Below, in pieces: positions 1-64,000 of a stretch of DNA of 64,000 nucleotides (position 1 is its first letter; every line of letters begins with the position of its first letter). The stretch covers positions 10,081 through 74,080 of the forward strand of contig VGHA01000004.1 in the NCBI GenBank assembly GCA_016868375.1. The letters are read 5' to 3'. The notes under the pieces are model-generated. The model was not told where the DNA came from. It saw only the letters and a list, made by a program, of their open reading frames with translations, and did not search any database. The translations under genes and the position numbers were made by a program. This DNA comes from Betaproteobacteria bacterium. Its GTDB lineage: Bacteria > Pseudomonadota > Gammaproteobacteria > Burkholderiales > Burkholderiaceae_E.

Positions 1-55
1 GATGCGCGGACCTGAATTGCTCATGACGCCCAGTCAGAGGCCGGCTTCGCCACCC

Positions 56-700
56 CTAGCCTTTGGAACCGCCCGCCTTGCGCTCGCGTGCCACCAGGAA
101 GTCGACCACTCTGAGTGCTGCCGTGTTGGAGCCCGCCATCGACGGTGCGGTGAGGTACTTGCCCGCCACGGCAAGCGAGGGCACGCCATCAATCGCGTAG
201 GCCTCGGCAACCTGCGTGCCGCGTCTGGCCCGAGTGCGCACCGAAAACGACTCATAGACTTCGGAAAATGACTTGGGATCGAGTCCCAGCACCTCGGCCA
301 TTTTCTGAGGCGTCTCAAGCCGTACTTTGTCGACATGAAGCGCATGAAAGACGCGCGGCGACAGCTCATCGACTTTGCCCAGCGCCACCAGCGCATAGTG
401 AAGCTGCTGAATGCGCGTTTCGCGAAAACTGACGTGCTCGCGCCGAAACACCACCTCAGCCGGCTGGCGCGTGCGCCACTGCGCAAGCTCGGGCTCAAGC
501 GAGTGGCAATGCGGACACCAGTAGGCAAAAAACTCCAGCACTTCAATGCGGCCCGCCGGCGCCTCGACTGGCTGCGCGGGATTGACCGCCCGAAAGTCAC
601 GACCAGCCATGGGCTCAGACTGGGCGACTGCGCCATGAGCGGCCAGCCCGCTGCCGCTCGCGGCAAGCGCCTGGATCCAGAGTCTGCGGGATTCGTTCAT
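56..700 (-). CDS. dsbA: Periplasmic thiol:disulfide interchange protein DsbA (thioredoxin fold)
   Basis: 214-aa ORF with the active-site motif FFAYWCPHCH and a hydrophobic N-terminal signal-like segment (LWIQALAASGSGLAAHGAVA). It sits downstream of argS and a SPOR gene. Confidence 0.85.
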   Translation of the reverse strand: MNESRRLWIQALAASGSGLAAHGAVAQSEPMAGRDFRAVNPAQPVEAPAGRIEVLEFFAYWCPHCHSLEPELAQWRTRQPAEVVFRREHVSFRETRIQQLHYALVALGKVDELSPRVFHALHVDKVRLETPQKMAEVLGLDPKSFSEVYESFSVRTRARRGTQVAEAYAIDGVPSLAVAGKYLTAPSMAGSNTAALRVVDFLVARERKAGGSKG

Positions 701-741
701 GGGTTCTCCTGAGGTCGATCAGCGCGCAAGCCCAAGCGGAC

Positions 742-1377
742 TCAACGCTGGCGCACCACCGATGATTCGATGCCGTTTTCTTCGAGCCGGGCCCGTGCGC
801 GATTCAGATCGTCAAGTTGCACGTAAGGACCGATCCTGACGCGAAACACGCGTTGACCATTGACTTCGGCGGGCTGCACGCGGGCCTCGAGCCCGATCAG
901 CGCAAGCTTCGCCTTCATGCTGTCCGCATCATCGGCCAGGCGGAATGCCCCCGCCTGTAACACGTAAAGCGTGCGCTCGGCGGGTGGCTCGGCGCCGTCT
1001 GCGGGCGCGCTGCCCGCAGGCGCGGCAGCCGACGAACGGTCGGCGGGCACCGCCCCGGCCGCCGGCGCGGAAGGCGGCGGTACGGCTGCGTCAGACGGCG
1101 CGCGCGCTGCGGTAGGCGAGGCCGATTCGGCCGGCGCCCGCTGTCGGGCGCTGGCTGGCCGATTGGGATCGGGTGCCTCGGCGGCGGAGCGCGGCTCGAC
1201 GATGCGATCGCCACTGCGCACCACTTTGTTGACAAACGGAAGCGGCGCGCGCGTGACAAACACCGCCACTGCAACCGCCACCGCCAGGCCAACGACAATG
1301 CCCAGCATCATGCCAAGCGCGAGACTGCCGCGCTGGCGGCGGGAACCACCCGTATCGTGATCGCGAATCCGCTTCAC
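742..1377 (-). CDS. SPOR-domain (peptidoglycan-binding, cell-division associated) membrane protein
   Basis: 211-aa ORF with a GTG start overlapping the argS stop (GTGA). It has one N-terminal TM helix ([23 protein letters not shown]) and an Ala/Pro-rich linker. The C-terminal segment is SPOR-like ([30 protein letters not shown]...FRVRIGPY). Confidence 0.7.
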
Positions 1378-3173
1378 ATTTTTTCCGGAGCTGACACACC
1401 CAGAAGCGCAAGACCGTTACGGAGCACCTGTCGCACCGCCAGCAGCAGCGCCAGCCGCGCTTGGCGAAGCGCGGCATCCTCGACAAGAAACCGCTCAGAA
1501 TTATAGTAAGCGTGCAGCTCCGCAGCGAGCTCTTTCAGATAGAACGCAAGCGCATGCGGCGCAAGCTCGTCGGCAGCCTGCGCAATCAACGCCGGGTACT
1601 CGGCTAGCCGCGCCATCAGCGCCGTCTCCCGGGGCGACGCAAGGGGTGCGGTGGATTCAAGCGACTCAATGGCCTGCGCCCGCACGCGGGCCTCGATTGC
1701 AGCAGCCGCCTCTCCCGTTTGCCTGGCCGCCTGTTCGAGCACCGAGCAGATCCGGGCATGCGCATACTGCACGTAGTACACCGGGTTTTCATCGCTCTGC
1801 GATAAGGCCAGGTCAATGTCGAACACGAACTCGGAGTCGGCCTTGCGCGACACCAGAAAGAAGCGAACCGCATCGCGGCCGCGGCGCTCCGCCTCGGACT
1901 GCTCGGCTGTGTTGCCCGCTGCGCCGTGCTCGCCACTCCAGGTGATCAGATCGCGCAGCGTGACATACGAGCCTGCGCGCTTGGAGATCTTCACCTCCTG
2001 GCCACCGCGCATCACCGTGACCATCTTGTGCAGCACGTATTGCGGATAGCCTTGCGGAATTCCCAGCGCAAGCGCCTGCAGACCCGCGCGCACCCGCGCA
2101 ATCGTGCCGTGGTGATCAGAGCCCTGAATATTGACCGCCCGGTTGAAGCCGCGCTGCCATTTGGTCACGTGATAGGCCACATCGGGTACGAAGTAGGTGT
2201 AGCCGCCTTCGCTCTTGCGCATGACCCGGTCTTTATCGTCGCCGAACTGCGTGCTGCGCAGCCACAGCGCGCCTTCATGCTCAAACGTGACGCCTGCGGC
2301 CGACAGCGCCTGCACGGTCTGCTCAACCCGGCCATCGCTATAGAGCGATGACTCGAGATAGTAGGTGTCAAAGCGCACGCCAAACGCGCGCAGATCATTG
2401 TCCTGCTCGCGCCGGAGGTAGGCCACCGCGAAGCGCCGGATCGCTTCCAGATCATCGGGGTCGGCTGCGCCGGTTTCAGAGGCCACGCGCTCTGCGCAAA
2501 CCGTGCGACCGGCAAGGTAATCGGCTGCGATATCGCGAATGTATTCGCCTCGGTAACCATCGGCCGGAAAGCGGGGGTCATCGGGCTCCATGCCGCGCAC
2601 ACGGGCCTGGACCGATGCGGCCAGGTTCGCAATCTGCGCCCCGGCATCGTTGTAGTAAAACTCCCGACTGACCTGCCAGCCGCTTGCCGCAAGCAACCCA
2701 CAGATCGCATCACCGAGCGCCGCCTGCCGACCATGACCCACATGCAGCGGGCCGGTGGGGTTGGCCGACACAAATTCAACCACGACGCTGCGATGCTGGC
2801 CCTGTACGCCAACGCCAAACCGCTCGGCGCGTTCAAGCACCCGGGCAATGACCGCCCGCCGTGCAGAGGCCGCAAGCCGCAGATTGATGAAGCCGGGGCC
2901 GGCAATCTCGATTGCAGCCAGCAGCGGCTGCGCACTGGCCGAGTCAGCCGCCTGAACCGCCTGGGCAAGCGCCTCGGCGATTTTACGTGGCGGCTGCTTC
3001 AGCGGCCGGGCAAGCTGCATCGCGAGATTGCAGGCGAGATCGCCGTGATCGGGCTGACGGGGCCGGTCGAGCTCAACAGCGGGGATCGCGTCGTCGGCGA
3101 TCACTCCCGCGGCGAGCGCGCGCGCGGCGTCCTGGAATAGCGCTGCAAGCGCGGATTTCTGTTCGGAGAGCAT
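1374..3173 (-). CDS. argS: Arginine--tRNA ligase
   Basis: 599-aa ORF with the class I HIGH-type motif ([14 protein letters not shown]). Overall length and layout are typical of ArgS, and the C-terminal anticodon-binding region ends in M. Confidence 0.93.
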
Positions 3174-3200
3174 GGGCGCGGATTGTACCCGCCGGGGTTG

Positions 3201-4862
3201 TCAGCCAACGATTGCGCTGGACGACTTGACCTGGGCGCGCAGCAGATGCTTCTGGATTTTCCCGGTGGAGGTTTTCGGCACTTCGGCAAAGCGCACTTCG
3301 CGCGGACACTTGAAGCGCGCGAGCAGGCCCCTGCAGTGCTCGATCAGTTCGGCCTCGGTGGCGGTGGTGCCTGGCCGAAGCTCAACGAACGCAAGCGGCG
3401 TTTCGCCCCATTTCGGATCGGGCTTGGCCACCACCGCGCAGGCCATGACCGCCGGATGCCGGTAAAGCGCGTCTTCAACCTCGATTGACGAGATGTTTTC
3501 GCCGCCGGAGATGATGATGTCCTTGGCGCGGTCTTTCAGCTTCACATAGCCATCGGGATGCAGCACGCCGAGGTCGCCGGTGTGGAACCAGCCATCGCGG
3601 AATGCCTCGGTGGTGGCTTTTTCGTTCTTGAGATAACCCTTCATGACGATATTGCCGCGGAACATCACCTCGCCCATGGTCTGGCCATCGCGCGGCACTT
3701 CGGTCATGGTCTGCGGATCCATCACGGTGAGGCCCTGCTGCAACTGATAGCGCACGCCCTGCCGGCCGTGTCGATCCACCTGGTCGCCCACCTCGAGCGC
3801 AGCCCAGTCGTCATGCGGCATGCACACCGCTGCCGGACCATAGACCTCGGTCAGGCCATACACGTGCGTGAGCTTGAAGCCCAGCGTCTGCATGCCCGCG
3901 ATCATCGCCGCGGGCGGGGCGGCACCCGCCACCATGCACTTCACCTCATGGTCGATGCCGCGTCGCAGTTCGGCGGGCGCAGCGATGAGGGTGGAATGCA
4001 CAATGGGCGCGCCGCAGTAGTGCGTGACCCGGTGTTCACGGATCAGATCGAAGATCAGTTTCGCATCGACTTTTCGAAGGCATACATGGGTGCCCGCCAC
4101 CGCGGCCAGCGTCCAAGGAAAGCACCAGCCATTGCAGTGAAACAGGGGCAGCGTCCACAGATACACCGGATGATGCGGCAGGGCCCAGGCCATCGCATTG
4201 GCGATCGCGTTCATGTAGGCGCCGCGGTGATGAACTACCACGCCTTTCGGATTGCCCGTGGTGCCCGAGGTGTAATTGAGCCCAATCGCGTCCCACTCAT
4301 CATCGGGCAGTTGGCCCGCGTAGTCGGGATTGCCCTCGGCGAGCAGCGTCTCGTAGCCAAGATCGCCAATGGCGCTTCCCGGGCCGTCATAGACCGGATC
4401 GTCCACGTCGATGACCAGCGGCCGGCGGCCGCCCTCGCGCGCGATGATCGCAAGCGCGTCGGTCATCACGCCCGAGAACTCGCGGTCAACCAGCACCACC
4501 TTTGAGTCGGAGTGCTGAAGAATGAAGGCGACCGTGGCGGCATCAAGCCGGGTATTGATACTGTTCAACACGGCCCGGGTCAGCGGCACACCATAATGCG
4601 CTTCGACCATCGGCGGTGTGTTGGGCAGCATCACCGCGACCGTGTCGCCCTCGCCGATGTCGCGCGCCACGAGCGCCGAGGCGAGTCGGCGCGCACGCGC
4701 GCGAAGCTGCTGCCAGGACAGACGCGTTGCGCCGTGAATCAGCGCGAGCCGGTCAGGAAATACGTCGGCCGCCCAGTCCACCAGACTGATCGGCGACAGC
4801 GGAACATGATTGGCTGCGTTGCGGGACAGACCCTGGCGGTAGGGGTTCGGGTGCGTAGGCAT
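3201..4862 (-). CDS. AMP-dependent acyl-CoA synthetase/ligase (ANL superfamily)
   Basis: 553-aa ORF with the AMP-binding signature YTSGTTGNPKGV, plus the later GWFHTGD and PKTSTGKIQK motifs. Confidence 0.85.
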   Translation of the reverse strand: MPTHPNPYRQGLSRNAANHVPLSPISLVDWAADVFPDRLALIHGATRLSWQQLRARARRLASALVARDIGEGDTVAVMLPNTPPMVEAHYGVPLTRAVLNSINTRLDAATVAFILQHSDSKVVLVDREFSGVMTDALAIIAREGGRRPLVIDVDDPVYDGPGSAIGDLGYETLLAEGNPDYAGQLPDDEWDAIGLNYTSGTTGNPKGVVVHHRGAYMNAIANAMAWALPHHPVYLWTLPLFHCNGWCFPWTLAAVAGTHVCLRKVDAKLIFDLIREHRVTHYCGAPIVHSTLIAAPAELRRGIDHEVKCMVAGAAPPAAMIAGMQTLGFKLTHVYGLTEVYGPAAVCMPHDDWAALEVGDQVDRHGRQGVRYQLQQGLTVMDPQTMTEVPRDGQTMGEVMFRGNIVMKGYLKNEKATTEAFRDGWFHTGDLGVLHPDGYVKLKDRAKDIIISGGENISSIEVEDALYRHPAVMACAVVAKPDPKWGETPLAFVELRPGTTATEAELIEHCRGLLARFKCPREVRFAEVPKTSTGKIQKHLLRAQVKSSSAIVG

Positions 4863-5070
4863 CGGTAACCTCGATCAAGTCGGTTCGCGCCTGACCGATG
4901 ATCGGGGTCGGGCGCTTCTCATTTCAGCGTTCAGCGCGCAATATACCGTCGCTTCCCGGCGTCAACCCTCGGCGCGCCGGGGCCAACGGGCCGCCCGGGC
5001 CGTCGCGCGGGCGGATGGTTGGTGGTGTTCATTCATTCCGGGGCAGTGCCAATTTTCTTCAGGAACCGCG

Positions 5071-5448
5071 ATGTCCGTCTCCGATCTCACCTCCGAACAA
5101 TTCGACGCCACGGTCGGCGGCAATGACATTGTCGTTGCTGATTTCTGGGCACCCTGGTGCGGGCCGTGCCGTGGGTTTGCCCCGGTCTTCGAAAAGGTTG
5201 CCGGCGAAAACGTCGACGTCAAATTCGTCAAGATCAATACCGACGAGGAGCAGGAACTCTCGATGCACTTTGGCATCCGCTCAATTCCCACGCTGATGAT
5301 CTTTCGCGAGCAGGTCATTGTGTTCCAGCAGCCGGGCGCGCTGTCAAAAGGCGCGCTCGATGACATCCTGCGTCAGGTTCGTGCGCTGGACATGGAAGAG
5401 GTCAAGCGCGGCGCCACCCGGCACGCAGGCGGCGAAGCCAGCCACTGA
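5071..5448 (+). CDS. Thioredoxin
   Basis: 125-aa ORF with the WCGPC active site (FWAPWCGPCRGF). An AGGAA Shine-Dalgarno lies about 6 nt upstream of the ATG. Confidence 0.9.
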   Translation: MSVSDLTSEQFDATVGGNDIVVADFWAPWCGPCRGFAPVFEKVAGENVDVKFVKINTDEEQELSMHFGIRSIPTLMIFREQVIVFQQPGALSKGALDDILRQVRALDMEEVKRGATRHAGGEASH

Positions 5449-5475
5449 GCAGACCCGCTGCAGGTGCGCAGGCGC

Positions 5476-6705
5476 TCAGCGGTTCGACAGCGCCTGCCGC
5501 ATCGCCGCGAGCCCGTCGGCCAGGTCGGCGATCAGATCGGCAGGATCTTCCAACCCGACATGCACCCGGATCAACGGGCCGCCGCGCCAGACCCGCACCC
5601 TTCGCGCGCCTGACAGGCGAGCCGGCATGATCAGGCTTTCGAAGCCGCCCCAGGAGTAGCCGATTCCAAAATGCCGGCGGCCTTCGCAAAGTGCCGCCGT
5701 TGCGGCATTGAAGCCTGGGCCCAATCCGCCTGTTGCCTCGTCTTTCAGTTCGAATGAGAACAGGCCACTGGCGCCGGAAAAATCGCGCTGCCACCAGGCA
5801 TGCTGAGGGTGGGACTCGAGCGCAGGATGAAGCACGCGCCGCACCTCGGGCTGCGACTCGAGCCAGCGTGCCACCGCCAGCGCGTTGTCCTGATGGCGAC
5901 GCATTCTGACATCGGCGGTGCGCAGACCCCGAAGCACCAGAAACGCATCGTCGCCACTGACACAGATGCCAAGCTGACGTATGGCGGACCAGAGCCGCGG
6001 CCAAAGCGCTTCTCGCACGACTGCCGCACCCATCAGCACATCGGAGTGACCGCTCCAGTATTTGGTAAGCGGCAGCACCGATGCATCGACGCCCCAGTCA
6101 AAGGGCCTGGCGAACACGGGCGACGCCCAGGCGTTGTCGATCACGGTGAGCACGCCGCGCGAGCGCGCGAGCGCACAGATCGCCGGCACATCCTGAAGTT
6201 CAAAGGTGTAGCTGCCCGGGCTCTCGAGATAGATGATGCGGGTGCGCGCCTGGATCAGCGGCGCGAGCGCATCGGCTGACAGCGCCGGATCGTAGTAGTC
6301 GACCGCAATGCCCTGCCGCGTCAGCATGCCGTCACAAAACAGGCGCGTGGGCCCGTATACCGAATCGGGCACCAGCAGATGGTCGCCCGGCTCGAGCAGC
6401 GCAAGCAGCAGGGTGGTGATCGCCGCCAGCCCGGAGGGCATCAGCGCGGCGCGGCACGGATGCCCGGCGCCCTCGATCTCGCAGAGCGCATCGGCGAGCG
6501 CCATCGTGCCAGGGGTTCCGGCGGTGCCGTAGGAGGTGACGTGCCGCACGCCCTGAGCGGTGAGCCTGCCGGCGGAATCGGCCTGGTCAAGCGAATCAAA
6601 CAGCACCGTGGAGGCGCGGAACACCGGAAGACTGGCGATCGCAACCGGTTCGACCACATCGCGGCCGGACCCGACGACGACCGATGCGGGATGAAGCGTT
6701 GTCAT
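5476..6705 (-). CDS. metC: Cys/Met-metabolism PLP-dependent enzyme, most like cystathionine beta-lyase
   Basis: 409-aa ORF with the PLP-lysine motif context LPLTKYWSGHSDVLMG. Length and layout are typical of MetC-type lyases. Confidence 0.7.
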   Translation of the reverse strand: MTTLHPASVVVGSGRDVVEPVAIASLPVFRASTVLFDSLDQADSAGRLTAQGVRHVTSYGTAGTPGTMALADALCEIEGAGHPCRAALMPSGLAAITTLLLALLEPGDHLLVPDSVYGPTRLFCDGMLTRQGIAVDYYDPALSADALAPLIQARTRIIYLESPGSYTFELQDVPAICALARSRGVLTVIDNAWASPVFARPFDWGVDASVLPLTKYWSGHSDVLMGAAVVREALWPRLWSAIRQLGICVSGDDAFLVLRGLRTADVRMRRHQDNALAVARWLESQPEVRRVLHPALESHPQHAWWQRDFSGASGLFSFELKDEATGGLGPGFNAATAALCEGRRHFGIGYSWGGFESLIMPARLSGARRVRVWRGGPLIRVHVGLEDPADLIADLADGLAAMRQALSNR

Positions 6706-6771
6706 GGACCGATTCCTGAGACGGTTGTTCGCGGGAATGTGGCGGCGAATCGGTTTAGTGGTGTAGTGGTG

Positions 6772-6847
6772 TGGCGCGCCCGGCGCGGATCGAACGCGCG
6801 ACCCCTGGCTTCGGAGGCCAGTACTCTATCCACTGAGCTACGGGCGC
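6772..6847 (-). tRNA. tRNA-Arg (anticodon CCG)
   Basis: The minus strand reads GCGCCCG TA GCTC AGTGGATA GAGT A CTGGC CTCCGAA GCCAG GGGTC GCGCG TTCGATC CGCGC CGGGCGC G CCA. This gives a perfect 7-bp acceptor stem, a 5-bp anticodon stem, a T-loop TTCGATC and an encoded CCA. Total length is 76 nt. Confidence 0.9.
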
Positions 6848-6982
6848 CTGGCTGCCTCTGGCGGCAGCGATGGAGTGCGAAGCATACTCGGTTTCGACGT
6901 TCGCGTCACGGTCACTCGTCGACCGCCTTCGCGTTTCCCGTTACAATTCAAAGCTTTGAACTTTCACCGCGACGGTCGGCTC

Positions 6983-7486
6983 ATGAGCGCAGAACACGAA
7001 ACCCCCATCAAGACCCCGAAACAGCTGATCACGGTCGTCGTGCTCGCCTTCATCGTGCCCATCCTGATCATCGTTCTTCTGGTGAAATATGTGGGCGCAG
7101 GCAAGCGTACCGGCGCAGGCAGTCAGTCCATGACCGCAGACGCGATTGAGGCGCGAATCAAGCCCGTGGCGGGCTTCGAACTGATCGATGCCAGCGCGCC
7201 TCGGGCGCTCAAATCGGGCGAGCAGGTTTACACGGCGCAGTGCGCGGCCTGCCATTCGGCCGGCGTTGCCGGCGCGCCCAAAACGGGCGATGCAGCCGGC
7301 TGGAAGGCGCGGCTTGACACCGGGCTTGAAGCGCTGGTGACTGCTGCGCTCAAGGGCAAGGGCGCAATGCCGGCTCAGGCGGGAGGCGCAGCCTCCGACT
7401 TCGAGATTCTGCGCGCCGTGGTTCACATGGCCAACGCGTCGGGCGGCAGTCTCAAAGAGCCCGAGCAGCCCGCAGCGGCCAAGTGA
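6983..7486 (+). CDS. Membrane-anchored cytochrome c (c5-like), single heme
   Basis: CAACH heme-binding motif, with downstream GAPKTGD...GKGAMPAQAG typical of the c5 family, and an N-terminal TM anchor (LITVVVLAFIVPILIIVLLV). The tracked ORF starts at 6875, but the ATG at 6983 immediately precedes the anchor. Confidence 0.75.
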   Translation: MSAEHETPIKTPKQLITVVVLAFIVPILIIVLLVKYVGAGKRTGAGSQSMTADAIEARIKPVAGFELIDASAPRALKSGEQVYTAQCAACHSAGVAGAPKTGDAAGWKARLDTGLEALVTAALKGKGAMPAQAGGAASDFEILRAVVHMANASGGSLKEPEQPAAAK

Positions 7487-7557
7487 TGTTCAGTCGCCGC
7501 CCGCGCAAGTAACGGGCAGGCGGCGCGCGCGCCTCGCAGGTGCGCTTGATTTCTCTA

Positions 7558-9603
7558 TCACTTCGCAGCGCGCGAACCGCCCAGCAGATCCTTCAGCGCG
7601 CCTAACCGGGCGCGCGCTGTTTCGTTGGTGACCGTTGCGCGCACGCCGCTTGCGCCGCTTGAGAGTTCCATCTCAGCGATGAATCGAGAAGGCTCCTGCG
7701 GCAGGGTCTGGCGCGCATGCGAGCGTTCACGGCACCAGCTCAGCGTGAGGCTGCGTTGTGCGCGGGTGATCGCCACATACATCAGCCGCCGCTCCTCTTC
7801 GATGCGGGCTGAATCACCCGCAGCGCGCGCCGCGCTCACCTCCGCAGTGGCTCCGCCCTCGTCCGCATCGGGATCCCGGGCGCCCAGATGGGGCAGCACG
7901 CCTTCCTCGCAGCCGACCACGAACACATGGGGAAATTCGAGTCCCTTGGCCGCGTGAACAGTTGAAAGCCGAACCGCGTCGGCCTCCGCATCGCGCCGAT
8001 CCAGCTGGGACAGAATCGCGATCGATTGTGCAAGCTGCGAAAGCGTTGCGCCCTCCTCTGCCGCCCGCTTTTTCACCCAGTCGCAAAAGTCACAGACATT
8101 GCGCCAGCGGGTTGCGGCGGTTTTTTCGTCCTGGCTGTCAGCGAGCCAGCCCCGGTAGTCGATTGCAGCAAGCAAATCGTCAAGCACAGGTCCAGCGGGC
8201 TCGCGCGCCGCGCGCCAGTTGATCCGATTGATGAATTCACCGAACTCGCGAACGGTGTCGAGCTGTCGCGCAGCCAGCCTGGATTCGAAGCCGGTTTCAA
8301 ACAACGCCTCAAACATCGACACCTGCCTTGAGCCCGCATAGTCGCCGAGCGCCTTGAGCGTGGCTGTGCCAATGCCGCGCTTGGGCGTCGTGGCCGCGCG
8401 GATGAACGCAGGATCGTCGTCGTCGTTGGCGATCAGCCGAAGGTAGGCGATCAGGTCACGGATCTCGGCCCGCTCGAAAAACGACTGGCCGCCCGACAGC
8501 ACGTACGGAATATTTTCCTTGCGCAGCCACTGTTCGAAGACGCGCGACTGATGGTTGTCGCGGTACAGAATCGCATAGTCGCGCCAGGTGCCCCGCCGCT
8601 CAAACCGATGCGCGTGAAGGCGCATCACGATCGACTCAGCCTCGGCTTCCTCGTTAGCGCAGGGCACCACCTGGATCGGGTCGCCCACGCCATGCTCGGA
8701 CCACAGCTTCTTGTCGTGAAGCTTTGGGTTGTGCGCGATCAGCCGATTGGCCGCACTCAGAATCGTGACGCTCGAGCGGTAGTTCTGCTCAAGCTTGAAA
8801 AGCTTCAACCCGGGGAAATCGGTTTCAAGGCGGCGCAGATTGTCGAGCGTTGCCCCGCGCCAGCCGTAGATCGCCTGGTCATCATCGCCCACCGCGGTAA
8901 AGGCCGCGCGCGGCCCGGTAAGAAGCCTCAGCAGCTGATACTGCGCAGCATTGGTGTCCTGGTATTCATCGATCAGCAGATAGCGTAGCCGCTCCCGCCA
9001 GGCCTGGGTGAGATCCGCGTGCTCGGCAAGCAGCTTCACAGGCAACAGAATCAGATCATCAAAGTCGACAGCCTGGTACGCAGACAGCGTTGCGGCATGC
9101 TCGCGCCAGGCACGCGCAATCGAATGCTCGATCCCGTTGGCTGCCTGCGCGGCAGCGGTCTCGGGGTCCAGCAAGGCATTTTTCCAAAGCGAAATCTGAT
9201 GCTGGGCATGGCGGATCAGCTTGCGATCGGTGGTGGCGAGCGCGCCCGCGAGAATGCCCGCGCAGTCATCAGAATCGAGGATCGAGAAGCTGCGCTTCAA
9301 GCCCAGCCGTTCGCCATCCCGGCGCAGCATCTGCATGCCCAGCGAGTGAAAGGTGCTGACCAGCGGCCTGCGCGCGGTTGGCAGCGTCGCAATTTTCTGC
9401 AGCCGCTCAGCCATCTCCTGGGCCGCTTTGTTGGTAAACGTGATGGCGCCGATGGCCTCCGGTGAGAACCCGCTGTCGATCAGATGAACAATCTTGTGGG
9501 TGATCACGCGGGTCTTGCCGCTGCCCGCGCCGGCCAGCACCAGGCAGGGACCATCGAGATGGCGGATGGCTGCGCGCTGGGCGTCGTTAAAACCGGTGGA
9601 CAT
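7558..9603 (-). CDS. rep: UvrD/Rep-family ATP-dependent DNA helicase (length and layout closest to Rep)
   Basis: 681-aa ORF with Walker A AGAGSGKTRVIT and the DEYQDTN motif, plus the later VHAAKGLEF and YVAITRA motifs of SF1 helicases. Confidence 0.8.
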   Translation of the reverse strand: MSTGFNDAQRAAIRHLDGPCLVLAGAGSGKTRVITHKIVHLIDSGFSPEAIGAITFTNKAAQEMAERLQKIATLPTARRPLVSTFHSLGMQMLRRDGERLGLKRSFSILDSDDCAGILAGALATTDRKLIRHAQHQISLWKNALLDPETAAAQAANGIEHSIARAWREHAATLSAYQAVDFDDLILLPVKLLAEHADLTQAWRERLRYLLIDEYQDTNAAQYQLLRLLTGPRAAFTAVGDDDQAIYGWRGATLDNLRRLETDFPGLKLFKLEQNYRSSVTILSAANRLIAHNPKLHDKKLWSEHGVGDPIQVVPCANEEAEAESIVMRLHAHRFERRGTWRDYAILYRDNHQSRVFEQWLRKENIPYVLSGGQSFFERAEIRDLIAYLRLIANDDDDPAFIRAATTPKRGIGTATLKALGDYAGSRQVSMFEALFETGFESRLAARQLDTVREFGEFINRINWRAAREPAGPVLDDLLAAIDYRGWLADSQDEKTAATRWRNVCDFCDWVKKRAAEEGATLSQLAQSIAILSQLDRRDAEADAVRLSTVHAAKGLEFPHVFVVGCEEGVLPHLGARDPDADEGGATAEVSAARAAGDSARIEEERRLMYVAITRAQRSLTLSWCRERSHARQTLPQEPSRFIAEMELSSGASGVRATVTNETARARLGALKDLLGGSRAAK

Positions 9604-9608
9604 GGCCG

Positions 9609-11705
9609 TCAGATCTCCGACGGATCGACTTCGAGGTGCCAGCGTGCCCGGGTCTTGACCGTGCGCAATGCAGCCATCCAGTGCGGCAGGAACTCCTGAA
9701 GGGCCGGACGCGCGCCCGACTCAACCAGCAGCTGCGCACGCTCACGCCCCTTCAGGCGGGCCATCGGCATAGGTACCGGGTCGAAAAGCTGTATCGGTGA
9801 ATCCACTTCGGTCCCGCACAGGGGCTCGGCCAGCTCACGGGCAGTGCGCAAAAATGCCAGCGCGTCGTCCAGCGTAGGCGCATCGGCCCGCAGCAGCGCC
9901 TGGTGGGTGAAGGGTGGCATGGCTGCGTCGCGCCGCTCGGCAAGCAGCGCATCGGCAAAACCCGAATAGTCATGGCGCTTCAGAAATTCGAAGAGCGGAT
10001 GAGCGGGATAACGGGTCTGGACCAGCACCCGGCTCGCCGCGACCTCTCGGCCCGCGCGACCGGCCACCTGCATCAGCGTGGCAAACAGGCGCTCCGGCGC
10101 CCGAAAGTCGGCGCTGAACAGTCCGGCGTCGCCGTCCACCACCACTACCAGGCTCAGGCGTCTGAAATCATGCCCTTTCGCAAGCATCTGGGTGCCCACC
10201 AGCAGATCGACCTCGCCCTGATGAACCGCTGCGATCAGCGCCTGCGCGGCGCCGCGACGGTTGGCGACGTCGCGGTCGAGTCGGGCAATCCGCTGGCCAG
10301 GAAACTGGTGCGCCAGGTCTTCCTCGAGTCGCTGGGTGCCGCGACCGAGCCCGGCCAGGCCCAGGTTGCCGCACTGGGGACAGGCACGGGGAACCGGCGA
10401 GTTGGCGCCGCAATGGTGGCAGACCAGCTGGTAGCGAACACTGCGCGCGGGGGCAGGGGCGCGGTGCAGCACCCGCCAGGCCGAGCACTCCGAGCAACCG
10501 CTCAGCCAGCCGCAGGCGTCACACCCCAGCACGGGCGCATAGCCCCGCCGATTGATGAAAACCAGTGCCTGCTCGCGCCTTTCCAAGGTTGTCGTGATGG
10601 CAGAAAGTATTGCGGGAGCGAGCGCTGACTCACCTCGCAGACCTTTGATGTCAATGATGTCGAGCTGGGGCAGCGCCCCACCCCCCATGCGCGAGGGCAT
10701 CTCGAGCAGCCGATAACGGCCGCGCCGGGCCGCCCGCCAGGTTTCGATAGACGGCGTCGCTGAGCCCAGCAGCACCGGGATATCGGACTCACGACCGGCG
10801 GCAACAGCCAGGTCGCGTGCCGAGTAGTGCAGCCCGTCCTGCTGCCGATAGGAAGCGTCATGCTCTTCGTCGACGACGATCGCGGCGAGCCGGGGCAGCG
10901 GCGTCAGCACCGCAAGCCGTGTCCCGATGATCACCCTCACCCGCCCCTCCACCGCGGCCAGCCATGCGCGCGCGCGCTCGGCCTCACCCAGGCCACTGTG
11001 AAGCACCGCCACCGAGTCGGGAGGGAATCGGGAGGCAACCAGCCCGGCAAGCTGCGGGGTCAGGGCAATCTCCGGCACCAGAAGCAGCAGCTGCGCGTCC
11101 GGCTGCCGCTGCAGAATCGCCTCAAACCAGCGCAGATACACCTCGGTTTTGCCGCTGCCGGTCACCCCGTGCAGCACCGATACGCCAAAGCCACGTGCGT
11201 CAATCAGGACATTGAGCACCTGCTGCTGGTCGGCCCCGAGCGGCTGGCCCGCTGCCGAGCGGCTGAGCGCGGGTGGACTCCCGCCCAGCGCGGTGGCAGG
11301 CGTCCTGGCGGCGCGCCGCGCTCGCGCAAACGGTGTGGAGCGGGCGCGTGGCGAGGCCGGCGTACGCAGGGTTCGGGGCACAGCCAGCCAGGCAAACTCG
11401 CCCACCGAGCGATGGTAGTAGCCCGCCGCAAACCGAAGCAGCGCAAACCAGTTGGCAGGCAGCGCTGGCGCATCATCGAGCCGCGCCTCGATATCTTTCA
11501 GACGGTCGGGCGCAAGTTCGCTGTCGGCGCGCCGCTCCAGCACGAGGCCGATTCGACGGCCACTGCCCCAGGGCACCTGCACCCAGTCGCCGACCGCCAG
11601 CGACTCCGCGAGCGCCGGCCCGATCCGGTAGTCGAACCAGGGCGCAATCGGGATATCCAGCGCAATCCGTGCAATTCGCAAATCAGCGGTGAAACCAGAA
11701 TTCAC
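9609..11705 (-). CDS. priA: Primosomal replication-restart helicase PriA
   Basis: 698-aa ORF with Walker A GVTGSGKTEVY and the DEEHD box. The Cys-rich zinc-binding insert is typical of PriA (CDACGW..CSECS...CHHCG...CPQCG). Confidence 0.9.
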   Translation of the reverse strand: MNSGFTADLRIARIALDIPIAPWFDYRIGPALAESLAVGDWVQVPWGSGRRIGLVLERRADSELAPDRLKDIEARLDDAPALPANWFALLRFAAGYYHRSVGEFAWLAVPRTLRTPASPRARSTPFARARRAARTPATALGGSPPALSRSAAGQPLGADQQQVLNVLIDARGFGVSVLHGVTGSGKTEVYLRWFEAILQRQPDAQLLLLVPEIALTPQLAGLVASRFPPDSVAVLHSGLGEAERARAWLAAVEGRVRVIIGTRLAVLTPLPRLAAIVVDEEHDASYRQQDGLHYSARDLAVAAGRESDIPVLLGSATPSIETWRAARRGRYRLLEMPSRMGGGALPQLDIIDIKGLRGESALAPAILSAITTTLERREQALVFINRRGYAPVLGCDACGWLSGCSECSAWRVLHRAPAPARSVRYQLVCHHCGANSPVPRACPQCGNLGLAGLGRGTQRLEEDLAHQFPGQRIARLDRDVANRRGAAQALIAAVHQGEVDLLVGTQMLAKGHDFRRLSLVVVVDGDAGLFSADFRAPERLFATLMQVAGRAGREVAASRVLVQTRYPAHPLFEFLKRHDYSGFADALLAERRDAAMPPFTHQALLRADAPTLDDALAFLRTARELAEPLCGTEVDSPIQLFDPVPMPMARLKGRERAQLLVESGARPALQEFLPHWMAALRTVKTRARWHLEVDPSEI

Positions 11706-11765
11706 TTTAACTTCGAGGCTTAATCCGAGACCCCTAAACGGGAATTCCGGCTCATCAACAAAACC

Positions 11766-11774
11766 TGTGGATAA
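11766..11774 (-). promoter_or_regulatory. Perfect DnaA-box 9-mer (TTATCCACA on the minus strand) in the priA-hemE intergenic region
   Basis: The plus strand reads TGTGGATAA at 11766-11774. A 2-mismatch copy TGTGGGTAG lies at 11778-11786. Two GATC sites and an AT-rich run (TTTTTTGATCAATTTGATGCTCTTATAAATCAA) follow. Function is unproven. Confidence 0.3.
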
Positions 11775-11895
11775 CTCTGTGGGTAGCTGCCGAATAGCGC
11801 TCCCAAGTCCTTGTCTGACCTTGATCCAGCGTGGGATGCCCGTTTTTTGATCAATTTGATGCTCTTATAAATCAACCACTTAGCAAAGCCGCCTG

Positions 11896-11934
11896 AAAAA
11901 CCCCGCGCTTTACCCGGAAACAACACTCGCGGGG
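11896..11934 (-). terminator. Candidate intrinsic terminator downstream of hemE
   Basis: The minus strand reads CCCCGCG-(20 nt loop)-CGCGGGG followed by TTTTT. It lies about 90 nt after the hemE stop. The loop is long, so confidence is modest. Confidence 0.35.
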
Positions 11935-12020
11935 CGCGCGCTGTGCATAAGTCAGCGCCCGCATGCTCGCGAACCCTTGTTTTTCGCGCCTTCGCAAGGC
12001 GCGCCGGTGCGAGAGATTGG

Positions 12021-13160
12021 CTAAAGTGAGGACGCGCTAGCGCCGCGGCGCCTTTGTTCACGGCTGTATGCGTGGACGGCTTCGACCAGCGCAGTAACCG
12101 ACTCGGGTGGCGTGAACTGCGAAATGCCGTGACCGAGGTTGAAAACATGGCCGATTCCGGGCTGCGGCACACCAAAGCTCTCAAGCGCCTTCAACGCCTC
12201 GCCGCGAATCTGCTCAGGCTGGGCCATCAGCACCATCGGGTCAAGATTGCCCTGGATCGCGCAGCGCGCTCCGACGCGCGCGCGCGCCTGACCGAGGTTC
12301 ACGGTCCAGTCGATCCCCACGCCGTCACAGCCCGAGGCGGCGATTTCCTCAAGCCACAAGCCGCCGCCTTTGGTGAATACGATCACTGGCACCGATACGC
12401 GGCGCGTGCCAACGACCTTGCCGTCGGCATCGACAACAGGCTCATCGCGCTCGCGCTGCAGACGGTCGATGACCTGCCGGATTGGCCCCAGCGAAAATTT
12501 CTGGAATGCGCCGTCGGCGAGCGCGCCACCCCAGGAATCAAAAATCATCAGCGCCTGGGCGCCCGCCTCGACCTGTGCGTTGAGGTAATCGGCCACCGCC
12601 TGCGCATTGACCTCGAGGATGCGCTTCATCAGATCGGGCCTGCGATAGAGCATCGTCTTGACCTGGCGGAAGTCGTCGCTGCCGCCGCCTTCGACCATGT
12701 AGCAGGCAAGCGTCCAGGGGCTGCCCGAAAAACCGATCAGTGGCACACGACCGCCCAGAGCGCTGCGAATCGTACTGACCGCCTTCATGACATAACCCAG
12801 TGAATCGGCAGGGTCGGGTGAGGCGAGCGCCGCCACCGCGGCCTCGTCGCGCACCGGCCGCTCGAATTTCGGGCCCTCGCCTTCGGCGAAGTAGAGCCCC
12901 AGGCCCATCGCATCGGGCACGGTGAGAATGTCGGAAAACAGGATCGCGGCATCAAGCGGATAGCGATCGAGCGGCTGAAGCGTGACTTCGCAGGCCAGTT
13001 CGTGGTTCTTGCACAACGCAAGAAAACTGCCTGCACGGCGCCGGGTCGCGTTGTACTCGGGCAGGTAGCGGCCCGCCTGTCGCATCAGCCAGATCGGCGT
13101 GTAGTCGGTTGGTTCGCGGCGAAGCGCGCGCAGGAAGGTGTCGTTCTTAAGCGGTGACAT
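12021..13160 (-). CDS. hemE: Uroporphyrinogen decarboxylase
   Basis: 379-aa ORF with the N-terminal signature [31 protein letters not shown], characteristic of HemE. Confidence 0.92.
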
Positions 13161-13213
13161 CGGATCAGGGCTCCTGGGGTTGGTCAGATTCGGTGGGGGC
13201 GCACTGCCCGCGC

Positions 13214-14788
13214 TCAGCCGATAACCAATTCGATCAGTACGGGGCCGGTCTGTGACATCGCCCGGCCAAACAGTCGGGCGAATTCGCCCAGGTCTTCGGC
13301 ACGCGCGGCCTCCAGCCCCATGCCGCGGGCGATCGATACGAAATCCAGCGTCGGTCGATCAAGCGTCAGCATGTCGGTGGCCCGGCGGCCGGGGGTGCCT
13401 GCGCCGACGCCCGCGAACTCGCCTCGAAGAATCTGATAGGCGCGATTGGCCATGATGACGACGGTGACGTCGAGCTGCTCGCGGGCCATCGTCCACAGCG
13501 CCTGGATCGTGTACATGGCACTGCCGTCGCCTTCGAGCGCGACCACTTTGCGAGCGGGCGCGGCGATTGCAGCACCCACCGCGCAAGGCAGCGCAAAACC
13601 GATGGAGCCGCCCATGACCGAGAGCCAGTCATGCGGGGCTGCGCCCACCGTAGACGGACCAAACGAACGCCCGGTGGTGACCGCCTCGTCGACCACAATC
13701 GCATGCTCGGGAAGCAGCGCGCTCAGCACCGCTGCGATGCCGTCGGAATTGGGGCGACCGGCAGGCAGTGCACTGGGCGAAAGCGTTTGCCGCGCCGCGA
13801 CATGCGCAGGCGCAAGCGCTGAGGCATCGAGTTCGGCCGCCAGCGCCGCCAGCGCCGCGTGCGCATCGTGTTCGGGCTCGGTCAGTGTGATCAAGGCGCA
13901 TCCTGCAGGCGCCAGACGGCGAGGTTTGCCCGGATACGCAAAGAACGCGATCGGCGCGCGCGCGCCCACCAGCACGATGCGCTTGAAGCGGGCGAGTGCC
14001 GCCACGGTGGGCTCCACCGCATACGGCAGCCGCGGCGCCACGACGCGGCCAGCGCCCCGCGACAACTTGGCGGTGTAGAACTCGGTCATCAGCGCACAGC
14101 CGGTTCGAGCGGCAATGCGTCCCGCCTGCTCGAGCGCGGGCTCATCAAGTGCGCCAGCACCCAGCAGCAGCAGCGTCTCGGGCTCGAGAAGCGCCTGCGC
14201 GGCCGCGGTGACCGCCGCCGCGTCGAGCGGCCGGTATGCAATAGCCGGGCGCATTGAATCGGGCGCGAGCGGCGCCTGGTGAGCGGGAAGCTCGCCCCAG
14301 GCAGCATCGGCGGGCAACGCCAGCGTGGCGATCTGACCGGGCGGGGAGCAGGCGGCATCGATGGCGGCCAGCGCATCGGTGCGCAGCGTACCCGCCGAGC
14401 GCGTGGTGCGCACCCAGTGCGACACGGTGCGCGCGATACCCTCCAGATCAGAGGTGAGCGGCGAGTCGTTGGCGAGGTGGTCGGTGGCATGGTCGCCCAC
14501 AATATTGACGATGCCCGAGCGCGCCCGCCGCGCGTTATGCAGATTGGCCAGCCCATTGCCCAGGCCGGGGCCCAGGTGCAGCAGGGTGGCAGCCGGTTTG
14601 CCCGCAATCCGGTAGTAGCCGTCTGCGGCACCCGTGACCACGCCTTCGAACAACCCGAGCACGCAGCGCATTCGATCGATCCGATCGAGCGCGGCGACGA
14701 AGTGCATCTCGGATGTGCCGGGATTGGTAAAGCAGACCTCGACGCCACCGGCAAGCAGCGTGTGGACCAGATCGTCAGCGCCGTTCAA
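13214..14788 (-). CDS. Thiamine-pyrophosphate-dependent enzyme (acetolactate synthase large-subunit-like family)
   Basis: 524-aa ORF with the N-terminal TPP pyrimidine-binding region ([20 protein letters not shown]). The C-terminal TPP motif is [32 protein letters not shown]. It uses a TTG start with GGGAGAG upstream. Confidence 0.8.
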
Positions 14789-14868
14789 TTGAGGCTCTCC
14801 CTGACCGGTCCGCTACCGTGGCGGCCGGTTTTGATGCCCTGCATGTTACGACGGATTGCATGCGGGCT

Positions 14869-14903
14869 GCCGGCAGCGGCGGGTGCTTCGGACCGCTGCC
14901 GGC
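14869..14903 (-). terminator. Strong GC-rich stem-loop just downstream of the array (possible terminator, no U-tract)
   Basis: GCCGGCAGCGG (14869-14879) pairs perfectly with CCGCTGCCGGC (14893-14903) across a 13-nt loop. It lies 19 nt after the TAA that ends the in-frame extension. Confidence 0.3.
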
Positions 14904-14921
14904 GAAACGATGCGCCTGCGC

Positions 14922-15098
14922 TTATCCCGCGGCAGACGACCGATCGGATGAATAGGCGTCAACCCGCCCCTGCGCAGTGGCCGTGATCGTGGCGCTTTCG
15001 ATGGCTTCGGCGGTCAAGGCCGCAGCATCGACGCCCAGGCTGTCGAGCCGCGCCGACAGATCACGCTTCAGATCGTTGAGCACCAGGATGCCGCCCAC
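14922..15098 (-). other. In-frame, coding-like 58-codon extension after the TAG stop of the 732-codon ORF, ending at TAA 14922-14924
   Basis: My hand translation of the minus strand directly after TAG (15099-15101) gives VGGILVLNDLKRDLSARLDSLGVDAAALTAEAIESATITATAQGRVDAYSSDRSSAAG. The codons are GC3-rich like the upstream ORF, and the sequence has the same style as upstream repeats. Confidence 0.5.
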
Positions 15099-17297
15099 CT
15101 ACAACCCGCCTGCGCTGGGCCGCCCGGCATCTGCCTTGGCAGTGGCCTTGAGCGAGTCGCGTGCAATCACCGACACGGTGCCGCCCGCCTTGATGCTTGC
15201 CACCCCGGTACGGGCTTCGACTTCGGCGCGCGAGCCGCCGCGGTAGCGATTGATCGCGAGCAGCCCCGCTGCGGCAGTGCGAATGCCCGGGTCGCTCAGC
15301 GCATCGGCAATGGCTTCCATGACCAGCGACGACCGTGCATCGACCGCTACCGCCCCGGTGGCATTGAGCCGGCTGGCATTGACGGTGACCGCGGTATCGC
15401 GCGCCTTGCCAGTGTCAGTGGGTTCGCCGCCCGCAAATTTTTTGGCGTCGAATGTGCCGAGATCGCCGACATAACGACCGACCAGCTTGACGGCCATGAC
15501 CGCTGCCTGGTCACCATCGGGGGTGGCGTTCATGCCCGTGGGTGTCTCGGCCGACAGCTTTGCCTGATCGCGGGCTGCAAGCTCAATGCCTGCGTCGGCG
15601 GTGATCGAGGTTTGATAAACCGATACGCCCGTGCCGCCATTGAGCGTGTTCCAGGCGCGAAGCGATCCGATGTTGATGTCAAAGCCCAAGGTGAGGCCAA
15701 GCAATGGCCCGGGCTTGGTGGGCCCCATCTTGCCGATCTTCACGTCGGACTCGAGCGCCTGGGCTGCGAGCGCCAGGCTGCGAACATTCGCCCCACTGAT
15801 GGTGGACCGCGCAACCGTGACGCTTACCGACGCCTCAACATCATTACCGGCAAGACTTGCCGGTAAATTGGAGACGCCGTACCAGGACTCGAGCAGCTCA
15901 CCGGTGTAACCGCCCCCGGTGGCCTTCCAGCTGGAGCGGTCCTGCGCGATCGGGTTCACGTCGCCCCGGGCGCGAATCGTCGCCAATTCGACCCGCACCG
16001 CCGTGCTGGTGGTGCCGACATTGCGCGCCTGCCGTGCAGTGGCCGCCAGACTGCTGGCATCGAGTGCAAACGCACGCAACCCCGCCACATCCAGCTCGGC
16101 GCCCGCGAGCGCGGCCTCCACCGCCGAGCGAACCAGCGCGGTGCTGGTGCCCGCCTGCTTGGAGCCTGCGAAATCGCTTAACAGCCCGCCCGCAGCGCGA
16201 TCGCGTGCGAGCGCAGCCACCTGCACCACGGGCGCAGCAACGCCCTGGCCCGGCGCCACCACCACCTTGCCGGTGCCATCGCCCAGATAAGCCCTCGCAT
16301 CCCGGGTAACCAGAATGCGGTTCCAGACGTCTTTGCTTGCGTCCGACCCCGCCAATACGGAGTCCTGCACCCCGATCACACTGCGCAGCTGAGTGGAATC
16401 GGTGGCCTCGAACAACACTGCTACCGTCGACGGCGCGGCGGCCTCCACCAGAGAGAGAGCGGCATTACCGCGCGCACCCGCCTCGCTTTTCTGCTGGACC
16501 GATAGCGTGACCTTGGAGCGCTCAACACCACTTCGCTCCACTTCCATCCGCACATCGGTATCAGCCACCACAAACACACCGGCGGCGGTCACTGAAGATT
16601 TCGCGCCCAGCACAGCGCTGGCCTGCACGTCAGCGCCAAGCGAAAAATCGGTGAGCGTTACGGCGGGCTTGCCGGTATAGCCCAGGGCTGCGCTTGCGAA
16701 CAGCATCAGGTCGCCAGCGGTCTTGACCGTGCCGTTGACGTTGACCGATGCGGCAACGGTGGCGCTTGCCGAGGTGGTTGGGGAACCGGTAAGCGACGCT
16801 TCGGCAATCAGGTGCACCCCAGCACCGGCCTGCAGCAACGCGCCCTCGCTGATCTCAATCGATTCGGATTCAACGACCAGCAGCGCAGAACCAAGGTCTG
16901 CGGTCTTCACCACCACCTGGTCAGCACCCCCCAGACCGCGGATCGCGAACAAACCGGTGGGTTTGGCAAACACCAGGTCGTAGAGGCTGTCGGCGCTGAC
17001 CCGCAACCGGCCGTCGGGCTCGGTGGCAAGCGTCACTTTGTTGTCGGCGGCAGACAGGTCAACGATCAGGTTCTGGACTTCTCCCGACAACGACAGCAGA
17101 TCGCCCGTGCCGGACAGGCGGCCGCTCTGCGAGGCGCCCCGGGTCAGGTCGATGACCGTGGCCGAGGGCTCAAACTGCGCAAGATCAACCTCGACCGTCT
17201 TGCGCTCAACAACGTTCAAGCTGACGTTGTCGGCGGAGATGTCTTTAGTCGTATCGGGACGCGTCTGCTGCAGCATCGGCTCGGCCGACAGCGACAC
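15099..17297 (-). CDS. Hypothetical repetitive Ala/Gly/Ser/Thr/Val-rich (beta-helix-like) protein, with no signal peptide and no cysteine; candidate second cargo
   Basis: 732-codon ORF with a GTG start preceded by GAGGA. Composition and short repeat style resemble the giant protein. It is the last gene of the minus-strand array and ends at an in-frame TAG (see findings). Confidence 0.6.
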   Translation of the reverse strand: MSLSAEPMLQQTRPDTTKDISADNVSLNVVERKTVEVDLAQFEPSATVIDLTRGASQSGRLSGTGDLLSLSGEVQNLIVDLSAADNKVTLATEPDGRLRVSADSLYDLVFAKPTGLFAIRGLGGADQVVVKTADLGSALLVVESESIEISEGALLQAGAGVHLIAEASLTGSPTTSASATVAASVNVNGTVKTAGDLMLFASAALGYTGKPAVTLTDFSLGADVQASAVLGAKSSVTAAGVFVVADTDVRMEVERSGVERSKVTLSVQQKSEAGARGNAALSLVEAAAPSTVAVLFEATDSTQLRSVIGVQDSVLAGSDASKDVWNRILVTRDARAYLGDGTGKVVVAPGQGVAAPVVQVAALARDRAAGGLLSDFAGSKQAGTSTALVRSAVEAALAGAELDVAGLRAFALDASSLAATARQARNVGTTSTAVRVELATIRARGDVNPIAQDRSSWKATGGGYTGELLESWYGVSNLPASLAGNDVEASVSVTVARSTISGANVRSLALAAQALESDVKIGKMGPTKPGPLLGLTLGFDINIGSLRAWNTLNGGTGVSVYQTSITADAGIELAARDQAKLSAETPTGMNATPDGDQAAVMAVKLVGRYVGDLGTFDAKKFAGGEPTDTGKARDTAVTVNASRLNATGAVAVDARSSLVMEAIADALSDPGIRTAAAGLLAINRYRGGSRAEVEARTGVASIKAGGTVSVIARDSLKATAKADAGRPSAGGL

Positions 17298-17447
17298 CCG
17301 ATCCTCAAGCCTTTCGACCTGTGCGCGGCTGCGGGCATACGCCAGCCTTCTGCCCCGTGGGGACCAGCGCTTGAATCGTTTTGCAAAAACGTGTCCATCA
17401 GAAACTCCAGAGAAAACCAGGCAGGCTTATCGGCTAGCCATCAAAGA

Positions 17448-18221
17448 TCAGTGCTCGTTGGGCGGCGACTTGAAGCCAGAGGTATCGGTCGGCGCCAGAG
17501 CGTCAGGGTCATCAACCGGCGGCCCGTCTTCGAGCCGCTCGAACTGCTGCAGAGAAACCAGGTGCGCGTAAATTGACGACAGCCAGCCTTCGCGACGCAG
17601 CTCGAAGAGCTTCGCGTCAGGAAGTCCGTCCAATCGCTCTTCGTTGATCACATAACAGCCGTTGACTTCGAGCGCCTCATCACCCCGGCGCGCGCGCACC
17701 GCAAACGGCGTAAACAGGTTGCGCGCCGCGAGCGCACGACAGAACGCGTCGGTGCGAAGCTGCATCTCGCGAATCTGCTGCAGCCACTCACGCGCCTGTT
17801 CAAGCGCCTCGGTGGGCGCACCCGCCGAATCAAACAGGCGGGCGCCTTCAGTGAGCGACACCAGTTCGCTCGCCGCATCGATGCAGACCGCAAAGCGTTC
17901 CGACTCGCCTTCGGCGGCTGCGCGCGCCAGCGCGAACGGATACGCGCGGATCACCGCAGGGATATAGGACGCGAGCCAGGTGCCATCGATATCAACATAG
18001 ATGTTTTCGCCCTCACGCAGGCCCAGGAGCGCCATGGGGCGGAAGCTGTCGATGTCCGGGTCTTCAACGAACACAATCGGATAGATCGCCGCAGCGCGAA
18101 CGAGCTCGGCCTGCATCAGCGCGGACATATGGACGCCGCGCGCAAACTCGAACCCGGTCTGCGGCCGCACGCGCAGCGCCGCATGGCGTTTCGAATTCAG
18201 TGCAACCAGTTCGCGAAACAC
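17448..18221 (-). CDS. SapC-family protein
   Basis: 257-aa ORF. The N-terminal pattern (LVALNSKRHAALRV...MSALMQAELVRAAAIYPIVFVED...) and the size match my memory of the SapC family (about 250 aa). It starts 15 nt after the SecA-like gene. Confidence 0.6.
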   Translation of the reverse strand: MFRELVALNSKRHAALRVRPQTGFEFARGVHMSALMQAELVRAAAIYPIVFVEDPDIDSFRPMALLGLREGENIYVDIDGTWLASYIPAVIRAYPFALARAAAEGESERFAVCIDAASELVSLTEGARLFDSAGAPTEALEQAREWLQQIREMQLRTDAFCRALAARNLFTPFAVRARRGDEALEVNGCYVINEERLDGLPDAKLFELRREGWLSSIYAHLVSLQQFERLEDGPPVDDPDALAPTDTSGFKSPPNEH

Positions 18222-18236
18222 GTCGACCAGACTCCT

Positions 18237-20258
18237 TCAGGCGCGGCTTGAGGGCTCGAACGGCAGGGCGTTGTCGAGCCAGTCATCGGACTTCAAAACG
18301 CCTCGACGACGCGAGAAGGCGTCGGCTTCCGCGCGTCGCTGTGACATTCGGATGAGCGCCCGCACCCACAGCGCGCGAAGCGGCAACCGCAGGCGTGCGG
18401 CTGTCGCAATCAGCGCCCGCGATGGGCGAGACACAAATCGCTTGATGAGGCCGTCCTCGGCGCTTACGAAAATCGATACGCTGCCGGGATCGCCCTGACG
18501 GCCGCATCGCCCGGCCAGCTGCCGATCGATACGTCCCGATTCATTGGCTTCGGCGATGATCACGTGCAGCCCACCTGCAGCCGGTACACCATCGCCCAGC
18601 CGAATATCGGTGCCGCGGCCCGCCATGTTGGTGGCGATGGTGATGCGCCCAGGCTCGCCTGCACGCGCGATGATGCGAGCCTCTTCAGCGTGCCTGACCG
18701 CATTGAGCAGCTCAAAGGGCAGACCGCGCGCGCCCAGCAGCGACGCCAGCGTTTCGCTTGACTCGACACTGCGTACGCCCACCAGCACCGGTTGGCCGCG
18801 CTCATGCAGCGAAACGATTTGCGCGACGACCGCCTGCCATTTGCGCCCCGCGGATTCAAACATCCGCGGCGCAGCCGTTCGGGTCAGCCGTGGCCGGTGG
18901 GTGGGAATAGGCACCACGCCCAGCTTGTAGATGCGCCAAAACTCGGCGGCGGCCTCGCGTGCAGTTCCAGTCGTTCCGGCAAGCCGGGGCATGCGCCTGA
19001 AGAATGACTGAAAGCTCATCTGGCCGAGCGATTCATTGGGGTCAGTCACATCGACCCCCTCGCGCGCCTCGATCGCCTGATGCAGGCCCGCGGTGAGCGT
19101 TCGGCCAGGCGTCATCCGCCCGGTGAACTCATCGAGCAGCACCACTTTGCCCTCGTCGACCAGGTACTGGTGGCCGCGCAGGATGAAGTGCCGCACGGTG
19201 AGGGCCTGGCGCAGAAGTTCTTCGCGACGCGGCTCGGCACGCCAGACAAGGCCCAGCTCGGCCGCGCGCGCAGTGAGCGCAGTGCGTGCGCCCTCGCGCA
19301 GCAACACGGTACGCTGGCGGCTGAGCAACTCGTAGTCGCGCCCCTCGACCATCTGATCGGCGATGGTCGCCACCAGCCTCGCTGCATCGGCGAGCCCAAG
19401 ATCGCTTCTTGGTGCCGACAGAATCAGCGGCGTGACAGCCTCATCGACCAGCACATTGTCAGCCTCGTCAACGATCACTGAATAGAGGCCCCGCACCTGG
19501 ATCTGCGGGGCCTGTGTATCAGGAGGCACCGTGCCGAGCCAGCGCCTGAGCGAAAGCCGCTGCGGATCGTGTCCGGCGCGCGCGGCAAGCTGATCGCGAA
19601 GGAAGTCAGCGAGCATCTCTTTTGCAGTGAGGTAGACCACATCGGCGCCGTAGCGCACGATTCGCTCCTCGGGCTTGTCGGTGGACACCACCGAGGCCAC
19701 CGAGACGCCGCATCGCTGGTAAAGCGGCGACATTTCCTGCGCATCACGCGCAGCCAGGTAGTCGTTGGACGTGACCAGATGGCAGGGCTCACCGCTCCAG
19801 GCGGCCAGCACCGCGCCAAGCGACGCCGTGAGCGTTTTTCCTTCGCCTGTGGCCATTTCAGCGAGCCAGCCACGATGAAGCGCGAGCGCACCCATGAACT
19901 GCACCGGATATGGCCGCATGCCAAGCGATCGGTAGGACGCCTCGCCGATTGACGCCAGCGCCTCGATCAGCCTGCCGCCGGCCTCGATCGGGTCCCGTCG
20001 TACCGCTTCGCGAAGCATGATCAGCTGGTCGGCAAACGCGGCGTCATCCAGCACGGAAAATTGCGCGCAGGCCTTCGCCACGCGCGCTGAGGCTCGCCGG
20101 AGTTTGACCGCATGGTGCCCGCGGCGCTTCACCCAGCCGTGTGTGGCGTGCGCAAACGCGTCGGCGCCCTCGGGAAGTTTGGGCGCGAGCGGCAGCGGCG
20201 GCGGCACAAAGCCGGCCGGAACACCGGTGCGGGGCAAGAGTGCGGCAGCGGCATCCAT
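18237..20258 (-). CDS. SecA-like ATPase (NBD1-PPXD-NBD2 motor) lacking most of the C-terminal translocation domains
   Basis: 673-aa ORF with SecA motifs: MATGEGKTLTA (19833-19856), VIVDEADNVLVDEAVTPLIL, VLLDEFTGRMTPGRTLTAGLHQAIEAREGV, AGTTGTA, TNMAGRGTDIRLG and GGLHVIIAEANESGRIDRQLAGRCGRQGDPGS. The protein ends about 70 aa after the last motif. Confidence 0.85.
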   Translation of the reverse strand: MDAAAALLPRTGVPAGFVPPPLPLAPKLPEGADAFAHATHGWVKRRGHHAVKLRRASARVAKACAQFSVLDDAAFADQLIMLREAVRRDPIEAGGRLIEALASIGEASYRSLGMRPYPVQFMGALALHRGWLAEMATGEGKTLTASLGAVLAAWSGEPCHLVTSNDYLAARDAQEMSPLYQRCGVSVASVVSTDKPEERIVRYGADVVYLTAKEMLADFLRDQLAARAGHDPQRLSLRRWLGTVPPDTQAPQIQVRGLYSVIVDEADNVLVDEAVTPLILSAPRSDLGLADAARLVATIADQMVEGRDYELLSRQRTVLLREGARTALTARAAELGLVWRAEPRREELLRQALTVRHFILRGHQYLVDEGKVVLLDEFTGRMTPGRTLTAGLHQAIEAREGVDVTDPNESLGQMSFQSFFRRMPRLAGTTGTAREAAAEFWRIYKLGVVPIPTHRPRLTRTAAPRMFESAGRKWQAVVAQIVSLHERGQPVLVGVRSVESSETLASLLGARGLPFELLNAVRHAEEARIIARAGEPGRITIATNMAGRGTDIRLGDGVPAAGGLHVIIAEANESGRIDRQLAGRCGRQGDPGSVSIFVSAEDGLIKRFVSRPSRALIATAARLRLPLRALWVRALIRMSQRRAEADAFSRRRGVLKSDDWLDNALPFEPSSRA

Positions 20259-20261
20259 GGG

Positions 20262-22433
20262 CTACACCCGGAACCTGCGCTGCAGAAACTGGCGAACGCC
20301 GCGCTCCCACTGCAACAGCAGCGGCGCGTCATCGAGCGTGAGGCGGATGGTGCCAAGCCGGCCATGCGCCAGGCCCAGCCCACCCCCCAGCGCCTCAAGC
20401 GGCAGCAGCGCCTGAATGCGGAAGAACGGTTCGGCGGCGGTGAGCCCATTTTGATCGGATGCGCTTACCGCGATGTCGCCGCCGCCTGCGAAGCCGAGCG
20501 CCCGCGAGGGCAGCGTGCCGGTTTCAAACGGAACGATCCTGGCCTCGGGCGCCACGATGTTGAGATGCTCCTGACCACGTAGCCGCAATTCAACCTGATG
20601 CACCCGGTTATCGAACAGGTGGGTGGCCACCTGCGGCAGCACGGCAACGAACCGCCAGCCATTGGGGTCGACGATGGCACCCAATGGCGAGCCGCGCGCC
20701 ACCCAGCGCCCCAGCCCGGTGTCGAGATCGGGCGCACTCCAGATGCCGTCGATCGGCGCGGTGACCAGCAGCGCCGCGCGCTGTCGCTCGAGCTCAGCAA
20801 TGACCGATTCAACCGCCACACGCTGGTGACGCAGCGGCATCAGGTCGGCCACTGACAAGGACGTTGCGCGCAGCTCCTGCGCAAGCAGCTGTTCGCGCTG
20901 CAGAAGCGCCGCGCGAAGATCAAACAGCAGATCGGGGCTTTCCAGGCGCATCAGCGGCTCACCCTGCCGAACGCTGGCACCGGGCAGCGCCATCAGCTCC
21001 ACCAGAAAGCCTGGCGACTCTGAATTGAGCTGCCGATAAGCGCTGGCCTCCAGCACACCCGAAGCGCGGATGCGATCGGGCATCGGCACCATGGAAAGGG
21101 GAACGATGACCACCGCCGCCACGGCCAGCGCGAGCCCGACCGTGCGCGCCCGGTAGTGGTGCAGGCGCGGACTCGTCGACAGAAACTTCAAAAATTTCCA
21201 GAGCGGCACCACCACCACGGTAAAGCCCAGTATCCAGGCAAGCGCCACCCCCAGATCGAGGTATTCGCCTGCAATGAAAAACACGATGGTGGCCATCAGC
21301 ATCAGCCAGTAGACGATGCTGGTCACGCCGTAAATCGGCAGCAGCCACGCTTCGGTCAAGGTGCGTGCCGCCGGTTTGGCGTTGGGCAGAAACAGCAGGA
21401 ACCGCTCGCCCAGATAGCGCAGCTGCTCGCGCGATCGCTGAAACAGATTAGGCACATCCAGAAAATCGACCAGCATGTGATAGCCGTCGAAGCGCAGCAG
21501 CGGATTCAGGTTAAAGAGCAGCGAGGACACGCTGGCCACGAAAATCACGTTGTAGGCAATGGCATTGACGGCGCCCGGCGCGGTATTGGCCCACAGCAGC
21601 GCCGCGACAGCCGCCACACCCAGTTCTGCGATCACGCCCGCGGCACCCGTCAGCAGCCGTTCGGCCCGGCTTCTGAAGCCCCAGCTGGAGGTGGCATCCA
21701 CATAGGGCATGGGTGCAAAGATGAGCAGCATCACGCCCATCTTATGAACCTCACCGCCATAACGCTTGCACACCGCCGCATGGCCAAATTCGTGGACCAC
21801 CTTGGCAATGATGAAGCCGACATACAGGAGCGGCAGATTGCCCGGGGCAAGCAGGCCCGCGCTCTGGCCAAACAGTGTGTCGGCCGAATCGATCAGCGCC
21901 TTGCCGGCCAACGCGAGCAGCGCCAGATACAGCACCGCGCCGATGGGACCAAACAGGAACCGGATCAGCGGCATGGCCGCCTGGAGCATGCGGTCGGGGT
22001 CGATCAAGGGAATCTTGATCGCCAGAAAACCCATCAGGAGCGCCTTGGTTTCCTGGCGGCGCCGCTTGCGATAGCGCTCAAAGAGGCTCGCACCCGCGCT
22101 GGAGCGGTCGAAGTTCAGCAGATTCGACAGATTGAGCTGCCCCAGAAGCTGCACCACTTCTTCCTGGGTGAGCGCCGTATCGGGGTCAGCTTCGAGCGTG
22201 AGCATCCAAGCCTCTTCAATGGTGCGCTCAAGCGACAATCGGCTGACAAAGGCCCACGCCTCGCCGCTGACACGAAACCAATCGGACGACAAGGTGTCGC
22301 GCAGCATCACCCAGGTGTCGCCACGGAAGGTTTGCCGGTGCGCGCGAACGCTTGAGCGAAGCTCAACCCGCACCTTGGCGACACGGTGCCAGGAGTCGCT
22401 GAACGTTCGAGAGGCTGGATCGTCAAAGCTCAT
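20262..22433 (-). CDS. Fusion protein: N-terminal PqqD/RRE-like domain, polytopic M50 (site-2 protease-like) metalloprotease, and C-terminal HlyD-type periplasmic adaptor domain
   Basis: 723-aa ORF with HEFGH at 21780-21794 and NLNPLLRFDG at 21483-21512. Several hydrophobic helices surround them. The C-terminal 250 aa have a coiled-coil plus barrel-sandwich style (RLESPDLLFDLRAALLQREQLLAQEL...LLVTAPIDGIW). Confidence 0.8.
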   Translation of the reverse strand: MSFDDPASRTFSDSWHRVAKVRVELRSSVRAHRQTFRGDTWVMLRDTLSSDWFRVSGEAWAFVSRLSLERTIEEAWMLTLEADPDTALTQEEVVQLLGQLNLSNLLNFDRSSAGASLFERYRKRRRQETKALLMGFLAIKIPLIDPDRMLQAAMPLIRFLFGPIGAVLYLALLALAGKALIDSADTLFGQSAGLLAPGNLPLLYVGFIIAKVVHEFGHAAVCKRYGGEVHKMGVMLLIFAPMPYVDATSSWGFRSRAERLLTGAAGVIAELGVAAVAALLWANTAPGAVNAIAYNVIFVASVSSLLFNLNPLLRFDGYHMLVDFLDVPNLFQRSREQLRYLGERFLLFLPNAKPAARTLTEAWLLPIYGVTSIVYWLMLMATIVFFIAGEYLDLGVALAWILGFTVVVVPLWKFLKFLSTSPRLHHYRARTVGLALAVAAVVIVPLSMVPMPDRIRASGVLEASAYRQLNSESPGFLVELMALPGASVRQGEPLMRLESPDLLFDLRAALLQREQLLAQELRATSLSVADLMPLRHQRVAVESVIAELERQRAALLVTAPIDGIWSAPDLDTGLGRWVARGSPLGAIVDPNGWRFVAVLPQVATHLFDNRVHQVELRLRGQEHLNIVAPEARIVPFETGTLPSRALGFAGGGDIAVSASDQNGLTAAEPFFRIQALLPLEALGGGLGLAHGRLGTIRLTLDDAPLLLQWERGVRQFLQRRFRV

Positions 22434-22443
22434 GATGCCGCGC

Positions 22444-24390
22444 TCAAATCCAGAAAACCTGCCTTAGATACCGAATGGTGCGATAGGTGAGCAGCCAGAT
22501 GATGCTGCGCTCGCCCGCCTCAAGTCGTGCGCTGCCGCCCATGCCGGGTCGCCACCACGGCTGAAACTCGGCCTCGATGCGGGCACGCGCCAGATACACA
22601 TTGCGTCCCTCACGCATGGTGGAAGCGGGATCGATCCGTTCGACCACCAGGGGATAGCGAAGATCGGGTCGGCCAACGAATGAGAACTGGCCACGCATGC
22701 CGATGGCGATTTCATGCACGTCGGCCTGATCGACTTCAAGCTCGACGTAGGTGTCACCCGTGTGGGCGAGCTTGACCAGCAGATCGCCTTTCCGAACAGG
22801 CGCGCCCAAGTTCTTTTTCAGCTCGCCCTCGACCACCACGCCAGTGAAGGGCGCCCGAAGCTGCGCATGAGCGAGCTGATGACGCGTGAGCTCGAGCTTG
22901 GAGGCAGCCTGCTGCTGGCGCGCCAGCGCGATCTGCATATCGGCAAGCTGGCGCGCAGCCTGGGCTTTTTCGGCCTCACGCGCGTACCGAACCGCGTCCG
23001 CCGCTGCCATGGCCTCTTCGAGGATCAGTTCGCGCGTGTCAAGTTCGACCAGCAGCGCGCCGGTTCGCACCGCATCGCCCACTTCAATGTAGGCATTGCG
23101 CAGGTAGCCATCAAACGGCGCGGGAATGAACAGGATGTCCTTGCTGCGAAGCGCGACCGGCGTACTGATTCGGTAGGGCCAGGGCAGCACCGCCAGCAGC
23201 GTGATCAGCACCGCCGTCCCAACCCCCACCAGTTTCCAGGCGGTATAGCTTGGCCCAAGCAGCAGGTCGCGCCATGCGACGAGCCGGGCAAACGCTCGCG
23301 CGCCAATCCAGCGGTCGGTGTCGTGCAGCACCACGAGCTGCCGGGCGCTGGACTCGCCAATGAGGCGCAGCTCCCAGGTTTCGCCAGGCTCGAACGCCCG
23401 GGCCCGACGTTCCAGGGTGAGCACCGCGACCGCGACATTGTCGACTCGCAGCGGCACCGACAGCAGATGCCCCGAGCCCTGCGTGCGTGAATAGGTTTCA
23501 TGCGCGCGGCCCACGATCCGGGCATCGGGCGCTATCGGCCAGGCAAGTTCGATGTTCTGGTCGAGCGCCTCTTCCATGGCAGATTCAAGCTCGCGCGAGG
23601 CGTTGGCGCGGCGATCAAACTTTTCAACATGACTGACCGCGGTCAGCCGTACATAGCGGCTGCGCACCCAGCCCAGCGACACCCGGTCGCACTGAAAACG
23701 CACGGCAAGCTCATTGGCGAGCGTGAGCGCGGCGCGCATGAAACGGGTTTCAGCGCCCAGACGAATCGATAGCTGCAGCACGTCATACAGACGCTCTGCG
23801 CCGGTGGCCTGGGGCGAGCCCGCTTGCGCGGCCTGCTGCGACGCGGATTGCGCAACCAGCGCACGAAAACGCGCGTATTGAGCGGGAATTGACCCGGCCA
23901 GATCGGCGAGTGCGATCAGCGTTGCCGCATCCGAGGCGGCAGCGCCTGCAATCGGCGCCTGCGGCAGGATCACGATGACGGCGGTCTGCCCGGCCTGCAC
24001 CGTATCGGCTGCCAGGCGCGTCGAGATGGCGGGCGCGTTGCCGCCGGGCCGAGCCGCTGCCGCGCCCGAGGGCGGTGCTATGGCGGCATCGCCCAGGCCT
24101 GGCTCGAGATAAGGCGACTCGTCGGCCGCGCCATCTGCGAGCCTCAGGATTCGAAGCGCATCGCCCGTCTGGTCGGGTGCACCCTGTGGCCACTGCGCCT
24201 GCGGCTGCCATCCCCGCTCATCATCGCGGGCAAGAAGCAGCACCCGACGCGCGACAAACGCGAGCGCCACGGCCTCGAGGTAGGCGGGCCAGAAGGCCTG
24301 CGCATCACCCGTAAACGATGCAAGCTCAGCGAGCCTCGCCGAACCCCGACGGACGTCGGCACCTTGCCGGGCGAGGAGCTCTGCGTGCAT
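22444..24390 (-). CDS. GAF-domain / single-TM / HlyD-family membrane fusion protein
   Basis: 648-aa ORF with a cytoplasmic GAF-like region (LANELAVRFQCDRVSLGWV...HLLSVPLRVDNVAVAVLTLER) and a TM helix (WKLVGVGTAVLITLLAVLPWPY). The rest is an HlyD hairpin and beta-barrel region (FDGYLRNAYIEVGDAVRTGALLVELD...LRAPFTGVVV). Confidence 0.8.
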   Translation of the reverse strand: MHAELLARQGADVRRGSARLAELASFTGDAQAFWPAYLEAVALAFVARRVLLLARDDERGWQPQAQWPQGAPDQTGDALRILRLADGAADESPYLEPGLGDAAIAPPSGAAAARPGGNAPAISTRLAADTVQAGQTAVIVILPQAPIAGAAASDAATLIALADLAGSIPAQYARFRALVAQSASQQAAQAGSPQATGAERLYDVLQLSIRLGAETRFMRAALTLANELAVRFQCDRVSLGWVRSRYVRLTAVSHVEKFDRRANASRELESAMEEALDQNIELAWPIAPDARIVGRAHETYSRTQGSGHLLSVPLRVDNVAVAVLTLERRARAFEPGETWELRLIGESSARQLVVLHDTDRWIGARAFARLVAWRDLLLGPSYTAWKLVGVGTAVLITLLAVLPWPYRISTPVALRSKDILFIPAPFDGYLRNAYIEVGDAVRTGALLVELDTRELILEEAMAAADAVRYAREAEKAQAARQLADMQIALARQQQAASKLELTRHQLAHAQLRAPFTGVVVEGELKKNLGAPVRKGDLLVKLAHTGDTYVELEVDQADVHEIAIGMRGQFSFVGRPDLRYPLVVERIDPASTMREGRNVYLARARIEAEFQPWWRPGMGGSARLEAGERSIIWLLTYRTIRYLRQVFWI

Positions 24391-25526
24391 CAGCGTCTGG
24401 CCCGGTTCGCTGGCGGCGTCGCGCCTGGCGAGGACACCGAGGTGGCGGTAATGCGGCCGGCCGTTCCGGGCCGAATCGATCCGTCGGCGTTGTCGAATTC
24501 AGCAATCACATCCACCAGTCCGCTGGCCGGATCAGCGACCGGCGATACAAACACCAGCTGCGCGAGCCGGGTTAAGGGCTCCGCATCAGATCCGAGCTGC
24601 AGCATCACCGAGCTGCCGGCGCGCACCCGGGCAGCGTCTGCGATCGGCACGGTGCCGCTGAAGCGCGCCGTGCGCACATCAACGACCACCATGACCGGTT
24701 CGTGGGGCGCGACGCTTTCACCGATGCGCGAGACGATTCGCGTGACCACGCCATCGATTGGCGAGCGCAGGTGCCGCCGCTCGTAGGCCTCGCGCGCCAG
24801 ATCGAGTTCAACGCGCTCGCGCCGCTTGGCAAACTCAATCGACTTGCGCTCGGCGATGATGGTGCCCAGCGCGAGCTCTTCATCTTCAACCTGTTTGCGC
24901 GACACGCCGCCGGTGGTCAGAAGCGATTTCGCCGAACGCACCTGTTCAGTCAGGGTGAGCTCTTTGGCGCGCAGCTCTTCAAGCCGGGCGTTGTCCTCGA
25001 GCATGACCTCGCGGCGCCGAACCTCGAGCGACTCAAGGGTTCGGTCCATGTGAAGGAGCAGGTCGCCCTTGCGCACCCGATCGCCTTCCTTCACGAACAG
25101 CGCTTCGATGCGGCCAGCGGCGGTCACGCTCAGCTTAAGGTCATGGATGGCCTGCGTGATGCCGGCGGCCGGCGTCACGGCGCCTGACGCGGCTGCAGGC
25201 CTCGCGGCACTGGCGCCTGCGGTCGCAGCCGAATCCGCTGTCGCGCCGGTACCGGAAGCGGCGGCCGGCTGCGCTGCGGGAACCGCAAACGAGGGGGCTG
25301 CAGGCTCGGGGATCCTGGGCAGGTCAGCGCGGCCGGACGCGGGAAGCGACTGCACCGGCCCGCGTTGCGCGCCGGCAGCGGGCACATTGAGCGCGGGCGA
25401 CGCGGCAGGGGACGCGTCAGACGCCCAACCCGGCGTCGCAGCCGCCACCAGCGTGAGGGACAGGACGAGCCCTGCCACGCAACGCGCCCCGGCGAAGTGC
25501 TTCTGGCACTGCATCAGCCACGCCAT
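24390..25526 (-). CDS. HlyD/RND-type periplasmic adaptor (membrane fusion protein) with signal peptide
   Basis: 378-aa ORF with an N-terminal signal-like segment and an Ala/Pro-rich linker. It has a lipoyl-like motif (IEALFVKEGDRVRKGDLLLHMD), a coiled coil, and LRSPIDGVVTRI. Both ends have ATGA overlaps with neighbouring genes. Confidence 0.8.
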   Translation of the reverse strand: MAWLMQCQKHFAGARCVAGLVLSLTLVAAATPGWASDASPAASPALNVPAAGAQRGPVQSLPASGRADLPRIPEPAAPSFAVPAAQPAAASGTGATADSAATAGASAARPAAASGAVTPAAGITQAIHDLKLSVTAAGRIEALFVKEGDRVRKGDLLLHMDRTLESLEVRRREVMLEDNARLEELRAKELTLTEQVRSAKSLLTTGGVSRKQVEDEELALGTIIAERKSIEFAKRRERVELDLAREAYERRHLRSPIDGVVTRIVSRIGESVAPHEPVMVVVDVRTARFSGTVPIADAARVRAGSSVMLQLGSDAEPLTRLAQLVFVSPVADPASGLVDVIAEFDNADGSIRPGTAGRITATSVSSPGATPPANRARR

Positions 25527-27160
25527 CAGCGCCAGCGATCCAGCAACTGCCCCTGGGCGGCCTCGAGCAGTACATCGGCCTTGCTCCAGGCCACCTGCTG
25601 CTCGATCACCGCCAGCCGCGCGTTAATGGCGCGCTCTTCGCGCAACAGGATTTCGCGCATGTCGCTACGGCCCGCGGAAAGCCGCGTGCGCTCCAGTTCA
25701 AGCTGACGCTGCTCGCGCTCGGCAACGTCTTTCCAAAGCGACCAGCGTTCGTTGGCGCTTGCCAGCATGCCAATGCCCGTGTCGATGTCGTTCGCAATCG
25801 CCACCTCAAGCGCCTTCAACTGCAGCAGCGCATCCTCTTTGCGCAGCTTCGCCGCCTGGATGTCCGCCTTCGCCTGCCGGTTCTCCCCCAGCGGCATCGA
25901 CAACTGCAGCCCCAGCGTCCACGACGGGTAGTCATTCATCCTCATGTACGACAGCGAGCGCGCCGCCGACATCTCCAGACCGTTCATGCCGTAGCTCGCC
26001 ACCAGATCGAGCTTGGGCAGTCCCTGGTTGTTCGCATACGCAAGCTGGATGCCCTCGCGCTCGAGCATCGCCTTGCGCATCCGGTAGTCGTCGCGGCGCT
26101 CGATCGCGCGCCGCATCGCCTGTTCAAACGCCACCGCCCGGCCCTGAACCGCCGGCAGCGCGTCGCTGGCACGCAGGCTCGCCGGCGCCTCGTTGGCTGC
26201 CACCATCAGCAGCGTGCGAAGCTTGTTGACCCGCTCCTGCACACCCTGGCGGGCCTCACTCAGGCCAGCCTGGAAGCGACCCAGGTTGTTCTCAACTTCC
26301 CAGATTTCAGACTGCGGCAGCCGGCCCTGTCGGTTGAGCGCGCGAGCCTCCTGCAGCAGCCGCTCGCCCATTCGGACCTTCTCAATGGCCGACCCGGCGC
26401 GCTCCTGCGCAAGCAGCAGATCCCAGTAGGAGAACACCGCCTCGGCGACCACGCTCGCTTCGGTATCGCCGCTGGCAAATTTCGCCGCCCGCGTGTCCAA
26501 CTCAGCAACCCGTACCCGCGCCAGCGTGACATCGCGACCCGCGTCACGCGCCAGCGGCTGCGTGAGGGTGAGTCCGTAGAACGCCCGGTAGTCGTCGTTG
26601 TCGTTCTGACGGATGTTGCGCGTGATGTTGGTCATGAACTTCGACATCGTCGCCTTGGCCTCAACCTTGGCGCCGGTTTCGAGCAGCTGCGACACACCCA
26701 CCGAGTAGTCAACGCCGGTGCGGTCATACAGACCGAGACCCTGACGAATGAGATCTTCCTCAGGGGTGTTCTTTAGCCGCTGACGGCCATTGAGCACCGA
26801 GACCGAGGCCTGCGGCTGGAAAGCCGAGCCCGCGCGCTCGATGCTGGTGCCGGCGATTTCCTGTTCGGTTCGCTTGGACAGGATCGCCTTGTTCGCAGCG
26901 CGAATCTGGCGCACGAAGGGGGCCAGTTGAAGGTTGGTTTCGCGGGCGGTGGCGGTGGCCGCGGCGGGAGCGGCGGCGGGGGATTGAGCCGCCACCGGCG
27001 TCATCGCGATCGACATGAGCGCCGCGCAAGCCAAGGCCCAGCGCGATACGCCACCCATCGACTGCGGGGGGTGGCTTGCCCGCGGCTGCGGTGAGTCGGG
27101 ATGCGTTCCGCCGCACGTCACGAGTCGGTATCGCCAATAGGTTGAAACAGGTGGTTTCAT
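25526..27160 (-). CDS. TolC-family outer membrane efflux protein
   Basis: The ORF has two internally repeated OEP-like halves with long helical segments (e.g. ARVRVAELDTRAAKFA..., LQLKALEVAIANDIDTG...). The signal peptide MGGVSRWALACAALMSIAMTPVAAQ begins at the ATG at 27058. The 34 codons upstream of it have low GC3, so the true start is probably 27058 rather than 27160. Confidence 0.8.
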   Translation of the reverse strand: MKPPVSTYWRYRLVTCGGTHPDSPQPRASHPPQSMGGVSRWALACAALMSIAMTPVAAQSPAAAPAAATATARETNLQLAPFVRQIRAANKAILSKRTEQEIAGTSIERAGSAFQPQASVSVLNGRQRLKNTPEEDLIRQGLGLYDRTGVDYSVGVSQLLETGAKVEAKATMSKFMTNITRNIRQNDNDDYRAFYGLTLTQPLARDAGRDVTLARVRVAELDTRAAKFASGDTEASVVAEAVFSYWDLLLAQERAGSAIEKVRMGERLLQEARALNRQGRLPQSEIWEVENNLGRFQAGLSEARQGVQERVNKLRTLLMVAANEAPASLRASDALPAVQGRAVAFEQAMRRAIERRDDYRMRKAMLEREGIQLAYANNQGLPKLDLVASYGMNGLEMSAARSLSYMRMNDYPSWTLGLQLSMPLGENRQAKADIQAAKLRKEDALLQLKALEVAIANDIDTGIGMLASANERWSLWKDVAEREQRQLELERTRLSAGRSDMREILLREERAINARLAVIEQQVAWSKADVLLEAAQGQLLDRWR

Positions 27161-27323
27161 CGACCGGTTCCTAATGAACAGGAAACAAAAAAGTGGGCTC
27201 AGACATCGAGTTATGCAGGCGGCAGCCGACTAGAAATTTTGACTCGCTTATAGCTGATTTCACCGAGCTTGTCTTACATGGCTTTTCGCTATCAAAATCA
27301 TTCCCGGATTCCATATTTTCGGG
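27161..27323 (-). promoter_or_regulatory. AT-rich intergenic region between the giant gene and tolC (probable internal promoter/regulatory region)
   Basis: This is clearly the most AT-rich stretch of the right-hand 49 kb (e.g. AAATTTTGACTCGCTTATAGCTGATTT, ATCAAAATCATT). It widens to 265 nt if tolC starts at 27058. No confident -35/-10 pair could be assigned by eye. Confidence 0.35.
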
Positions 27324-30300
27324 TCATGCATCCGTCCTTTCAGATTGCGTGCTGCCGCGGTCAACACTGGCTGAGTTCTCAAGCGAAAGTCTGACTGTTG
27401 GGTCAGCCGAAACCGCCGGGGCATCGGCCGGTAAACCCTGCTGCGGGTCAGTGGTCACCACCCCCTCCGCGGGTCGATCGAACCAGCGTGCCAGACGATC
27501 CGCCAGCCCGTGAACCACCCCGCCCAGGCGCGCACGAATCCCGGTAACTCTCAGCGCCGGCTCTGCTGGCTCGGACTCGGACGTGGTGGCCGGTGTTGAG
27601 CGATCGCTTCGCGGTGCCTCAGCCGGGGCCGCGCCCGAGTCAGGCGCTGAGCCTGGCTCCGGCGGCTGACCAGGCGCCGGTTCCGGCGTGCCAGCGGGCG
27701 CAGCGCCTGCCGGCGGCGTAACCGGCAGCACCGGCGCTGCGGGCGCTGCGGGCGCTGACTCCGACCGCGCGGCGGGACTGCGTGCAGCATCGCTGACCGA
27801 CTGCATGGCCACGGTCGCGCTGACGCTCTGCGATACCGGCTGGAGGACCGCCGAGACCGGACGCTGTTCCACCACCCGCGGGGCCGCTTCGGTAATCAGC
27901 GTGCTGCTGACCGTGACGGGCGTTGCGCTGCCGCGCGAGGCAATCACCTGCGTGATCGGAATCGCGGACTGGGCCCCGAGCAAGCCCTCGGTGACAGCTT
28001 GCAGGCCTGCCGAGAGCACGTTGGCCGTACTCGATGAAATCGTCGGCGATGCAAGCCCGGTGGTGCTCGCAGTCGCCCCGGCCGCGCCCGCTGGCTGCGA
28101 GAACAGGCCGCCCGACACGAGGCTGATCATCGATAAGGCTTCCTTCTCGGCGATCGCGGTCTTGCCCGCCAGCATCACCGATCGGCCGCTACGTGCCTCG
28201 AGCCGACCGGGTTCTATCCGCCCGGTTTGCGTGAGGAGCGCGACCCAGCCAGTGCGTGACTCGTTGACAACCCCGGCCGCGCCAATTCGAAGCCCCGTCT
28301 CGCCTGCCAGCACGATGTGCCCGCCGGAACTGTTGCGCGCTTCAACCGACCCCACGCTGACCCGCAGACTGGCCTCGCCAAACTGCCCGATACCGTTCAC
28401 AGCGGCCAGTTGCAGCGCCCGCGAGGTTCGAATATTGAAGGCCCGGTCGGTGGTTGAGTCGTAGATTGCGCCACTGCTGGTGACACGGATGGATCCGCTG
28501 CTGGATTGGATTCGCGCGATCCCGATGTCGCCATCGGCCTGCAAAGCGATGTCGCCCTCGGTGGTTGAAATGCTGCTGCCAGGTTCCATGACGATAGAAC
28601 CCGAGCTGGTGATGCGAACCTTGCCCATCGGCGCCGAGATGCCATCGACGACTTTCAGCGGGCCTTGAGCGTCGATGAAAACATCGCCGCGTTCGCTGAC
28701 CGCGGACACGCCCGCTGCCGCAACGGCGGCCGCCAGATCGCCCGCGGCGCGAATCCGCGCCAGTCCCGTGGTTCGGACCTGGGTGGTGGCGGCCGAATCA
28801 AGGTCCAGGGACACATCACCAGTCGCGGCAACCGTGACCGCCGCGCCGATCAGGCTCAAGGTTCCACCGATCCGGTTGGCTGCGTCATCGAGCACAATCG
28901 ACTGCGCCGCGGCACTGATGCGGCCACCGCCAGCGATCTCGAGTGCTCCCTGCTGGCGAACCGCACCCGCCGAATCAATATCGACCCGGCCGGCGAGACG
29001 ACCGCTGACCAGCAGGACCTCACCGTCTGCATCGGTACGAACCGAGAGCAGGCTGTTTGCCCCGCTGGCCTGCGCCGCCAGTCGCAGCGCACCCTGCGCG
29101 CGCACGCTGGCATCGCCTGACACCGCAAGCGACAGATCCAGCGGGCCCGCATCGCGGATTCGTGCAACGCCCGCCTCGATCCTCACCGGTCCGTCGAACT
29201 GGTTGTCGCCCCGTGACAGGTCGACAACACGCCCTGCTGCACGGACCTCGGTCGTTCCCGTGACCTTCGCGGCGCCCGTCTGTTCAACCCCGCCCTGCAG
29301 CAGGAGATCGCCTGCGATCTGCACTTCGCCCAGGCGGATCAGCCCCGATTCGCTCGCAAGCGAGGTGTTGCCGTCGACGCGAAGCGTTGCGGCCGACAGC
29401 GCTTCACCCTGGCTGATCGCAGACAGCCTTGCCTGCGCACCCGTTACCTTGCCGGACACTGCGAGACTGCCGCCAGCCCGCACCACCGCCGACGCAGACT
29501 CGTCAGCCGCCCGCGATGCATCGCTTTGCGACAGGTCGAGCGTCACCGCGACGTCGTTGCGGTCGGACAGCGACGCGGCGCGCCCGATCAGCGTCACCGT
29601 GGCGCCGAAATCATTGTCACTGCGATCAAGGATGATCTGGCCCTGCGCACCCGCATCCAGGCGGCTCGCGCCGCCGAGGGTGAGGCCTCCGGTCTGGCTG
29701 ATTGAGCCGCTCGCGTTGACCGCCATGATGCCGCTCATCTGAAGCGCGCCCAGGCTTGCCGCGGCGCCTGCCTGCAGCGTCAGATTGGCGCGTGACCCGG
29801 TCAGGCGGCCCTCGACCGAAGCGGCGCCCGCCGCCGTCAGCGTGACCGGGCCTGCCGCATCGAGCGACACGGTGAGCGCGTTCCGATCAAGGATCGTGGC
29901 CGCCCCCCCGCGCAGCGTGAGCCGCGAACCGAAGTCGTTGCCAGCCGCCGTCAGCACGGTGCTGGTTGAGCGAATCACCGCGTCGCCGCTTACCTGTATC
30001 TGCGTACCCTCGGCCTGCGTCAGCTGACCGGCCTCGGAGTCGATGCTGAGGCCACCCACATTGAGCGAGACCGCAAGCGTCACATCATCGGTATTGACGA
30101 TCGACAGCGTCCGGCTGCTGAGGGTGACGGCACCGCCCGCCTGGGCTGGCGTCGTCACCAGATCCGCTCCGGTGCGGCCTGCGATCGCGAGGCTGGCAAT
30201 TTCCAGGGCCCCGCCATCGACCGCCACGGTGCCAAGATTCAAGGTCTCGACACCGGTGAACGCGACCCGGTTAGCATCGCCCGCGAGCATGCCGTCTTTA

Positions 30301-33300
30301 AAGATCACCTGGACCTGGTCATTCGCGCCTGCGCGAATCGTGACCGCGTCGGACCGTGCAGCGCCCTGCAGCGCCAGGCCCTGCGCAAACTCAACCGAGT
30401 CGGCGCCAGTAACTACGAGGCGACCGCCGGCGGCCAGTTCAAGCGCCTTGCTGAAGACGACCGTACCGGTCGCGTTCAGTACCAGGTCACCTTCGATTCG
30501 AACCGGCTGGTCAAAGCGCAGATTGACTGCGTTGGTGACGGTAAGCGCTTCGAGCCCAGCGCCGGCTTGACCACCAACCTGCTGCTCGAAGACGATCGAA
30601 CCGCCTTCGGCTGACAGCGTGAGCGAGTCGTTGTTGGCACTGCTGCCGCGCAGCGGCGATTGCACCCGAACCGCATCCCCTTGCAGGGCGGCGGCAGGGC
30701 CGGCTGACAGCGCGACTGCGCCTGCGATCTGCATCGTGCTGCCGGCAAAGCTTGCACCGCCAGCCAACGCGCCAGAGCTTTGCGTGATGGCGATGATGCC
30801 CGCTCCGGCGTCAAAGACGCTGCGGCCCGTGACCCGAACCGCGCCGGTCTGCGCCAGTTCGCCCGCCGAGCGCACCTGCAGATCACCGCCAACGGTGGCC
30901 GCGCCCATCGATGCGTCGGCTGCGCTGGTCAGCGCAAGCGATCCCGCCACCACCAGCTGATCGACCACCAGCCTGCCGGAGCCCGTGGACTTGAGCGTCA
31001 GATCGGTGCCCTCTCCGGTCAGTGCGCCGCCCACGGTGAGTGCGCCGCCCGCCTCGATCGTTGAATCAGCGATCGCGGTCAGCTCGATCCGCAGCGCATT
31101 GGCGTCGCGCACCTGCGCCTCCCGAGCTGCAAGTTTCACCAGCCCGCCGAAGTCATTGCCCGCGTCGGTAAGCACCACCGTACTGCCCGGTGCGACGATC
31201 TCGCCCGCACCACCCACCTTGAGGGCAGCGGTCTGCGTGACTGCGCCTGCAGCGCTGACCGTCAGGCCGTCGCTCACCGACACCGAACCCAGCGTGAGTG
31301 CAGCCGCGCTCGTCAGCCGCAGATCGCTCGCATCGCCCACCACGCTCGCGCGAATCACCGTCAGGCTGGATGCCGACTGGAGCCGTACATCATCATTTGC
31401 TTCGACATCAACCGATAGAGCGCTGGCTGATTGGATATCGACCCGGCTGGCGAGCACCGTCACGGCACCCGCGAAGGTGTTGCCCATAGCGCTCAGCGTC
31501 ACGGCGCTGTCGCCCGCATCGATCGTGGTGCGCGCACCGATCTTCAGCATGCTGTCCGCGCCCTGCGTGACCGGTCCTGCTGAATTGGCCTCAAGCGCGC
31601 CACCCACGGTGAGCCCGCCGAACTGCACGCCCTGAGCGCCTCTGCCAGTCACCTTCAGGTCGCTCTGCTCACCGGTCAGAATTCCAGACACTGCCAGCGC
31701 GCCCCCACTGTTGACCACGACATCGGCGCTGGCGGTGACCTCGAGCGTGAGATCGCTCGCGGCGCGCACATTGACCGCCGACCCCACGGCACTCAGCTTG
31801 CCGCTGAATCGGTTGGCATCGTTTTCAAACGTGATGGCATTCGAGCCCGCATCAATCGTGGAAGCTGCCCCCAGCGTCAGTGCGCTGGTCTGGGTGACTG
31901 CGCCCGCGCTGCTCAGCATCAACCCGCCCGCAAGCGTGAGCGACTCCAGGCTGACCGCGCCCAGGCTGCTCAGCGTCGCGGTGCTGCCCGCACCAGACCC
32001 CACGCCACTCAACACGCTTAGCGCGCCGGCGCTGCTGATGCGAGTCGCCGCGCTGCCGCTGAACCGAACCGCAAGCGCGCTGTCTGCGTCGTGGACAGTA
32101 AGCTGCGCGCCCGTCAGACTGACCTCGCCCGCCAGACGGTTATCAACCGACGACAGCGTGATCGCCTGACCGGCTGCGCTGACCGTCGTGCTGCCGCCCA
32201 CCGTCAGTGCGCCCACCTGCGTGACTGCGCCGGTGCTGGTGATGCCCACATTGCCACGAACCTCGAGTGCGCCCAGCGCAAGCCCGGCCGAATCGACCAC
32301 CAGCCCACTGTCCGCACCACTGACCACGCCACTCAAGCCCAGCAGGCCGCCCGCACGGGCATTCACCGAGCCGGTCGCGGTCATCGACAGTTCAAGCGCA
32401 TTGCGGTCGCGAATCTGTACCGCGGCCGACTCGATGCCGACCCGGCCACCGAAATCATTGCCCGCCCGATTCAGGGTGACGGTCTGGCCTGCCGCGCTGA
32501 AGGTGGACGCGCCCGCAATGCTCCAGTCGCCGGTCTGACTCAGCGCACCCGCACTGCGCAGCCGCGCGTCGCCACCCACTGTGAGCGCTGCTGCGGTCAG
32601 GGCCGCATCGCTTCGTGCATCCAGCGCACCGCCCACGGTAAGCGCTCCGAACTGAACGCCCTGCGCGCCCTTGCCCGTGACGGTCAGATCGGCGCCCTGC
32701 CCGCTCACAGCGCCCCGCACCGTGAGGTTGCCTGCCGCCTCCACCACCGTCGCGCCCTGGGTGGTCAGTTCGATCGACAGCGCGCCGTTATCCACCAGCT
32801 GCGCCGACCGTCCTCCTAATTTCACCGACCCGCCAAAGTCGTTGCCACGGTGGGCAAGCGTTACCCCGGCGCCGGTGGAAAGAATGTCTGAATCACCGGC
32901 CACAGCAAGTGCTTCGTCAGACTGCGTGATCGCACCACCCGCAGTAAGCGACAGCGTGCCGCCCACCTGGACCGAACTGAGCGTGAGCGCGCCGCCTGTG
33001 GTCACCGTCAGATCGCTTCCGACCGCGCCAAGTGGCGCCCGCAGATCGAGCGCGCCCTCGGTCTGGATGCGCACATCGCCAGGGCTTGAGAGCCGCAGGC
33101 TGAGCGGCTGCGTGCCGATTGAGGTGATGGTGAGATCGCCGCCAGCGGTCGGCCGCACATCGCTGCTGCCGCTCACGGTGAGCGCGAGCGCAGTGGTGTC
33201 GCGAACCGACACCGCCCCGGTGGTGGTGATGCTTACTGCACCGTCAAACCGGTTGGCCTCGTGGGTAAGCGTGACCGCGCCGCTGCCGGCGACGATCTGC

Positions 33301-36300
33301 GCTGCCCCGCCGACGCTGAGTGCACCGCTCTGGGTGACCGACGCGCCGGCCATAACCGACAGCGCGCCTGCGATGCTGCTTGCAGCGAGCGTTGCGGCTC
33401 CCGCGGCGCTCAGCTGCAGATCGCTGCCCGTGCCGGTGACCGTTGCGGTCGCTGAGAGCGCACCGCCACTGGTCACCGACGAATCCCCGCGTGCGGTTAG
33501 CACCACGCTGAGATCATCGCTGTCGCGAAGCGTCACGCCAGCACCCTCGGCACGCACAGCGCCACCGAAGAGATTGCTGGCCGAAGCCACGGTGATGTCG
33601 CCGCCTGCCTGCAGCGTTACCGCGCCGGCCACGCGCAGCGAGCCGGCTGCGCCCTGGGTGATCGCCCCGGCGCTGGCGGTGGCGGCGAAAGTTGCCGCCT
33701 GGATCTGCGCATCAAGCTGAAGCGCGCCCGCACTGCTGATCTGAAGATCGGCCACTTCGAGCTGGGCACTGCTGCGGCCCGCCACCGGGCGCAGGGCAAT
33801 CGCCGCCCCGGCCAGCCCCTGAATGGTGAGCCCGCTGAGCACCAGACGCCCATTGTCGGAGCGGATCTGCGGCGCGAACGTGCCGAGTCCAGCGATCTCG
33901 AAGCTGTTGCTATCGCCCGCCAGCACACCGGCCGCGAAGCTGACAACGCTGCCGCCCGTTCGCGTCGAGGTGATGCGGATCGGATCCGCGTAAGCAGGAC
34001 CGCTCAGCGCGACGCCGGCATCGAACCGCACCGCATCCGCGCCATCGATCTTCAGCGTGGCCCCAGCCGACAGGTTCAGCGTTCGCGCAAAGCCCACCGC
34101 GCCGCCCACGGACGTGATGTCGAGGCTTCCCGACACCGTGGGATCGATGGCAAGCTCGCCACCGGCCCGCACCGTGAGATTGCCGCCTGCCTGCGCCTCC
34201 AGCACCATGGCATTGGTATCGGCGATGCTGATCGCACTGCCCGCCACGACAACGCGGCCGCCGAAGTCGTTGTCGACATTGGCGAGCGCAATGGCTTGAC
34301 CCGCCGCGCTGATTCGCGCGGTTCCACCCACCGCCAGCCAGCTGGTCTGACTGATGCCAGCGCCTTCCGTGGTCACCGTGAAGTCGCCCGCAACCGATGT
34401 GCGGCCCAGACTGACCGCCCCGCCTGCTGCAGGCGCCAGCAGCAGACTGCTGCTGCCGCCGCTGACCGTGGCACTTACTGTGATCGCGCCGCCTGAACGC
34501 ACGACCGCATCGCCGCTTGCAGCCAGAACAGCCTGCAGTGCGGTGCTGTCGCGCAGAACAATCCGCCCGCCCGCCGCATAGACGCTGCCGCCGAACACGT
34601 TGGCTGCATTGTCGAGCGTGATTGCGGTTTCAACACCGAGCCGGTTCTGCGCCGCATCGGCAACCGCCGCGCGGTTCAGCTGCAGCCGCTCCACACGGGC
34701 CGACACCACCGCTTCGTCGGCCGGTACGGTATAGCGGAACACCTTGGAGGTGGGCGAGGAGGCTGCCGCGTCATACAACGCACTGGCGCTGCGTGTGCCC
34801 GCATCGGTCTGAAGAACCAGATCAAGGCTTGGTGCGCCGCTTGCGGTATCGATCGCAGTCGCTTCGCTGAAGGCGAGCTTGAACACCATCGCACGACCGG
34901 CTTCATAGCGCCCCTCAGCGGGAACATCGATCCGGGTGATGGTTGGAACGGTGCGATCGACCGTTGCGACGGCCGGCGCTGTGCCGACCTGGAGGAAGCC
35001 TTCGCGAACCAGGGTCGAGCCCGTTGCGCTCGCAACGCTGAGCTGCACCGGTCCACTACCGGCGAGGCTCGACAGGTCAACGTTCGACACCGTCCAGCTG
35101 CCGTTGACCACCGACGCATTGGACACCACGGATGCGCCTGTCGAATCGGTAAAGCGCACGGTGAGGCTGCCGATTCGGTTGCCTGCGACATCGGTGAGCG
35201 CGGCGCCGTTGATGCGAAGCGCCGAAGCAGTTGCCGCATTCACCGTGGTGCCCGCGGGCACGGTGTAGCGGAACATTTTCGTGGTGGTCGATGACTGCGC
35301 GGCCAGATACTCGGCCCGCACAAGCCGCGAACCCGTGGCCGTGGTCAGCGAAAGCTCAAGCTCGGGCGAACCCGCCGCAGTATTGATGGCAACCGATTCG
35401 TTGAACAGTACCGCGAACATCATGGTACGACCCGCCGCATAAACGCCTGCCGCGGGTCCATCCACCCGGCTGATCTGCGGGAATACTGTGTCGTTCCCCG
35501 TTTCAATCGGCGCATTGCCCAGATTGAGCAATCCCGCCTGTTCGAATCGGCTGCCGGCAGCCCCGGTGATCACCAGCCGAACCGGCCCGGTATCGGCCAA
35601 CGCAAACAGGTTGATGCCGCTCGCAGTCCAGGCGCCGTTGGTGACGCTCACCGTGCGCTCGACCGTCTTGCCCGCCGAATCAGAGAAGGTAAGCGTGAGC
35701 GTGCCACCCGCCGCGGTCGATGCCGTGCCCGACAGGTCGATGGCATTGCGGCTCGCCGAGGCAACCCAGCGGCCCTCTGCCGCATTCACCGCGATGGCGC
35801 CCGCGGGCTGAACCACCGCGTGGGCCAGGCCACTGCCCGCTGCGGCAAGCACAAGCCGCTCGACAGTGGCGCCGGCCAGTGCCGAGACCGTGCCGCTTGC
35901 GGCGATGGCATTGCGTTCAGACGACGCAACCCAGCGCCCTTCGGCGGTGCTCAGCTGAATCTGCGGCGCATTCTGCGCCAGCGCTGAATCGCCGGTAAAG
36001 CTTATCTGCTGACCTTCGATGCGGGTTTCGCCCGCCACCGACAAAGCGCCGGTCTGGGTGATGGCGCCCGAGCTGTAGACCGTGAGATGACCCGGCACCG
36101 AGCCAATCGATCCCAGCGTGACGGCGCCGCCGGCGAGTGCGATCAGCGTGAGATCGCTGGCCGCACCGCCGATCGACCCGGCCACCGACAGGTTTCCGCC
36201 CGCCTCGAGCCGCATGTTGCCCACCGACACAAAGCTGCCCGCCATCGCATCGCTGTCGCGTACGGTGAGCGCGCCGCCCGCGTTCGCGGTGACATTGCCA

Positions 36301-39300
36301 CCGAACCGGTTGGCACCGGCGAGCGAGATTGCGCCGGACGCGGTGAAGCTTGGCGCGCCCGACACGATCATTGCGCCGGCAGTCGACTGGCTGATCGCGC
36401 CTGCGCTCGCGCTCACGCTCAAGGCGGTGGCGGTCAGGTTCGCATCGAGGCGAATGTCGCCCGCATGGCTGATGGTGAGCTGCTGCGCTGCCAGGGCTGC
36501 GCTGGTTCGGCCCAGCGCAGGCTCCATCGCGAGCGCGCGACCGGCTGCGCCGGTGATCGACACATCGCCCACCACCAGGCGGTTGAGCGCCGCATCAAAC
36601 TGCTTGGCCACCGAGAATGACTGCACGCCCGAGAGCTTGAAGCTGTTGGTATCACCCGCGAGCAGGCTTGCGCCAAACACGATCGTGACATCGTCGCTGG
36701 CAGCCGGCGTGATGGTGATCGGGCTGGCATGCGCATTGACGCCGCCGGCCAATCGCACGCCGCGGTTGAAGATGACCGATGTCGCGCCCTCGACCACCAG
36801 CCGGCCATTGCCATAGATCACCAGTTCGTCTGCGAAGGTGATGGTGCCGGTTGCCTTGATCGTGAGATCGCCCGCCACATAGACGCTGTCCTGGAAGTTG
36901 ACGTCCACCGCCTCGGTGATGCGCAACAGCTCCAGATCGATGATGCGGTTGGCCGTGAGGCTGAAGCCTTCGCCCGAGCCCGTCGTGTCGCCCAGGCTGG
37001 CGCGCGACACAGTGAGGACGTCGCCGGACACATAGCCTCCGCCCAGCGATTCCAGACTCACCGAGGTGACGACGCCATCGGTCACAACCATATGCGCCGT
37101 CGCGCCGGTTCCCGTGCCGCCAAGTAGCGGAACGCTGCTGTAAATTCGGCCCGCCGACGCGGTGGGCTCCACGCCCGCCGTACTCGGCGTCATCAGAACC
37201 GATGCGCCTGAGGCCGAAGCCGAAGCAAGCTTTGCACCCGCGGCCGCGCCGGTTGCGCGCGTGGTGAGCAACGCCGCCACCTTGGCGGCGATGTTGGCGT
37301 GCACCTGCTGCTGCGTCCCGCTGCCGCCCCCGGTGCCGTTCGCACTGAGGTCGTTGGCCACCACGGTGTAGACCACGTTGCCGCCTGCCACACCGCGCAC
37401 CACCACCTGATCACCGGCGATAAAGTCGCCCGCCAGACGCAGCCGGAAGGCATCGCCCTCGCTGCTGAGCGTGACCGAACCGCGACCCGCTTCGGTTGAA
37501 TACCCTGCGCCGCCCGTAAATGCGAAGTCGCCGTTCTCGAGGCTGCTGCCAATGCCACTGCCGATCCTGCCCTGCAGCGTGATGTCGCCGCCCAGCGCAC
37601 GCAGGGTGAGCGAGTCGCCCTCGAAGGCAGGCGTGCTCGGATCATCGACCCGGTCGCTGCCGTTGATGCGACCGGTGACGGTGAGATCAGGCGTACCCAC
37701 CGTGACGACGCCGCCCGAGGTCAAGGGAATGACGGTGGCCGTGACCGTGAACTCGCCTTCATTGCCCGCCTTGAGGCCGGTAAATCGAAGGCTCGTGCCG
37801 CTGCCGTCCACCGTGGCGCGCGCACCCGATCCCGGGTTGGCGAGCACGGTGGCTGCAGCCGCTCGCAGCCGCGCGGCAATGTTGGCAAGCGCCTGCGCGG
37901 GGGTGGCCGCGCCGCCGCCGCCCAAACCGTCAACCGTGAGGTCGCCGGCGGTAACGGTCAGCGTGATGTCGGCGGTGGCTGCGCCGCGTACGGTGATCTG
38001 GTCGCCCGCGACGAAGTTACCCGACAGATCGAGGCGGTATTCCTGCGCACCGAACACCGCGCTTCGTGCGGTATCGCCTGAGGTCAGCGTCACATCGCCG
38101 AAGATCCTGAGCGCGTCATTGATGAACAGGCCCTCGGTCATCTCAAGCTCGGTTCCGCCCGGCGCGGTACCGTCGAACTCGGTGGTGTTGCCCGAGCCCT
38201 GCACCTCGGTCTTGGTGCCCTTGATCTTTCCGCCAACCCGCACCTTGCCGCCATCGCCCTGCGCCTGAATCACCAGCGGTGTGCTCATCGCAAGCGAAGT
38301 GCCCGAACCGCCGAGCGCGACAGGGTTCGAGCCACCCGTGGCACCCACCACCAGCACAGGAATCGCGCTGACCTGAGAGGGATCGAGGCTTACGCCCGAG
38401 CCGCCCGAGCCGCCAATCGAAATGGGCGCATTGGGATCGGCGGGCTTCAACTGCAGACCCTGCCCGGCGTTTTCCGAGGCCATCTTGGCCAGCGCCTCGG
38501 CCGACAGCGCACCATCGACTTTCTGCGCAGTGACCACCTGCGGCGCACGATCAGCCGGGATCACCTTGGCGAGTTCGAACTTGGTTGTGGCGGCTGGCGT
38601 CGCGCGCAGCACCGCTTCGCTCAGCTGTACCGCGCCTGCCAGCGGGTCGCGAATCGAACCAAACACCAGCTTGTAGTAGCGGTAAGGCGTGGCGTTGGCA
38701 AAGGTGACCGCGCTGCTGGCACCGCGATCGGTGAGCAGGTTGGTGGGCGCATTGGTGGCCAGTTCAGTCCAGGCCCCGCTCGCCCAGGCAAGGTTGTCAT
38801 TCGCACCATAGACCGACACAGTCATCGGGTCGCGGCCCGGCTGATCGGCTGCGCTCGTCAGCACCAGCTCGTTGGCGGCGGCTGCCGTGGCAAGCGTGAT
38901 CGTGAATCCCGCTCCCGATTCGCCAATACCCAGATACTGCGTGCTCGCCCGAGCGTCGATGACATTCGACGCTGCGGTGGCCGGTGTAGCCTGCGGCACC
39001 GACACTTTGGCCTCGGCAATCTGTACCCGGCCAGCCGCGGCATCGCGTACGCCATTGAAGATGACCTTGTAGTAGCGGTAGGCGGTGGTGTTGCTGAAAA
39101 TCGCATCCACCGTCGCGCCCCGGGTGGCGGGCAGATTGGTGGCCTGATTCTCTGCGATCAGCGACCAGGCCGAATCATTCCAGCCCAGGTCGGTGTTCGA
39201 GCCGTAAACAGTAAAGCTGGTGGGATCGCGACGCGCGTCCTCACGCGAGGTGGTGAGCGTGAGTGACTTGGCCACGCCCGGCTGCGCGAGCGTGAACTTG

Positions 39301-42300
39301 AGCCCGGCATTGAGGTTGCCGAGGTTGACCTTGGGTTGCGCGGTGCCCGGTGCCACGTTGAAGGTTTGCAGTGTGGCGCCATTGGCCGCACTGCTTACCG
39401 TCAATTTGAGCGTCGATGCATTGCCCAGATACACCAGACCATCGGTGCGCGCGAAATAAGCGCCCAGCGCTGCACGGGTTCCGGTGATCACTCGGGCCGA
39501 ATCGCTGCCGTTCACCGAAATGCCCGGTGCGGGTTGAGCAAAGAACACGCCGCCCTGCGCACCGGTTTCGGTAATGGTGACCTTCAGGGTCTCGACACCC
39601 GCTGCGGCTGAGCTACCACCCAGCGCTGCGGCTTCCTGCGCAGTCAGCAGAACCACCCGTGCGGCAGGCGCCACAAAGCTGGTATCGGCGCGGCCGTCAA
39701 TGGCCGCGGCGGGCCCTGAATTCGATCCCGACAGCGCGGTGATCGGCGAGCCGCTCACCGTTGTGATGGCAGGCAGCGCTGCCGGCGCGGGCGACGCAAC
39801 GGCCGCGGTTGCCTCAAGCGATATCGCGCCGCCGGCGTGGTTGAGCAGCTGCCCTTCAAGCGTCAGGCGTTCCGACACATCAAGCGTGAGCCCGCCCACC
39901 ACCAGATCCGATTCGATCGCCAGCCGCTTGGCCACAATCCGCAGTTTGGTTGCGCCCAGGTTCATCGGCAGCTTCGTGCCCTGCGCGTCGGTGAAGCCTG
40001 CCAACCGGATGATGTCGCCCTGGATGACGAGCTGCCCCAGCGTTGAATCCCAACGCACATCCTCGACGCCCGACAGCATGCGGATCACATCCGGTGCGCC
40101 GTTGACGCCCACCGCGACTCGGCCGAGCTCAACCAGCGTGCCCTGTCCCGTGGACTTCGCGGGCTGGGGCTTCAGCGCAAGCGTCAGCGTGTCATCGGCA
40201 AGCAGCGACACGCCGCCCGCGCTCTGGTCCTTCAACGTGAAGGCGCGTAACGAGCCATCCGGCGAAACCGTATTGCCGAGATTGACCAGGGTGCGGTCCG
40301 CGCCCGCCGTTGCAGTCAGCGTGATGGGTGCGGCGCCCAGTCGGGTCATCGTGAAGCTGTCAGCCTTCGCGCCCAGACGCAGATCGTCAAGTGCGAATTT
40401 GGTGAGCCGCATGCTGGTGCCGCTCGGATCGATCACTTCCAGACCCGACCCATTGAACACCGCGTTGATGGCGCTCGGGCGCGTGACATCAAGCGTAATC
40501 GCCTGCTCGCGAACATTGCTGCCATCATCGACGCGCATCATCAGCGTGCCGGGCGGCTGCGTAAGAATCACCACGCCGCCGGTGGCGGTGGCGCGCACCA
40601 CAAGCGACCCGGCAGGATCGCCTTCCAGCGACTCAATGCGCAGCACGCTACCCTGACGCGATATGTCGGCGCGCAGGCCTTCCAGCGTCTGCGCCTGGGC
40701 GGCGATGCGTGCAGCGATATTTGCTGCAGCCTGATCCGCCGTGGCCGTTCCGCCGGTCCCATCCCCCTTGACCGTCAGATCCCGTGCTTCGACCGTGACC
40801 ACCAGGTCCGTCTTCGCAATACCGGCGACACGCACCGTGCTGCCCACCACGAAGTCGCCCTTCAGCTCGAGCCTGAACACATCGGTGGAGGTGAAGGTGA
40901 GGTTACCGGGTCTGGACAGGTAGTCGGCGATGGTGTCAGACGTGCCGGTGATCGAGAACGATTCGGCGGTGTTGCTCACCGACACCCGCGGCAGCGTCAG
41001 GCTGCGATTGATCGTGAGGCGATCACTCTGCGATCCGGTGACCTGAATGACAAGCGACTGGGCATTGCCGTCGTAGAGCACATTGCCCGCAGTGCCAAGA
41101 TAGCTCTGCAGCGCGGCCGCCGACCCCGTCACCACAACACGTCCCGCGCTTGAACTCGGGTTAAGGGTGATGCCCTCTGCCGGCTGCAGCGACAACGCGC
41201 CAAAGGGCAGCTCAGACAACGGCGTGCTGCCAGACCGCAGCGATACCTCGGCGATCTGCATGGCCGTGGCTCGGCTCGCATCACGCACCGTGGGGAACAG
41301 CACTTTGTAGTAGCGGTAGGCAGTGGGCTCGCCGTTGATCGCCACCGTGTTGCTTAAGCCTCGCCCACTCACCGCGCCGAAGGTGCTGCCGCTTGTAATC
41401 TGGGTCCAGCTGTCCGAGCCCCAGGCTGCAGAATCGTTGGAGCCATACAGCACGAAGTTGATCGGATCACGCTCGGGCGCATCGGCCGCAGTCGTGAACG
41501 CAATCGAATTGGCAGCCAGCGGTACCGGATAGCTGAACACCAGACCCGTGTTGGTCTTGTGATAGTTCAGGTACTTGCTGGCGGCCCTGCTGTCGACCAC
41601 GTTGGCCGGCCCCTCGCTGGCGGGCGAATTGGCGCGATCGGGCCAGGCGTTGGATGCACCCGCCACCGACACGCCCACCGCAGGAACGAGCACGGTGGCT
41701 GTCAGCAGATCGGGCAGGCGCGCCGGTATCACGCGGTCGGTCGCCAGTGGCGTCACCGTCCGGTCATCGTTCAGCAGATAGCCCAGCCTTGCGAAGCTGG
41801 TGGTGTCGTAACTCGATCCGCTGGTGACATTGCGCTGCTCATACTGGCGCAGTTCAAAGTAATAGCGTTTGCCCGCCACCATCGGCACCGCTTCGCTGCG
41901 CGCCGAACCGCTCGACTCCGAATCTTCGGCAAGCTTCACAAATGACGCACCGCTGGTGGCACCACTGCCCGAGGTCTCAAACCACAGACTTGCGCGGTCA
42001 TTGGCCTCGAGATCGAAGGTGTAGCTGCCGCTTACCTCGGGCACAAACCAGCCTGACAGCATCTGGCGCGCCTGACCGTTGTTGTCGATCTGCGGATAAC
42101 CGAGTTCGACTGAACCCGAGCGAAGCGCCAGGCCTCCGGTCGGGCCAGTCTCGGGTCCACTCACGAAACCAATGCCGCCACGATCGGTCGTGTAAGACAC
42201 GCCTGGCACCAGCAGCCCGGGCATCACCACATCGCGGTTCAGGCTGGCATCGAGATAGCCACCATCGGGCGGGAAGAAGGTGACCGTGACGAGGCTCGAG

Positions 42301-45300
42301 TCGGCATCCACCACCGCACTGCGATCAAACACGATCGGGGTCGGCTCGCCCGCCACCGCACCAAGGGTTTCGGGCACCATCAGGCTCGGCGCGGCATTGG
42401 TGGGCGTGATCGGCATCGCGTACAGCCGATTGTTCTGGCCCGCCGCGAACAGCGTTTCGCCGCTCGTATCGAGTTCGGCCGCGGCCCAGTCGATCGACTG
42501 AACCGCCACGCCCAGGTAATCCACCGGCCGCCACTTGGCGCCGGAATCGGTGACCACCCAGAGGCCGCGGGACTTGCCCGATGCGGCCGCCGCCATCACC
42601 TTGCCATCACCCGACAGGCTGACCGCAGTCCAATCGGCCGTTGCCGTCGAGACCTGCCGCCAGGCCCAATCCACCTGAGAGGTATCGGCGATATAGACAT
42701 GCCCGCCCTGTGCGGCGGCCACCAGCACGCGGCCGGTTTCGTCGCTATCGACCGATACCCAGTTCGCATTGGCCGGCAGCCCGTTCATGGCCTCGGTCCA
42801 GGTGATTGCCCCGCTCTGAGCAACAAGCGCGGTGTAAACCCGGTTGCCAGCCGTACCGTTGCCTGCTGCACCGGCCGCCGCCACCAGTCGGGTACCGCCC
42901 GCATCGGTGGCAATGTCACTCCAGTTGAGTGCGGGTGCGCCCGCCTGAGCCGACCAGTCAATCGCACCCGGTTCCAGAACGCGTACCTGCGTGTCGGTGT
43001 CGCGCGTGCCCTGGTCATTGCGGTTGTAGAAGTACGTCTCGCGGCTTGCAGCATCGGCCACCAGCAGTCGGTTGCCTGCGATCACCGCGGAGGCGCTGTA
43101 GTTGTCACCCAGCGTGAGCGTGCTCTGAAGATTGAGATCGATCGAGGGCCGCGCAAAGCTGATCGTGTAGGCCTTGTCGACATCCAGGCGGCCTGCGCCA
43201 AGCGGCACCGCCGACGCCCGATCCACCGCAAGCTTGCCCGCACCCACGAAGATTGAGCGGGTCTCCAGCACGCGGCCGCTCATCACGCTCGCGGTGGTCA
43301 TCGTGAGCGAAGTGGCTGCGCCCGAGTAGCGGATCGCATCGGCCTGCGCCAGGTACGCAGAAAGCGCCGCCCAGCTGCCCGTAACAGTGCGCGCTATATC
43401 GGTGCCGCCAATCGTGATGCCGTCAGCCGCATTGGCGATGACCGAGCCACCTGCCGAGCCGACCACCGCGAAGCTGACAGACAGCTGCTCGGGTGCGCTG
43501 CCCAGCCAATTGGCGGGCAGTACCTGGGGTGCTGCCTCACTCGCGCGGCTGACGCCCACCTGGACGAAGTCGCCGCCGCTACCTTCCTTGTGCAGCAGTT
43601 CAAATCGATACGACCGCCCCCGTTCCAGGGTGATCGCCGCCGACCGCTGCGATGCATTGCGGGTCCAGTTACCCTGTCCGGCCGCGCCATCCAGGAAGGC
43701 GACGCGGGTGAGCACACCCGACCCGGTGCCGCTGGTGTCGACCCACAGTTCGGCCGAATCGTCGGCGGTGACCCAGAGGCGGTAGCTGCCGCTTTCGGGC
43801 GGTGTGATCCAACCCGACAGCCGCTCGCCATAGTTGTCGCGGTTAGGCGAGAGCTCGAGATTTCCGCTGACGCGTTCGATCGAGCTGGGTGCGCCGGCGT
43901 ACCGCGCATTGCCGGTGAGATCCGAGACGCGTGTGCCGCCCACATCAAGCCAGCGCTCGACGCGGAAGCCGCCGGCCGCGATCGGCTCACCCGCAAGCGG
44001 CGTCGATCCGATGGGTACCGTGCGCGGGGCCGGGGCCTCGGCGCTGACCCGGATATCGAGTTGTTGACCATTGGTCAGCGCAGTCACGTTGCCCGCAGTG
44101 CCGAGGAAGCCCTGCAGCGCATGGATCGAACCGGTCAGCACGCGGGTCGCCTCAGTGCCGGACGCCGCAATGCCTGCGGGCAATGCCGCCAGCTGCACCA
44201 CACCGTAGGGGATGGCGGCAATTGACCGTCCCGCGGACAATAGCGTGGCCTCGGACAGGTGCAGATAACGCTTGCCATCAGCGCTTTCACCCTTGACCTC
44301 GGTAAAGACCAGCTTGTAGTGGCGGAAGCTGGCCTGGTTCTCGACCGCGACCGTGCTGGAGGCGCCGCGCTCGTTGCCAAGGCCGGTACTGCCTTGGTCG
44401 ATCAGGGTCCAACCCTGCGCGTTCCAGTCGCTGCTCGCATTCGATCCCCACAACTGCCAGGCCTTGGGATCCCACTGCCAGTTGTCGTCGTTGGTGCGCG
44501 TGACCAGCCGCAGTTCATCAACCGATACCGATTGCGGTGCGCTGAACACCAGACCGCTTCCCGGACCATCGAAGTTCAGGTACTTGGTGCCGGTTCTGCC
44601 ATCGGCCGCGTTTTGCGCGCTCTCGCTGACAGGCGAATTGGCCACTGCGCCCGCGGCATTGGAGCCGCCAGACACCACGACACCACCGGCCGGTGCCGAC
44701 AGCGTGACCGTGACCTGGGACGGTGTGTCAGCCACATACCAGCTGGCGGGCACAGGCTGAATCGCGGTGGTGCCGACGCGCGCATAACCGATCCGGATAA
44801 AGTCGCCGCCACTACCTTCCTTCAGCAGGGCTTCGAAGCGATAGAGCTTACCTTTCTCGAGGCTGATGTTGGCCGATCTCTGGACGGGGGTCCGGGTCCA
44901 CTCGTTTGTGCCCACCGCACCGGTGACCTGAGCCACCCGGGTGAGGCTGCCCTCACCTGTGCCCGACACGTCGAGCCAGAGCTCAGCCGAATCATCGGCG
45001 GTCATGAACAGGTTGAAGCTGCCGCTTTCGGTCGGCGCGAAATACCCCGATACGCGCGCACCGTAGTTGTCGCCGAGCTTGTCGATCAGCAGTCCGTCAC
45101 TGCTTACCGCGACTTCGCTCACCGAGGAGCTTCGGTTCGGGTAGAGCGGCGAGCCGGTCAGCGCCGACACAGCGGTTCCGCTCAGCGTGTTCCAGACCTC
45201 CAGCGTCACCGTGCCGGTCGCAAGCGACGTGGTCACCGGCACCGCGGTCAAGGCCTGGCTGCCCGCCACGCGCACCTGCAGCTGCGTGCCGACGCCAGTG

Positions 45301-48300
45301 AACTGAACATTGCCCACCGTGTTCAGGTAGCGATGGAGCGCATGCACATTGCCAGTCAGCGACTGGCTGATCGAATCACCCGACACCGTGATGTCCGCCG
45401 CCGGCTGGGTCGATACCGATCCATACGGTTTGGCCGCCAGCGCACTGCCCTCGCCAAACAGCATCACCTCGGCAACCTGCATGCCGGAGGCCCGCGCGGC
45501 GTCGCGAAGCGTGGGGAACACGAGCTTGTAGAAGCGGTAGGCGGTATCGGACTCGATCGCAACCTCGCTTGCAACGCGGCGCGCGCTGGAAAGCCCGGTG
45601 CCACCCGAGGCAATCTCGACCCATTCCGAGCCCGCCCACTCAGCCGACTCGTTCGAGCCATAGAGTACGAAGGTGATCGGATCGCGCTCAGGGGCATCGT
45701 TCGCGCTGACCAGACGCAAGGTGTCAACGACCTGGGCTTGCGGATAGGCGAACACCAGCCCGGTGTTGAGCTTGTCGCGGTTGAAGTAATTGCTCGAGGA
45801 ATCACCGTCAAGCACATTGAGCGGGCCCTCGCTCGAAGGCGAGTTGGCCTGACCGCCCGCGGCATTCGAGCCGCCCAGTACTACCACGCCACCCGCGGGC
45901 GCGGTGAGCGTCACCGTGAGATTGGCCGGCAGATCCGGCAGCACCCAGTGCGAGGGCACAGCCGACACCGCCGTGGTGCCCGCCTTGGCATAACCGACCC
46001 GCACGAAATCACTGCCTGAGCCTTCTTTCAGCAGGATCTCGAAGCGATACAGTCGGCCCCGCTCGAAGTTCAGATTGGCCGATTTCTGCGAGGCGAACTT
46101 GGTCCATTCGCTGGCGCCGGTGGCTGAATCAAGCGAGGCCACACGGGTCAGCGCGCCGGTGCCATCGCCCGACAGATCGACCCACAGCTCGGCTGAATCA
46201 TCACCGGTCAGGAAGAGATTCACTGCCCCGGTTTCCGACGGCGCAAGATAGCCGCGGATCCGGGCACCGTAGTTGTCGCCGCCTGGATTGACCGAGAAGC
46301 CGCCGTTGCCGTTGGCATCCACCGGCGAGAGCGCGATCTCGCGAACCGAGTTCGAATTGTTCGGGAAATTCGCCGAGTTTCGAAGCGCCGACAGCGTCGT
46401 GCCGGCAATGCCTGACCAGGTTTCCACCGTGACCGCGCCCGAGGGCAGCATGGGTGCGAGCGTGACCGGCTCGATTGCGTCGCTCGCCGCCCCCACGCGA
46501 ACGTCGAGGGTGCGCGCCTCACCCGAGAAACGGATATTGCCGGGCTGCGTAAAGTAGGTGTGCAGCGCCGGCAGCGAGCCGGTAAAGGTGCGCTGCGTGG
46601 CGGTGCCACCCACGGTGACAGCCACCCCTGCAACCGTATCGCCCGAGATCTCGCCCACGCCGCCCATGGGCACGCTCAACGTCACCGTGAGCTGATCGGG
46701 CGTCTGGCCCGCCACGAGCCAGCTGCCCGGAATCACCTGCACCGCGGTGCTGCCAGCCTTCGAATAACCCACCTGCACGAAGTCGCCGCCAAAGCCCTCT
46801 TTGTGCAGCACTTCAAAGCGGTAGAGCTTGCCTTTCTCAAGCATCACCGAGGCGCTCCGCTGGCCGGGCGTCTGAGTCCAGTTGCCACGGCCCACCGGTG
46901 CGTCAACCGATGCAATCCTTGCAAGCGCGCCTTCGCCGGTGCCCGAGGCATCGAGCCACAGCTCAGCGGAGTCGTCGCCCGCAATCCAGAGTTGATAGTT
47001 ACCGGTCTCGGGCGGCGTGATCCAGCCCGAGATGCGATCGCCGTAGCTGTCGCTTCGTCCGCTGTAATCGAAGGCGCCACTCATCTCGGCCAGTCGCGTG
47101 GCCGGCAGTGAGAAGCCGCTGTTCGAGAAGGTGAGGTCCGACACCCGGCTGCCGCCGATGTTTTCATAGAGCTCGACGGTGGCCGAGCCGCCCAGGAAGG
47201 GCGAGCCCTGGAGCGCAATCGTCTGGGTGGTCTGCCAGGTTGTGCCGCCGTCATTGGAGCTCACCACGCCGCCGCCCGCGACGGTGGCAACGATGGTGTC
47301 GCCGTCCTCGGAGATAGCCGCCGACGAATAGTTGACGCCGGTAGGCGCATTGGTGGCCAGCATCCAGCTGATGCCGCCATCGTCGGACAGATAGATGCCG
47401 CCGCTCGCCCCTGAGCTGTCGGCCGATGCAACCGATACCGCCACCTGCCGCACAGGCGACACGGCGATGTCAGTCCAGCCCATTACCTCAGCGCTCGCCG
47501 CGCCCACCCGAATCGTGCTGCGAACCGTGTTGAGCGCAGAATCAGCGCGGATCTCAACCGACAACCGCTCCTCGGTGGCCTCGCCCGCGAACGCGTAGCG
47601 CACCTTGCCGGGCTTGGTGAAGAACGCATTGAGCGTATCCAGGCGACCCGTGAACACGCGTTCGGTTTCGCTGCCGCTTACGACCACACCATCGCCCGAC
47701 TGGGCAACGATCTCGCCGCTGCCGACTCGCAGCGTCACGCTCAGATCCTGGCCGGTTGGCCCGCCGAAAGGCTTGCCGTAGAACAGCAGGTTCGACACAA
47801 AGCGGGTGTCACCCACCGGGCGCAGTGCGCCGAACTCGGTCGGAATGGACACGGTCGGCAGGTTCGCCGTGGGCCCGGTGAGCGCAAGGAGCGCCGCGGG
47901 CACGCGGCCTGAGAAGTCAAGATCAGAGAGCTCGGCATCGGACTCGCCAAGGATGCGGTTCGACCCCACTGCCCCCACGAACACATAGCGGTCCAGCCCG
48001 CGCCCACCGGTGAGACGGTTGACGCCCGCCACCGCATACATCCAGTCGGCGCCCTCGCCGCCCAGAAGCGTATTGGTACCCATGCCGCCCAGCAGCACAT
48101 CATCGGCCGCACCACCGATCAGCGTGTCATCGCCCGCACCGCCCACCAGCGTGACGGGCACCTGGCTGCGGCTTGCGTCGATCGTGTTCTTGCCGTTCAG
48201 GTCGACCACGGCGCCGCCGCCGGTGCCCAGCAGAATCGTGTCGTCGCCGTCGCCGCCACGCACATCAAAGCTGATCGTGTTGTCAAAGAGACGGGTGGCA

Positions 48301-51300
48301 TCGAACAGATCGTTGCCGTCGCCCAGATCGACCACCACCTTTTTGACGCCGGTATAGCGGGTCACGAAGCTGTCGAACTCAACGTCGACCACACCATTGC
48401 CCATGCCACTCAGGATCAGGCTTTCGCCGCCATCGGCCGTGTTGAGCCATAGCCGGTCAGCCGCGCGTGAGCCGGCGTTGAGCGTGAGCACACCATTGTT
48501 CATGCTGCCCAGCGTGGGCTTGACGGTGGGCGCCTCGAGGGTGATGGCTGGCAGCGACACCGTAAACAGCTTGAAGGCCATGGTGCCGGTAAGCAGCGTG
48601 TTCACCCAGATATACGGACTGATCCCGCCCTTGAAGGTGAGATCAAACAGGTTGAACGGTCCGCCCGGAATGCCGGTGCTGATGTTGGTGAACGGAATGA
48701 CGCCCGGATAGCGCATCATGGTGGTGACTTCAGACAGACGGATCCGGCCGTCGCCCTGATAGCTCACGCTCGAGATCTGGCCGTTGTCGTCACGAACGAT
48801 CGTGCCCCGCTTGATGTCGTTCAGATCGGCATCGACCTTCATCGAAATCGAGCCGCCGATGCCACCGGACATCACACCGGTGATGCCCACACCACCCAGC
48901 AGACCGATTTCCACCTCAAGGCCGAATTCGGGCTTTTCTTTGCCGCCGGTGCCGGGCACCGCCTTGCCGTTTCGAATCGTGGGCAGCGTCCAGTCGTTGA
49001 CGTAGAAGCTGTCGGCCACATCGAAGAGGTTGCCGCTCTGCATCGCTTTCTGAACGCCGAAGGTGTCGACGCCAAAGGACAGATCGACATAGGCCCGGGC
49101 GCGGCCGACCGCACCGACATTAAGCGAGATCCACGACAGCGGCGGGAACGGAATTGGCACGGTGGCCAGAATTTCCTGGAACACGAATTCGAATTCGAGC
49201 AGCGGCAGCTCATAGGTGAAGAGCGTGGCATTGCCACCCGAGAAGATCTTCGCCCAGTTACCGATATCGAGCAGATACGGCATGAACTGCAGACCCGAGC
49301 GATTGACGTTCTGGGTCTTGCCGCCAGAGGCGAGACTGGTGAGCGAGGCAATCGCGTTGAAGACCGCGTTGTCCTTGCTGTCGGGCTCGGGCATTGCGAA
49401 GTTGCTGACGAACCGCACATCGGAGGTGCCCAGGCCGTAGATGCTGCCAAGCGGCATGCCTGATCCCAGCGCGATCAGTGAACGCAGCTGATCGGGCATG
49501 TCGAGCGCGAACTTGACCGCATCCAGGAACGACCAGTCCATCTTCGGCAGGTTGAGCGAGGGCTTTGCCTTTCTCACCAGCTCGTAGATGACATCCAGGA
49601 GCCCGCGCAGGGTTGGATCGGGATTGAGCCCGAGCAGTTTCCGGGGCGCATCGGTAAAGAGTTCAAGGCCCGGCACCGGCTCGGTAAGCGCATAGACGAT
49701 GTCGCGGAACGGCGAGACAATGTTGGCGATCTTGTCCGCAATCGGCATCAGGAAATCGGCCACCGCCGAACGGAAATCAAGCCGCAGGTTTTCGATCGAG
49801 ATCTTGGGGAAGCGCACGGACTTGTCCGCAAGGCTCCAGTCCCAGCCCATGACCAGATCGGCCTTGAGCGCGGGCAGCCCCAGCGCCGACAGCGACAGCC
49901 CCAGCCGCAGGTCGGCCGCGGCCTTGAAGTCAAGGCCCAGGCGCGAGCTGGGATTGGACAGCAGGTCGGTGAGCGTGAGCCGGTGCTTGGTGGCGTCGCC
50001 CTTGATATCGATGCCGAGTTGGCCGCGCAGGCCGCTTGGCTGGAAGCCTGCGGTGTCAGGATCAAGATCTGTATCGGTGACACCCGCGTTGAAGAACAGC
50101 AGCTTGCCCGAACCCGAGAACGGCGTGATCACCGTCGGATCCTTGGGCGAGCCATCCAGGTAGGCGAGCACATCGAGCCGCAGCTCGGGGGTGGCGTCCG
50201 CGTTGGTGCTGAGGAAGAAGCCGTCATTGACCGACAGGCCGAAACCGAAGTCATAGTTCCAGAGCACTTCGAGCGCAAAGCCGCCATCGACCGACAGGTT
50301 GAAGCCCGGCAGGCTGAGATCCAGCGGAATGTCGATGCCGGTGCCCAGCACGCGGCCGCCCAGGTCCATGTCGACCCGCACCGAATCGGCCTCGCGAGGC
50401 ATCTCAGCGCCAGGCGTCCAGGCCGCGATGCGCGTGCCCGCAACATCATAGAAATCAATCGTGATGTCGCCGAGCGTGACAAGCTTGTCGCCGTTGGCAT
50501 CCTTCAGGATGCCCAACCTGTCGTTGAAGACCGCATAGAGCGCATCGCGCATGATCTCGACAGTCTTGCCAGGCTCGTTCAACCGCGCCCGCAGATCCGA
50601 CAGAAGACCGTTCCGTACCTGGGCAATCATGCCGCCCACCTGGGCGAGCTTGTTGCCCACCAGCGGCAGATCGGCCACCAGCGCATTCTCGAAAACATCC
50701 TGCACCGAGCCCAGCGCGAAATCGACCCCATCGAGCACCGGCGTCGGGTCGTAGAGAACCTCGAGCAGTGACGGCGGCTTGGCGTTGAACACATCGAAGT
50801 CGGGCAGCGTCACGGTGAGTGCGGGCTGCGCCACGCCGTCGACGGTGAGCCGCGGGAAAGCCGGATCGTTGGCAAGCTCGCGAACAAACGCCTCAAGCCC
50901 GCGTGTGCCGTACAGCGGATTGGTGGCCAGACCCAGATCGCCCAGCTTGATGGTGCGCTTACCCACCACGAAGGTCAGCGGCAGATTCACCGAGAAGCCG
51001 CCCTCGGCCGCGATCGCGGGCGCGCCATTCGTGAGCGTGACCGTCAGCGACGCGGGTGCATCGACGGCCGGAGCGTCCTCATCAGCTGCCATCGCGGTGG
51101 CGCCCGCCTGGGCGGCGCCCTCCTCGGCAGCACCCATGGTGCCGGCTGTATCCGCTACGGCCAGCTTGCCGTCGGCATCGAACACCACCGTGCCGCTATC
51201 GATCCCGATGTCGAAGGGGCCGGCCTTCAGCCTGAGATCGATATCGTCGGCCACCAGCCTCGCATCGAGCTTCACTCGCGTGCCCTTGCCAGTCGCGGCG

Positions 51301-54300
51301 TCGTAATCCACCAGCTGTACGGGTGGCGCACCCGTGCCCGGAAGTCCGATGCCAATCCGGAAATCAAGCGCTGCGCCAATCTCAAGACCGATTCGCGCCT
51401 CACCCGACGTGTCCACCAGATCAAAGAGCGCCTCAGGCACCTCGACATTGGGCGCCGCCATCGCGATCAGATCAGCGAGCTTCAGGTTAAGGCCGAAGTC
51501 GCCCGCATACGCCGCCTCGAGATTCACGTCGATGAGAAGCTGCGTGGCACCCAAGGACAGATCGAACAGGTTGGGGCTGATGCCCAGCGCCTCTTCGATG
51601 ATCGCCTCGACCTGGTCGAGCGCGGCCGCGGGGGTGTTGCCCGCCGCCACGATGCGATCGAGGAATGCATCGCCCAGATCAAGGAGCTCGCCCAGCGATT
51701 TGTCGAGCACCGGCAGCGCCTGGTTGTAGAAGGGCTGATTGCCCACCACCTCATCGATCGTGGCGAGCGCAAAGCGCAGGCCCTCAACGATGTCACCGAA
51801 GCTCAGCTTGCTCAGATCGAAGAGCGAACCCACATCGGGCAGCACGACCGTGACATCGGAGGCACCCACGAGGCCGCCTGCGAGCGCTGCCGAGCGGTCA
51901 AAGCCCAGATTACGTTCACCGATCGCACCACTGCTGTCAGCAACACGAACCACCGCAGGCGTCACATTGAACGCACCCGCATCGCCCGCAACCGCTGCCG
52001 TGAGCTTGAGCGTTCCGCCATCGGCCACCGCGGTCACGCGCGCACCCTGCGCCGCGGTAACAAGCGTTGCCAGACGGCCGGCCAGTACCGATGCAAGCGG
52101 CGTGGTGACGTTTGCCGCTGCGATATCGGCTGCCGTGACGGTGTAAGTGAGATCCACCGCAGAGATACCGCCCAGACGCAGCACATCGCCGGCCTTGAAC
52201 GCACCCGTGAGCGGCAGGTCGGTGACCTGCTTTCTCTCCAGCCGCCTGGTGTCATCCAGGCGCGAGATCAGGGTGGGGGTGGATTCAAGCACCGTGACGG
52301 TGCTGAAGCGGGTGAGATCGGGCACGATCAGCGCCAGCTCAAGGTCGGGCGCAATCGAGAAGCTTGCGCCCTGGCCCCCCACCAGTTTCAAGCCGCGCAG
52401 GCTTGCCTCGGCGCTGCCCTGAACATCGAAGCGAACCGCATTCAGCCCCTCGGTCGAGGCCAGCTGCGCGAGCGTAAAGCGCGAGTCGCCAGCGGTCTGC
52501 TGGGTCGGGTCGCGATCGAGCGCGAACTGCACCGACGCATCGAGCGACACACCCGAGTTGGAGCCTGCGCCGCCCGCGGTCAGCCCCATGAATCCGAGCT
52601 TGGCGGCCACCGAGAGATCGGTGACCTTCAGATCAACATCTGCGCGCGCACGCAGCGAATCCAGGGCCACCTGGAAGCGTTCACCGCCCAGCGACAGGAT
52701 CAGATCGAATCCCGCATCGACATCAACATCGAGCTTGCCCTGAGCGCTGGTTGACAGGCTGATCGGCTGATCCTCACCGAAGCCCAGATCGATCGGTGTA
52801 TCAAGGCCAAGCAGGCGTTCGCGCAGCCGCAGCGGAATGCGCAGATCGCCGGTTGCGGCGCTATAGCTGATCGTGCCCAGCACCGGCGAGTCCTTGAAGG
52901 CCTCGTTGAAGGCGGCCACGAACTCATCGATGGTCCGAATGTTTTCGCGCCGCTCATGCACCCGGTATTGCACGCCCGTGCGACCGCTTGAATAGGCGTC
53001 ACGCAGCGTGAGCGTCGACCCATCTGCCGACACCGACACGATCTGCGTGGGCGCAAGCCAGCCGCTTTCATCGCCCGACAAGGTGATCCAGTAGCCGGCC
53101 ATCGATTTGGCGAACTGACCCGGCGCGCCAACCAGCGTCGAGCGGTTGGCATTCGGAATCTGCGCCGTGCCGCTGACCGCCGCCGTCTCGCCGACCGCTG
53201 CCTTCCACAGCTTGATCGGCCGGTAGATGTCGACCTTGTCGACGATCTCGCGCTTGAACACGCCTGCGAGATCGAGCAGACCATCCACGCCCTGCGAGAT
53301 GAACGGCAGATCATCGAGCCCCAGGCTTTCGGCGCTGACGCTCTCCAGGTACGACAGGATGCCCGGCAGCGCGAGCAGGAGGTCGGTGATCGTCATCTTG
53401 CTGATGTTGGTCAGCTGATCGAAGTTCTCCGTTTTCAGCTCGAACTTGCCGGCGAGCGGATCGCCGGTGAGCTTGGCCTTCGGCACCGTGCTGCCAGTGG
53501 CAATCAGATCAAAGCCCGCAACCGATGCGTAGAGCGGCAGCTCCAGATTGAAGCGGCTGGCGGTGGGGGTAAGCGTGAACACGCCGTTTTGCAGCGCCAT
53601 GCGGCCGCCCAGCGCCGCATCGAGGACGCCACGCGCCCAGGGCACCGCGGGCGTGATGATCTTGCCCGTGTCATCAAGCTTCGCGGGCTCGGCATCGCCC
53701 GCCCGGCCGATGCTGAGTGCGATCGGTCCCAGCGTCGCCTTCAGCACGATGTCGCTGGCAGTGAGCGCGCCCGAGAAGCTGAGGTCGTTCAGATTGAACC
53801 TGGCGCTGAAGCCGTCTTTCCAGCCAAGCGACAGATCGAAATCGAGTGCAGCCGAGAAATTCGCATCAAACAGCAGATCGCCTTCGATCTCCAGACCGAT
53901 GCCGCCCAGTTTCGAACCGATATCAAGCTTGAGGTCTTCAACCCGGGCGCTGATCGCGGCCTTCAGGCCCAGCTCGAGTCCGTCCTGGCTCAAATCGAAC
54001 ACCAGACCTTTGCCAGGGAACAGATTGACCTCGGTGACCTGCGCGCTGTTGGCCGTAGCCGCGTCGCGCAGCTTGGTGAACACCAGCTTGTAGTGGCGAT
54101 AGCTGTCGGTGTTGGCAAAGCTCACGGCACGGCTCGCGTTACGCGCCATCGTCAGACCGGTTTCAACGCCCGTGGCGATCGGCACCCAGCCGGTCGTTGC
54201 GCCCCAGGCGGGCGCGGTATCGCTGGCTGCGCCATAGATCGCAATTTCGACGGGATCGCGTTCGGGCGAGTCGTTGCCGGTGGTAAGCGCAAGCGAATCC

Positions 54301-57300
54301 ACCACGGCCGCATCCGACAGGGTAAAGACCAGGCCCGAGCCTTCCTTGTCGAAGTTCAGATACTTGGATGATGGCGAACCATCGATCGCTGCAGCCGCGC
54401 CTTCATTGACCGGCGAGCGGGTCGACGAGGCGGTGACCGCCGTGACCGTGGGGCCCGAGCGGTCGGCATTGGCCCATTCCAGATAGGCCTGCAGGCCGCG
54501 CACGGTGGGCACGCCCTTCACACCGAAGAACTCGACCGGCTGGTTGAGGTAGTCGAGCACCAGATCGCCAACCCGCAGATAGGGCGAGAGCTTGAGGATC
54601 TGATCCAGCGTCTGGTTGATGATCGGAAGCGGCGCGGCGTTGATAAGCTGCGCACGCACGCTGCTCATCTGACCCGCCACGGTGCGAAGCGCCCCGCCGA
54701 TCCGCCCGTCCAGCGAACCATCGAGGTTATCGAGCGCAAAGCGCGTGTCGCCATCGGCTGCAAAGGACACGTCGATGGTGTTGCCGGCCACCGTCACGCT
54801 GCGCTCAATCGGCGCGCCAGTGAAGTTGGCCCCCACCGACACTTCGCCAAACAGCGACTCATTGATGAACGGAATCGGTACCTTGGCCGTGGCATCGAGC
54901 ACGAAGGCAAAGCCTTCGCCAGGCAGCGTTCCGGTGGCGGCCGCGGGCGGCTGCGCAAACAGCCGCGCATCCGCAATATGCATGTATGACTTGCTCTGGA
55001 ACACCCCCTTCACCGTCGGGAACACCACCTTGTAGTGCGTGTAGGCCGTGGTGTTGGCAAAGGTGACGACATTCGCGGCGCCGCGGCCGTTAGCAAGCCC
55101 CGTATTGCCTGAACCCAGCTTCGTCCAGGTGTTGCTGGTCCAGGGGTCGGTCGCATTCGAACCGAACACCTCCCAGGTCTTGGGATCCCACTGCCAGATG
55201 TCGTCGTTGGTGCGCGTGGTAAGCGCAAGCGAGTCAAACACCTGGGGCGCATCGAGCGAGAGCGTGTAGCCCGAGCCAGGCCCGGTCTGGTTCAGATACT
55301 TGGTGGCGGGATCGCCATCGAGCGCGTTCTCCACCATTTCATTGGCGGGCGATTGGCCCGGTGTGCTGGTAAGCCCGCCCGACTGCATTTCAAACAGACG
55401 CGCCTCGGCCAGATGCAGATAGGCCTTGCCCTGATAGAAGTCCTTGATGGTGGGGAACACCACCTTGTAGAAGCGATACGGCGTGTCATTGGCAAAGCTC
55501 ACCACGCTGGAAGACCCGCGCGCATTCGCAAGACCCGTGTTGCCCTCGCCCAGTTTCACCCAGTCGGTGTCACCCCAATCCACGCTGTTGTTCGATCCCC
55601 AGACCTCCCAGGTCTTGGGATCCCACTGCCAGATATCGTCGTTGGTGCGCGAGACCAGCAGCATCGCGTTCATGGGCTTCGCCTGCGGCAGCGCCACGGT
55701 GAAGCCCGAGGTCGGGCCGGCTTTATTCAGATACTTGGTGGCGGGTTTGGCATCGTTGATGCCCGACACGCCTTCGCCCGCGGGCGATTCGCCCGGCGAG
55801 GCGGTGAGCGCGGGTGCCGCAAGCGGCACCACCACGCCCAGACGTCCGTCGATGATGCCGGCGGTCTGGCCGGCAAGCGATACCGTGGCCTCGAGCCCGC
55901 TTGCGCCAATCAGAAGCGCGCCGCCCGGAACCACTTCCAGCGACAGGTCCGCGCGGGCCGACACGATGGGGGCCGAGTCGGCGGCCGCATCGGGCGCGCG
56001 CACCTGAAGCGCCACCGAACCGGCAGCGGCAAGCGTGCGCAGGCGGGAGTCGAGCGAATCGACGATCTCGCCGCGCATGCGAAGCGCGGTCGAGCCTGAG
56101 AGGCCGTCGCCATCGATGTCGCCCTGCGTGAAGTCAGCCGTGAGCCCGGCCAGCTCGCCCGTGGTGGGCCCAAGGTTGAGCGACAGATCAAGACCGCCCG
56201 CGCCCAGCGTGAGGCCCGGAACGCCCTGGAGCGCAACATTCTGTGCGCCCGCATGGAGGCCCACGAAGCTGCCGCCACCGCGAACATCCGACAGGAGCGC
56301 AAGCCCAAGCGATCCGCCTGTCAGCGATACGCCGATGAAATCTTCTTCCGATCCGGCATTGACGCCCAAGCGGACATCGACGTTGCGAGCGGCAATGAGC
56401 GTGGTGCGCATCGAGCGACGCTGGCCGTCGCTCAGCGTGACGGTGCGGCCACCCAGCATCGACAGCGCGAAGCTGCCGCTTGCGGTCACATAGTCGGCAA
56501 TGCTTAAGGCTGCATCAAGCGTAAGCGTAGTGAACTGTCCCGCGTCCACGCTGTAATCCAGCGACACCGTGGCATCGGTGGCAAGGTTGGTCTTTACCGC
56601 AATCGAGCGGTCGATGGTCTCGCCATCCACCTCGGTCACCGAGAAATCAACCACCGCGTCGTTGGCCACACCCGCGCGGCTGCCGATGGCGCGGTTGGTT
56701 TCAAACAGGAGCGAGTTCGCCTCGAGCGTGAAGAGCTCGGCCGGCAACCCCAGCATCTCAGCGCTTACCGACACCGCGTCGACCTCGGCGCGCACCGCAA
56801 GCCAGGCGCGTTTGTCGAAATCGGGCCCATCGAGCGGCCGCATCAGCGCCGCGGCAAGGTTCAGCCCTTCCACCGCAATGCCCTGCACCTGCGCCGAGAC
56901 ATCGGAGGCGCCAATCAGGAAGGCCTGAACAAATTCGGTGCGGCCGGCAACCGTGACATCAAGCGTTTTGCGCGATACGACCACCGAGCCTTCGACGCGC
57001 AGGAAGTTACCCACGCGAACCAGCATGGAGCCGCCCACCTCAAGGACTTCCTCAGTGAAGTCGAGCGTGATCGGCGTACCGGTACCGGGTTTGAGTGTGA
57101 GCGGCGCGGCTTCCCAGTTGATGGTGTTGGTGTTGCGGCCGCCCTGCGGATCGTCGCCAAAGCCGAGGTTCAGATTTACCGCGAGGTTGCTGCCCATCAG
57201 GGCAAGGCCATAGCGCTCAAGACCCACCACGCCGAGCGAGGCGGCGCTGCCCTTTAGCGCAAGGAAGCTTCGGTCATCGTCGACCGAGTCTGCAAAGGCC

Positions 57301-60300
57301 AGCGCGAAGTCGAGATCGGTCAGTTCAAGACCCACCGCCTCGTCGCCCGAACCGGTTGCAATGCGCGCATTGATGTCGGCGCCTGCGAGCACCAGCATCC
57401 GGGCCAGCACCTCCTGGGTCTCGCCGCCCTCGACCAGCGTGGTGACGGTACCGGCTGCCGCCCAGGCTGCGCCATAGCTTGGCACCACCAGCTTGATGGG
57501 CTTGATGTCGGTGCCCGCGAGGCTGCCGCCAAAGCGAACCACCGGGCGATCGCCGTCGGCTTCGGTCGCAACGCTGACCTGCGCGCCGGGCACGGTGTCG
57601 ATCGCTGCGTTGATCGCGTTTTCAATCTGCTGTGCGGTTTCGGTGACGTGGATGTCGCGCGTCAGATACCGCGCACCATCGATCTCGATCACCATGCGGT
57701 ACCAGTTGGCACCCGATGCAGCGCCGGTCATCACCTCGACAACCTGCTGCTCATCGGTGGCATCGGTGAGCGTGACCATCCGCTGGTACTGCTCGAGCTG
57801 AATGCCGCCGGAGAGGCTGAGCATGCCGGCTACCGACACATCAACATCGCCGCTGACACGCAGCAGCTGGCCAAGTTCCGATGACATCGCGAGATCGATC
57901 GTGCTGCCAGTGCCGGTGCGGATCGGATAGGCTTTGCTGCCGGCAAAGTTGATCACGCGCTGGTCAGCGTCCACGCCTGCCGGCAGTCCGCTGACACGAT
58001 TGATTTCCACCTGGAAGCTGCGCGCGGCCAGCGTGACATCGGGGATGCCCACCAGCTCGACTGCGCCCGCCTGCGCGGTCAGCGCCGTCCAGCGAACACC
58101 GTTCAGCGAATTGCCCGCCGAGTCTTTCTGACCCGGCTGCGCGCTGAACAGACCCAGACCGACGTTCACCTCGGTCATCGATACGCCCACCGCCTCGGCA
58201 TTGACCGTGTCGGCATCGATTCGATACGGTCCGTTCAGGCCCGCGAAGGCGTTGATATCGGCTGCGCCGATCGCAAGCGAATCGACCTTGACCTGCGTGC
58301 CATCGTCGATCGTGACGGTGCTGGTGCGCTTCTCGAAGCCCGCGCTGCCGTCCAGATAAACATAGTCACCGATCGCGATCGTAAAGCCCGCGGTCACCGA
58401 CAGCATCTCCTGGTCGGCGCCATCGATCGTCATGGTGCGACTGCGATCGGTGCCCGTGGTGACGTTGACATCGCCGGCCGCGAAATCGATGACCCGACCC
58501 GTGGATTTGTCAGCGAGATTGACCTTCACCGTGGCATCGCGCACCTCGAGCGTGAGGCCGTTGACACCCACCACCGCCACACTGCCCGCTTCGGCTTCGA
58601 CCGCAACCCGTGTGGCAAGCGATGCGCCCGCCACGGCGAGTCGTGCACTGAACACGCCCTCGCCGTCGGCCGCTGCAATCAGCTGGCTGCCATCGGCCGA
58701 CAGCGCCACCGAGCGCCAGGCGCGCGTGCCGGTCTCCAGCACCATCCGCCAGCTTGCACCGCTGTCCTCGCTCACCCAGATACCGCCGGTCTTGCCTTGT
58801 GCCGCAGCAGCAATCACTCGCCCGTTGGCCGACAGCGCTACTGAGGTCCAGGCGCGCGGCGACTGCGTGGCCACCCACTGCCAGTCGGGGCTCGAGGTGT
58901 TGGCGACCCAGATCTGGCCGTCGACTGCGGCCGCCACCAGCGTGGTGCCGCTTTCGCTTGCCGCCACCGCCGCCCAGGCCGTATCCGCCGGCGCATTGCG
59001 GGTGACATCGGTCCAGGCCACCTGATCGCCCGCCATCGGCGAGAGCGACGCGGGCACCGCAGAACGCAGCAGCTGCGCCTCGGCGATCTGCATCGCCTCA
59101 AGCCCTGGCATGCCGCCCTTCACGGTGGGGAACACCACCTTGTAGCTGCGCCAGGCCACATCGTTGGCAAAGCTCAGGAAGCGCGAAGAACCCTGTGTGT
59201 CACCCAGACCGGTGTCACCGGAACCGAGCAGCTCCCAGCCTTCGTCGGTGAACGCCTGCGCCGAATCCGAGCCATACACCTCCCAGGTGGTCGGATCCCA
59301 GGACCAGAGCGGGTTGGAGAGCCGCGACACGAGCAGCAGCGTGTCGAGCGCCTCGGGTTCGGCGAGCGTGACCGCATAGCCCGAGCCATTTGCCTCAAAG
59401 TTGAGATAGTTGGTACCCAGGTTGCCATCAGTGGCCTTGTCGACCGCCTGATCCACGGGCGAGCCGCCCGGCGAACTGAACGGCGCGCGGAACAGCTGCG
59501 CCTCGGCAATCTGCAGGTAAGCTTTGCCGCCCGAGACGCCCTTCACCTCGGGGAATACGATGGCGTAGTGCTTGTAGGGGGTGGTGTTGTCGAACATCAC
59601 CACGCTGGACGAGCCGCGCGCGTCGGCCAGCAGCGTGTCACCCGAGCCCAGCTCGGTCCACACCGCATCGCTCCAGCTTGCGCTCACGTTGGAGCCCAGC
59701 ACGCGCCAGGTCTTGGGATCCCACTGTGCGGGGCCATCCTTGGCGGCGACCAGACGCAGCGCGTTGAACGCCTCGGGGGTGTCAAACGACAGCGTGAAAC
59801 CGCTGTCAGCACCCGCCTGGTTCAGATACTTGGTCGCAGGATTGCGATCGTTGACGTTGCCAATGCCCTGATTGGCAGGCGAGGCGCCAGGCGAGGCGGC
59901 CGTGGTCATGCCAAGCGCCTCGGGCACCACCACCGGTGCGGTGCGGCCCAGTCGCGCTTCAGACAGATGCATATAGCGCTTGCCGCCCACCGCGCCCTTG
60001 GTGTCGGTGAAGACCACCGCGTAATGCTTGTAGGCCGTGTCGTTCGCAAAGCCAACCTGGCTTACCGAGCCGCGTGCATTGCCAAGCCCCGTGGCGCCAG
60101 CGGCCACTTCGGTCCAGGTGCCCAGCGGCCAGACGCCGCTGTTGTCGCCTGAATCATTGGAGGCGAACACCTTGAAGGTTTTCGGATCCCACTGCCAGTT
60201 GTCGTCGTTGGTGCGCGACACCATCGTGAGCGAATTGAACGCGTCTGGCTGGTCGAGCGTGATGACAAAGCCGCTGCCTGGACCGGCGAGATTCAGATAC

Positions 60301-63300
60301 TTGGTTGCAGAATTGCCATCGAGCAGACTGTCCACGCCCTCACCCGGGGGCGAGCTGCCCTTGATCGGCGAGATGGCCTGCACCACCGCGGGCGACGAGC
60401 GCGCCGCCTCAAGCTGGCCGATAAAGAGGCCCGGGTCGCCGCTTTGCCAGACGCCCGAGACCGGGTTGCCGGCTGCGGCAAACATCGACGAGCCCGCACC
60501 GAAGGTATCGATGGCGGTAAAGCGCGCATCGCTGCGCGGGGCAAGCGCATCGGCAAAGCCCGCCTGCGTGGATGCGTCACCAATCGAAACGGTGCCCATC
60601 GCGTCGCGATAGGTGGCGGTATTGGCCTGCTCAACACCACCCGAGCCCAGCGGATTGCCGCGGGAATCAATGTCGGCCACCACGGTGATTCGGATCGCGG
60701 GCCGGCCGGTTTCGCCGGTGAAGCTGAGCATGGGCCCACTCTGCGACACCACGGCGCTGGCGGTGGTCTGCGCACCCAGCATGCGTGCGAGGCCTGCTGC
60801 GATATTGACGCGAATCTGCTCGGGCGTACCGATCTGGAAGCCGCCCTTGCCGTTACCCACAATCAGATCGGCCGCCGTGACGGTGTAAGCCACGGGCTCC
60901 TCTGAGAAGCCCGTCACCATCAACACGTCGCCGATCGCAAATCGGCCGGTAAGGAGCGCAAACTCGGTGTTGCCGAGCGCCGCGCGATCAAAATCGCCAA
61001 AGTTGGTGCGCGGCTGGTTCACCACCTTCCAGCCAAACAAGCCTGGCTGGCTGACCGGATCGACCGGACCCTGCAAGGTCCACGGATCGATCGCAGCCCA
61101 GCCGGCTGCGCCATCGCGGGCTTCCAGAATGATCTGAGCACCCGAGCCCAGCGCCCGAACGCTGGTGGACTGCGCATTGATCTGTGCGCGAAGCGATGCG
61201 GCAAGGGACGCATTCAGCTGCGACTGCGAAGGCGGTGCGCTGCTTGCCGAGCGCTGCGGCACGGTCACCCGGAAGGTCTCGAGCGATGCGCCCATCACGC
61301 GAAGCCCGATCACATCGCCCGGCACAAAGCGGCCCGAGATCTCCAGCACATCAAACTGCACCGCCTCGAAGGTGTCGGTGACCGCGATGCGGTCGCGCGA
61401 CAGCATTGCAACATCGGTGTAGGGCGCGGCGGCTGCGCTGGTGAGACCCCAGCTTTCGCCACGATCGGTGGAGGTGACGACAAAGCCGTTCGCCATCACC
61501 GCGGCAATCATGTTGCCGTCCGACGAGATCGAGACCGCGCGGTAATCGCCGCGCGGCGCACCGGCATCGCGCCAGCTCAATCCCTGGTCATCCGACAGAT
61601 AGACGCGACCCGCAGCACCACCCGCCACCGCGACCTGAATCGCGGGCAGGGTTTGCGCGCCAACTTTGCTGGTGCCCGAAATCGCCACATCGGTCCAGGC
61701 AATCGGGCCGGACAACACCTGCTGAACGGCCTCGCGCTCGGTGGCGATCACCAGTGCAAGTTCGAGATCGGAGAGCACAAAGCCCGTGGCATCGGGCCCG
61801 GGCACAACGCCGCCGCCGCCGTTTATGCCGGCGAATGCCGACAGGTCGCTTGCGCCTACCGTGAGGACATCATGGGCGCGCCGCGAGCCATCCTCGAGCG
61901 TGAGCATGCGGGTGGATTTTTCGAAGGCAAGCGAGCCTTCGGTGGCGAAGAAGCCGCCCACGCGCAGCTGAACCTCACCGCTTGCGCGAAGCAGCTCGCC
62001 CCGATCGGAATCAATATCCAGCACGCGGCTGGTTCCGGTCCCTGTCACCACCGAGACGGGTTTGGCCTTCAGATCGAGCACGCGGGTGCGGCTGTCCATG
62101 CCCTCGGGCAGGCCGCTCACCTGATTGACTTCGACCAGCAGGTTGTTGGCCGCAATCGAGACCTGATCACCGCCCACAAACACCACCTTGGCGGCCGATA
62201 CTTCGAGCGCGCTCCAGCGCGTGTCGGCATAGGCGTCCATGCCCAGCCGCTCGGCCGTGCCCAGCGTGGCCACTTCCGCACCCGACAGCGGACGCTCCCA
62301 GAGCGCGAGCTTGCCAACATTGAGCGGCGCATTGCCGAAGTTGTCATCGGCAAAGAACAGCACCTTCGAGCCCAGCGTGTAGCGGGCTGCGGTGCTGGTG
62401 GCGCTCGCCACCAGTTCGCCATCGATGTAGAGGCGCTTGGCACCGGCTTCGCTCACGAACACCACGCGCTGCCAGCGGGTTTCGTCGATGGCTGTGCCGA
62501 GATAGCCCAGGCCGTCACCGCCCGATCCATTGCCCAGCAGATCGGAGTCGCGATGAATGAAGAGCTCGCCGTCGTCGGCGTTGGTGCCGCTTGTCTGCAG
62601 CAGGCTGCGCCACAGCGCCCGGCTGTCCTCGGGCGACTGAATATCGAACATCACCGTGTAGTCGGCGAGCGGCTCAGCATTCGAGCCACGGTCCAGCATC
62701 AGGTAGTTGCCTGGGCCTGCGGCGGTGGTGATGACCCCGCCCGCGCGTACACCCACATCATCGGTGAGCGCCGCATGCTGCTCGAGCGCGCTGAAGAGCC
62801 GCGCTTCGGACAGATGCAGATATTTTTTGCCGCCCGACACACCCTTGGTGGTCGGGAACACCACCTTGTAGTACTGATACGACGTGCTGTTGTCAAAGCC
62901 CACCACGCTGGTGGCGCCTCGCTCGTTGCCGAGGCCCGTCTCGCCGCGACCCAGCCTCGTCCAGCTGGTGGCATTCGCCCAGCCGGTTGCCACATTGGTG
63001 CCCCAGACCTCCCAGGTCTTGGGATCCCACTGCCAGATGTCGTCGTTGGTGCGGGTGGTGAGCGCAAGCGAATCGAGCGCCTGCGGCTCGGCAAGCGCAA
63101 GGATGAAGCCCGAACCTGGACCGGTCTGATTCAGATACTTGGTGGCGGTGTTGCCATCAGCAAGATTGGCGACCCGCTCGTTCGCGGGCGACGTGCCCGG
63201 CGACGCGATCAGCGTGCCGACCGCGCTCGCCACGCGGGTAAGCGACGGGCCGTCTGCGATGCGGTTGGCCAGCACATCATCGCCCGGCACAAAGTCATAC

Positions 63301-64000
63301 ACGCCGATCGCGCCCGCTTCGGCGGTAAAGAGCGTGTCAGCGTCCTTCGAGGGCGCCATCAGGGCGAGCGCGAACTCTGCATCCTGCAGCACAAAGCCGC
63401 GTGCATCAGCATTCGGCGAATCCAGGCCATCGATGACGCCATCGCCATTGCTGTCGGTGAAGTAGCCGCCACCAATGCCTGCAAACGCATTCAACCTGCT
63501 GCCACCCACCGACAGCGTGTCGGCGGTCATGCGCGTGCCGTCGGCAAGCTGCACATTGGTGGAATATTTTTCGAGCGCGAGCGTGCCGCGTGCCTGCACG
63601 AAGCCACCCACCTCCAGTTCAAAGTCGCCCGATGCGCGCAACGACTCGCCGCGTGCGCCGTCCAGCGACAGCTGCGTGGTGCTTCGATAGCCGGTTGCCA
63701 CCGTAAACGGCGACGCCGAGAAATCGACCACCTGCTGATTGGCAAGCGTTCCCGGTGTGATGTTGCGAACCAGGTTCACCGCCACTTCCAGGTCGCGGCC
63801 CGTGGCCGTGATGGTGGGCACACCGACCAGCGCGGCTTCTGCCACGCGCGCCTCAAGCGCCACCCAGGTGCGGCCCGCGTTCAGATTCACGCTGCCCGAC
63901 GCACCGGCCTCGCCCAGCGTGCGCTCAAAGCCCAGCACCAGGCCAAACTCGCCGCCCACCGCCGAGACGCCCAGCGCATCCGGGTTCACTTCATCGTCGA
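27324..64000 (-). CDS. Giant modular surface/adhesin-like protein, partial (at least 12,221 codons; N-terminus beyond the window edge)
   Basis: A single stop-free reading frame runs from the window edge to TGA at 27324-27326. The tracked GTG at 63989 is only the first start-like codon, because the frame stays open upstream (..[10 protein letters not shown]..). Recognisable domain families recur in-frame throughout. Confidence 0.95.
   Translation of the reverse strand, partial: [12224 protein letters not shown]
27546..27779 (-). repeat. Pro/Ala-rich low-complexity linker near the C-terminus of the giant protein
   Basis: Sequence is [56 protein letters not shown]..., followed by a 73-aa non-repetitive tail. 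Confidence 0.8.
28150..36960 (-). repeat. FHA/S-layer-like beta-helix repeat region (about 15 degenerate units of roughly 105 aa, i.e. about 320 nt)
   Basis: The recurrent unit is ..GG.L.V.G.VSG..SDL.V...GA..LG.L.V.G.L...S.GAVTQTGAL.VGG......AG..ITL....N.FGG.V...G..V..RD..AL.L.. . The N(D/R)F(G/D/S)G motif is seen about 15 times. Confidence 0.7.
34640..35490 (-). repeat. Tandem duplicated Ig-like modules inside the beta-helix region
   Basis: There are two copies of a roughly 95-aa unit (P.I.R.D.PA.G.Y.AGR.M.F...F.E...I.TA.G.P.L.L......R.A.Y......S.T.K.FRYTVPA....). They are separated by a second Ig-like unit ([43 protein letters not shown]). Confidence 0.55.
38605..39340 (-). repeat. Two divergent discoidin (F5/8 type C)-like domains
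   Basis: Motifs are ...[30 protein letters not shown]...QIAEAKV and ...[30 protein letters not shown]...QLSEAVL. Confidence 0.55.
41230..47200 (-). repeat. Array of 5 PA14-like domains interleaved with 3 discoidin-like domains and conserved linkers
   Basis: PA14-like cores (..[14 protein letters not shown].L....DDSAELW.D.SG.G....R.A.........W......S......G..YRFE.L.KEG.G.DF..VGY) lie near 46720-47200, 45950-46450, 44740-45215, 43500-43975 and 41720-42230. Discoidin-like units lie near 45450-45860, 44235-44650 and 41230-41640. The supermodule period is about 1.24 kb. Confidence 0.65.
42405..42940 (-). repeat. Asp-box/BNR-like beta-propeller block
   Basis: The block has repeated W..V..S.DG....AA..G.......D.G..W blades (e.g. 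[14 protein letters not shown]). Confidence 0.5.
47215..47480 (-). repeat. Asp-box/BNR-like block
   Basis: The block contains [14 protein letters not shown] ... [14 protein letters not shown]. Confidence 0.55.
47985..48340 (-). repeat. RTX-like (hemolysin-type Ca-binding) glycine-rich nonapeptide block, internal to the protein
   Basis: Sequence is DLGDGNDLF...[20 protein letters not shown]...[38 protein letters not shown]...[12 protein letters not shown]. Confidence 0.7.
54010..55800 (-). repeat. Three tandem discoidin-like domains
   Basis: The units lie near 55385-55800, 54950-55365 and 54010-54430. The first two carry ATKYLN..GP.SG....[17 protein letters not shown].GSN...YKVVFPT.K...H.A.ARLF. 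The third has the ERDP variant. Confidence 0.65.
58560..59035 (-). repeat. Asp-box/BNR-like beta-propeller block
   Basis: Sequence is [47 protein letters not shown]...[14 protein letters not shown]...[19 protein letters not shown]. Confidence 0.5.
59060..60360 (-). repeat. Three tandem discoidin-like domains
   Basis: The units lie near 59950-60360, 59485-59900 and 59060-59475. Each has the ..DG....YLN...GSG....WDP.T..V.GS......YK...F...KG......EA.L pattern. Confidence 0.65.
61385..61715 (-). repeat. Asp-box/BNR-like block
   Basis: The block contains [15 protein letters not shown] ... [13 protein letters not shown] ... [13 protein letters not shown]. Confidence 0.55.
62250..62780 (-). other. 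LamG/concanavalin-A-like lectin domain (Laminin_G_3-like)
   Basis: The segment reads ...[25 protein letters not shown]...[26 protein letters not shown]...[36 protein letters not shown], which is the typical W..V....LY.DG..V....F.G.....A.W...LS..E pattern. Confidence 0.55.
62790..63200 (-). repeat. Discoidin-like domain (most N-terminal copy in the window)
   Basis: Sequence is [29 protein letters not shown]...[21 protein letters not shown]...[13 protein letters not shown]...LHLSEARLF. Confidence 0.65.

Follow-up and report, generated by a model that had tools for sequence, protein, structure and literature searches.

The 64,000-nt stretch of DNA analysed here (the window) carries, directly downstream of a giant adhesin-like ORF, a gene cassette encoding TolC-family, HlyD-type, M50 and SecA-like proteins. 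We favor, with moderate confidence, the reading that this cassette is a dedicated envelope-spanning export and maturation machine and, jointly with this, that its presumed cargo are giant, Cys-free, beta-helical or adhesin-like proteins with an N-terminal LEPR-XLL leader. This reading, whose mechanism we infer, draws directly on the domain identities of the products, their conserved synteny, their link to giant genes, the leader common to those giants, the uniform truncation of the SecA-like ATPase and the lack of an ABC, RND or MFS gene in cis.

Profile searches against Pfam and NCBIfam upheld all domain calls made in a preliminary description of this DNA (TolC, HlyD, GAF-HlyD, M50-HlyD, truncated SecA and SapC), and the coordinates of its seven co-directional ORFs after the giant ORF, all on the minus strand, matched when re-checked (Table 1). 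The intergenic distances of 10, 3, 15 and 150 nt were also correct, but the two junctions described as ATGA overlaps with gaps of -4 are TGATG, with one base in common and a gap of -1. The TolC-family protein matches the type_I_sec_TolC and NodT subfamily models of NCBIfam at scores under their cut-offs. At its N-terminus HlyD1 has a signal or anchor, with a hydrophobic segment spanning aa 11-34, and it also has a long alpha-hairpin. GAF-HlyD consists of a cytoplasmic N-region with the GAF domain, one TM segment (aa 384-402) and a periplasmic adaptor; the GAF match has E values of 2e-5 to 9e-5, the Pfam value of 8.6e-5 being barely over the gathering cut-off. A search for a solved relative of the SapC-family protein found none. 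The spacer between the giant gene and tolC is a possible internal promoter or regulatory region, in which neither a consensus sigma-70 site nor a convincing terminator was found.

Table 1. Features of the cassette and its surroundings in the window
Feature	Coordinates	Strand	Size and evidence
Giant adhesin-like ORF, presumed cargo	27324..64000 (stop-free run 27324-63989 onward)	-	at least 12,221 aa
Spacer, giant gene / tolC	27161..27323	-	163 nt, AT-rich
TolC-family outer membrane factor	25526..27160	-	544 aa; OEP 2e-26 (Pfam)
Periplasmic adaptor HlyD1	24390..25526	-	378 aa; RND_mfp 2e-34 (over cut-off), HlyD_D23, HlyD_3
GAF-HlyD	22444..24390	-	648 aa; GAF, HlyD_3 1.8e-15
M50-HlyD, whole ORF	20262-22433	-	Peptidase_M50, HlyD_3
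M50-HlyD N-terminal cytoplasmic domain, putative leader-binding	22104..22433	-	aa 1-110; RRE-like (PqqD-type)
M50-HlyD membrane domain, S2P-like metalloprotease	21087..21986	-	aa ~150-449, ~7 TM; Peptidase_M50
M50-HlyD periplasmic adaptor domain with alpha-hairpin	20262..21086	-	aa 450-723; HlyD_3, HlyD_D23
Truncated SecA-like ATPase	18237..20258	-	673 aa; SecA_DEAD 2.5e-83, SecA_PP_bind 2.5e-18, P-loop_SecA 2e-51
SapC-family protein, accessory	17448..18221	-	257 aa; PF07277 1.8e-70
Decayed 5' remnant of a second LEPR-XLL giant gene ('732-aa protein')	14943..17398	-	homology to the giant of locus L054

The last of the seven ORFs (15099-17297, 732 aa), which had been put forward as a candidate export substrate, has no family match in Pfam or NCBIfam; it is what remains, as a pseudogene, of a second giant gene. 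A 1-nt deletion relative to related loci L054 and L002 has thrown the ATG at 17398 out of frame, the leader reads LEDRVSLSA in place of LEDRVLLSA, and Gln733 is now a stop codon. Beyond this stop the sequence stays homologous to the giant of L054 (3,088 aa or longer) as far as aa 785, and the homology ends before a TPP-enzyme gene. The frame-breaking deletion, the stop at Gln733 and the homology beyond it rule out an intact gene.

The M50-HlyD fusion was found at 379 loci in GTDB species genomes from Burkholderiales, Magnetococcales, Methylococcaceae, one alphaproteobacterium and Verrucomicrobia, and 80 of these loci were fetched and inspected. Limnohabitans planktonicus II-D5, Limnohabitans sp. 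WS1 and Azohydromonas australica DSM 1124 are among the carriers available in culture. The co-occurrence of truncated SecA with M50-HlyD that the preliminary description proposed to look for was borne out, the two being adjacent in 58 of 60 loci, and beside them lies a giant ORF in place of small peptide genes; the SecA-like gene is missing in cis from two loci of one MAG (L008 and L054). GAF-HlyD is present in 64/64 loci and TolC in 40 of the 41 with sufficient upstream sequence. SapC (22/30) is not universal, and HlyD1 is absent from some loci (L005, L008 and L011-type). Repetition of the gene order in dozens of loci from several phyla places the arrangement far beyond chance. In 35 loci the cassette adjoins ORFs of between 1,200 and over 3,300 aa, most of them cut by the locus edge, and where contigs extend the neighbor is usually a huge, nearly Cys-free ORF. 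A few loci, including L069, L003 and L006, have no ORF that reaches 1,200 aa in the flanks that were fetched. L003 and L006 are close relatives of the window.

Up to base 64000 the window's own giant ORF meets no in-frame stop; it remains open at the edge of the window and contains no Cys in 12,222 aa. Its domains include Laminin_G_3, several PA14/GLEYA, an F5/8-C-like domain and one RTX patch, with 17 matched stretches of DUF5649 near the C-terminus (14 of these at 4.9e-132); the giant of locus L046 bears LktA_tand_53 repeats. Large ORFs abutting the cassette contain 0.05% Cys compared with 0.99% in other ORFs of the loci, and such near-absence is expected of proteins that are threaded unfolded. 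At the C-terminus of the window giant an A/P/S-rich linker leads into an amphipathic helix (GIRARLGGVVHGLADRLARWFDR), an ending common to six of eight cassette-adjacent giants compared. Evidence for a leader comes from neighboring giants in related loci, the N-terminus of the window's giant lying outside the window. These giants begin with a LEPR-XLL leader that scores over the NF012209 cut-off, Verrucomicrobia included. In 40 loci the motif LE[DEP]RxLLSA occurs exactly once, each time at the N-terminus of the cassette-flanking ORF; in 39 of these loci that ORF is either large or truncated by the end of the contig. The leader is basic, with the consensus R.R.QVERLEDRxLLSAEP. For RRLxxExLExRxLLA, a related motif of planctomycetes, a role as a novel export signal has been proposed.

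The SecA-like protein contains NBD1, PPXD, NBD2 and half of the scaffold helix, aligns with residues 43-650 of the 871-residue T. maritima SecA, and scores under every full-length SecA cut-off. Its MATGEGKT, VDEAD, TNMAGRGTDI and GRCGRQGDPG motifs are intact, and ATPase motifs are retained in 55-57 of 57 homologues, whose tails measure 76-93 aa. Members of this family are proteins of 600-720 aa: the best 150 representatives at 50% identity span 392-721 aa (nearly all 616-721) and score 417-688 bits, against 402 bits for the best canonical SecA, and the Pfam scaffold/wing and SEC-C domains are absent from all 120 of the closest homologues. The motor could be an accessory, SecA2-type targeting factor for the housekeeping SecYEG, with the adaptors and TolC exporting a periplasmic intermediate and M50-HlyD serving as a signal-peptide-type peptidase. 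Its descent from SecA is clear, its PPXD clamp is intact, and NCBIfam SecA2 models match the protein at 1e-109 to 1e-136. The SecA2-only systems of mycobacteria and Listeria are established examples that work through the general SecYEG, and MacAB-type pumps are generally thought to accept periplasmic substrates. We nevertheless consider this two-step route unlikely, because the two-helix finger, the wing domain and the C-tail are missing throughout the SecA-like family, the LEPR-XLL leader lacks the hydrophobic h-region typical of Sec signals, a SecY2-like polytopic gene is absent from every locus examined, and the SecA-like and M50-HlyD genes are tightly linked, often by gaps of a few nt.

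The TolC/MFP cassette described without an energizer of the usual kind is real: a scan for Walker A, LSGGQ and Walker B motifs together with a count of polytopic ORFs found no ABC, RND or MFS gene in the 64 kb, and the remaining large ORFs at positions 1-15000 are all housekeeping genes. Related loci gave the same picture, with no conserved ABC, RND or MFS partner across 1.19 Mb and, by the motif-based scan, no ABC gene in any of the 80. These results make it quite improbable that the genes belong to a conventional type I secretion system (T1SS) with its ABC transporter gene elsewhere in the genome or past the giant gene, in which the SecA-like protein would be no more than a cytosolic holdase/unfoldase or targeting factor. 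The region 5' of the window's giant gene falls outside the window, but the giant gene has its 5' end directly against the cassette in about 35 loci. Similarly, the conserved C-terminal amphipathic helix recalls T1SS signals, whereas the window giant has no C-terminal RTX block, its sole RTX patch being mid-protein. SapC was first described in the sapCDEF T1SS operon of Campylobacter fetus. A paper on the Chlorochromatium giants Cag_663 and Cag_665 likewise counts sapC among T1SS operon components. Retention of three adaptors and a dedicated ATPase across phyla argues instead for a self-sufficient unit. An ABC transporter or SecYEG whose genes lie elsewhere in the genome could still take part in export.

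M50-HlyD matches Peptidase_M50 at 25.4 bits, under the cut-off of 27.2, and has the motifs HEFGH and NLNPLLRFDG. H214, E215, H218, N308, P311, D316 and G317 are invariant, NxxPxxxxDG is kept in 68/68, and the zinc-ligand motifs are thereby invariant or nearly universal. The protein also matches daptide_HExxH (NF041824) over aa 24-412 at 1e-57 (196 bits, under the equivalog cut-off of 300 bits) and YydH/LiaK (NF058609) at 6e-9; these matches make the M50 module a homologue of RiPP leader peptidases. The AF2 model of the N-domain (pLDDT 85.8) has a beta-beta-beta-alpha-alpha-alpha core, and its top Foldseek match is TbiB1 with leader peptide (prob 0.99, TM 0.59-0.65, weak E of 0.045); there is no PqqD signal at the sequence level. 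The model provides moderate support for a putative RRE-like leader-binding fold. The membrane domain has low confidence in the full-length AF2 model (pLDDT 35-57), and ~7 TM segments with a basic pre-TM1 loop place the N-domain in the cytoplasm and the adaptor domain in the periplasm. The adaptor-domain model resembles MexA, AcrA and MacA (Foldseek E 2e-12, prob 1.0).

That the closest curated families of the M50 module are RiPP leader peptidases and that an RRE-like fold is typical of RiPP enzymes would also suit a cassette that matures and exports a small RiPP-like peptide or bacteriocin, beside giant genes by coincidence. We regard this as very improbable: the loci showed no conserved small ORF or RiPP-modifying enzyme, a leader-like motif is conserved nowhere but on the giant ORFs, and the giant-gene association spans Betaproteobacteria to Verrucomicrobia. 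A regulated-intramembrane-proteolysis module, in which M50 cuts an anti-sigma-like factor and GAF senses, controlling expression of the giant gene and not export, would draw on the classical signaling role of S2P proteases, the GAF domain and the 7TMR-DISM kinase and response regulator that adjoin the cassette in Pfam-checked Limnohabitans-type loci, but is scarcely credible given an M50 fused to a TolC-docking adaptor, a co-operonic TolC and a SecA-type motor.

If the cassette is a dedicated export and maturation machine, the basic leader would be bound in the cytoplasm by the RRE-like N-domain of M50-HlyD. The PPXD of the SecA-like protein would then clamp the unfolded chain and, using ATP, feed it into an inner-membrane assembly of M50-HlyD (~7 TM) and GAF-HlyD (1 TM); the parts this motor has lost would be those that canonical SecA uses with SecY. 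We know of no precedent for an inner-membrane conduit built from S2P-type helices. The leader would be removed by the S2P-type active site at the cytoplasmic face of TM2, and the alpha-hairpins of M50-HlyD, GAF-HlyD and HlyD1 would form a periplasmic tube docking the TolC-like channel, such that the chain exits without a periplasmic intermediate. GAF may gate the system on a small ligand, SapC would be accessory and possibly a cargo chaperone, and the C-terminal linker and helix of the cargo may be a tether or second signal.

No account of such a SecA-like, TolC-linked exporter was found in the searchable literature, and the cassette shares parts with several known systems. Like the T1SS for giant adhesins (HlyB/HlyD/TolC; LapBCE-LapA), it sets a TolC-family duct and HlyD-type adaptors beside a huge, Cys-free, repeat-rich cargo with lectin/adhesin domains and a conserved C-terminal helix. 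It differs in having no ABC transporter in the window or the 80 loci and a SecA-derived ATPase, three different adaptors where the T1SS has one, and a cargo with an N-terminal LEPR-XLL leader in place of a C-terminal RTX block; export is probably N-first, unlike the C-first order of those T1SS. Peptidase-containing exporters (PCAT; C39 peptidase-ABC plus HlyD-type adaptor) embody the same concept of leader recognition, cleavage and export coupled in one inner-membrane protein plus adaptor, and this previously drawn analogy is strengthened by the RiPP-peptidase homology of M50, the putative RRE-like domain and the leader common to neighboring giants. The cassette protease, however, is an intramembrane M50/S2P metalloprotease and not a cytosolic C39 cysteine protease, energy would come from a separate SecA-like ATPase and not from fused ABC domains, and the cargo has thousands of residues where that of PCATs is a small peptide.

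The Sec and accessory Sec systems (SecA/SecYEG; SecA2-SecY2 for large serine-rich adhesins) likewise use a SecA-type NBD1-PPXD-NBD2 motor for very large surface proteins. In contrast, the cassette motor is without wing domain, two-helix finger and C-tail, the leader is without a hydrophobic core, and this Gram-negative operon has TolC and adaptors but no SecY2 or Asp genes. The M50 RiPP leader metalloproteases (NF041824; NF058609) have a homologous N-domain and membrane protease, with HExxH and NxxPxxxxDG in common, but M50-HlyD is fused C-terminally to a periplasmic adaptor and lies in an operon with TolC and the SecA-like gene, beside giants and without RiPP tailoring enzymes. Cag_663 and Cag_665 share with cassette giants a LEPRxLL N-terminus and flanking sapC and tolC, and the LktA-type repeats reported for Cag_665 recur in the L046 giant; that account proposes a Sap/T1SS-like route with an unlinked HlyD and, in its accessible part, ties neither a SecA-like ATPase nor an M50 protein to giant export. 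SecA_DEAD/PPXD modules that are truncated before scaffold and wing, tied to giants and proposed to aid export occur in Omnitrophota and actinobacteria (bioRxiv 10.1101/2023.11.21.568195). Compared by description, those modules are fused within the giant proteins and lie near type II-like systems, whereas the SecA-like protein of the cassette is free-standing, 650-700 aa long, and encoded with TolC, adaptors and M50.

Seven ORFs, all on the minus strand and reading in the same direction, lie 3' of the giant ORF in the window. Profile searches upheld every domain assignment of the preliminary description (TolC, HlyD, GAF-HlyD, M50-HlyD, SecA-like and SapC), and Pfam placed HlyD_3 and HlyD_D23 domains in three genes of the cassette, which comprises the first six features listed in the table. 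The two junctions previously described as 4-nt ATGA overlaps are actually TGATG junctions with one shared base. In the NCBI annotation (MBM3405966-71) the SecA-like and M50-HlyD products are called "hypothetical protein". The large ORFs at 1-15000 are mostly housekeeping genes, encoding DsbA, SPOR, ArgRS, acyl-CoA ligase, Cys/Met PLP enzyme, cytochrome c, UvrD/Rep, PriA, HemE and TPP enzyme proteins. Promoter and terminator scans of the cassette gave signals not above chance expectation. The spacer between the giant gene and tolC appears markedly AT-rich by eye, in a window of ~65% GC, and contains no consensus promoter or terminator.

Coordinates of features in the window and in related loci (L005 to L066, fetched by M50-HlyD homology; L081, a metagenome contig)
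Sequence	Feature	Position	Strand	Evidence or remark
Window	TolC-family outer membrane factor	25526-27160	-	OEP 2e-26; subfamily TolC models under their cut-offs
Window	HlyD1, plain periplasmic adaptor	24390-25526	-	RND_mfp 2e-34
Window	GAF-HlyD, GAF + adaptor	22444-24390	-	
Window	M50-HlyD, Peptidase_M50 + adaptor	20262-22433	-	
Window	SecA-like	18237-20258	-	SecA_DEAD 2.5e-83, SecA_PP_bind 2.5e-18, P-loop_SecA 2e-51
Window	SapC (PF07277)	17448-18221	-	1.8e-70, full-length (profile positions 1-220 of 220)
Window	732-aa ORF	15099-17297	-	no family
Window	Remnant of second LEPR-XLL giant gene	14943-17398	-	
Window	Giant ORF	27324-63989	-	no stop by base 64000
Window	RTX nonapeptide patch in giant	48071-48157	-	aa ~5280-5308; HemolysinCabind 1e-5
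Window	C-terminal linker + helix of giant	27324-27800	-	
Window	Spacer giant gene/tolC	27161-27323		
L046	Conserved ~300-aa ORF	14199-15143		
L025	Conserved ~300-aa ORF	14226-15134		
L066	Conserved ~300-aa ORF	14386-15192		
L046	7TMR-DISM histidine kinase region	692-4450	-	divergent, upstream of cassette
L017	7TMR-DISM histidine kinase region	1894-4653	-	divergent, upstream of cassette
L061	7TMR-DISM histidine kinase region	1059-3077	-	divergent, upstream of cassette
L005	Giant gene followed by GAF-HlyD	1-3530		near relative of window
L081	Giant ORF	1-20739		open on both sides

The cassette is widely conserved. M50-HlyD has at least 1,840 homologues in the protein collection (E ≤ 1e-10), and the fusion occurs at 379 loci in GTDB species genomes, 80 of which were fetched and inspected. 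Cultured strains represented among these are Limnohabitans planktonicus II-D5, Limnohabitans sp. WS1 and Azohydromonas australica DSM 1124; the remainder are MAGs of Comamonadaceae, Burkholderiaceae, Magnetococcales, Methylococcaceae, an alphaproteobacterium and Verrucomicrobia. With the window proteins as tblastn queries, the gene order was near-universally (SapC)-TolC-HlyD-GAF-HlyD-M50-HlyD-SecA-like-(SapC). Among loci with enough sequence, M50-HlyD was accompanied by GAF-HlyD in 64/64, by TolC in 40/41, by SapC in 22/30 and by the truncated SecA-like gene in 58/60.

Departures from this arrangement are seen at some loci. The giant gene of L005 is followed directly by GAF-HlyD, with TolC and HlyD1 absent, and Rubrivivax-type loci (L011, L013, L014 and L062) have the order giant-M50-HlyD-SapC-TolC-GAF-HlyD-SecA-like and likewise lack HlyD1. 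The SecA-like gene is absent in cis from L008 and L054, which belong to one MAG. Several MAGs have two to four paralogous cassettes, located on different contigs and each apparently paired with a giant gene of its own (L005/L070/L075/L079; L009/L011; L012/L014; L021/L049; L022/L058; L015/L071; L004/L040; L007/L053). An ORF of ~300 aa, matching no Pfam family and absent from the window, is located directly upstream of the LEPR-XLL giant gene, between it and SecA-like/SapC, in the three loci tabulated and in ~25 others. It is not a divergent SapC (BLASTP E 4.2). A search for a solved relative of SapC itself returned none.

Because the giant ORF is still open at base 64000, its product exceeds 12,221 aa and the N-terminus lies beyond the window. 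Not one cysteine is present in the 12,222 residues of the window portion. Recognizable domains are Laminin_G_3, several PA14/GLEYA lectin domains and one F5/8-C-like domain, together with 17 matched DUF5649 stretches within the last ~3,100 residues (14 at E = 4.9e-132). In T1SS substrates the C-terminal signal is not cleaved off and usually follows a run of RTX GGxGxD repeats; the single RTX nonapeptide patch of the giant is in the middle of the protein. Its C-terminus consists of a ~150-aa A/P/S-rich linker and an amphipathic helix, GIRARLGGVVHGLADRLARWFDR, ~50 aa from the end, a helix motif common to six of the eight other cassette-adjacent giants compared. Giants that end upstream of the cassette (window, L005, L007, L008, L011, L013, L014 and L062) share a low-complexity A/P/S-rich linker of ~150 aa and a basic amphipathic helix 45-60 aa from the end with the consensus LRARLxxAYxGLxxRLxRWF[D/E]R. 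This C-terminal arrangement could act as a tether through the TolC/adaptor duct or as a T1SS-like signal. An exact 48-mer scan of metagenome contigs for sequence past base 64000 gave no match. A protein-based scan returned a single region, 51% identical, within the giant gene of L081; the first 277 giant residues of the window match there in mid-ORF, in a reading frame that spans at least 6,912 aa and continues for 3,300 aa or more upstream of the match. Given this mid-ORF position, the window giant may run several thousand residues past base 64000.

Large ORFs of this kind accompany the cassette elsewhere. In 35 loci an ORF of 1,200 to >3,300 aa, mostly cut by the locus edge, adjoins the cassette, in some cases upstream of TolC (the situation in the window) and in others ~1 kb downstream of SecA-like. 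Cysteine makes up 0.05% of cassette-adjacent giants versus 0.99% of other or neighbouring ORFs, and most of the few cysteines in the giants come from one spurious antisense ORF. Giants of the downstream type begin with Met, ~20 K/R-rich residues and R.R.QVE(R/K)LE(D/E/P)RxL(L/M)SA(E/D)P. These LEPR-XLL leaders are basic and amphipathic and have no h-region; the giants of L054, L046, L025 and L072, a verrucomicrobial example included, score 19.7-25.3 bits against the NCBIfam model NF012209 ("LEPR-XLL domain-containing protein", an N-terminal motif of ~24 aa; cut-off 17). Exactly one LEPR-XLL motif per locus was found in 40 loci, always N-terminal in the ORF beside the cassette, and in 39 of the 40 the ORF concerned is either large or truncated where its contig stops. 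According to the Chlorochromatium paper, the giants Cag_663 (36,806 aa) and Cag_665 (20,647 aa) have an LEPRxLL N-terminus, with sapC and tolC as flanking genes, and Cag_665 contains LktA-type repeats; the supplement of that paper holds no data on Cag_1676 and Cag_1507. LktA-type repeats are also present in the L046 giant. A related planctomycete motif, RRLxxExLExRxLLA, has long since been proposed as a novel export signal.

The 732-aa ORF, put forward in the preliminary description as a possible substrate, is shown by the related loci to be a decayed pseudogene remnant of a second giant gene and no substrate candidate. Its L054 homologue, with 83% identity, makes up the N-terminal 785 aa of a giant ORF that is at least 3,088 aa long. 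The remnant has a 1-nt deletion after codon 5, which shifts the ATG at 17398 out of the leader's reading frame, a Leu-to-Ser change giving the degenerate leader motif LEDRVSLSA, a Gln733-to-stop change past which homology reads on for 52 codons, and a deletion of all sequence beyond aa 785. Twenty JGI sequences (P0121) contain the identical 732-aa call, which makes it probable that the lesions exist in the population; the remnant is missing altogether from the closest relatives, L003, L005 and L006. A homologue search with the ORF gave only four matches because of its low-complexity composition.

The SecA-like protein aligns with residues 43-650 of the 871 residues of T. maritima SecA, and thus has NBD1, PPXD, NBD2 and the N-terminal half of the scaffold helix; the wing domain, two-helix finger and C-terminal tail are missing. 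It scores under the cut-off of every full-length SecA/SecA2 model in NCBIfam. Its ATPase motifs (Walker A, DEAD, motif V and arginine finger) are intact and are kept in 55-57 of 57 full-length homologues, in all of which 76-93 aa follow the GRxGRxGDxG motif. The 120 closest homologues measure 446-719 aa, the shorter ones being fragments, and list only SecA_DEAD, P-loop_SecA, SecA_PP_bind and generic DEAD/Helicase_C families; no scaffold/wing or SEC-C family is listed among them. The top 150 representatives (50% identity) from an exhaustive search were 392-721 aa long (nearly all 616-721) and scored 417-688 bits versus 402 bits for the best canonical SecA. By these comparisons the protein belongs to an old, diverse family, presumably active, and is not the product of a broken gene. 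The retained motor domains would also be consistent with a SecA-like protein that feeds the housekeeping SecYEG, export then being a two-step process. We consider this unlikely; a TM-count scan of the related loci revealed no SecY-like polytopic ORF, and the finger is missing from the motor.

The preliminary description had noted the lack of an ABC, RND or MFS gene in the 64 kb, and none was found among the window ORFs. The same holds for ABC transporters in the 80 related loci (motif scan, TM-count scan and spot Pfam checks), where no ORF in 1.19 Mb carries ABC motifs. Besides M50-HlyD, the polytopic ORFs comprised 7TMR-DISM histidine kinases (in the Pfam-checked loci), a single MMPL protein and unrelated transporters, plus two partial ORFs of 430-470 aa in L039 and L080. 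The ORFs of ~680-700 aa and ~7 TM upstream of many loci were considered as HlyB-like ABC proteins and proved by Pfam to be 7TMR-DISM histidine kinases (L017, L046 and L061 checked). An OmpR-type response regulator was confirmed beside the L046 kinase. These kinases, absent from the window, are possible regulators of the system in Limnohabitans-type loci. An MMPL/RND-like gene (L025) and AI-2E and weak MFS matches (L078) were rejected as partners, each being confined to a single locus. Export by an unlinked ABC transporter, which would lie outside the segments scanned, is in our judgement decidedly improbable.

M50-HlyD combines three modules. Its Pfam Peptidase_M50 score, 25.4, is slightly under the cut-off of 27.2, and its polytopic core has the hallmarks of an M50/site-2 protease: HExxH in a TM helix and the third-ligand motif NxxPxxxxDG. 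In alignment A1, HEFGH (aa 214-218) and NLNPLLRFDG (aa 308-317) do not vary, and 68/68 homologues carry NxxPxxxxDG. The daptide_HExxH model for RiPP leader peptidases matches residues 24-412 (NF041824; 1e-57, 195.9 bits against an equivalog cut-off of 300), and the YydH/LiaK model also matches. By these scores the module is homologous to daptide-type leader peptidases but not a member. The C-terminal 270 aa are modelled by AF2, and matched by structure, as a MexA/AcrA/MacA-type adaptor with an alpha-hairpin. The AF2 model of residues 1-115 is confident (pLDDT 85.8) and has a core of three strands and three helices, a topology matching the winged-helix fold of PqqD-like RREs; its best PDB match by Foldseek is TbiB1, the lasso-peptide RRE whose structure includes the leader peptide (prob 0.99, TM 0.59-0.65, E only 0.045). 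No PqqD/RRE similarity was detected at the sequence level in a profile search against the PDB or in Pfam at E up to 10. The N-domain as an RRE, and hence a putative leader binder, is a supported lead rather than an established result. With ~7 TM segments and a basic loop before TM1, the N-domain and the HExxH end of TM2 are predicted to face the cytoplasm and the adaptor the periplasm; in the full-length AF2 model the membrane part is too low in confidence for a pore to be discussed. The peptidase and RRE likenesses would also fit a cassette that exports a small RiPP-like peptide. No RiPP enzymes were seen in the related loci, and we regard this reading as very improbable. That the cassette, with its GAF domain, is a signalling module is the least credible reading of all.

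Alongside the observed anatomy, synteny, cargo association, shared leader, uniform motor truncation and absence of a classical energiser in cis, we propose, as the most likely reading, that the cassette encodes a machine dedicated to exporting and maturing LEPR-XLL giant proteins, each step of which we infer. The leader would be captured in the cytoplasm by the RRE-like domain, and the SecA-like motor would thread the chain, unfolded and free of cysteine, into an assembly that M50-HlyD and GAF-HlyD form in the inner membrane. The S2P-type site would remove the leader, and the hairpins of the three adaptors would link to TolC. GAF could gate the system, SapC could serve as a chaperone, and the linker and helix at the C-terminus of the giant could provide a tether or a second signal. 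We rate this arrangement as TolC-dependent tripartite export with an unprecedented inner-membrane module. A bolder version, to which we give somewhat less than an even chance, is a new class of Gram-negative secretion system in which the place of the ABC transporter is taken by a free-standing SecA-type ATPase without the finger and by an RRE-M50-adaptor fusion, the giants being exported N-terminus first after LEPR-XLL recognition and cleavage. The observations of the preliminary description stand, and its interpretation is supported in part and sharpened. No description of the cassette was found in full-text literature searches, whose coverage is incomplete.

To our knowledge, all characterized TolC-dependent machines draw their energy from an ABC, RND or MFS transporter, and how proteins of 10,000-36,000 residues pass two membranes in bacteria is, as far as we know, largely unknown. 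If correct, the bolder version would supply the export route that LEPR-XLL giants have so far lacked, among them Cag_663 and Cag_665, the largest bacterial proteins known; the RRLxxExLExRxLLA signal of Planctomycetes and Verrucomicrobia might also be served. A cassette, conserved across phyla, in which TolC adaptors are coupled to a SecA-derived motor and an intramembrane leader protease would bring a new principle of energisation to tripartite systems and would give the orphan LEPR-XLL signal a machine. Giant-protein export would become testable in cultured hosts (Limnohabitans, Azohydromonas), with secretion of very long recombinant polymers as a possible use.

Among known systems, T1SSs and peptidase-containing ABC exporters are those that the cassette would most resemble in its working. 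It shares with T1SSs a TolC-family outer membrane factor and HlyD-type adaptors, but the dedicated ABC transporter that defines them is missing from the window and the 80 loci, and the cassette is therefore not a T1SS member. With Sec and accessory SecA2 systems it shares NBD1, PPXD and NBD2 with intact ATPase motifs, whereas it differs from them in scaffold and finger, in having no SecY partner in the loci, and in a leader without a hydrophobic signal. A striking parallel is provided by Omnitrophota and actinobacterial giant proteins, inside which truncated SecA modules are fused (bioRxiv 10.1101/2023.11.21.568195).

What the first reader, a model, noticed from the sequence alone, without database searches (positions are those of the whole stretch)
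20262..22433. Three-part fusion: PqqD/RRE-like peptide-binding domain + M50 intramembrane protease + HlyD adaptor
Seen:
- HEFGH (aa 214-218) and NLNPLLRFDG (aa 308-317) lie in hydrophobic segments.
- The C-terminal 250 aa look like an HlyD adaptor, with coiled-coil heptads and then ..LLVTAPIDGIW.. .
- The first 110 aa read like a PqqD-type winged helix by eye: FRGDTWVMLRDTLSSDWFRVSGEAWAFVSRLSLERTIEEAWMLTLEADPDTALTQEEVVQLLGQLNLSNLL. This call has low to moderate confidence.

Known:
- HExxH plus NxxPxxxxDG are the two catalytic-site motifs of site-2 proteases (RseP, SpoIVFB).
- PqqD-like RRE domains bind leader peptides in RiPP pathways.
- HlyD domains bridge the inner membrane to TolC.

Inference: a single polypeptide may recognise a segment of the substrate, cleave it within or at the membrane, and couple it to the periplasmic tunnel. 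I know of no characterised example of this combination.
Basis: partly seen in the sequence, partly recalled or inferred. Interest (0 to 1): 0.75.

Follow-up and report, generated by a model that had tools for sequence, protein, structure and literature searches.

The report
Leader-binding protease–adaptor fusion for giant proteins
This gene really does fuse a peptide-recognition domain, a membrane-embedded protease and a periplasmic tunnel adaptor, and it belongs to a widespread, experimentally untouched secretion-like gene set that uses a SecA-like motor instead of an ABC transporter and sits next to giant genes whose proteins carry a conserved N-terminal "LEPR-XLL" tag.

Summary
Window 20262-22433(-) encodes a 723-aa protein with three parts:
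- an N-terminal PqqD/RRE domain (aa ~24-110);
- a 7-TM M50 site-2-protease core with invariant HExxH and NxxPxxxxDG;
- a C-terminal HlyD/MexA-type periplasmic adaptor.

It is not a one-off. There are over 1,860 relatives, and PGAP already names homologs "PqqD family" or "site-2 protease family". RRE–S2P fusions are described for daptides (DapP/MpaP). The module of M50-HlyD + GAF-HlyD + HlyD + TolC + truncated secondary SecA, with no ABC transporter, was described bioinformatically by Kamneva et al. in 2015.

Two links appear to be new:
- the RRE had not been noted in this module;
- the module is systematically adjacent to giant genes (8,000 to over 12,000 aa) whose N-termini carry NCBIfam LEPR-XLL, with core E-x-L-E-x-R-x-L-L-S-A. 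This holds in Beta- and Alphaproteobacteria, Verrucomicrobiota and Planctomycetota.

The window's "732-aa protein" is a decayed remnant of such a giant gene.

Best reading (inferred): the RRE binds the LEPR-XLL leader, the M50 core removes it, the adaptor couples to TolC, and the SecA paralog drives export.

The parts
20262..22433 (-). Target gene: 723-aa RRE(PqqD)-M50(S2P)-HlyD/MFP fusion protein
   Evidence: ORF. Pfam and NCBIfam hits. AF2 model with pLDDT 78.7. More than 1,860 homologs.
22104..22364 (-). RRE/PqqD-like winged-helix domain (aa ~24-110), predicted cytoplasmic
   Evidence: 34 of 48 homologous domains hit PF05402. Beta3-alpha3 fold with pLDDT 86.6. Best PDB match is TbiB1 RRE with its leader. 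Collinear with the RRE part of NF041824. The invariant residues R54 (beta3) and Q90 (alpha3), and the near-invariant L97 and L100 (alpha3), lie on the canonical leader-binding face.
21087..21998 (-). M50 / site-2-protease membrane core (aa ~146-449, 7 hydrophobic segments). HExxH is at 21780-21794 and NxxPxxxxDG at 21483-21512.
   Evidence: Pfam M50 gives 28.4 bits on the fragment. NF041824 gives 169 bits on this part alone. Motifs are invariant. TM scan and positive-inside loop at 413-430.
20265..21086 (-). Periplasmic membrane-fusion (HlyD/MexA-type adaptor) domain, aa 450-723
   Evidence: HlyD_3 and HlyD_D23 hits. Foldseek matches MexA, AcrA and MacA at E ~1e-12. Alpha-hairpin at 500-553.
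22444..24390 (-). GAF + single TM + HlyD adaptor (648 aa), 10 nt upstream of the target
   Evidence: Pfam GAF, HlyD_3 and HlyD_D23. TM at 384-402. Syntenic from Burkholderiales to Planctomycetota.
24390..25526 (-). Conventional HlyD/MFP adaptor (378 aa); its ends overlap both neighbouring genes
25526..27160 (-). TolC/OEP-type outer-membrane factor (544 aa)
   Evidence: Pfam OEP E 2e-26. Synteny.
18237..20258 (-). Secondary SecA-like ATPase (673 aa). It has NBD1-PPXD-NBD2 only and lacks the wing domain, two-helix finger and C-terminal tail. It lies 3 nt downstream of the target.
   Evidence: Pfam SecA_DEAD, PP_bind and P-loop_SecA. All SecA models score below their equivalog cutoffs. Aligns to B. 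subtilis SecA residues 33-603 only. Synteny.
17448..18221 (-). SapC-family protein (257 aa), a frequent accessory of the module
   Evidence: Pfam SapC E 1.8e-70. Present in many loci. Also present next to the Alisedimentitalea giant.
14943..17387 (-). The damaged leader RSRAQVERLEDRVSLSAEP is at 17277-17333.
   Evidence: 83.7% identity over 815 aa to the N-terminus of an ORF of more than 3,088 aa in L042; the homology runs through the TAG at 15099-15101. The MDTFL start is out of frame and the motif has changed LL to SL. NF012209 does not hit it.
27324..64000 (-). Giant ORF of more than 12,225 aa (its N-terminus is beyond the window end); the presumed cargo
   Evidence: No stop codon up to the window edge. 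DUF5649 x15, PA14/GLEYA and one RTX repeat. Related C-termini sit upstream of the module in 8 loci. All 4 upstream giants with a readable N-terminus carry LEPR-XLL.

Best explanation
The protein is the cargo-recognition and processing subunit of an envelope-spanning, T1SS-like but ABC-independent export apparatus for giant surface proteins. Shown: it consists of a cytoplasmic RRE/PqqD domain, a 7-TM M50 site-2-protease core with an intact zinc site, and a periplasmic MFP domain. It is encoded in a tight operon with two further MFPs (one carrying a cytoplasmic GAF domain), a TolC-like channel and a truncated SecA paralog. This module is adjacent to giant genes whose products begin with a basic stretch followed by the LEPR-XLL motif (E-x-L-E-x-R-x-L-L-S-A). 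Inferred: the RRE binds the LEPR-XLL leader as RREs bind RiPP leaders. This positions it at the M50 active site, which clips the leader off, as proposed for the homologous daptide peptidase DapP/MpaP. The SecA-like motor (ATPase plus preprotein-binding domain) threads the unfolded giant chain N-terminus first. The fused MFP, probably in a hetero-oligomer with the other two MFPs, docks TolC so that the chain leaves without a periplasmic intermediate. The inner-membrane conduit itself (an M50 oligomer or SecYEG) is not identified.
For: Topology is N-in/C-out with 7 TM segments. Operon coupling: intergenic gaps are -1 to 10 nt from TolC through SecA-like. Synteny: GAF-HlyD, M50-HlyD and SecA-like stay adjacent in about 60 genome loci from Burkholderiales, Magnetococcales, Methylomonas, Opitutaceae and Planctomycetota. 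No ABC transporter is present in the 64-kb window. Leader association: 28 of 72 genome loci have exactly one LEPR-XLL motif. It is always on the module strand and just downstream of SecA-like/SapC, and in 27 of 28 it opens an ORF that runs off the locus; shuffles give 1-2 hits in total. NF012209 scores 22.5-25 bits against a cutoff of 17 in Burkholderiales, Opitutaceae and Pirellulales examples. Reciprocal test: of 27 metagenomic loci retrieved from the leader alone, 19 have the SecA-like gene immediately upstream, and 11 of the 14 with at least 6 kb upstream carry the whole module. Four annotated alphaproteobacterial plasmids have giants of 8,148 to 10,603 aa upstream of the module. All four have the leader, and one is named 'LEPR-XLL domain-containing protein' by PGAP. 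Precedent: the closest curated family is the daptide RRE-S2P leader peptidase, at E 1e-57 and collinear over aa 24-412, described as an 'RRE-dependent intramembrane peptidase'. The most conserved RRE residues lie on beta3 and alpha3, the canonical leader groove. The SecA paralog as ATPase and the M50 protein as membrane component were proposed independently by Kamneva et al. 2015.
Against: There is no experimental datum for any member. The window's own RRE does not hit PqqD directly, and the Foldseek E-values for the RRE are weak at 0.04-0.15. Nothing shows that the RRE, and not the PPXD of the SecA paralog, reads the LEPR-XLL leader. The N-terminus of the window's intact giant lies outside the window, and a protein search returned only fragments, so its leader is inferred from other genomes. 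The only leader visible in the window belongs to a pseudogene. Some LEPR-XLL giants are 'orphans' far from any module. Distant M50-HlyD relatives lack a detected SecA-like or GAF-HlyD neighbour (L069-L072). The strict NxxPxxxxDG pattern was not found in 18 of 93 diverse relatives. Classical S2Ps cut transmembrane or membrane-proximal helices, whereas the LEPR-XLL region is charged and not hydrophobic. DapP cleavage is itself only 'predicted'.
Confidence: 0.55

Rival explanations
1. The M50 domain serves mainly as the polytopic inner-membrane scaffold or pore of the apparatus (the hypothesis of Kamneva et al. 2015). The RRE merely tethers the cargo or the SecA paralog, and leader cleavage is not the key event.
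For: There is no other polytopic membrane protein in the operon. The other two MFPs are single-pass and the SecA-like protein has no TM segment. The M50 match is weak, as also noted. A conduit is needed because there is no ABC transporter.
Against: The zinc ligands and the NxxPxxxxDG motif are invariant in close homologs, and HExxH is kept in 91 of 93 diverse ones. A pure scaffold would be expected to lose them. S2P folds are not known to form protein-conducting pores. This reading is not exclusive of the best explanation.
Confidence: 0.2
2. It is a RiPP-type leader peptidase/exporter for a small peptide (as with DapP or YydH/LiaK). The adjacency to giant genes reflects shared use of TolC or a shared genomic island, not a substrate relationship.
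For: The best curated hits are RiPP peptidases: NF041824 at E 1e-57 and NF058609 at E 6e-9. RRE domains are classically RiPP leader binders. PGAP names homologs 'PqqD family peptide modification chaperone'.
Against: Scores are far below the equivalog cutoffs (195.9 against 300; 36 against 225). No precursor-peptide gene or RiPP tailoring enzyme is conserved in the roughly 100 neighbourhoods examined. Intergenic gaps in the operon are 15 nt or less, from TolC to SapC. The conserved partners are a SecA paralog with a preprotein-binding domain and giant genes with a shared N-terminal motif, across four phyla.
Confidence: 0.1
3. It acts as a quality-control or regulatory site-2 protease attached to the tunnel. 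It would clear stalled or truncated giant chains from the apparatus, or release a signalling fragment (with the GAF-MFP as sensor), and would not perform obligatory leader removal.
For: S2Ps such as RseP clear remnant signal peptides and perform regulated intramembrane proteolysis (textbook knowledge of the family). The GAF domain suggests sensing. Exporting chains of more than 12,000 aa must jam often.
Against: No sigma/anti-sigma pair or other RIP substrate is conserved nearby. The RRE implies sequence-specific recognition of a defined peptide, and a defined conserved peptide exists at the cargo N-terminus.
Confidence: 0.1

Closest known systems
Daptide leader peptidase DapP/MpaP (NCBIfam NF041824; RRE fused N-terminally to an intramembrane site-2 protease)
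   Same: The same N-terminal RRE plus M50 core, collinear over aa 24-412 at E 1e-57. Its proposed role is RRE-guided removal of an N-terminal leader.
   Different: The score is below the equivalog cutoff (195.9 against 300). DapP has no C-terminal MFP domain. DapP sits in RiPP clusters with DapA/B/C/D/M and an ABC exporter and acts on peptides of about 50 aa in Gram-positives. Here the partners are TolC, MFPs, a SecA paralog and proteins of more than 8,000 aa.
Secondary SecA_DEAD / T1SS-like genomic module (Kamneva, Poudel & Ward 2015, PMC4452313)
   Same: This window contains that module: M50+HlyD 'peptidase', GAF+HlyD, HlyD/biotin-lipoyl, OEP and a truncated SecA_DEAD protein, with no ABC transporter.
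   Different: That paper is purely comparative. It does not mention a PqqD/RRE domain, giant proteins or a leader motif ('pqqd' 0 and 'giant' 0 occurrences). The RRE and the LEPR-XLL cargo link are added here.
Classical type I secretion (HlyB-HlyD-TolC; LapBCE for giant adhesins)
   Same: A TolC-type channel plus MFP adaptors, giant repetitive and partly RTX-bearing cargo, and one-step export implied.
   Different: There is no ABC transporter. There are three different MFPs. The motor is a SecA paralog. The conserved signal is N-terminal (LEPR-XLL), not a C-terminal secretion signal, which implies the opposite threading polarity.
Peptidase-containing ABC transporters (PCATs with a C39 domain)
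   Same: The functional logic is the same: one membrane protein recognises an N-terminal leader, cleaves it and hands the cargo to an export conduit.
   Different: The folds are unrelated: a C39 cysteine protease plus ABC, against RRE plus an M50 metalloprotease plus MFP. PCATs act on small bacteriocins. This is an analogy only, drawn from my own knowledge.
Regulatory site-2 proteases RseP / SpoIVFB
   Same: The HExxH and NxxPxxxxDG catalytic core lies within membrane helices.
   Different: RseP is gated by periplasmic PDZ domains and SpoIVFB by a CBS domain. Here the accessory domains are a cytoplasmic RRE and a periplasmic MFP. The TIGR00054 RseP model scores only 6.9 bits.

Membership tests
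Peptidase M50 / site-2 protease | HExxH zinc motif within a transmembrane helix | tested here: met
   HEFGH at aa 214-218 inside AF2 helix 197-224. Invariant in 60 homologs and present in 91 of 93 diverse relatives.
Peptidase M50 / site-2 protease | Second motif NxxPxxxxDG supplying the third zinc ligand | tested here: met
   NLNPLLRFDG at aa 308-317, with N308, N310, P311, D316 and G317 invariant. The strict pattern is found in 75 of 93 diverse relatives.
Peptidase M50 / site-2 protease | Pfam PF02163 at or above the gathering score | tested here: inconclusive
   25.4 bits on the whole protein (cutoff 27.2) and 28.4 bits on the excised core. Many homologs carry a precomputed PF02163 annotation.
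RRE / PqqD (PF05402) | Sequence match to the PqqD profile | tested here: inconclusive
   The window copy has no hit at E<=10. 34 of 48 homologous domains (34-65% identical to it) hit PF05402, best E 1.8e-8. Membership is therefore by transitive homology.
RRE / PqqD (PF05402) | Three-stranded sheet followed by a three-helix winged-helix fold that matches solved RRE-leader complexes | tested here: met
   Strands 29-36, 39-46 and 52-56 and helices 57-63, 72-82 and 90-102, with pLDDT 86.6. The top PDB hit is TbiB1 with its leader, probability 0.99 and TM 0.59-0.69 but E only 0.04; LynD and ThcOx also appear.
RRE / PqqD (PF05402) | Binds a leader peptide | not testable with these tools
   The candidate ligand is the LEPR-XLL leader.
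HlyD / membrane-fusion protein (periplasmic adaptor) | Lipoyl/beta-barrel domains with an alpha-helical hairpin, anchored by a preceding TM segment | tested here: met
   HlyD_3 at 24.4 bits against a cutoff of 22.2. Foldseek matches MexA, AcrA and MacA at E ~1e-12. Hairpin at 500-525 and 532-553, and a TM at 431-449 directly before.
Daptide peptidase DapP (NF041824 equivalog) | Score at or above the curated cutoff, and a daptide biosynthetic gene context | tested here: not met
   195.9 bits against a cutoff of 300. No DapA/B/C/D/M-like genes in the window.
YydH/LiaK epipeptide protease (NF058609) | Score at or above the curated cutoff | tested here: not met
   36 bits against a cutoff of 225, covering the catalytic core only.
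Classical type I secretion system | Dedicated ABC transporter as inner-membrane energiser | tested here: not met
   No ABC transporter was found in any ORF of at least 150 aa that I scanned in the window. None is annotated in the module part of the plasmid examples.
Classical type I secretion system | TolC-family channel plus MFP adaptor | tested here: met
   An OEP protein at 25526-27160 and three MFP-domain proteins.
Secondary SecA_DEAD / T1SS-like module (Kamneva 2015) | Co-located truncated SecA paralog, M50+HlyD protein, GAF+HlyD protein, an extra HlyD and optionally OEP | tested here: met
   All five are present and contiguous on one strand. The SecA paralog stops at the equivalent of B. 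subtilis residue ~603. Synteny holds across phyla. Definition taken.
LEPR-XLL (NF012209) cargo association | Adjacent giant gene whose N-terminus matches NF012209 | tested here: inconclusive
   The association is met in relatives: 22.5-25 bits against a cutoff of 17, 28 genome loci, 19 of 27 metagenome loci and 4 of 4 plasmid giants. In the window itself only a degenerate pseudogene copy is visible, with no hit, and the N-terminus of the intact giant lies off the window.

The most novel reading that the evidence does not exclude
The module is a distinct, still unnamed protein-secretion pathway of diderm bacteria. An N-terminal LEPR-XLL leader on giant surface proteins (8,000 to over 12,000 aa) is read by an RRE domain borrowed from RiPP biology and removed by the fused site-2 protease. 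The chain is driven N-terminus first by a truncated SecA paralog into a hetero-oligomeric MFP/TolC tunnel, with no ABC transporter. This would be a hybrid of Sec-type motor logic, RiPP-type leader recognition and T1SS-type envelope architecture.
Probability: 0.4. Interest if true: 0.9.

Novelty: new variant of a known kind. Interest (0 to 1): 0.72.

Why it matters
How bacteria export proteins of 10,000 aa or more is poorly understood outside the LapA/RTX T1SS paradigm. This module is widespread: about 1,000 clusters at 50% identity share the N-terminal domain, across Beta-, Alpha- and Gammaproteobacteria, Verrucomicrobiota and Planctomycetota. It lacks the defining T1SS ABC transporter. Connecting three separately catalogued items turns a ten-year-old comparative-genomics curiosity into a testable mechanism. 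Those items are the 2015 'secondary SecA' module, the RRE-S2P architecture known from daptides, and NCBI's orphan 'LEPR-XLL' signature. The result gives a defined cargo signal, a candidate receptor domain, a candidate processing protease and a candidate motor. It would also extend RRE-mediated leader recognition from small RiPP precursors to giant proteins, and it explains what the LEPR-XLL motif is for. On the practical side, PGAP start sites can hide the leader, and the SecA paralog is variously mis-named ('prepilin peptidase', 'DEAD/DEAH box helicase').

Tried and rejected
- Direct Pfam and PDB-sequence searches with the window's N-terminal 135 aa, and with a 48-sequence profile of it, gave no PqqD/RRE hit. 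Only scanning the homologs individually and fold comparison worked.
- Foldseek with the full-length model returned only MFP hits, so a domain-only model was needed.
- I tried to recover the N-terminus of the window's intact giant with a protein search using its most N-terminal 800 aa. Only fragments of 448-1,394 aa came back, none with the motif.
- blastp of p732 against the giant ORF found no similarity, so p732 is not a paralogous piece of the upstream giant.
- P0213, a 1,933-aa protein with 10 apparent copies of the N-terminal domain, turned out to be a cadherin-like repeat protein. I treated it as a repeat-driven artefact.
- I checked whether ORFs at 7558-11705 (~700 aa each) were a hidden T1SS ABC transporter. 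They are UvrD and PriA helicases.
- I checked whether 'orphan' LEPR-XLL giants sit beside a canonical T1SS instead. They do not.
- Literature searches for RRE + site-2 protease + HlyD, for LEPR-XLL, and for later work on secondary SecA found no functional study. The T1SS review contains no M50-MFP mention.
- I considered and rejected membership in DapP and YydH/LiaK because scores are below the cutoffs and the context is wrong.
Full report
**1.

Window 20262-22433(-) is a 723-aa ORF. In an alignment of 60 homologs (61-95% identity), H214, E215, H218, N308, N310, P311, D316 and G317 are all invariant. HExxH is present in 91 of 93 much more diverse full-length relatives.

Pfam finds Peptidase_M50, with 25.4 bits on the whole protein and 28.4 on the excised core against a cutoff of 27.2. 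It also finds HlyD_3 (24.4 against 22.2) and HlyD_D23. An AF2 model (pLDDT 78.7) shows a helical membrane core, then a beta-rich periplasmic domain with a two-helix hairpin at 500-553. Foldseek matches this part to MexA, AcrA and MacA at E ~1e-12. A hydropathy scan gives seven hydrophobic segments between aa 159 and 449, and a positively charged loop (413-430) before the last one. That fits a cytoplasmic N-terminus and a periplasmic C-terminus, which the fusion requires.

**2. The N-terminal domain is an RRE/PqqD domain, but only indirect evidence shows it**

The window's own first 135 aa hit nothing in Pfam even at E<=10. They hit nothing relevant among PDB sequences, either alone or as a 48-sequence profile.

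Three other lines of evidence support the call:
- An exhaustive search with this segment found 997 representative clusters, mostly 700-740 aa long, so the whole architecture is conserved. When 48 of these N-terminal domains (34-65% identical to the window's) were scanned individually, 34 hit Pfam PqqD (PF05402), best E 1.8e-8.
- A domain-only AF2 model (pLDDT 86.6) has the beta3-alpha3 order typical of RREs. Its best PDB match is the lasso-peptide RRE TbiB1 co-crystallised with its leader (probability 0.99, TM 0.59-0.69, E 0.04), followed by the RRE-bearing LynD and ThcOx.
- The invariant or near-invariant positions of the domain (R54 in beta3; Q90, L97 and L100 in alpha3) lie on the canonical leader-binding face.

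**3. The two halves are individually known**

NCBIfam's best hit is NF041824, 'daptide biosynthesis intramembrane metalloprotease'. It aligns collinearly with aa 24-412 (E 1e-57, 195.9 bits, cutoff 300). The M50 core alone gives 169 bits and the N-terminal part alone only E 0.013. [quoted passage not shown] Its cleavage activity is still only predicted.

Separately, Kamneva, Poudel and Ward (2015) described a conserved module of a secondary SecA_DEAD protein with three HlyD-containing proteins: one with weak Peptidase_M50 similarity, one with GAF, and one plain, sometimes with an OEP protein and never with an ABC transporter. They proposed the SecA paralog as the ATPase and the M50 protein as a possible membrane pore. 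Their text mentions neither PqqD/RRE nor giant proteins. PGAP already labels full-length homologs on plasmids 'PqqD family protein', 'PqqD family peptide modification chaperone', 'site-2 protease family protein' or 'HlyD family ... adaptor'.

**4. Context in the window**

On the minus strand the order is:
- giant ORF of more than 12,225 aa (27324 to the window edge; no stop upstream; DUF5649 x15, PA14/GLEYA and one RTX repeat);
- TolC-like OEP;
- HlyD (378 aa);
- GAF-HlyD (648 aa);
- the target;
- SecA-like ATPase (673 aa);
- SapC;
- 'p732'.

From TolC to SecA-like the intergenic gaps are -1 to 10 nt. The SecA-like protein aligns only to residues 33-603 of B. subtilis SecA, so it has NBD1, PPXD and NBD2 but lacks the wing domain, the two-helix finger and the tail. 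The rest of the window is housekeeping and contains no ABC transporter.

**5. Synteny**

I recovered 72 genome loci. The trio GAF-HlyD, M50-HlyD and SecA-like is contiguous in Burkholderiales, Magnetococcales, Methylomonas, Opitutaceae and several Planctomycetota lineages at 31-98% identity. TolC and the third MFP are adjacent or nearby.

**6. New link: the cargo carries an N-terminal LEPR-XLL leader**

In many relatives the homolog of p732 is the start of an ORF that runs off the locus, for example more than 3,088 aa in L042 and more than 2,646 aa in the Opitutaceae locus L051. These ORFs begin with a basic stretch followed by a conserved motif:
- Burkholderiales: RSRxxVERLEDR[VI]LLSAEP
- Opitutaceae: LESLEPRLLLSADG
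- Pirellulales: IELLEPRLLLSADLG

The invariant core is E-x-L-E-x-R-x-L-[LM]-S-A. These sequences hit NCBIfam NF012209 ('LEPR-8K', LEPR-XLL domain) at 22.5-25 bits against a cutoff of 17.

A motif scan of all 72 loci found 28 loci with exactly one hit each. Every hit is on the module strand, just downstream of SecA-like/SapC, and lies 26-186 codons into its ORF. In 27 of 28 the ORF runs off the locus. Shuffled sequences give 1-2 hits in total.

The reciprocal test also holds. A metagenome scan seeded only with the leader alignment matched at least 600 stretches, of which 27 were confirmed as p732-like N-termini. Of these 27, 19 have the SecA-like gene immediately upstream, and 11 of the 14 with at least 6 kb of upstream sequence carry the full module. 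The exceptions lie among unrelated genes with no alternative T1SS.

Four annotated alphaproteobacterial plasmids show the window's orientation, with the giant upstream of the module:

| Organism | Giant size and PGAP name | Leader |
|---|---|---|
| Pontibrevibacter | ~10,603 aa, 'LEPR-XLL domain-containing protein' | MEPRVLLSADP |
| Alisedimentitalea | 8,148 aa, 'calcium-binding protein' | VEQLEPRLLLAAD, in frame just upstream of the annotated ATG |
| Methylosinus | 8,847 aa | LEPRVLLNAD |
| Mesorhizobium | 10,518 aa | LEPRLLLSAD |

The searchable literature contains only two incidental mentions of LEPR-XLL.

**7. p732 is a pseudogene**

Homology to L042's giant (83.7% over 815 aa) starts upstream of the called start and runs through the stop codon for about 52 more codons. 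It then ends beside an unrelated TPP-enzyme gene. The original MDTFL start is present but out of frame. Gln has become TAG at 15099-15101, and the motif reads LEDRVSLSAEP. NF012209 no longer hits it. The N-terminus of the intact upstream giant is outside the window and could not be recovered, so its leader is inferred from section 6.

**8. Mechanism**

Shown:
- the domain composition and topology;
- intact catalytic motifs;
- tight operon structure;
- cross-phylum synteny;
- absence of an ABC transporter;
- adjacency to LEPR-XLL giants.

Inferred:
- the RRE binds the leader;
- the M50 site removes it, by analogy with DapP;
- the SecA paralog, which keeps its preprotein-binding domain but lacks the SecY-inserting finger, pushes the chain N-terminus first;
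- the three MFPs form the periplasmic sleeve to TolC.

The inner-membrane conduit is unknown. My confidence in this overall mechanism is about 0.55, and my confidence in the domain architecture is above 0.9.

Rivals:
- M50 mainly as pore or scaffold (0.2; not exclusive of the best explanation).
- A RiPP-type small-peptide peptidase/exporter (0.1; no precursor or tailoring genes are conserved).
- A quality-control or regulatory S2P (0.1).

**9. Comparison and novelty**

The protein is not a member of the DapP or YydH/LiaK equivalogs because scores are below the cutoffs and the context is wrong. It is not part of a classical T1SS because there is no ABC transporter. It is a member of the 2015 'secondary SecA_DEAD' module.

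Two things are new relative to the accessible literature. The module's M50-HlyD protein carries an RRE. The module is tied to NCBI's orphan LEPR-XLL signature on giant proteins. I therefore rate it a new variant of a known kind. It has a substantial chance of representing a distinct secretion pathway once it is tested.

Noticed in passing
window 14943-17387 (-): The '732-aa protein' is a decayed N-terminal remnant of a second giant LEPR-XLL gene. Its ATG (MDTFL) is out of frame through a 1-nt indel, there is an in-frame TAG at 15099-15101, the motif has changed LL to SL, and the rest of the gene is deleted next to a TPP enzyme gene.
   Followed up: yes
window 27324-64000 (-): A giant ORF of more than 12,225 aa runs off the window end. 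Its C-terminal 3,000 aa hold 15 DUF5649 repeats, and further in there are PA14/GLEYA domains and a single RTX repeat. The last ~150 aa are Pro/Ala/Ser-rich, followed by a short amphipathic-looking stretch (IRARLGGVVHGLADRLARWF). I did not examine whether the C-terminus has any signal role.
   Followed up: partly
L103 (NZ_CP123586.1 ~183225-183330) and L100: The PGAP start of the 8,148-aa Alisedimentitalea 'calcium-binding protein' is placed downstream of its LEPR-XLL leader (VEQLEPRLLLAAD lies in frame just upstream). Annotation therefore hides the motif, and the same may be common for giant genes.
   Followed up: yes
L101, L104, L105, L106 (alphaproteobacterial plasmids): A small DUF3467 protein (~100 aa) is conserved between the giant gene and the first adaptor gene in four alphaproteobacterial versions of the module. 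The window and other Burkholderiales loci lack it and have SapC instead. It may be a chaperone or accessory role swap.
   Followed up: no
window 17448-18221 (-); L103 958-1755: A SapC-family gene accompanies the module in many loci and sits divergently next to the Alisedimentitalea giant. A 2026 preprint also notes sapC + tolC beside the giant Cag_663/665 proteins of Chlorochromatium, and Chlorobi are among the phyla with secondary SecA. This may be the same system.
   Followed up: partly
target protein aa 8-28 (window ~22350-22412, -): A strongly conserved segment, TFS(D/E)SW(H/Y)RV...LR, precedes the RRE. W15 is invariant in both alignments; F11 and L25 are nearly invariant in the diverse set, and S12, H16, R22, L25 and R26 are invariant among close homologs. 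It lies outside the region aligned to the daptide peptidase model. Its function is unknown; it may be a docking site for the SecA paralog.
   Followed up: no
L104 22204-24120; L101 22142-24127; L106 22171-24132: The SecA-like gene of the module is inconsistently named by PGAP ('prepilin peptidase', 'DEAD/DEAH box helicase', 'hypothetical protein', 'preprotein translocase subunit SecA'), which obscures the module in annotation-based searches.
   Followed up: no
P0213: A 1,933-aa protein scored 10 matched stretches to the N-terminal domain at E 9e-20. On inspection it is a cadherin-like tandem-repeat protein, so the hit is probably repeat-amplified noise and not an RRE array.
   Followed up: partly
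Some LEPR-XLL giant genes are 'orphans' next to sulfatases, a 7TMR-DISM histidine kinase or acyl-CoA enzymes. This implies either several cargos per module or other routes.
   Followed up: partly
leader motif compared with the daptide leader: The daptide precursor leader motif ELExMEAP and the giant-protein leader (E)RLEDRxLLSAEP share an acidic-Leu-acidic start and an A/E-P end. Since the two RRE-S2P proteases are homologous, this might reflect a shared recognition or cleavage logic, but it could be coincidence.
   Followed up: no

Follow-up and report, generated by a model that had tools for sequence, protein, structure and literature searches.

The window, by which we mean the whole 64-kb stretch of DNA analysed, carries on its minus strand one giant open reading frame (ORF) followed by a cluster of smaller genes. 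When all frames were scanned, the longest stop-free run was 36,672 nt, compared with 3,093 nt for the runner-up in any frame. The original prediction had described a single frame of at least 36.6 kb, encoding more than 12,221 aa and beginning beyond position 64000, and this description holds. The ORF contains 12,224 sense codons, or 12,221 aa when counted from the first in-frame GTG in the ORF listing, and the N-terminus of the giant is missing because the frame runs off the window at 64000. The features of the giant and its neighbours are as follows.

27324..63998, minus strand: giant ORF, C-terminal 12,224 codons plus stop (stop at 27324-27326)
37155..63878 (span), minus strand: modules B (six copies), C (six copies) and D (four copies), from internal repeat comparison
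38607..63191 (span), minus strand: 12 discoidin/CBM32-like modules of ~131 aa each, from a local profile and the 7nsn match
62268..62666, minus strand: LamG_3/concanavalin-like module, aa 445-577, Pfam match
47250..54059, minus strand: non-repetitive conserved core of ~2,250 aa, aa 3314-5583, from cross-genome comparison
47952..48320, minus strand: internal RTX beta-roll, aa 5227-5349, from Pfam, NCBIfam and PDB matches
41769..47192, minus strand: PA14 block, five copies among the discoidin-like modules, Pfam
28857..36926, minus strand: predicted beta-solenoid of 19 DUF5649 repeats, aa 9025-11714, from Pfam, a local HMM and AF2
27327..28223, minus strand: C-terminal tail, from sequence inspection and conserved blocks
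25526..27160, minus strand: TolC-like outer-membrane duct (OEP), 544 aa, profile match
24390..25526, minus strand: HlyD-type periplasmic adaptor, 378 aa, profile match
22444..24390, minus strand: adaptor of 648 aa with N-terminal, cytoplasmic GAF domain, one TM segment and HlyD, profile match
20262..22433, minus strand: M50-type intramembrane metalloprotease fused to an HlyD adaptor, 723 aa, from profile and motifs
18237..20258, minus strand: short SecA paralogue of 673 aa with NBD1, PPXD and NBD2, from profile and alignment
17448..18221, minus strand: SapC-family protein, 257 aa, E 2e-70
15099..17426, minus strand: 732-aa paralogue of the N-terminal domain of LEPR-leader giants, from family comparison

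The part of the giant encoded in the window has a computed mass of 1.244 MDa, in line with the ~1.2 MDa estimated originally, a pI of 4.6 and no Cys. Over the same 12,224 codons the other two minus-strand frames are interrupted by 286 and 327 stops, and at ~2.5 % stops per codon an open frame of this length would arise by chance with a probability of ~1e-134. The GC content at third codon positions is 0.78 vs 0.53 at position 2. The dN/dS ratio is 0.24 against the orthologue L002 (3,613 aligned codons; 0.16-0.34 across all 500-codon bins) and 0.10 against L001. Judged by these ratios, the ORF is a real gene under purifying selection and, as had been claimed, not a high-GC artefact. Independent assemblies with 52-99 % identity are colinear with aa 1-7439, 8473-10433 and 10744-12224 of the giant. 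TRF found only four short tandem arrays in the DNA of the window, none of them long, and the internal protein repeats are 24-67 % identical with no near-identical copies among them, which makes repeat collapse unlikely; on the TRF result this explanation was ruled out. That the frame reflects misassembly (chimeric or collapsed), chance openness of GC-rich DNA or a dead gene therefore seems extremely improbable, given the chance estimate, the dN/dS values, the domains recognised along the entire giant and the several colinear assemblies. On the other side of the balance, the source DNA is probably a metagenome assembly, and aa 7440-8472 and 10434-10743 fall outside the independent colinear cover. 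We detected no TM segments in the giant (the Kyte-Doolittle 19-mer maximum is 1.8 and lies in Ala/Val/Gly-rich strands). As predicted from its sequence, the giant is a translated, selected, modular, acidic and Cys-free protein devoid of TM segments.

Orthologues were recovered by a contig scan with aa 1-300, and in L001-L007 the frames stay open across all DNA examined. L002 is colinear with aa 1-3635 of the giant at 72.7 % identity, and its frame is open for 3,425 codons further upstream. The whole protein is therefore probably longer than 15,600 aa, and by colinearity with L002 its full length is probably at least 15,649 aa. A full-length copy was not found in the protein database. With its thousands of residues and as a very long repetitive protein, the giant has the size that characterises the LEPR-XLL class.

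The lectin-type modules were the centre of the original prediction. PA14 (PF07691) matches the giant in five stretches with 123.4 bits against a cutoff of 24 (E 8e-36), the copies being located at aa 5603, 5853, 6261, 6675 and 7282; GLEYA also matches in the search of this region (84.5 bits). The Asp-Asp pair of the GDDSAELW motif is kept in four of the five PA14 copies, and consecutive Asp residues are presumably the Ca2+-holding motif of lectin-type PA14 domains of the Flo5/Epa1/MpIBP kind. Laminin_G_3 (PF13385) is present as a single copy with 34 bits against a gathering cutoff of 27.6. Both module types had been predicted and are indeed there. The discoidin/CBM32-like modules start at aa 270, 1216, 1373, 1513, 2738, 2883, 3195, 6053, 6455, 7458, 8208 and 8338. 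The profile built from these 12 copies matches the accessory domain of the GH92 mannosidase 7nsn (E 6.6e-13), which we take to be of the CBM32/discoidin type. The predicted discoidin modules are thus supported by the 12-copy profile, while single copies reach at most 23.5 bits and stay below the gathering score of 27.8 for PF22633 (F5_F8_type_C_2). The orthologue P0001 carries the database name 'discoidin domain-containing'. Together, the lectin-type modules make up ~2,500 of the 12,224 residues, so that a multi-lectin surface fibre, as the product had been called, is right about the modules present and overstated as a description of a protein to which they contribute ~20 %. We infer from its domain families that the giant may bind glycans, be located at the cell surface and depend on Ca2+.

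The most widely conserved part of the giant, far more so than the lectin modules, is the core, which is 42-47 % identical in Magnetococcales. The other modules of the N-terminal and middle regions lie around it. Sequence and profile searches of PDB with the core and with modules B and C returned nothing below E 0.1, and by these searches the ~2,250-aa core is a domain with no known homologue or fold relatives. The RTX roll, with GGxGxD motifs at aa 5248, 5286, 5313 and 5331, matches CyaA (7usl, E 7e-10). This single RTX block is located ~6,900 aa from the C-terminus and no RTX match was found in the last 4,224 aa; T1SS RTX adhesins are recognised by RTX repeats at the C-terminus with a secretion signal behind them, and the giant does not show this arrangement. 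In addition, there are 16 unassigned beta-type modules, namely B (starting at aa 41, 591, 1795, 1966, 2241 and 2395), C (aa 881, 1011, 3924, 7706, 8652 and 8849) and D, which bears Asp-box motifs (aa 740, 1659, 5488 and 7064). A search of the whole giant against NCBIfam gave only RTX-type matches and one weak sub-threshold match to the glycosylhydrolase F510_1955 (26.3 vs 175 bits, ~aa 5529-5594), which lies inside a module D.

Regarding the C-terminal part, DUF5649 (PF18886) matches with 420 bits in 16 stretches using Pfam, and a local HMM extends this to 19 copies. The AF2 model of aa 10194-10753 has a pLDDT of 94.6 and consists of short strands only. The last ~3,000 aa are accordingly predicted to form a beta-solenoid, which bears out the predicted C-terminal beta-helical stalk. 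Foldseek found no significant match to this model in PDB, the best being RsaA (E 0.18). In the tail, aa 11926-11949 and 11990-12017 are conserved blocks; a linker rich in Pro and Ala starts at ~aa 12074, aa 12149-12176 make up the amphipathic helix LRVTGIRARLGGVVHGLADRLARWFDRP, and the end is acidic. The giant has this tail of linker plus helix in common with P0127/P0128 and L018; the arrangement in L019 differs.

No terminator was detected between the stop of the giant and the OEP gene. Among the downstream genes, two were examined for their motifs. The 723-aa neighbour has the motifs of M50 site-2 proteases (HExxH and NxxPxxxxDG in TM segments), with HEFGH at position 214, NPLLRFDGY and ~6 TM-like segments. 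Its Pfam score for M50 is just below the cutoff (25.4 vs 27.2), and the best NCBIfam match of the domain is daptide_HExxH (E 1e-57, 195.9 vs a cutoff of 300). The M50 domain is apparently active, as far as its motifs tell. The short SecA retains the Walker A and DEAD motifs and lacks the wing domain, the two-helix finger and the C-terminal domain, i.e. the parts that engage SecY; its alignment to B. subtilis SecA ends at residue 603 of about 800. With an NCBIfam score of 530.6 against a cutoff of 862, it is not a canonical SecA or SecA2. In the 732-aa paralogue the leader is degraded by a 1-nt deletion after the ATG and by a change of L to S inside the motif. We found no ABC transporter in window positions 1-27323 and saw no small precursor gene in the cluster.

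The export set is not peculiar to the window. It adjoins a giant gene in six of the eight independently sampled loci with a short SecA. In the isolate Azohydromonas australica, whose genome is GCA_000430725, all six cluster proteins have orthologues (51-66 % identity) beside a gene for 13,168 aa. The set also lies beside giants of 22,385 aa (L017), 11,747 aa (L018), 14,336 aa (L019) and at least 3,123 aa (L020), beside a partial giant on the P0015 contig, and it is present in L016. Two gene orders occur among these loci, that of the window being the giant first and the cluster downstream. The linkage between giant and cluster is genetic, resting on a gene order conserved in several lineages and on six genes. 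In L012 and L013, a short SecA is accompanied by an M50 or HlyD partner with no giant gene within 10 kb, and the short-SecA ATPase family is therefore not restricted to giants. No ABC transporter genes were found at L010, L016, L017, L018, L019, L020 or on the P0015 contig; the gene for such a transporter could lie in another part of the genome. The export gene set is conserved and, it seems, undescribed, with the short SecA in the place where an ABC transporter would be expected. Our literature search found no paper tying a SecA-like protein to HlyD/TolC, nor one bringing together SecA, a site-2 protease, a membrane fusion protein and a giant. Over its first 2,768 aa, the Azohydromonas giant shows no homology to the window giant at E 1e-5, so the passengers differ despite orthologous export clusters.

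All three giants with a readable N-terminus (Azohydromonas, L017 and L020) begin with a LEPR-XLL leader, and all three are in the order cluster first, giant second, which is opposite to that of the window. The class NF012209 ('LEPR-8K') is defined by an N-terminal motif of ~24 aa, in which M and a basic stretch precede VE[KR]LEDR[IV]LLSA[ED]P. The Azohydromonas giant matches NF012209 with 21.6 bits against a cutoff of 17, and the leader is conserved across a family of 57 N-terminal domains. Foldseek searches of PDB with the AF2 model of this domain gave nothing significant, the best hit being HxuA (E 0.047, TM 0.09). For the window giant the leader is assumed from these relatives, because its own N-terminus lies beyond 64000.

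Taking this together, we consider it rather probable that the giant is a very large exported surface protein displaying lectin-type modules and that its six neighbours are a dedicated exporter, driven by SecA and dependent on the leader. In this scheme the TolC-like duct, the three HlyD adaptors, the short SecA and SapC would build an envelope-spanning machine dedicated to the giant. After binding the basic LEPR-XLL-type leader at the N-terminus, the short SecA would feed the still unfolded giant, with this end leading, into a membrane assembly founded on the M50-HlyD protein, and the latter would also cut off the leader. Exit would be through the adaptor-TolC tunnel, and folding with Ca2+ would take place outside. 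The C-terminal solenoid may serve as a stalk close to the cell, anchored through the linker and helix at the C-terminus, with the lectin-type modules and the core displayed distally, where they would bind glycans on particles or other cells. Contact of SecA with the giant, its cleavage by M50 and the direction of export are what we infer from gene content and motifs. A wider claim is that this is a previously undescribed pathway dedicated to LEPR-XLL proteins of 10,000-22,000 residues, in which a wing-less SecA powers TolC/HlyD and the M50-adaptor acts as inner-membrane partner and leader peptidase, and that the core is a new functional domain. We put it forward tentatively, at somewhat below even chances.

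Other readings of the locus were weighed against this one. The giant may be a classical T1SS RTX adhesin of the LapA, MpIBP or SiiE type, secreted with the C-terminus leading by an ABC transporter whose gene lies at another locus, with the neighbours providing only adaptor and duct and the short SecA and M50 serving another purpose. The adjoining TolC and HlyD genes would fit, as would SapC, known from the S-layer T1SS operon of Campylobacter fetus, and the RTX roll, the lack of Cys, the acidic pI and the lectin-type modules, which MpIBP also has. However, the window and seven related loci are devoid of ABC transporters, the only RTX block is remote from the C-terminus, giants of this cluster bear a conserved N-terminal leader, and the presence of the short SecA and M50-HlyD genes is correlated with that of the giant gene, and so we regard this route as unlikely. 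The cluster might also export something else, such as a small leader-bearing peptide, its adjacency to the giant being coincidence or shared regulation. M50 proteases act on small leader-bearing peptides in daptide and epipeptide systems, and the daptide protease is the best NCBIfam match of the M50 domain here, below its cutoff; moreover, the SecA/M50 or SecA/HlyD pairs of L012 and L013 occur without a giant. Against such a cargo speak the adjacency in six of eight loci in two gene orders with unrelated passenger domains, the leader conserved on the giants and the lack of a visible precursor gene in the cluster, and it appears very unlikely.

The giant could alternatively be no adhesin and act in contact-dependent delivery, being passed into an adjacent cell with the core as payload, as proposed for the Chlorobium proteins Cag_663/665. 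The shared class features (LEPR-type family, C-terminal beta-helix and sapC/tolC neighbours) are consistent with this, and so is the core, whose conservation far exceeds that of the lectin modules and for which no related fold is known. Nevertheless, the host is a free-living freshwater-type member of Burkholderiales with no known partner, and the injection model is itself a preprint hypothesis; we find this use of the giant improbable. Display of the giant at the surface by its dedicated exporter remains our preferred reading. Compared with it, the original prediction was incomplete in that it lacked the export cluster, the RTX roll, modules B, C and D, the core, the more than 3,400 additional aa and the relation to the Chlorochromatium class.

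How one polypeptide exceeding 1 MDa is moved across two Gram-negative membranes is an open question. Giant adhesins are known to be exported by ABC-driven type I secretion and by two-partner secretion. The combination of TolC/HlyD with a truncated SecA and an M50-adaptor and no ABC transporter is a concrete and testable candidate for a different route, and the Azohydromonas australica isolate, with the same cluster by its 13,168-aa gene, may permit genetic tests. The cluster also gives a genomic context to the LEPR-XLL giants that are expressed and transferred in the Chlorochromatium symbiosis and whose export is unexplained, and the analysis flags a large conserved core domain that has no known relatives.

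The closest described counterparts are Cag_663 and Cag_665 (older tags Cag_0614/0616) of Chlorobium chlorochromatii, the epibiont of 'Chlorochromatium aggregatum', which are expressed and leave the cell; a LEPRxLL motif marks their N-termini, they end in beta-helices, and sapC and tolC homologues adjoin their genes (bioRxiv 10.64898/2026.03.19.712371). By their described features they resemble the window giant in their giant size, long C-terminal parallel beta-helix, sapC/tolC neighbours, absence of a classical export signal and relatives in magnetotactic bacteria. The LEPRxLL motif is found on Cag_663/665 themselves, and here only on giants of orthologous clusters. The paper on these proteins ties no short SecA, M50-HlyD or GAF-HlyD to export (bioRxiv 10.64898/2026.03.19.712371), and the PA14, discoidin-like and LamG modules of the window giant, whose host is a betaproteobacterium, are not reported for them.

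The T1SS RTX adhesins (LapA, MpIBP, SiiE and FrhA) are likewise very large, Cys-free, acidic, Ca2+-binding and modular, with lectin-type modules (PA14 in MpIBP) and adjoining genes of the TolC and HlyD types. The window system differs from them in having no ABC transporter, an RTX block that is internal rather than C-terminal, no recognisable C-terminal signal, a stalk made of a beta-solenoid instead of Ig-like repeats, and export that probably depends on an N-terminal leader. In Campylobacter fetus, the S-layer secretion operon sapCDEF similarly encodes a SapC-family protein together with the adaptor and outer-membrane duct that serve a large surface protein, whereas its sapD is an ABC transporter, of which the window has none. 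The exoproteins of two-partner secretion (FhaB, CdiA, EtpA and HxuA) share the long beta-solenoid shaft, and both AF2 models have their closest structural matches among them, at a level that is not significant (Foldseek E >= 0.047, TM <= 0.31). PF05594, PF13332 and PF05860 are absent from the C-terminal 12,224 aa of the giant, and the window has no TpsB/Omp85 gene.

Giants of Omnitrophota and actinobacteria contain a SecA DEAD and preprotein-binding module that lacks the scaffold and wing (West-Roberts et al., bioRxiv 10.1101/2023.11.21.568195). In those cases the SecA module and the giant form one polypeptide, which has many TM helices, whereas in the window the 673-aa SecA has its own gene in a TolC/HlyD cluster and TM segments are absent from the giant. 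In a survey of fibrillar adhesins (Monzon et al. 2021, PMC8286594), DUF5649 is on the stalk list, and no combination of it with a known adhesive domain was found. The window giant is like those adhesins in pairing a stalk domain with an adhesive one (PA14) and, in contrast to the survey's finding on DUF5649, joins it to PA14, LamG and discoidin-like modules.

In the window, whose G+C content is 65.6 %, the longest stop-free run is on the minus strand: it is 36,672 nt long, reaches from 63998 to its stop codon at 27324-27326 and comprises 12,224 sense codons. The next-longest open run in any frame of the window is at most 3,093 nt. The original prediction of a single long frame open to the window edge was correct, as was its placing of the N-terminus beyond the window: the frame runs off the window end, so the N-terminus is missing, and residue numbers (aa) used here refer to the in-window part. 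The two other frames of the same strand contain 286 and 327 stops, which puts the chance of such an open frame at about 1e-134, and GC3 of the gene reaches 0.78, compared with 0.53 at codon position 2. Against the orthologous locus L002, dN/dS (Nei-Gojobori) was 0.24 over 3,613 aligned codons, with values of 0.16-0.34 in every 500-codon bin, and against the closer orthologue L001 it was 0.10. The giant gene is real and under purifying selection. Repeat collapse in the assembly is unlikely, because Tandem Repeats Finder recovered only four short arrays and identity among the internal protein repeats ranges from 24 to 67 %.

Opposite the giant gene lie antisense 'shadow' ORFs on the plus strand (60906-64000, 50772-52754 and 44244-46019), the largest being 3,093 nt. 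Similar shadows occur on the minus strand of related loci in Azohydromonas australica (L010, 12601-22016) and in L020 (13953-22031). Public annotations call them as genes, of 2,078 and 2,862 aa in L010, and in L020 the plus-strand giant gene was missed entirely.

We searched for orthologues by scanning genomes with in-window residues 1-300. Among Burkholderiales MAGs, the scan recovered L001 at 95 % identity over the query (92.5 % by BLASTP over aa 1-533), L002 at 75 % and L003 at 51 %; remoter relatives came from Rubrivivax-type MAGs and from Magnetococcales, including Ca. Magnetaquiglobus chichijimensis. No stop interrupts the homologous frame anywhere in the sequence of the seven proteobacterial loci. 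L002 is colinear with aa 1-3635 of the giant (72.7 % identity) and continues upstream for 3,425 more codons without a stop, which makes a full length of at least 15,649 aa probable. Colinear independent assemblies together cover aa 1-7439, 8473-10433 and 10744-12224, and the two uncovered gaps in colinearity fall where modules were gained or lost or where loci end.

The in-window product has a mass of 1.244 MDa and a pI of 4.6, is abundant in Ala, Gly, Leu, Ser, Val and Thr, and contains no cysteine; no TM-like segments were found in it. Using Pfam and local iterative HMMs, we mapped the following modules, of which A to D are recurring types.

Module order of the in-window giant product, from the N-terminal side
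First stretch: B, A, LamG, B, D, C, C
Second stretch: A, A, A, D, B, B, B, B, then A, A, A
Middle (aa 3314-5583; window 47250-54059, minus strand): non-repetitive core of about 2,250 aa with one C module inserted, ending in an RTX roll and a D module
After the core: PA14, PA14, A, PA14, A, PA14, D, PA14
Then: A, C, A, A, C, C
C-terminal end: 19 DUF5649 repeats, then the tail

Module A is present in 12 copies of about 131 aa with the motif DG[ND]xxTKYLN. Single copies score slightly under the Pfam cutoff of F5_F8_type_C_2, and the 12-copy profile matched the CBM32/discoidin-type accessory domain of the GH92 mannosidase 7nsn (E 6.6e-13). The five PA14 copies (123 bits) are also matched by the fungal adhesin GLEYA model, and four of them keep the Asp-Asp pair. 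One LamG_3 copy is over threshold, the RTX beta-roll lies at aa 5227-5349 (CyaA match, E 7e-10), and module D carries Asp-box motifs, while searches with modules B and C found no sequence match. Composition and modules, as read from the sequence, are those of extracellular, Ca2+-binding proteins.

The AF2 model of aa 10194-10753 in the DUF5649 region (mean pLDDT 94.6) contains only short strands, the pattern of a solenoid. It had no significant PDB neighbours, the best non-significant ones being RsaA, EtpA and HxuA. In the tail, two conserved blocks are followed by a linker rich in Pro and Ala, a conserved amphipathic helix and an acidic end. A comparable linker-plus-helix end is found on the otherwise unrelated giant of L018, and the order differs in L019.

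The core is the most widely conserved part of the giant, with 70-79 % identity in Burkholderiales relatives and 42-47 % over about 2,200 aa in Magnetococcales. An alignment of aa 4033-5230 with five relatives showed 66 % mean column identity. Neither the single sequence of the core nor its profile matched anything in Pfam, NCBIfam or PDB. We conjecture that it is the likely functional centre of the giant.

Downstream of the giant gene lies a set of putative export genes, and no terminator was detected between the giant and the first of them.

Genes downstream of the giant gene
TolC-like OEP, 544 aa, directly downstream of the giant gene and on the same strand
HlyD adaptor, 378 aa, same strand as the giant gene
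22444-24390, minus strand: GAF-TM-HlyD adaptor, 648 aa
Fusion of an M50 intramembrane metalloprotease with HlyD, 723 aa, same strand as the giant gene, HEFGH and NPLLRFDGY intact, about six TM segments
SecA paralogue (short SecA), 673 aa, same strand as the giant gene
SapC, 257 aa, same strand as the giant gene
15099-17297 (15099-17426 with the upstream leader stretch), minus strand: 732-aa ORF after SapC

No ABC transporter was found in the window; one could be encoded elsewhere in the host genome. Short SecA keeps the Walker A and DEAD motifs, scores under every NCBIfam SecA/SecA2 cutoff, and its alignment to B. subtilis SecA covers no more than residues 33-603 of the latter. In established SecA structures, the wing domain, two-helix finger and C-terminal tail couple SecA to SecY; as the alignment is confined to residues 33-603, short SecA apparently lacks these parts. 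In one of the three HlyD adaptors a cytoplasmic GAF domain precedes the TM segment, an arrangement conserved in L017, L018 and L019, and one may speculate that it places the export apparatus under small-ligand control.

Short SecA belongs to a large family, and we sampled the gene context of eight independent members. The OEP, HlyD, GAF-HlyD, M50-HlyD and SecA set adjoins a giant gene in six of them.

Sampled short-SecA loci with a giant gene
Azohydromonas australica (L010): giant of 13,168 aa, all six accessory proteins 51-66 % identical to those of the window
P0015 contig: giant and the same set, synteny with the window extending to hemE, priA and uvrD
L017: adjoining giant of 22,385 aa
L018: adjoining giant of 11,747 aa
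L019: adjoining giant of 14,336 aa
L020: uncalled plus-strand frame of at least 3,123 codons

In the other two the set is reduced and a giant gene is missing within 10 kb; short SecA is accompanied by an M50-like protein plus an RND pump (ACR_tran) in L012 (7836-15347), and by only a 252-aa HlyD-like protein in L013 (9219-12022). A search from the giant side independently gave the order giant, OEP, HlyD and adaptor of about 640 aa (L016). Two arrangements occur. One, found in the window, places the giant ahead of the cluster; in the other, cluster-first, a conserved gene of about 310 aa separates the cluster from the giant behind it. The giant gene is genetically linked to the TolC/HlyD/short-SecA/M50/SapC set in both arrangements and across several lineages.

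In cluster-first loci, the protein between the short SecA/SapC genes and the giant has 306-320 aa and no Pfam hit (L010 12739-13701; L017 12034-12954; L020 12028-12957). It is 32 % identical between L010 and L017 and absent from the window. In both window 1-14788 and the P0015 contig, the giant/export cluster abuts the same block of housekeeping genes (TPP enzyme, hemE, priA, uvrD/rep). The SecA of that contig is 76 % identical to the window's, and a LysR gene stands there at the place of the 732-aa ORF.

The giant N-terminus is readable in cluster-first loci, where Met and a basic stretch are followed by VE[KR]LEDR[IV]LLSA[ED]P. The Azohydromonas leader passes NCBIfam NF012209 (LEPR-XLL, 'LEPR-8K') with 21.6 bits against a cutoff of 17, and the L017 and L020 giants have the same motif. 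Giants of this set carry the conserved leader wherever the N-terminus is visible, all visible cases being cluster-first.

The 732-aa ORF shares 37 % identity with the Azohydromonas giant over residues 33-744 of the latter, and an exhaustive search of 1.84 billion representatives returned only 57 relatives. The leader is present in all of the roughly 30 inspected N-termini of these relatives. In the window it is degraded, lying upstream of the called GTG with no in-frame start codon, with a 1-nt deletion after the ATG relative to the related protein P0165 and an L-to-S change inside the motif. The independent JGI contig L015 (99.95 % identical) has the same degraded sequence. The ORF could represent what is left of a second, decaying giant gene, a paralogue that lacks the leader, or a site of slippage. 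Its domain was modelled by AF2 as an all-beta body with long strands (pLDDT 85.8), for which no significant PDB neighbours were found.

The six cluster proteins probably form a tripartite-type exporter in which short SecA would replace the ABC transporter as motor and recognise the leader known from cluster-first giants. The M50-HlyD fusion would act as inner-membrane partner and leader peptidase, as suggested by C39-peptidase ABC exporters and the M50 proteases of leader-peptide systems. The chain would exit via the adaptor-TolC tunnel and fold with Ca2+, the C-terminal solenoid forming a cell-proximal stalk with the lectin-type modules and the core distal.

The giant departs from the RTX adhesins of type I secretion in two defining features, as it lacks RTX repeats or a signal at the C-terminus and the window holds no ABC transporter gene, and it departs from two-partner secretion in those features that could be tested. 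It fits the definition of a fibrillar adhesin by Monzon et al. (PMC8286594). In that 2021 survey DUF5649 was never combined with a known adhesive domain (PMC8286594), and the giant is a counter-example, with DUF5649 repeats and PA14 in one polypeptide (28857-47192, minus strand). LamG and discoidin-like modules lie further upstream in the same polypeptide. The original reading as a multi-lectin surface fibre is partly supported. The higher-value leads are the conserved ABC-less, SecA-containing export cluster and the unassigned conserved core.

In the literature searched, we found no paper on the SecA/M50/HlyD/TolC combination. Giants of Omnitrophota and actinobacteria contain wing-less SecA domains within the giant polypeptide (bioRxiv 10.1101/2023.11.21.568195), an independent hint that giant proteins may draw on a SecA-type motor of their own. 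Among described classes, the giant pair of the Chlorochromatium epibiont comes closest, with LEPRxLL N-termini, C-terminal parallel beta-helices of 12,000-14,000 aa, sapC and tolC neighbours and no known export signal; these giants are expressed and transferred to the partner cell, and a Sap-like type I route was proposed for them, with short SecA and M50-HlyD unmentioned (bioRxiv 10.64898/2026.03.19.712371). The giant is probably a variant of the known but barely studied LEPR-XLL giant surface proteins.
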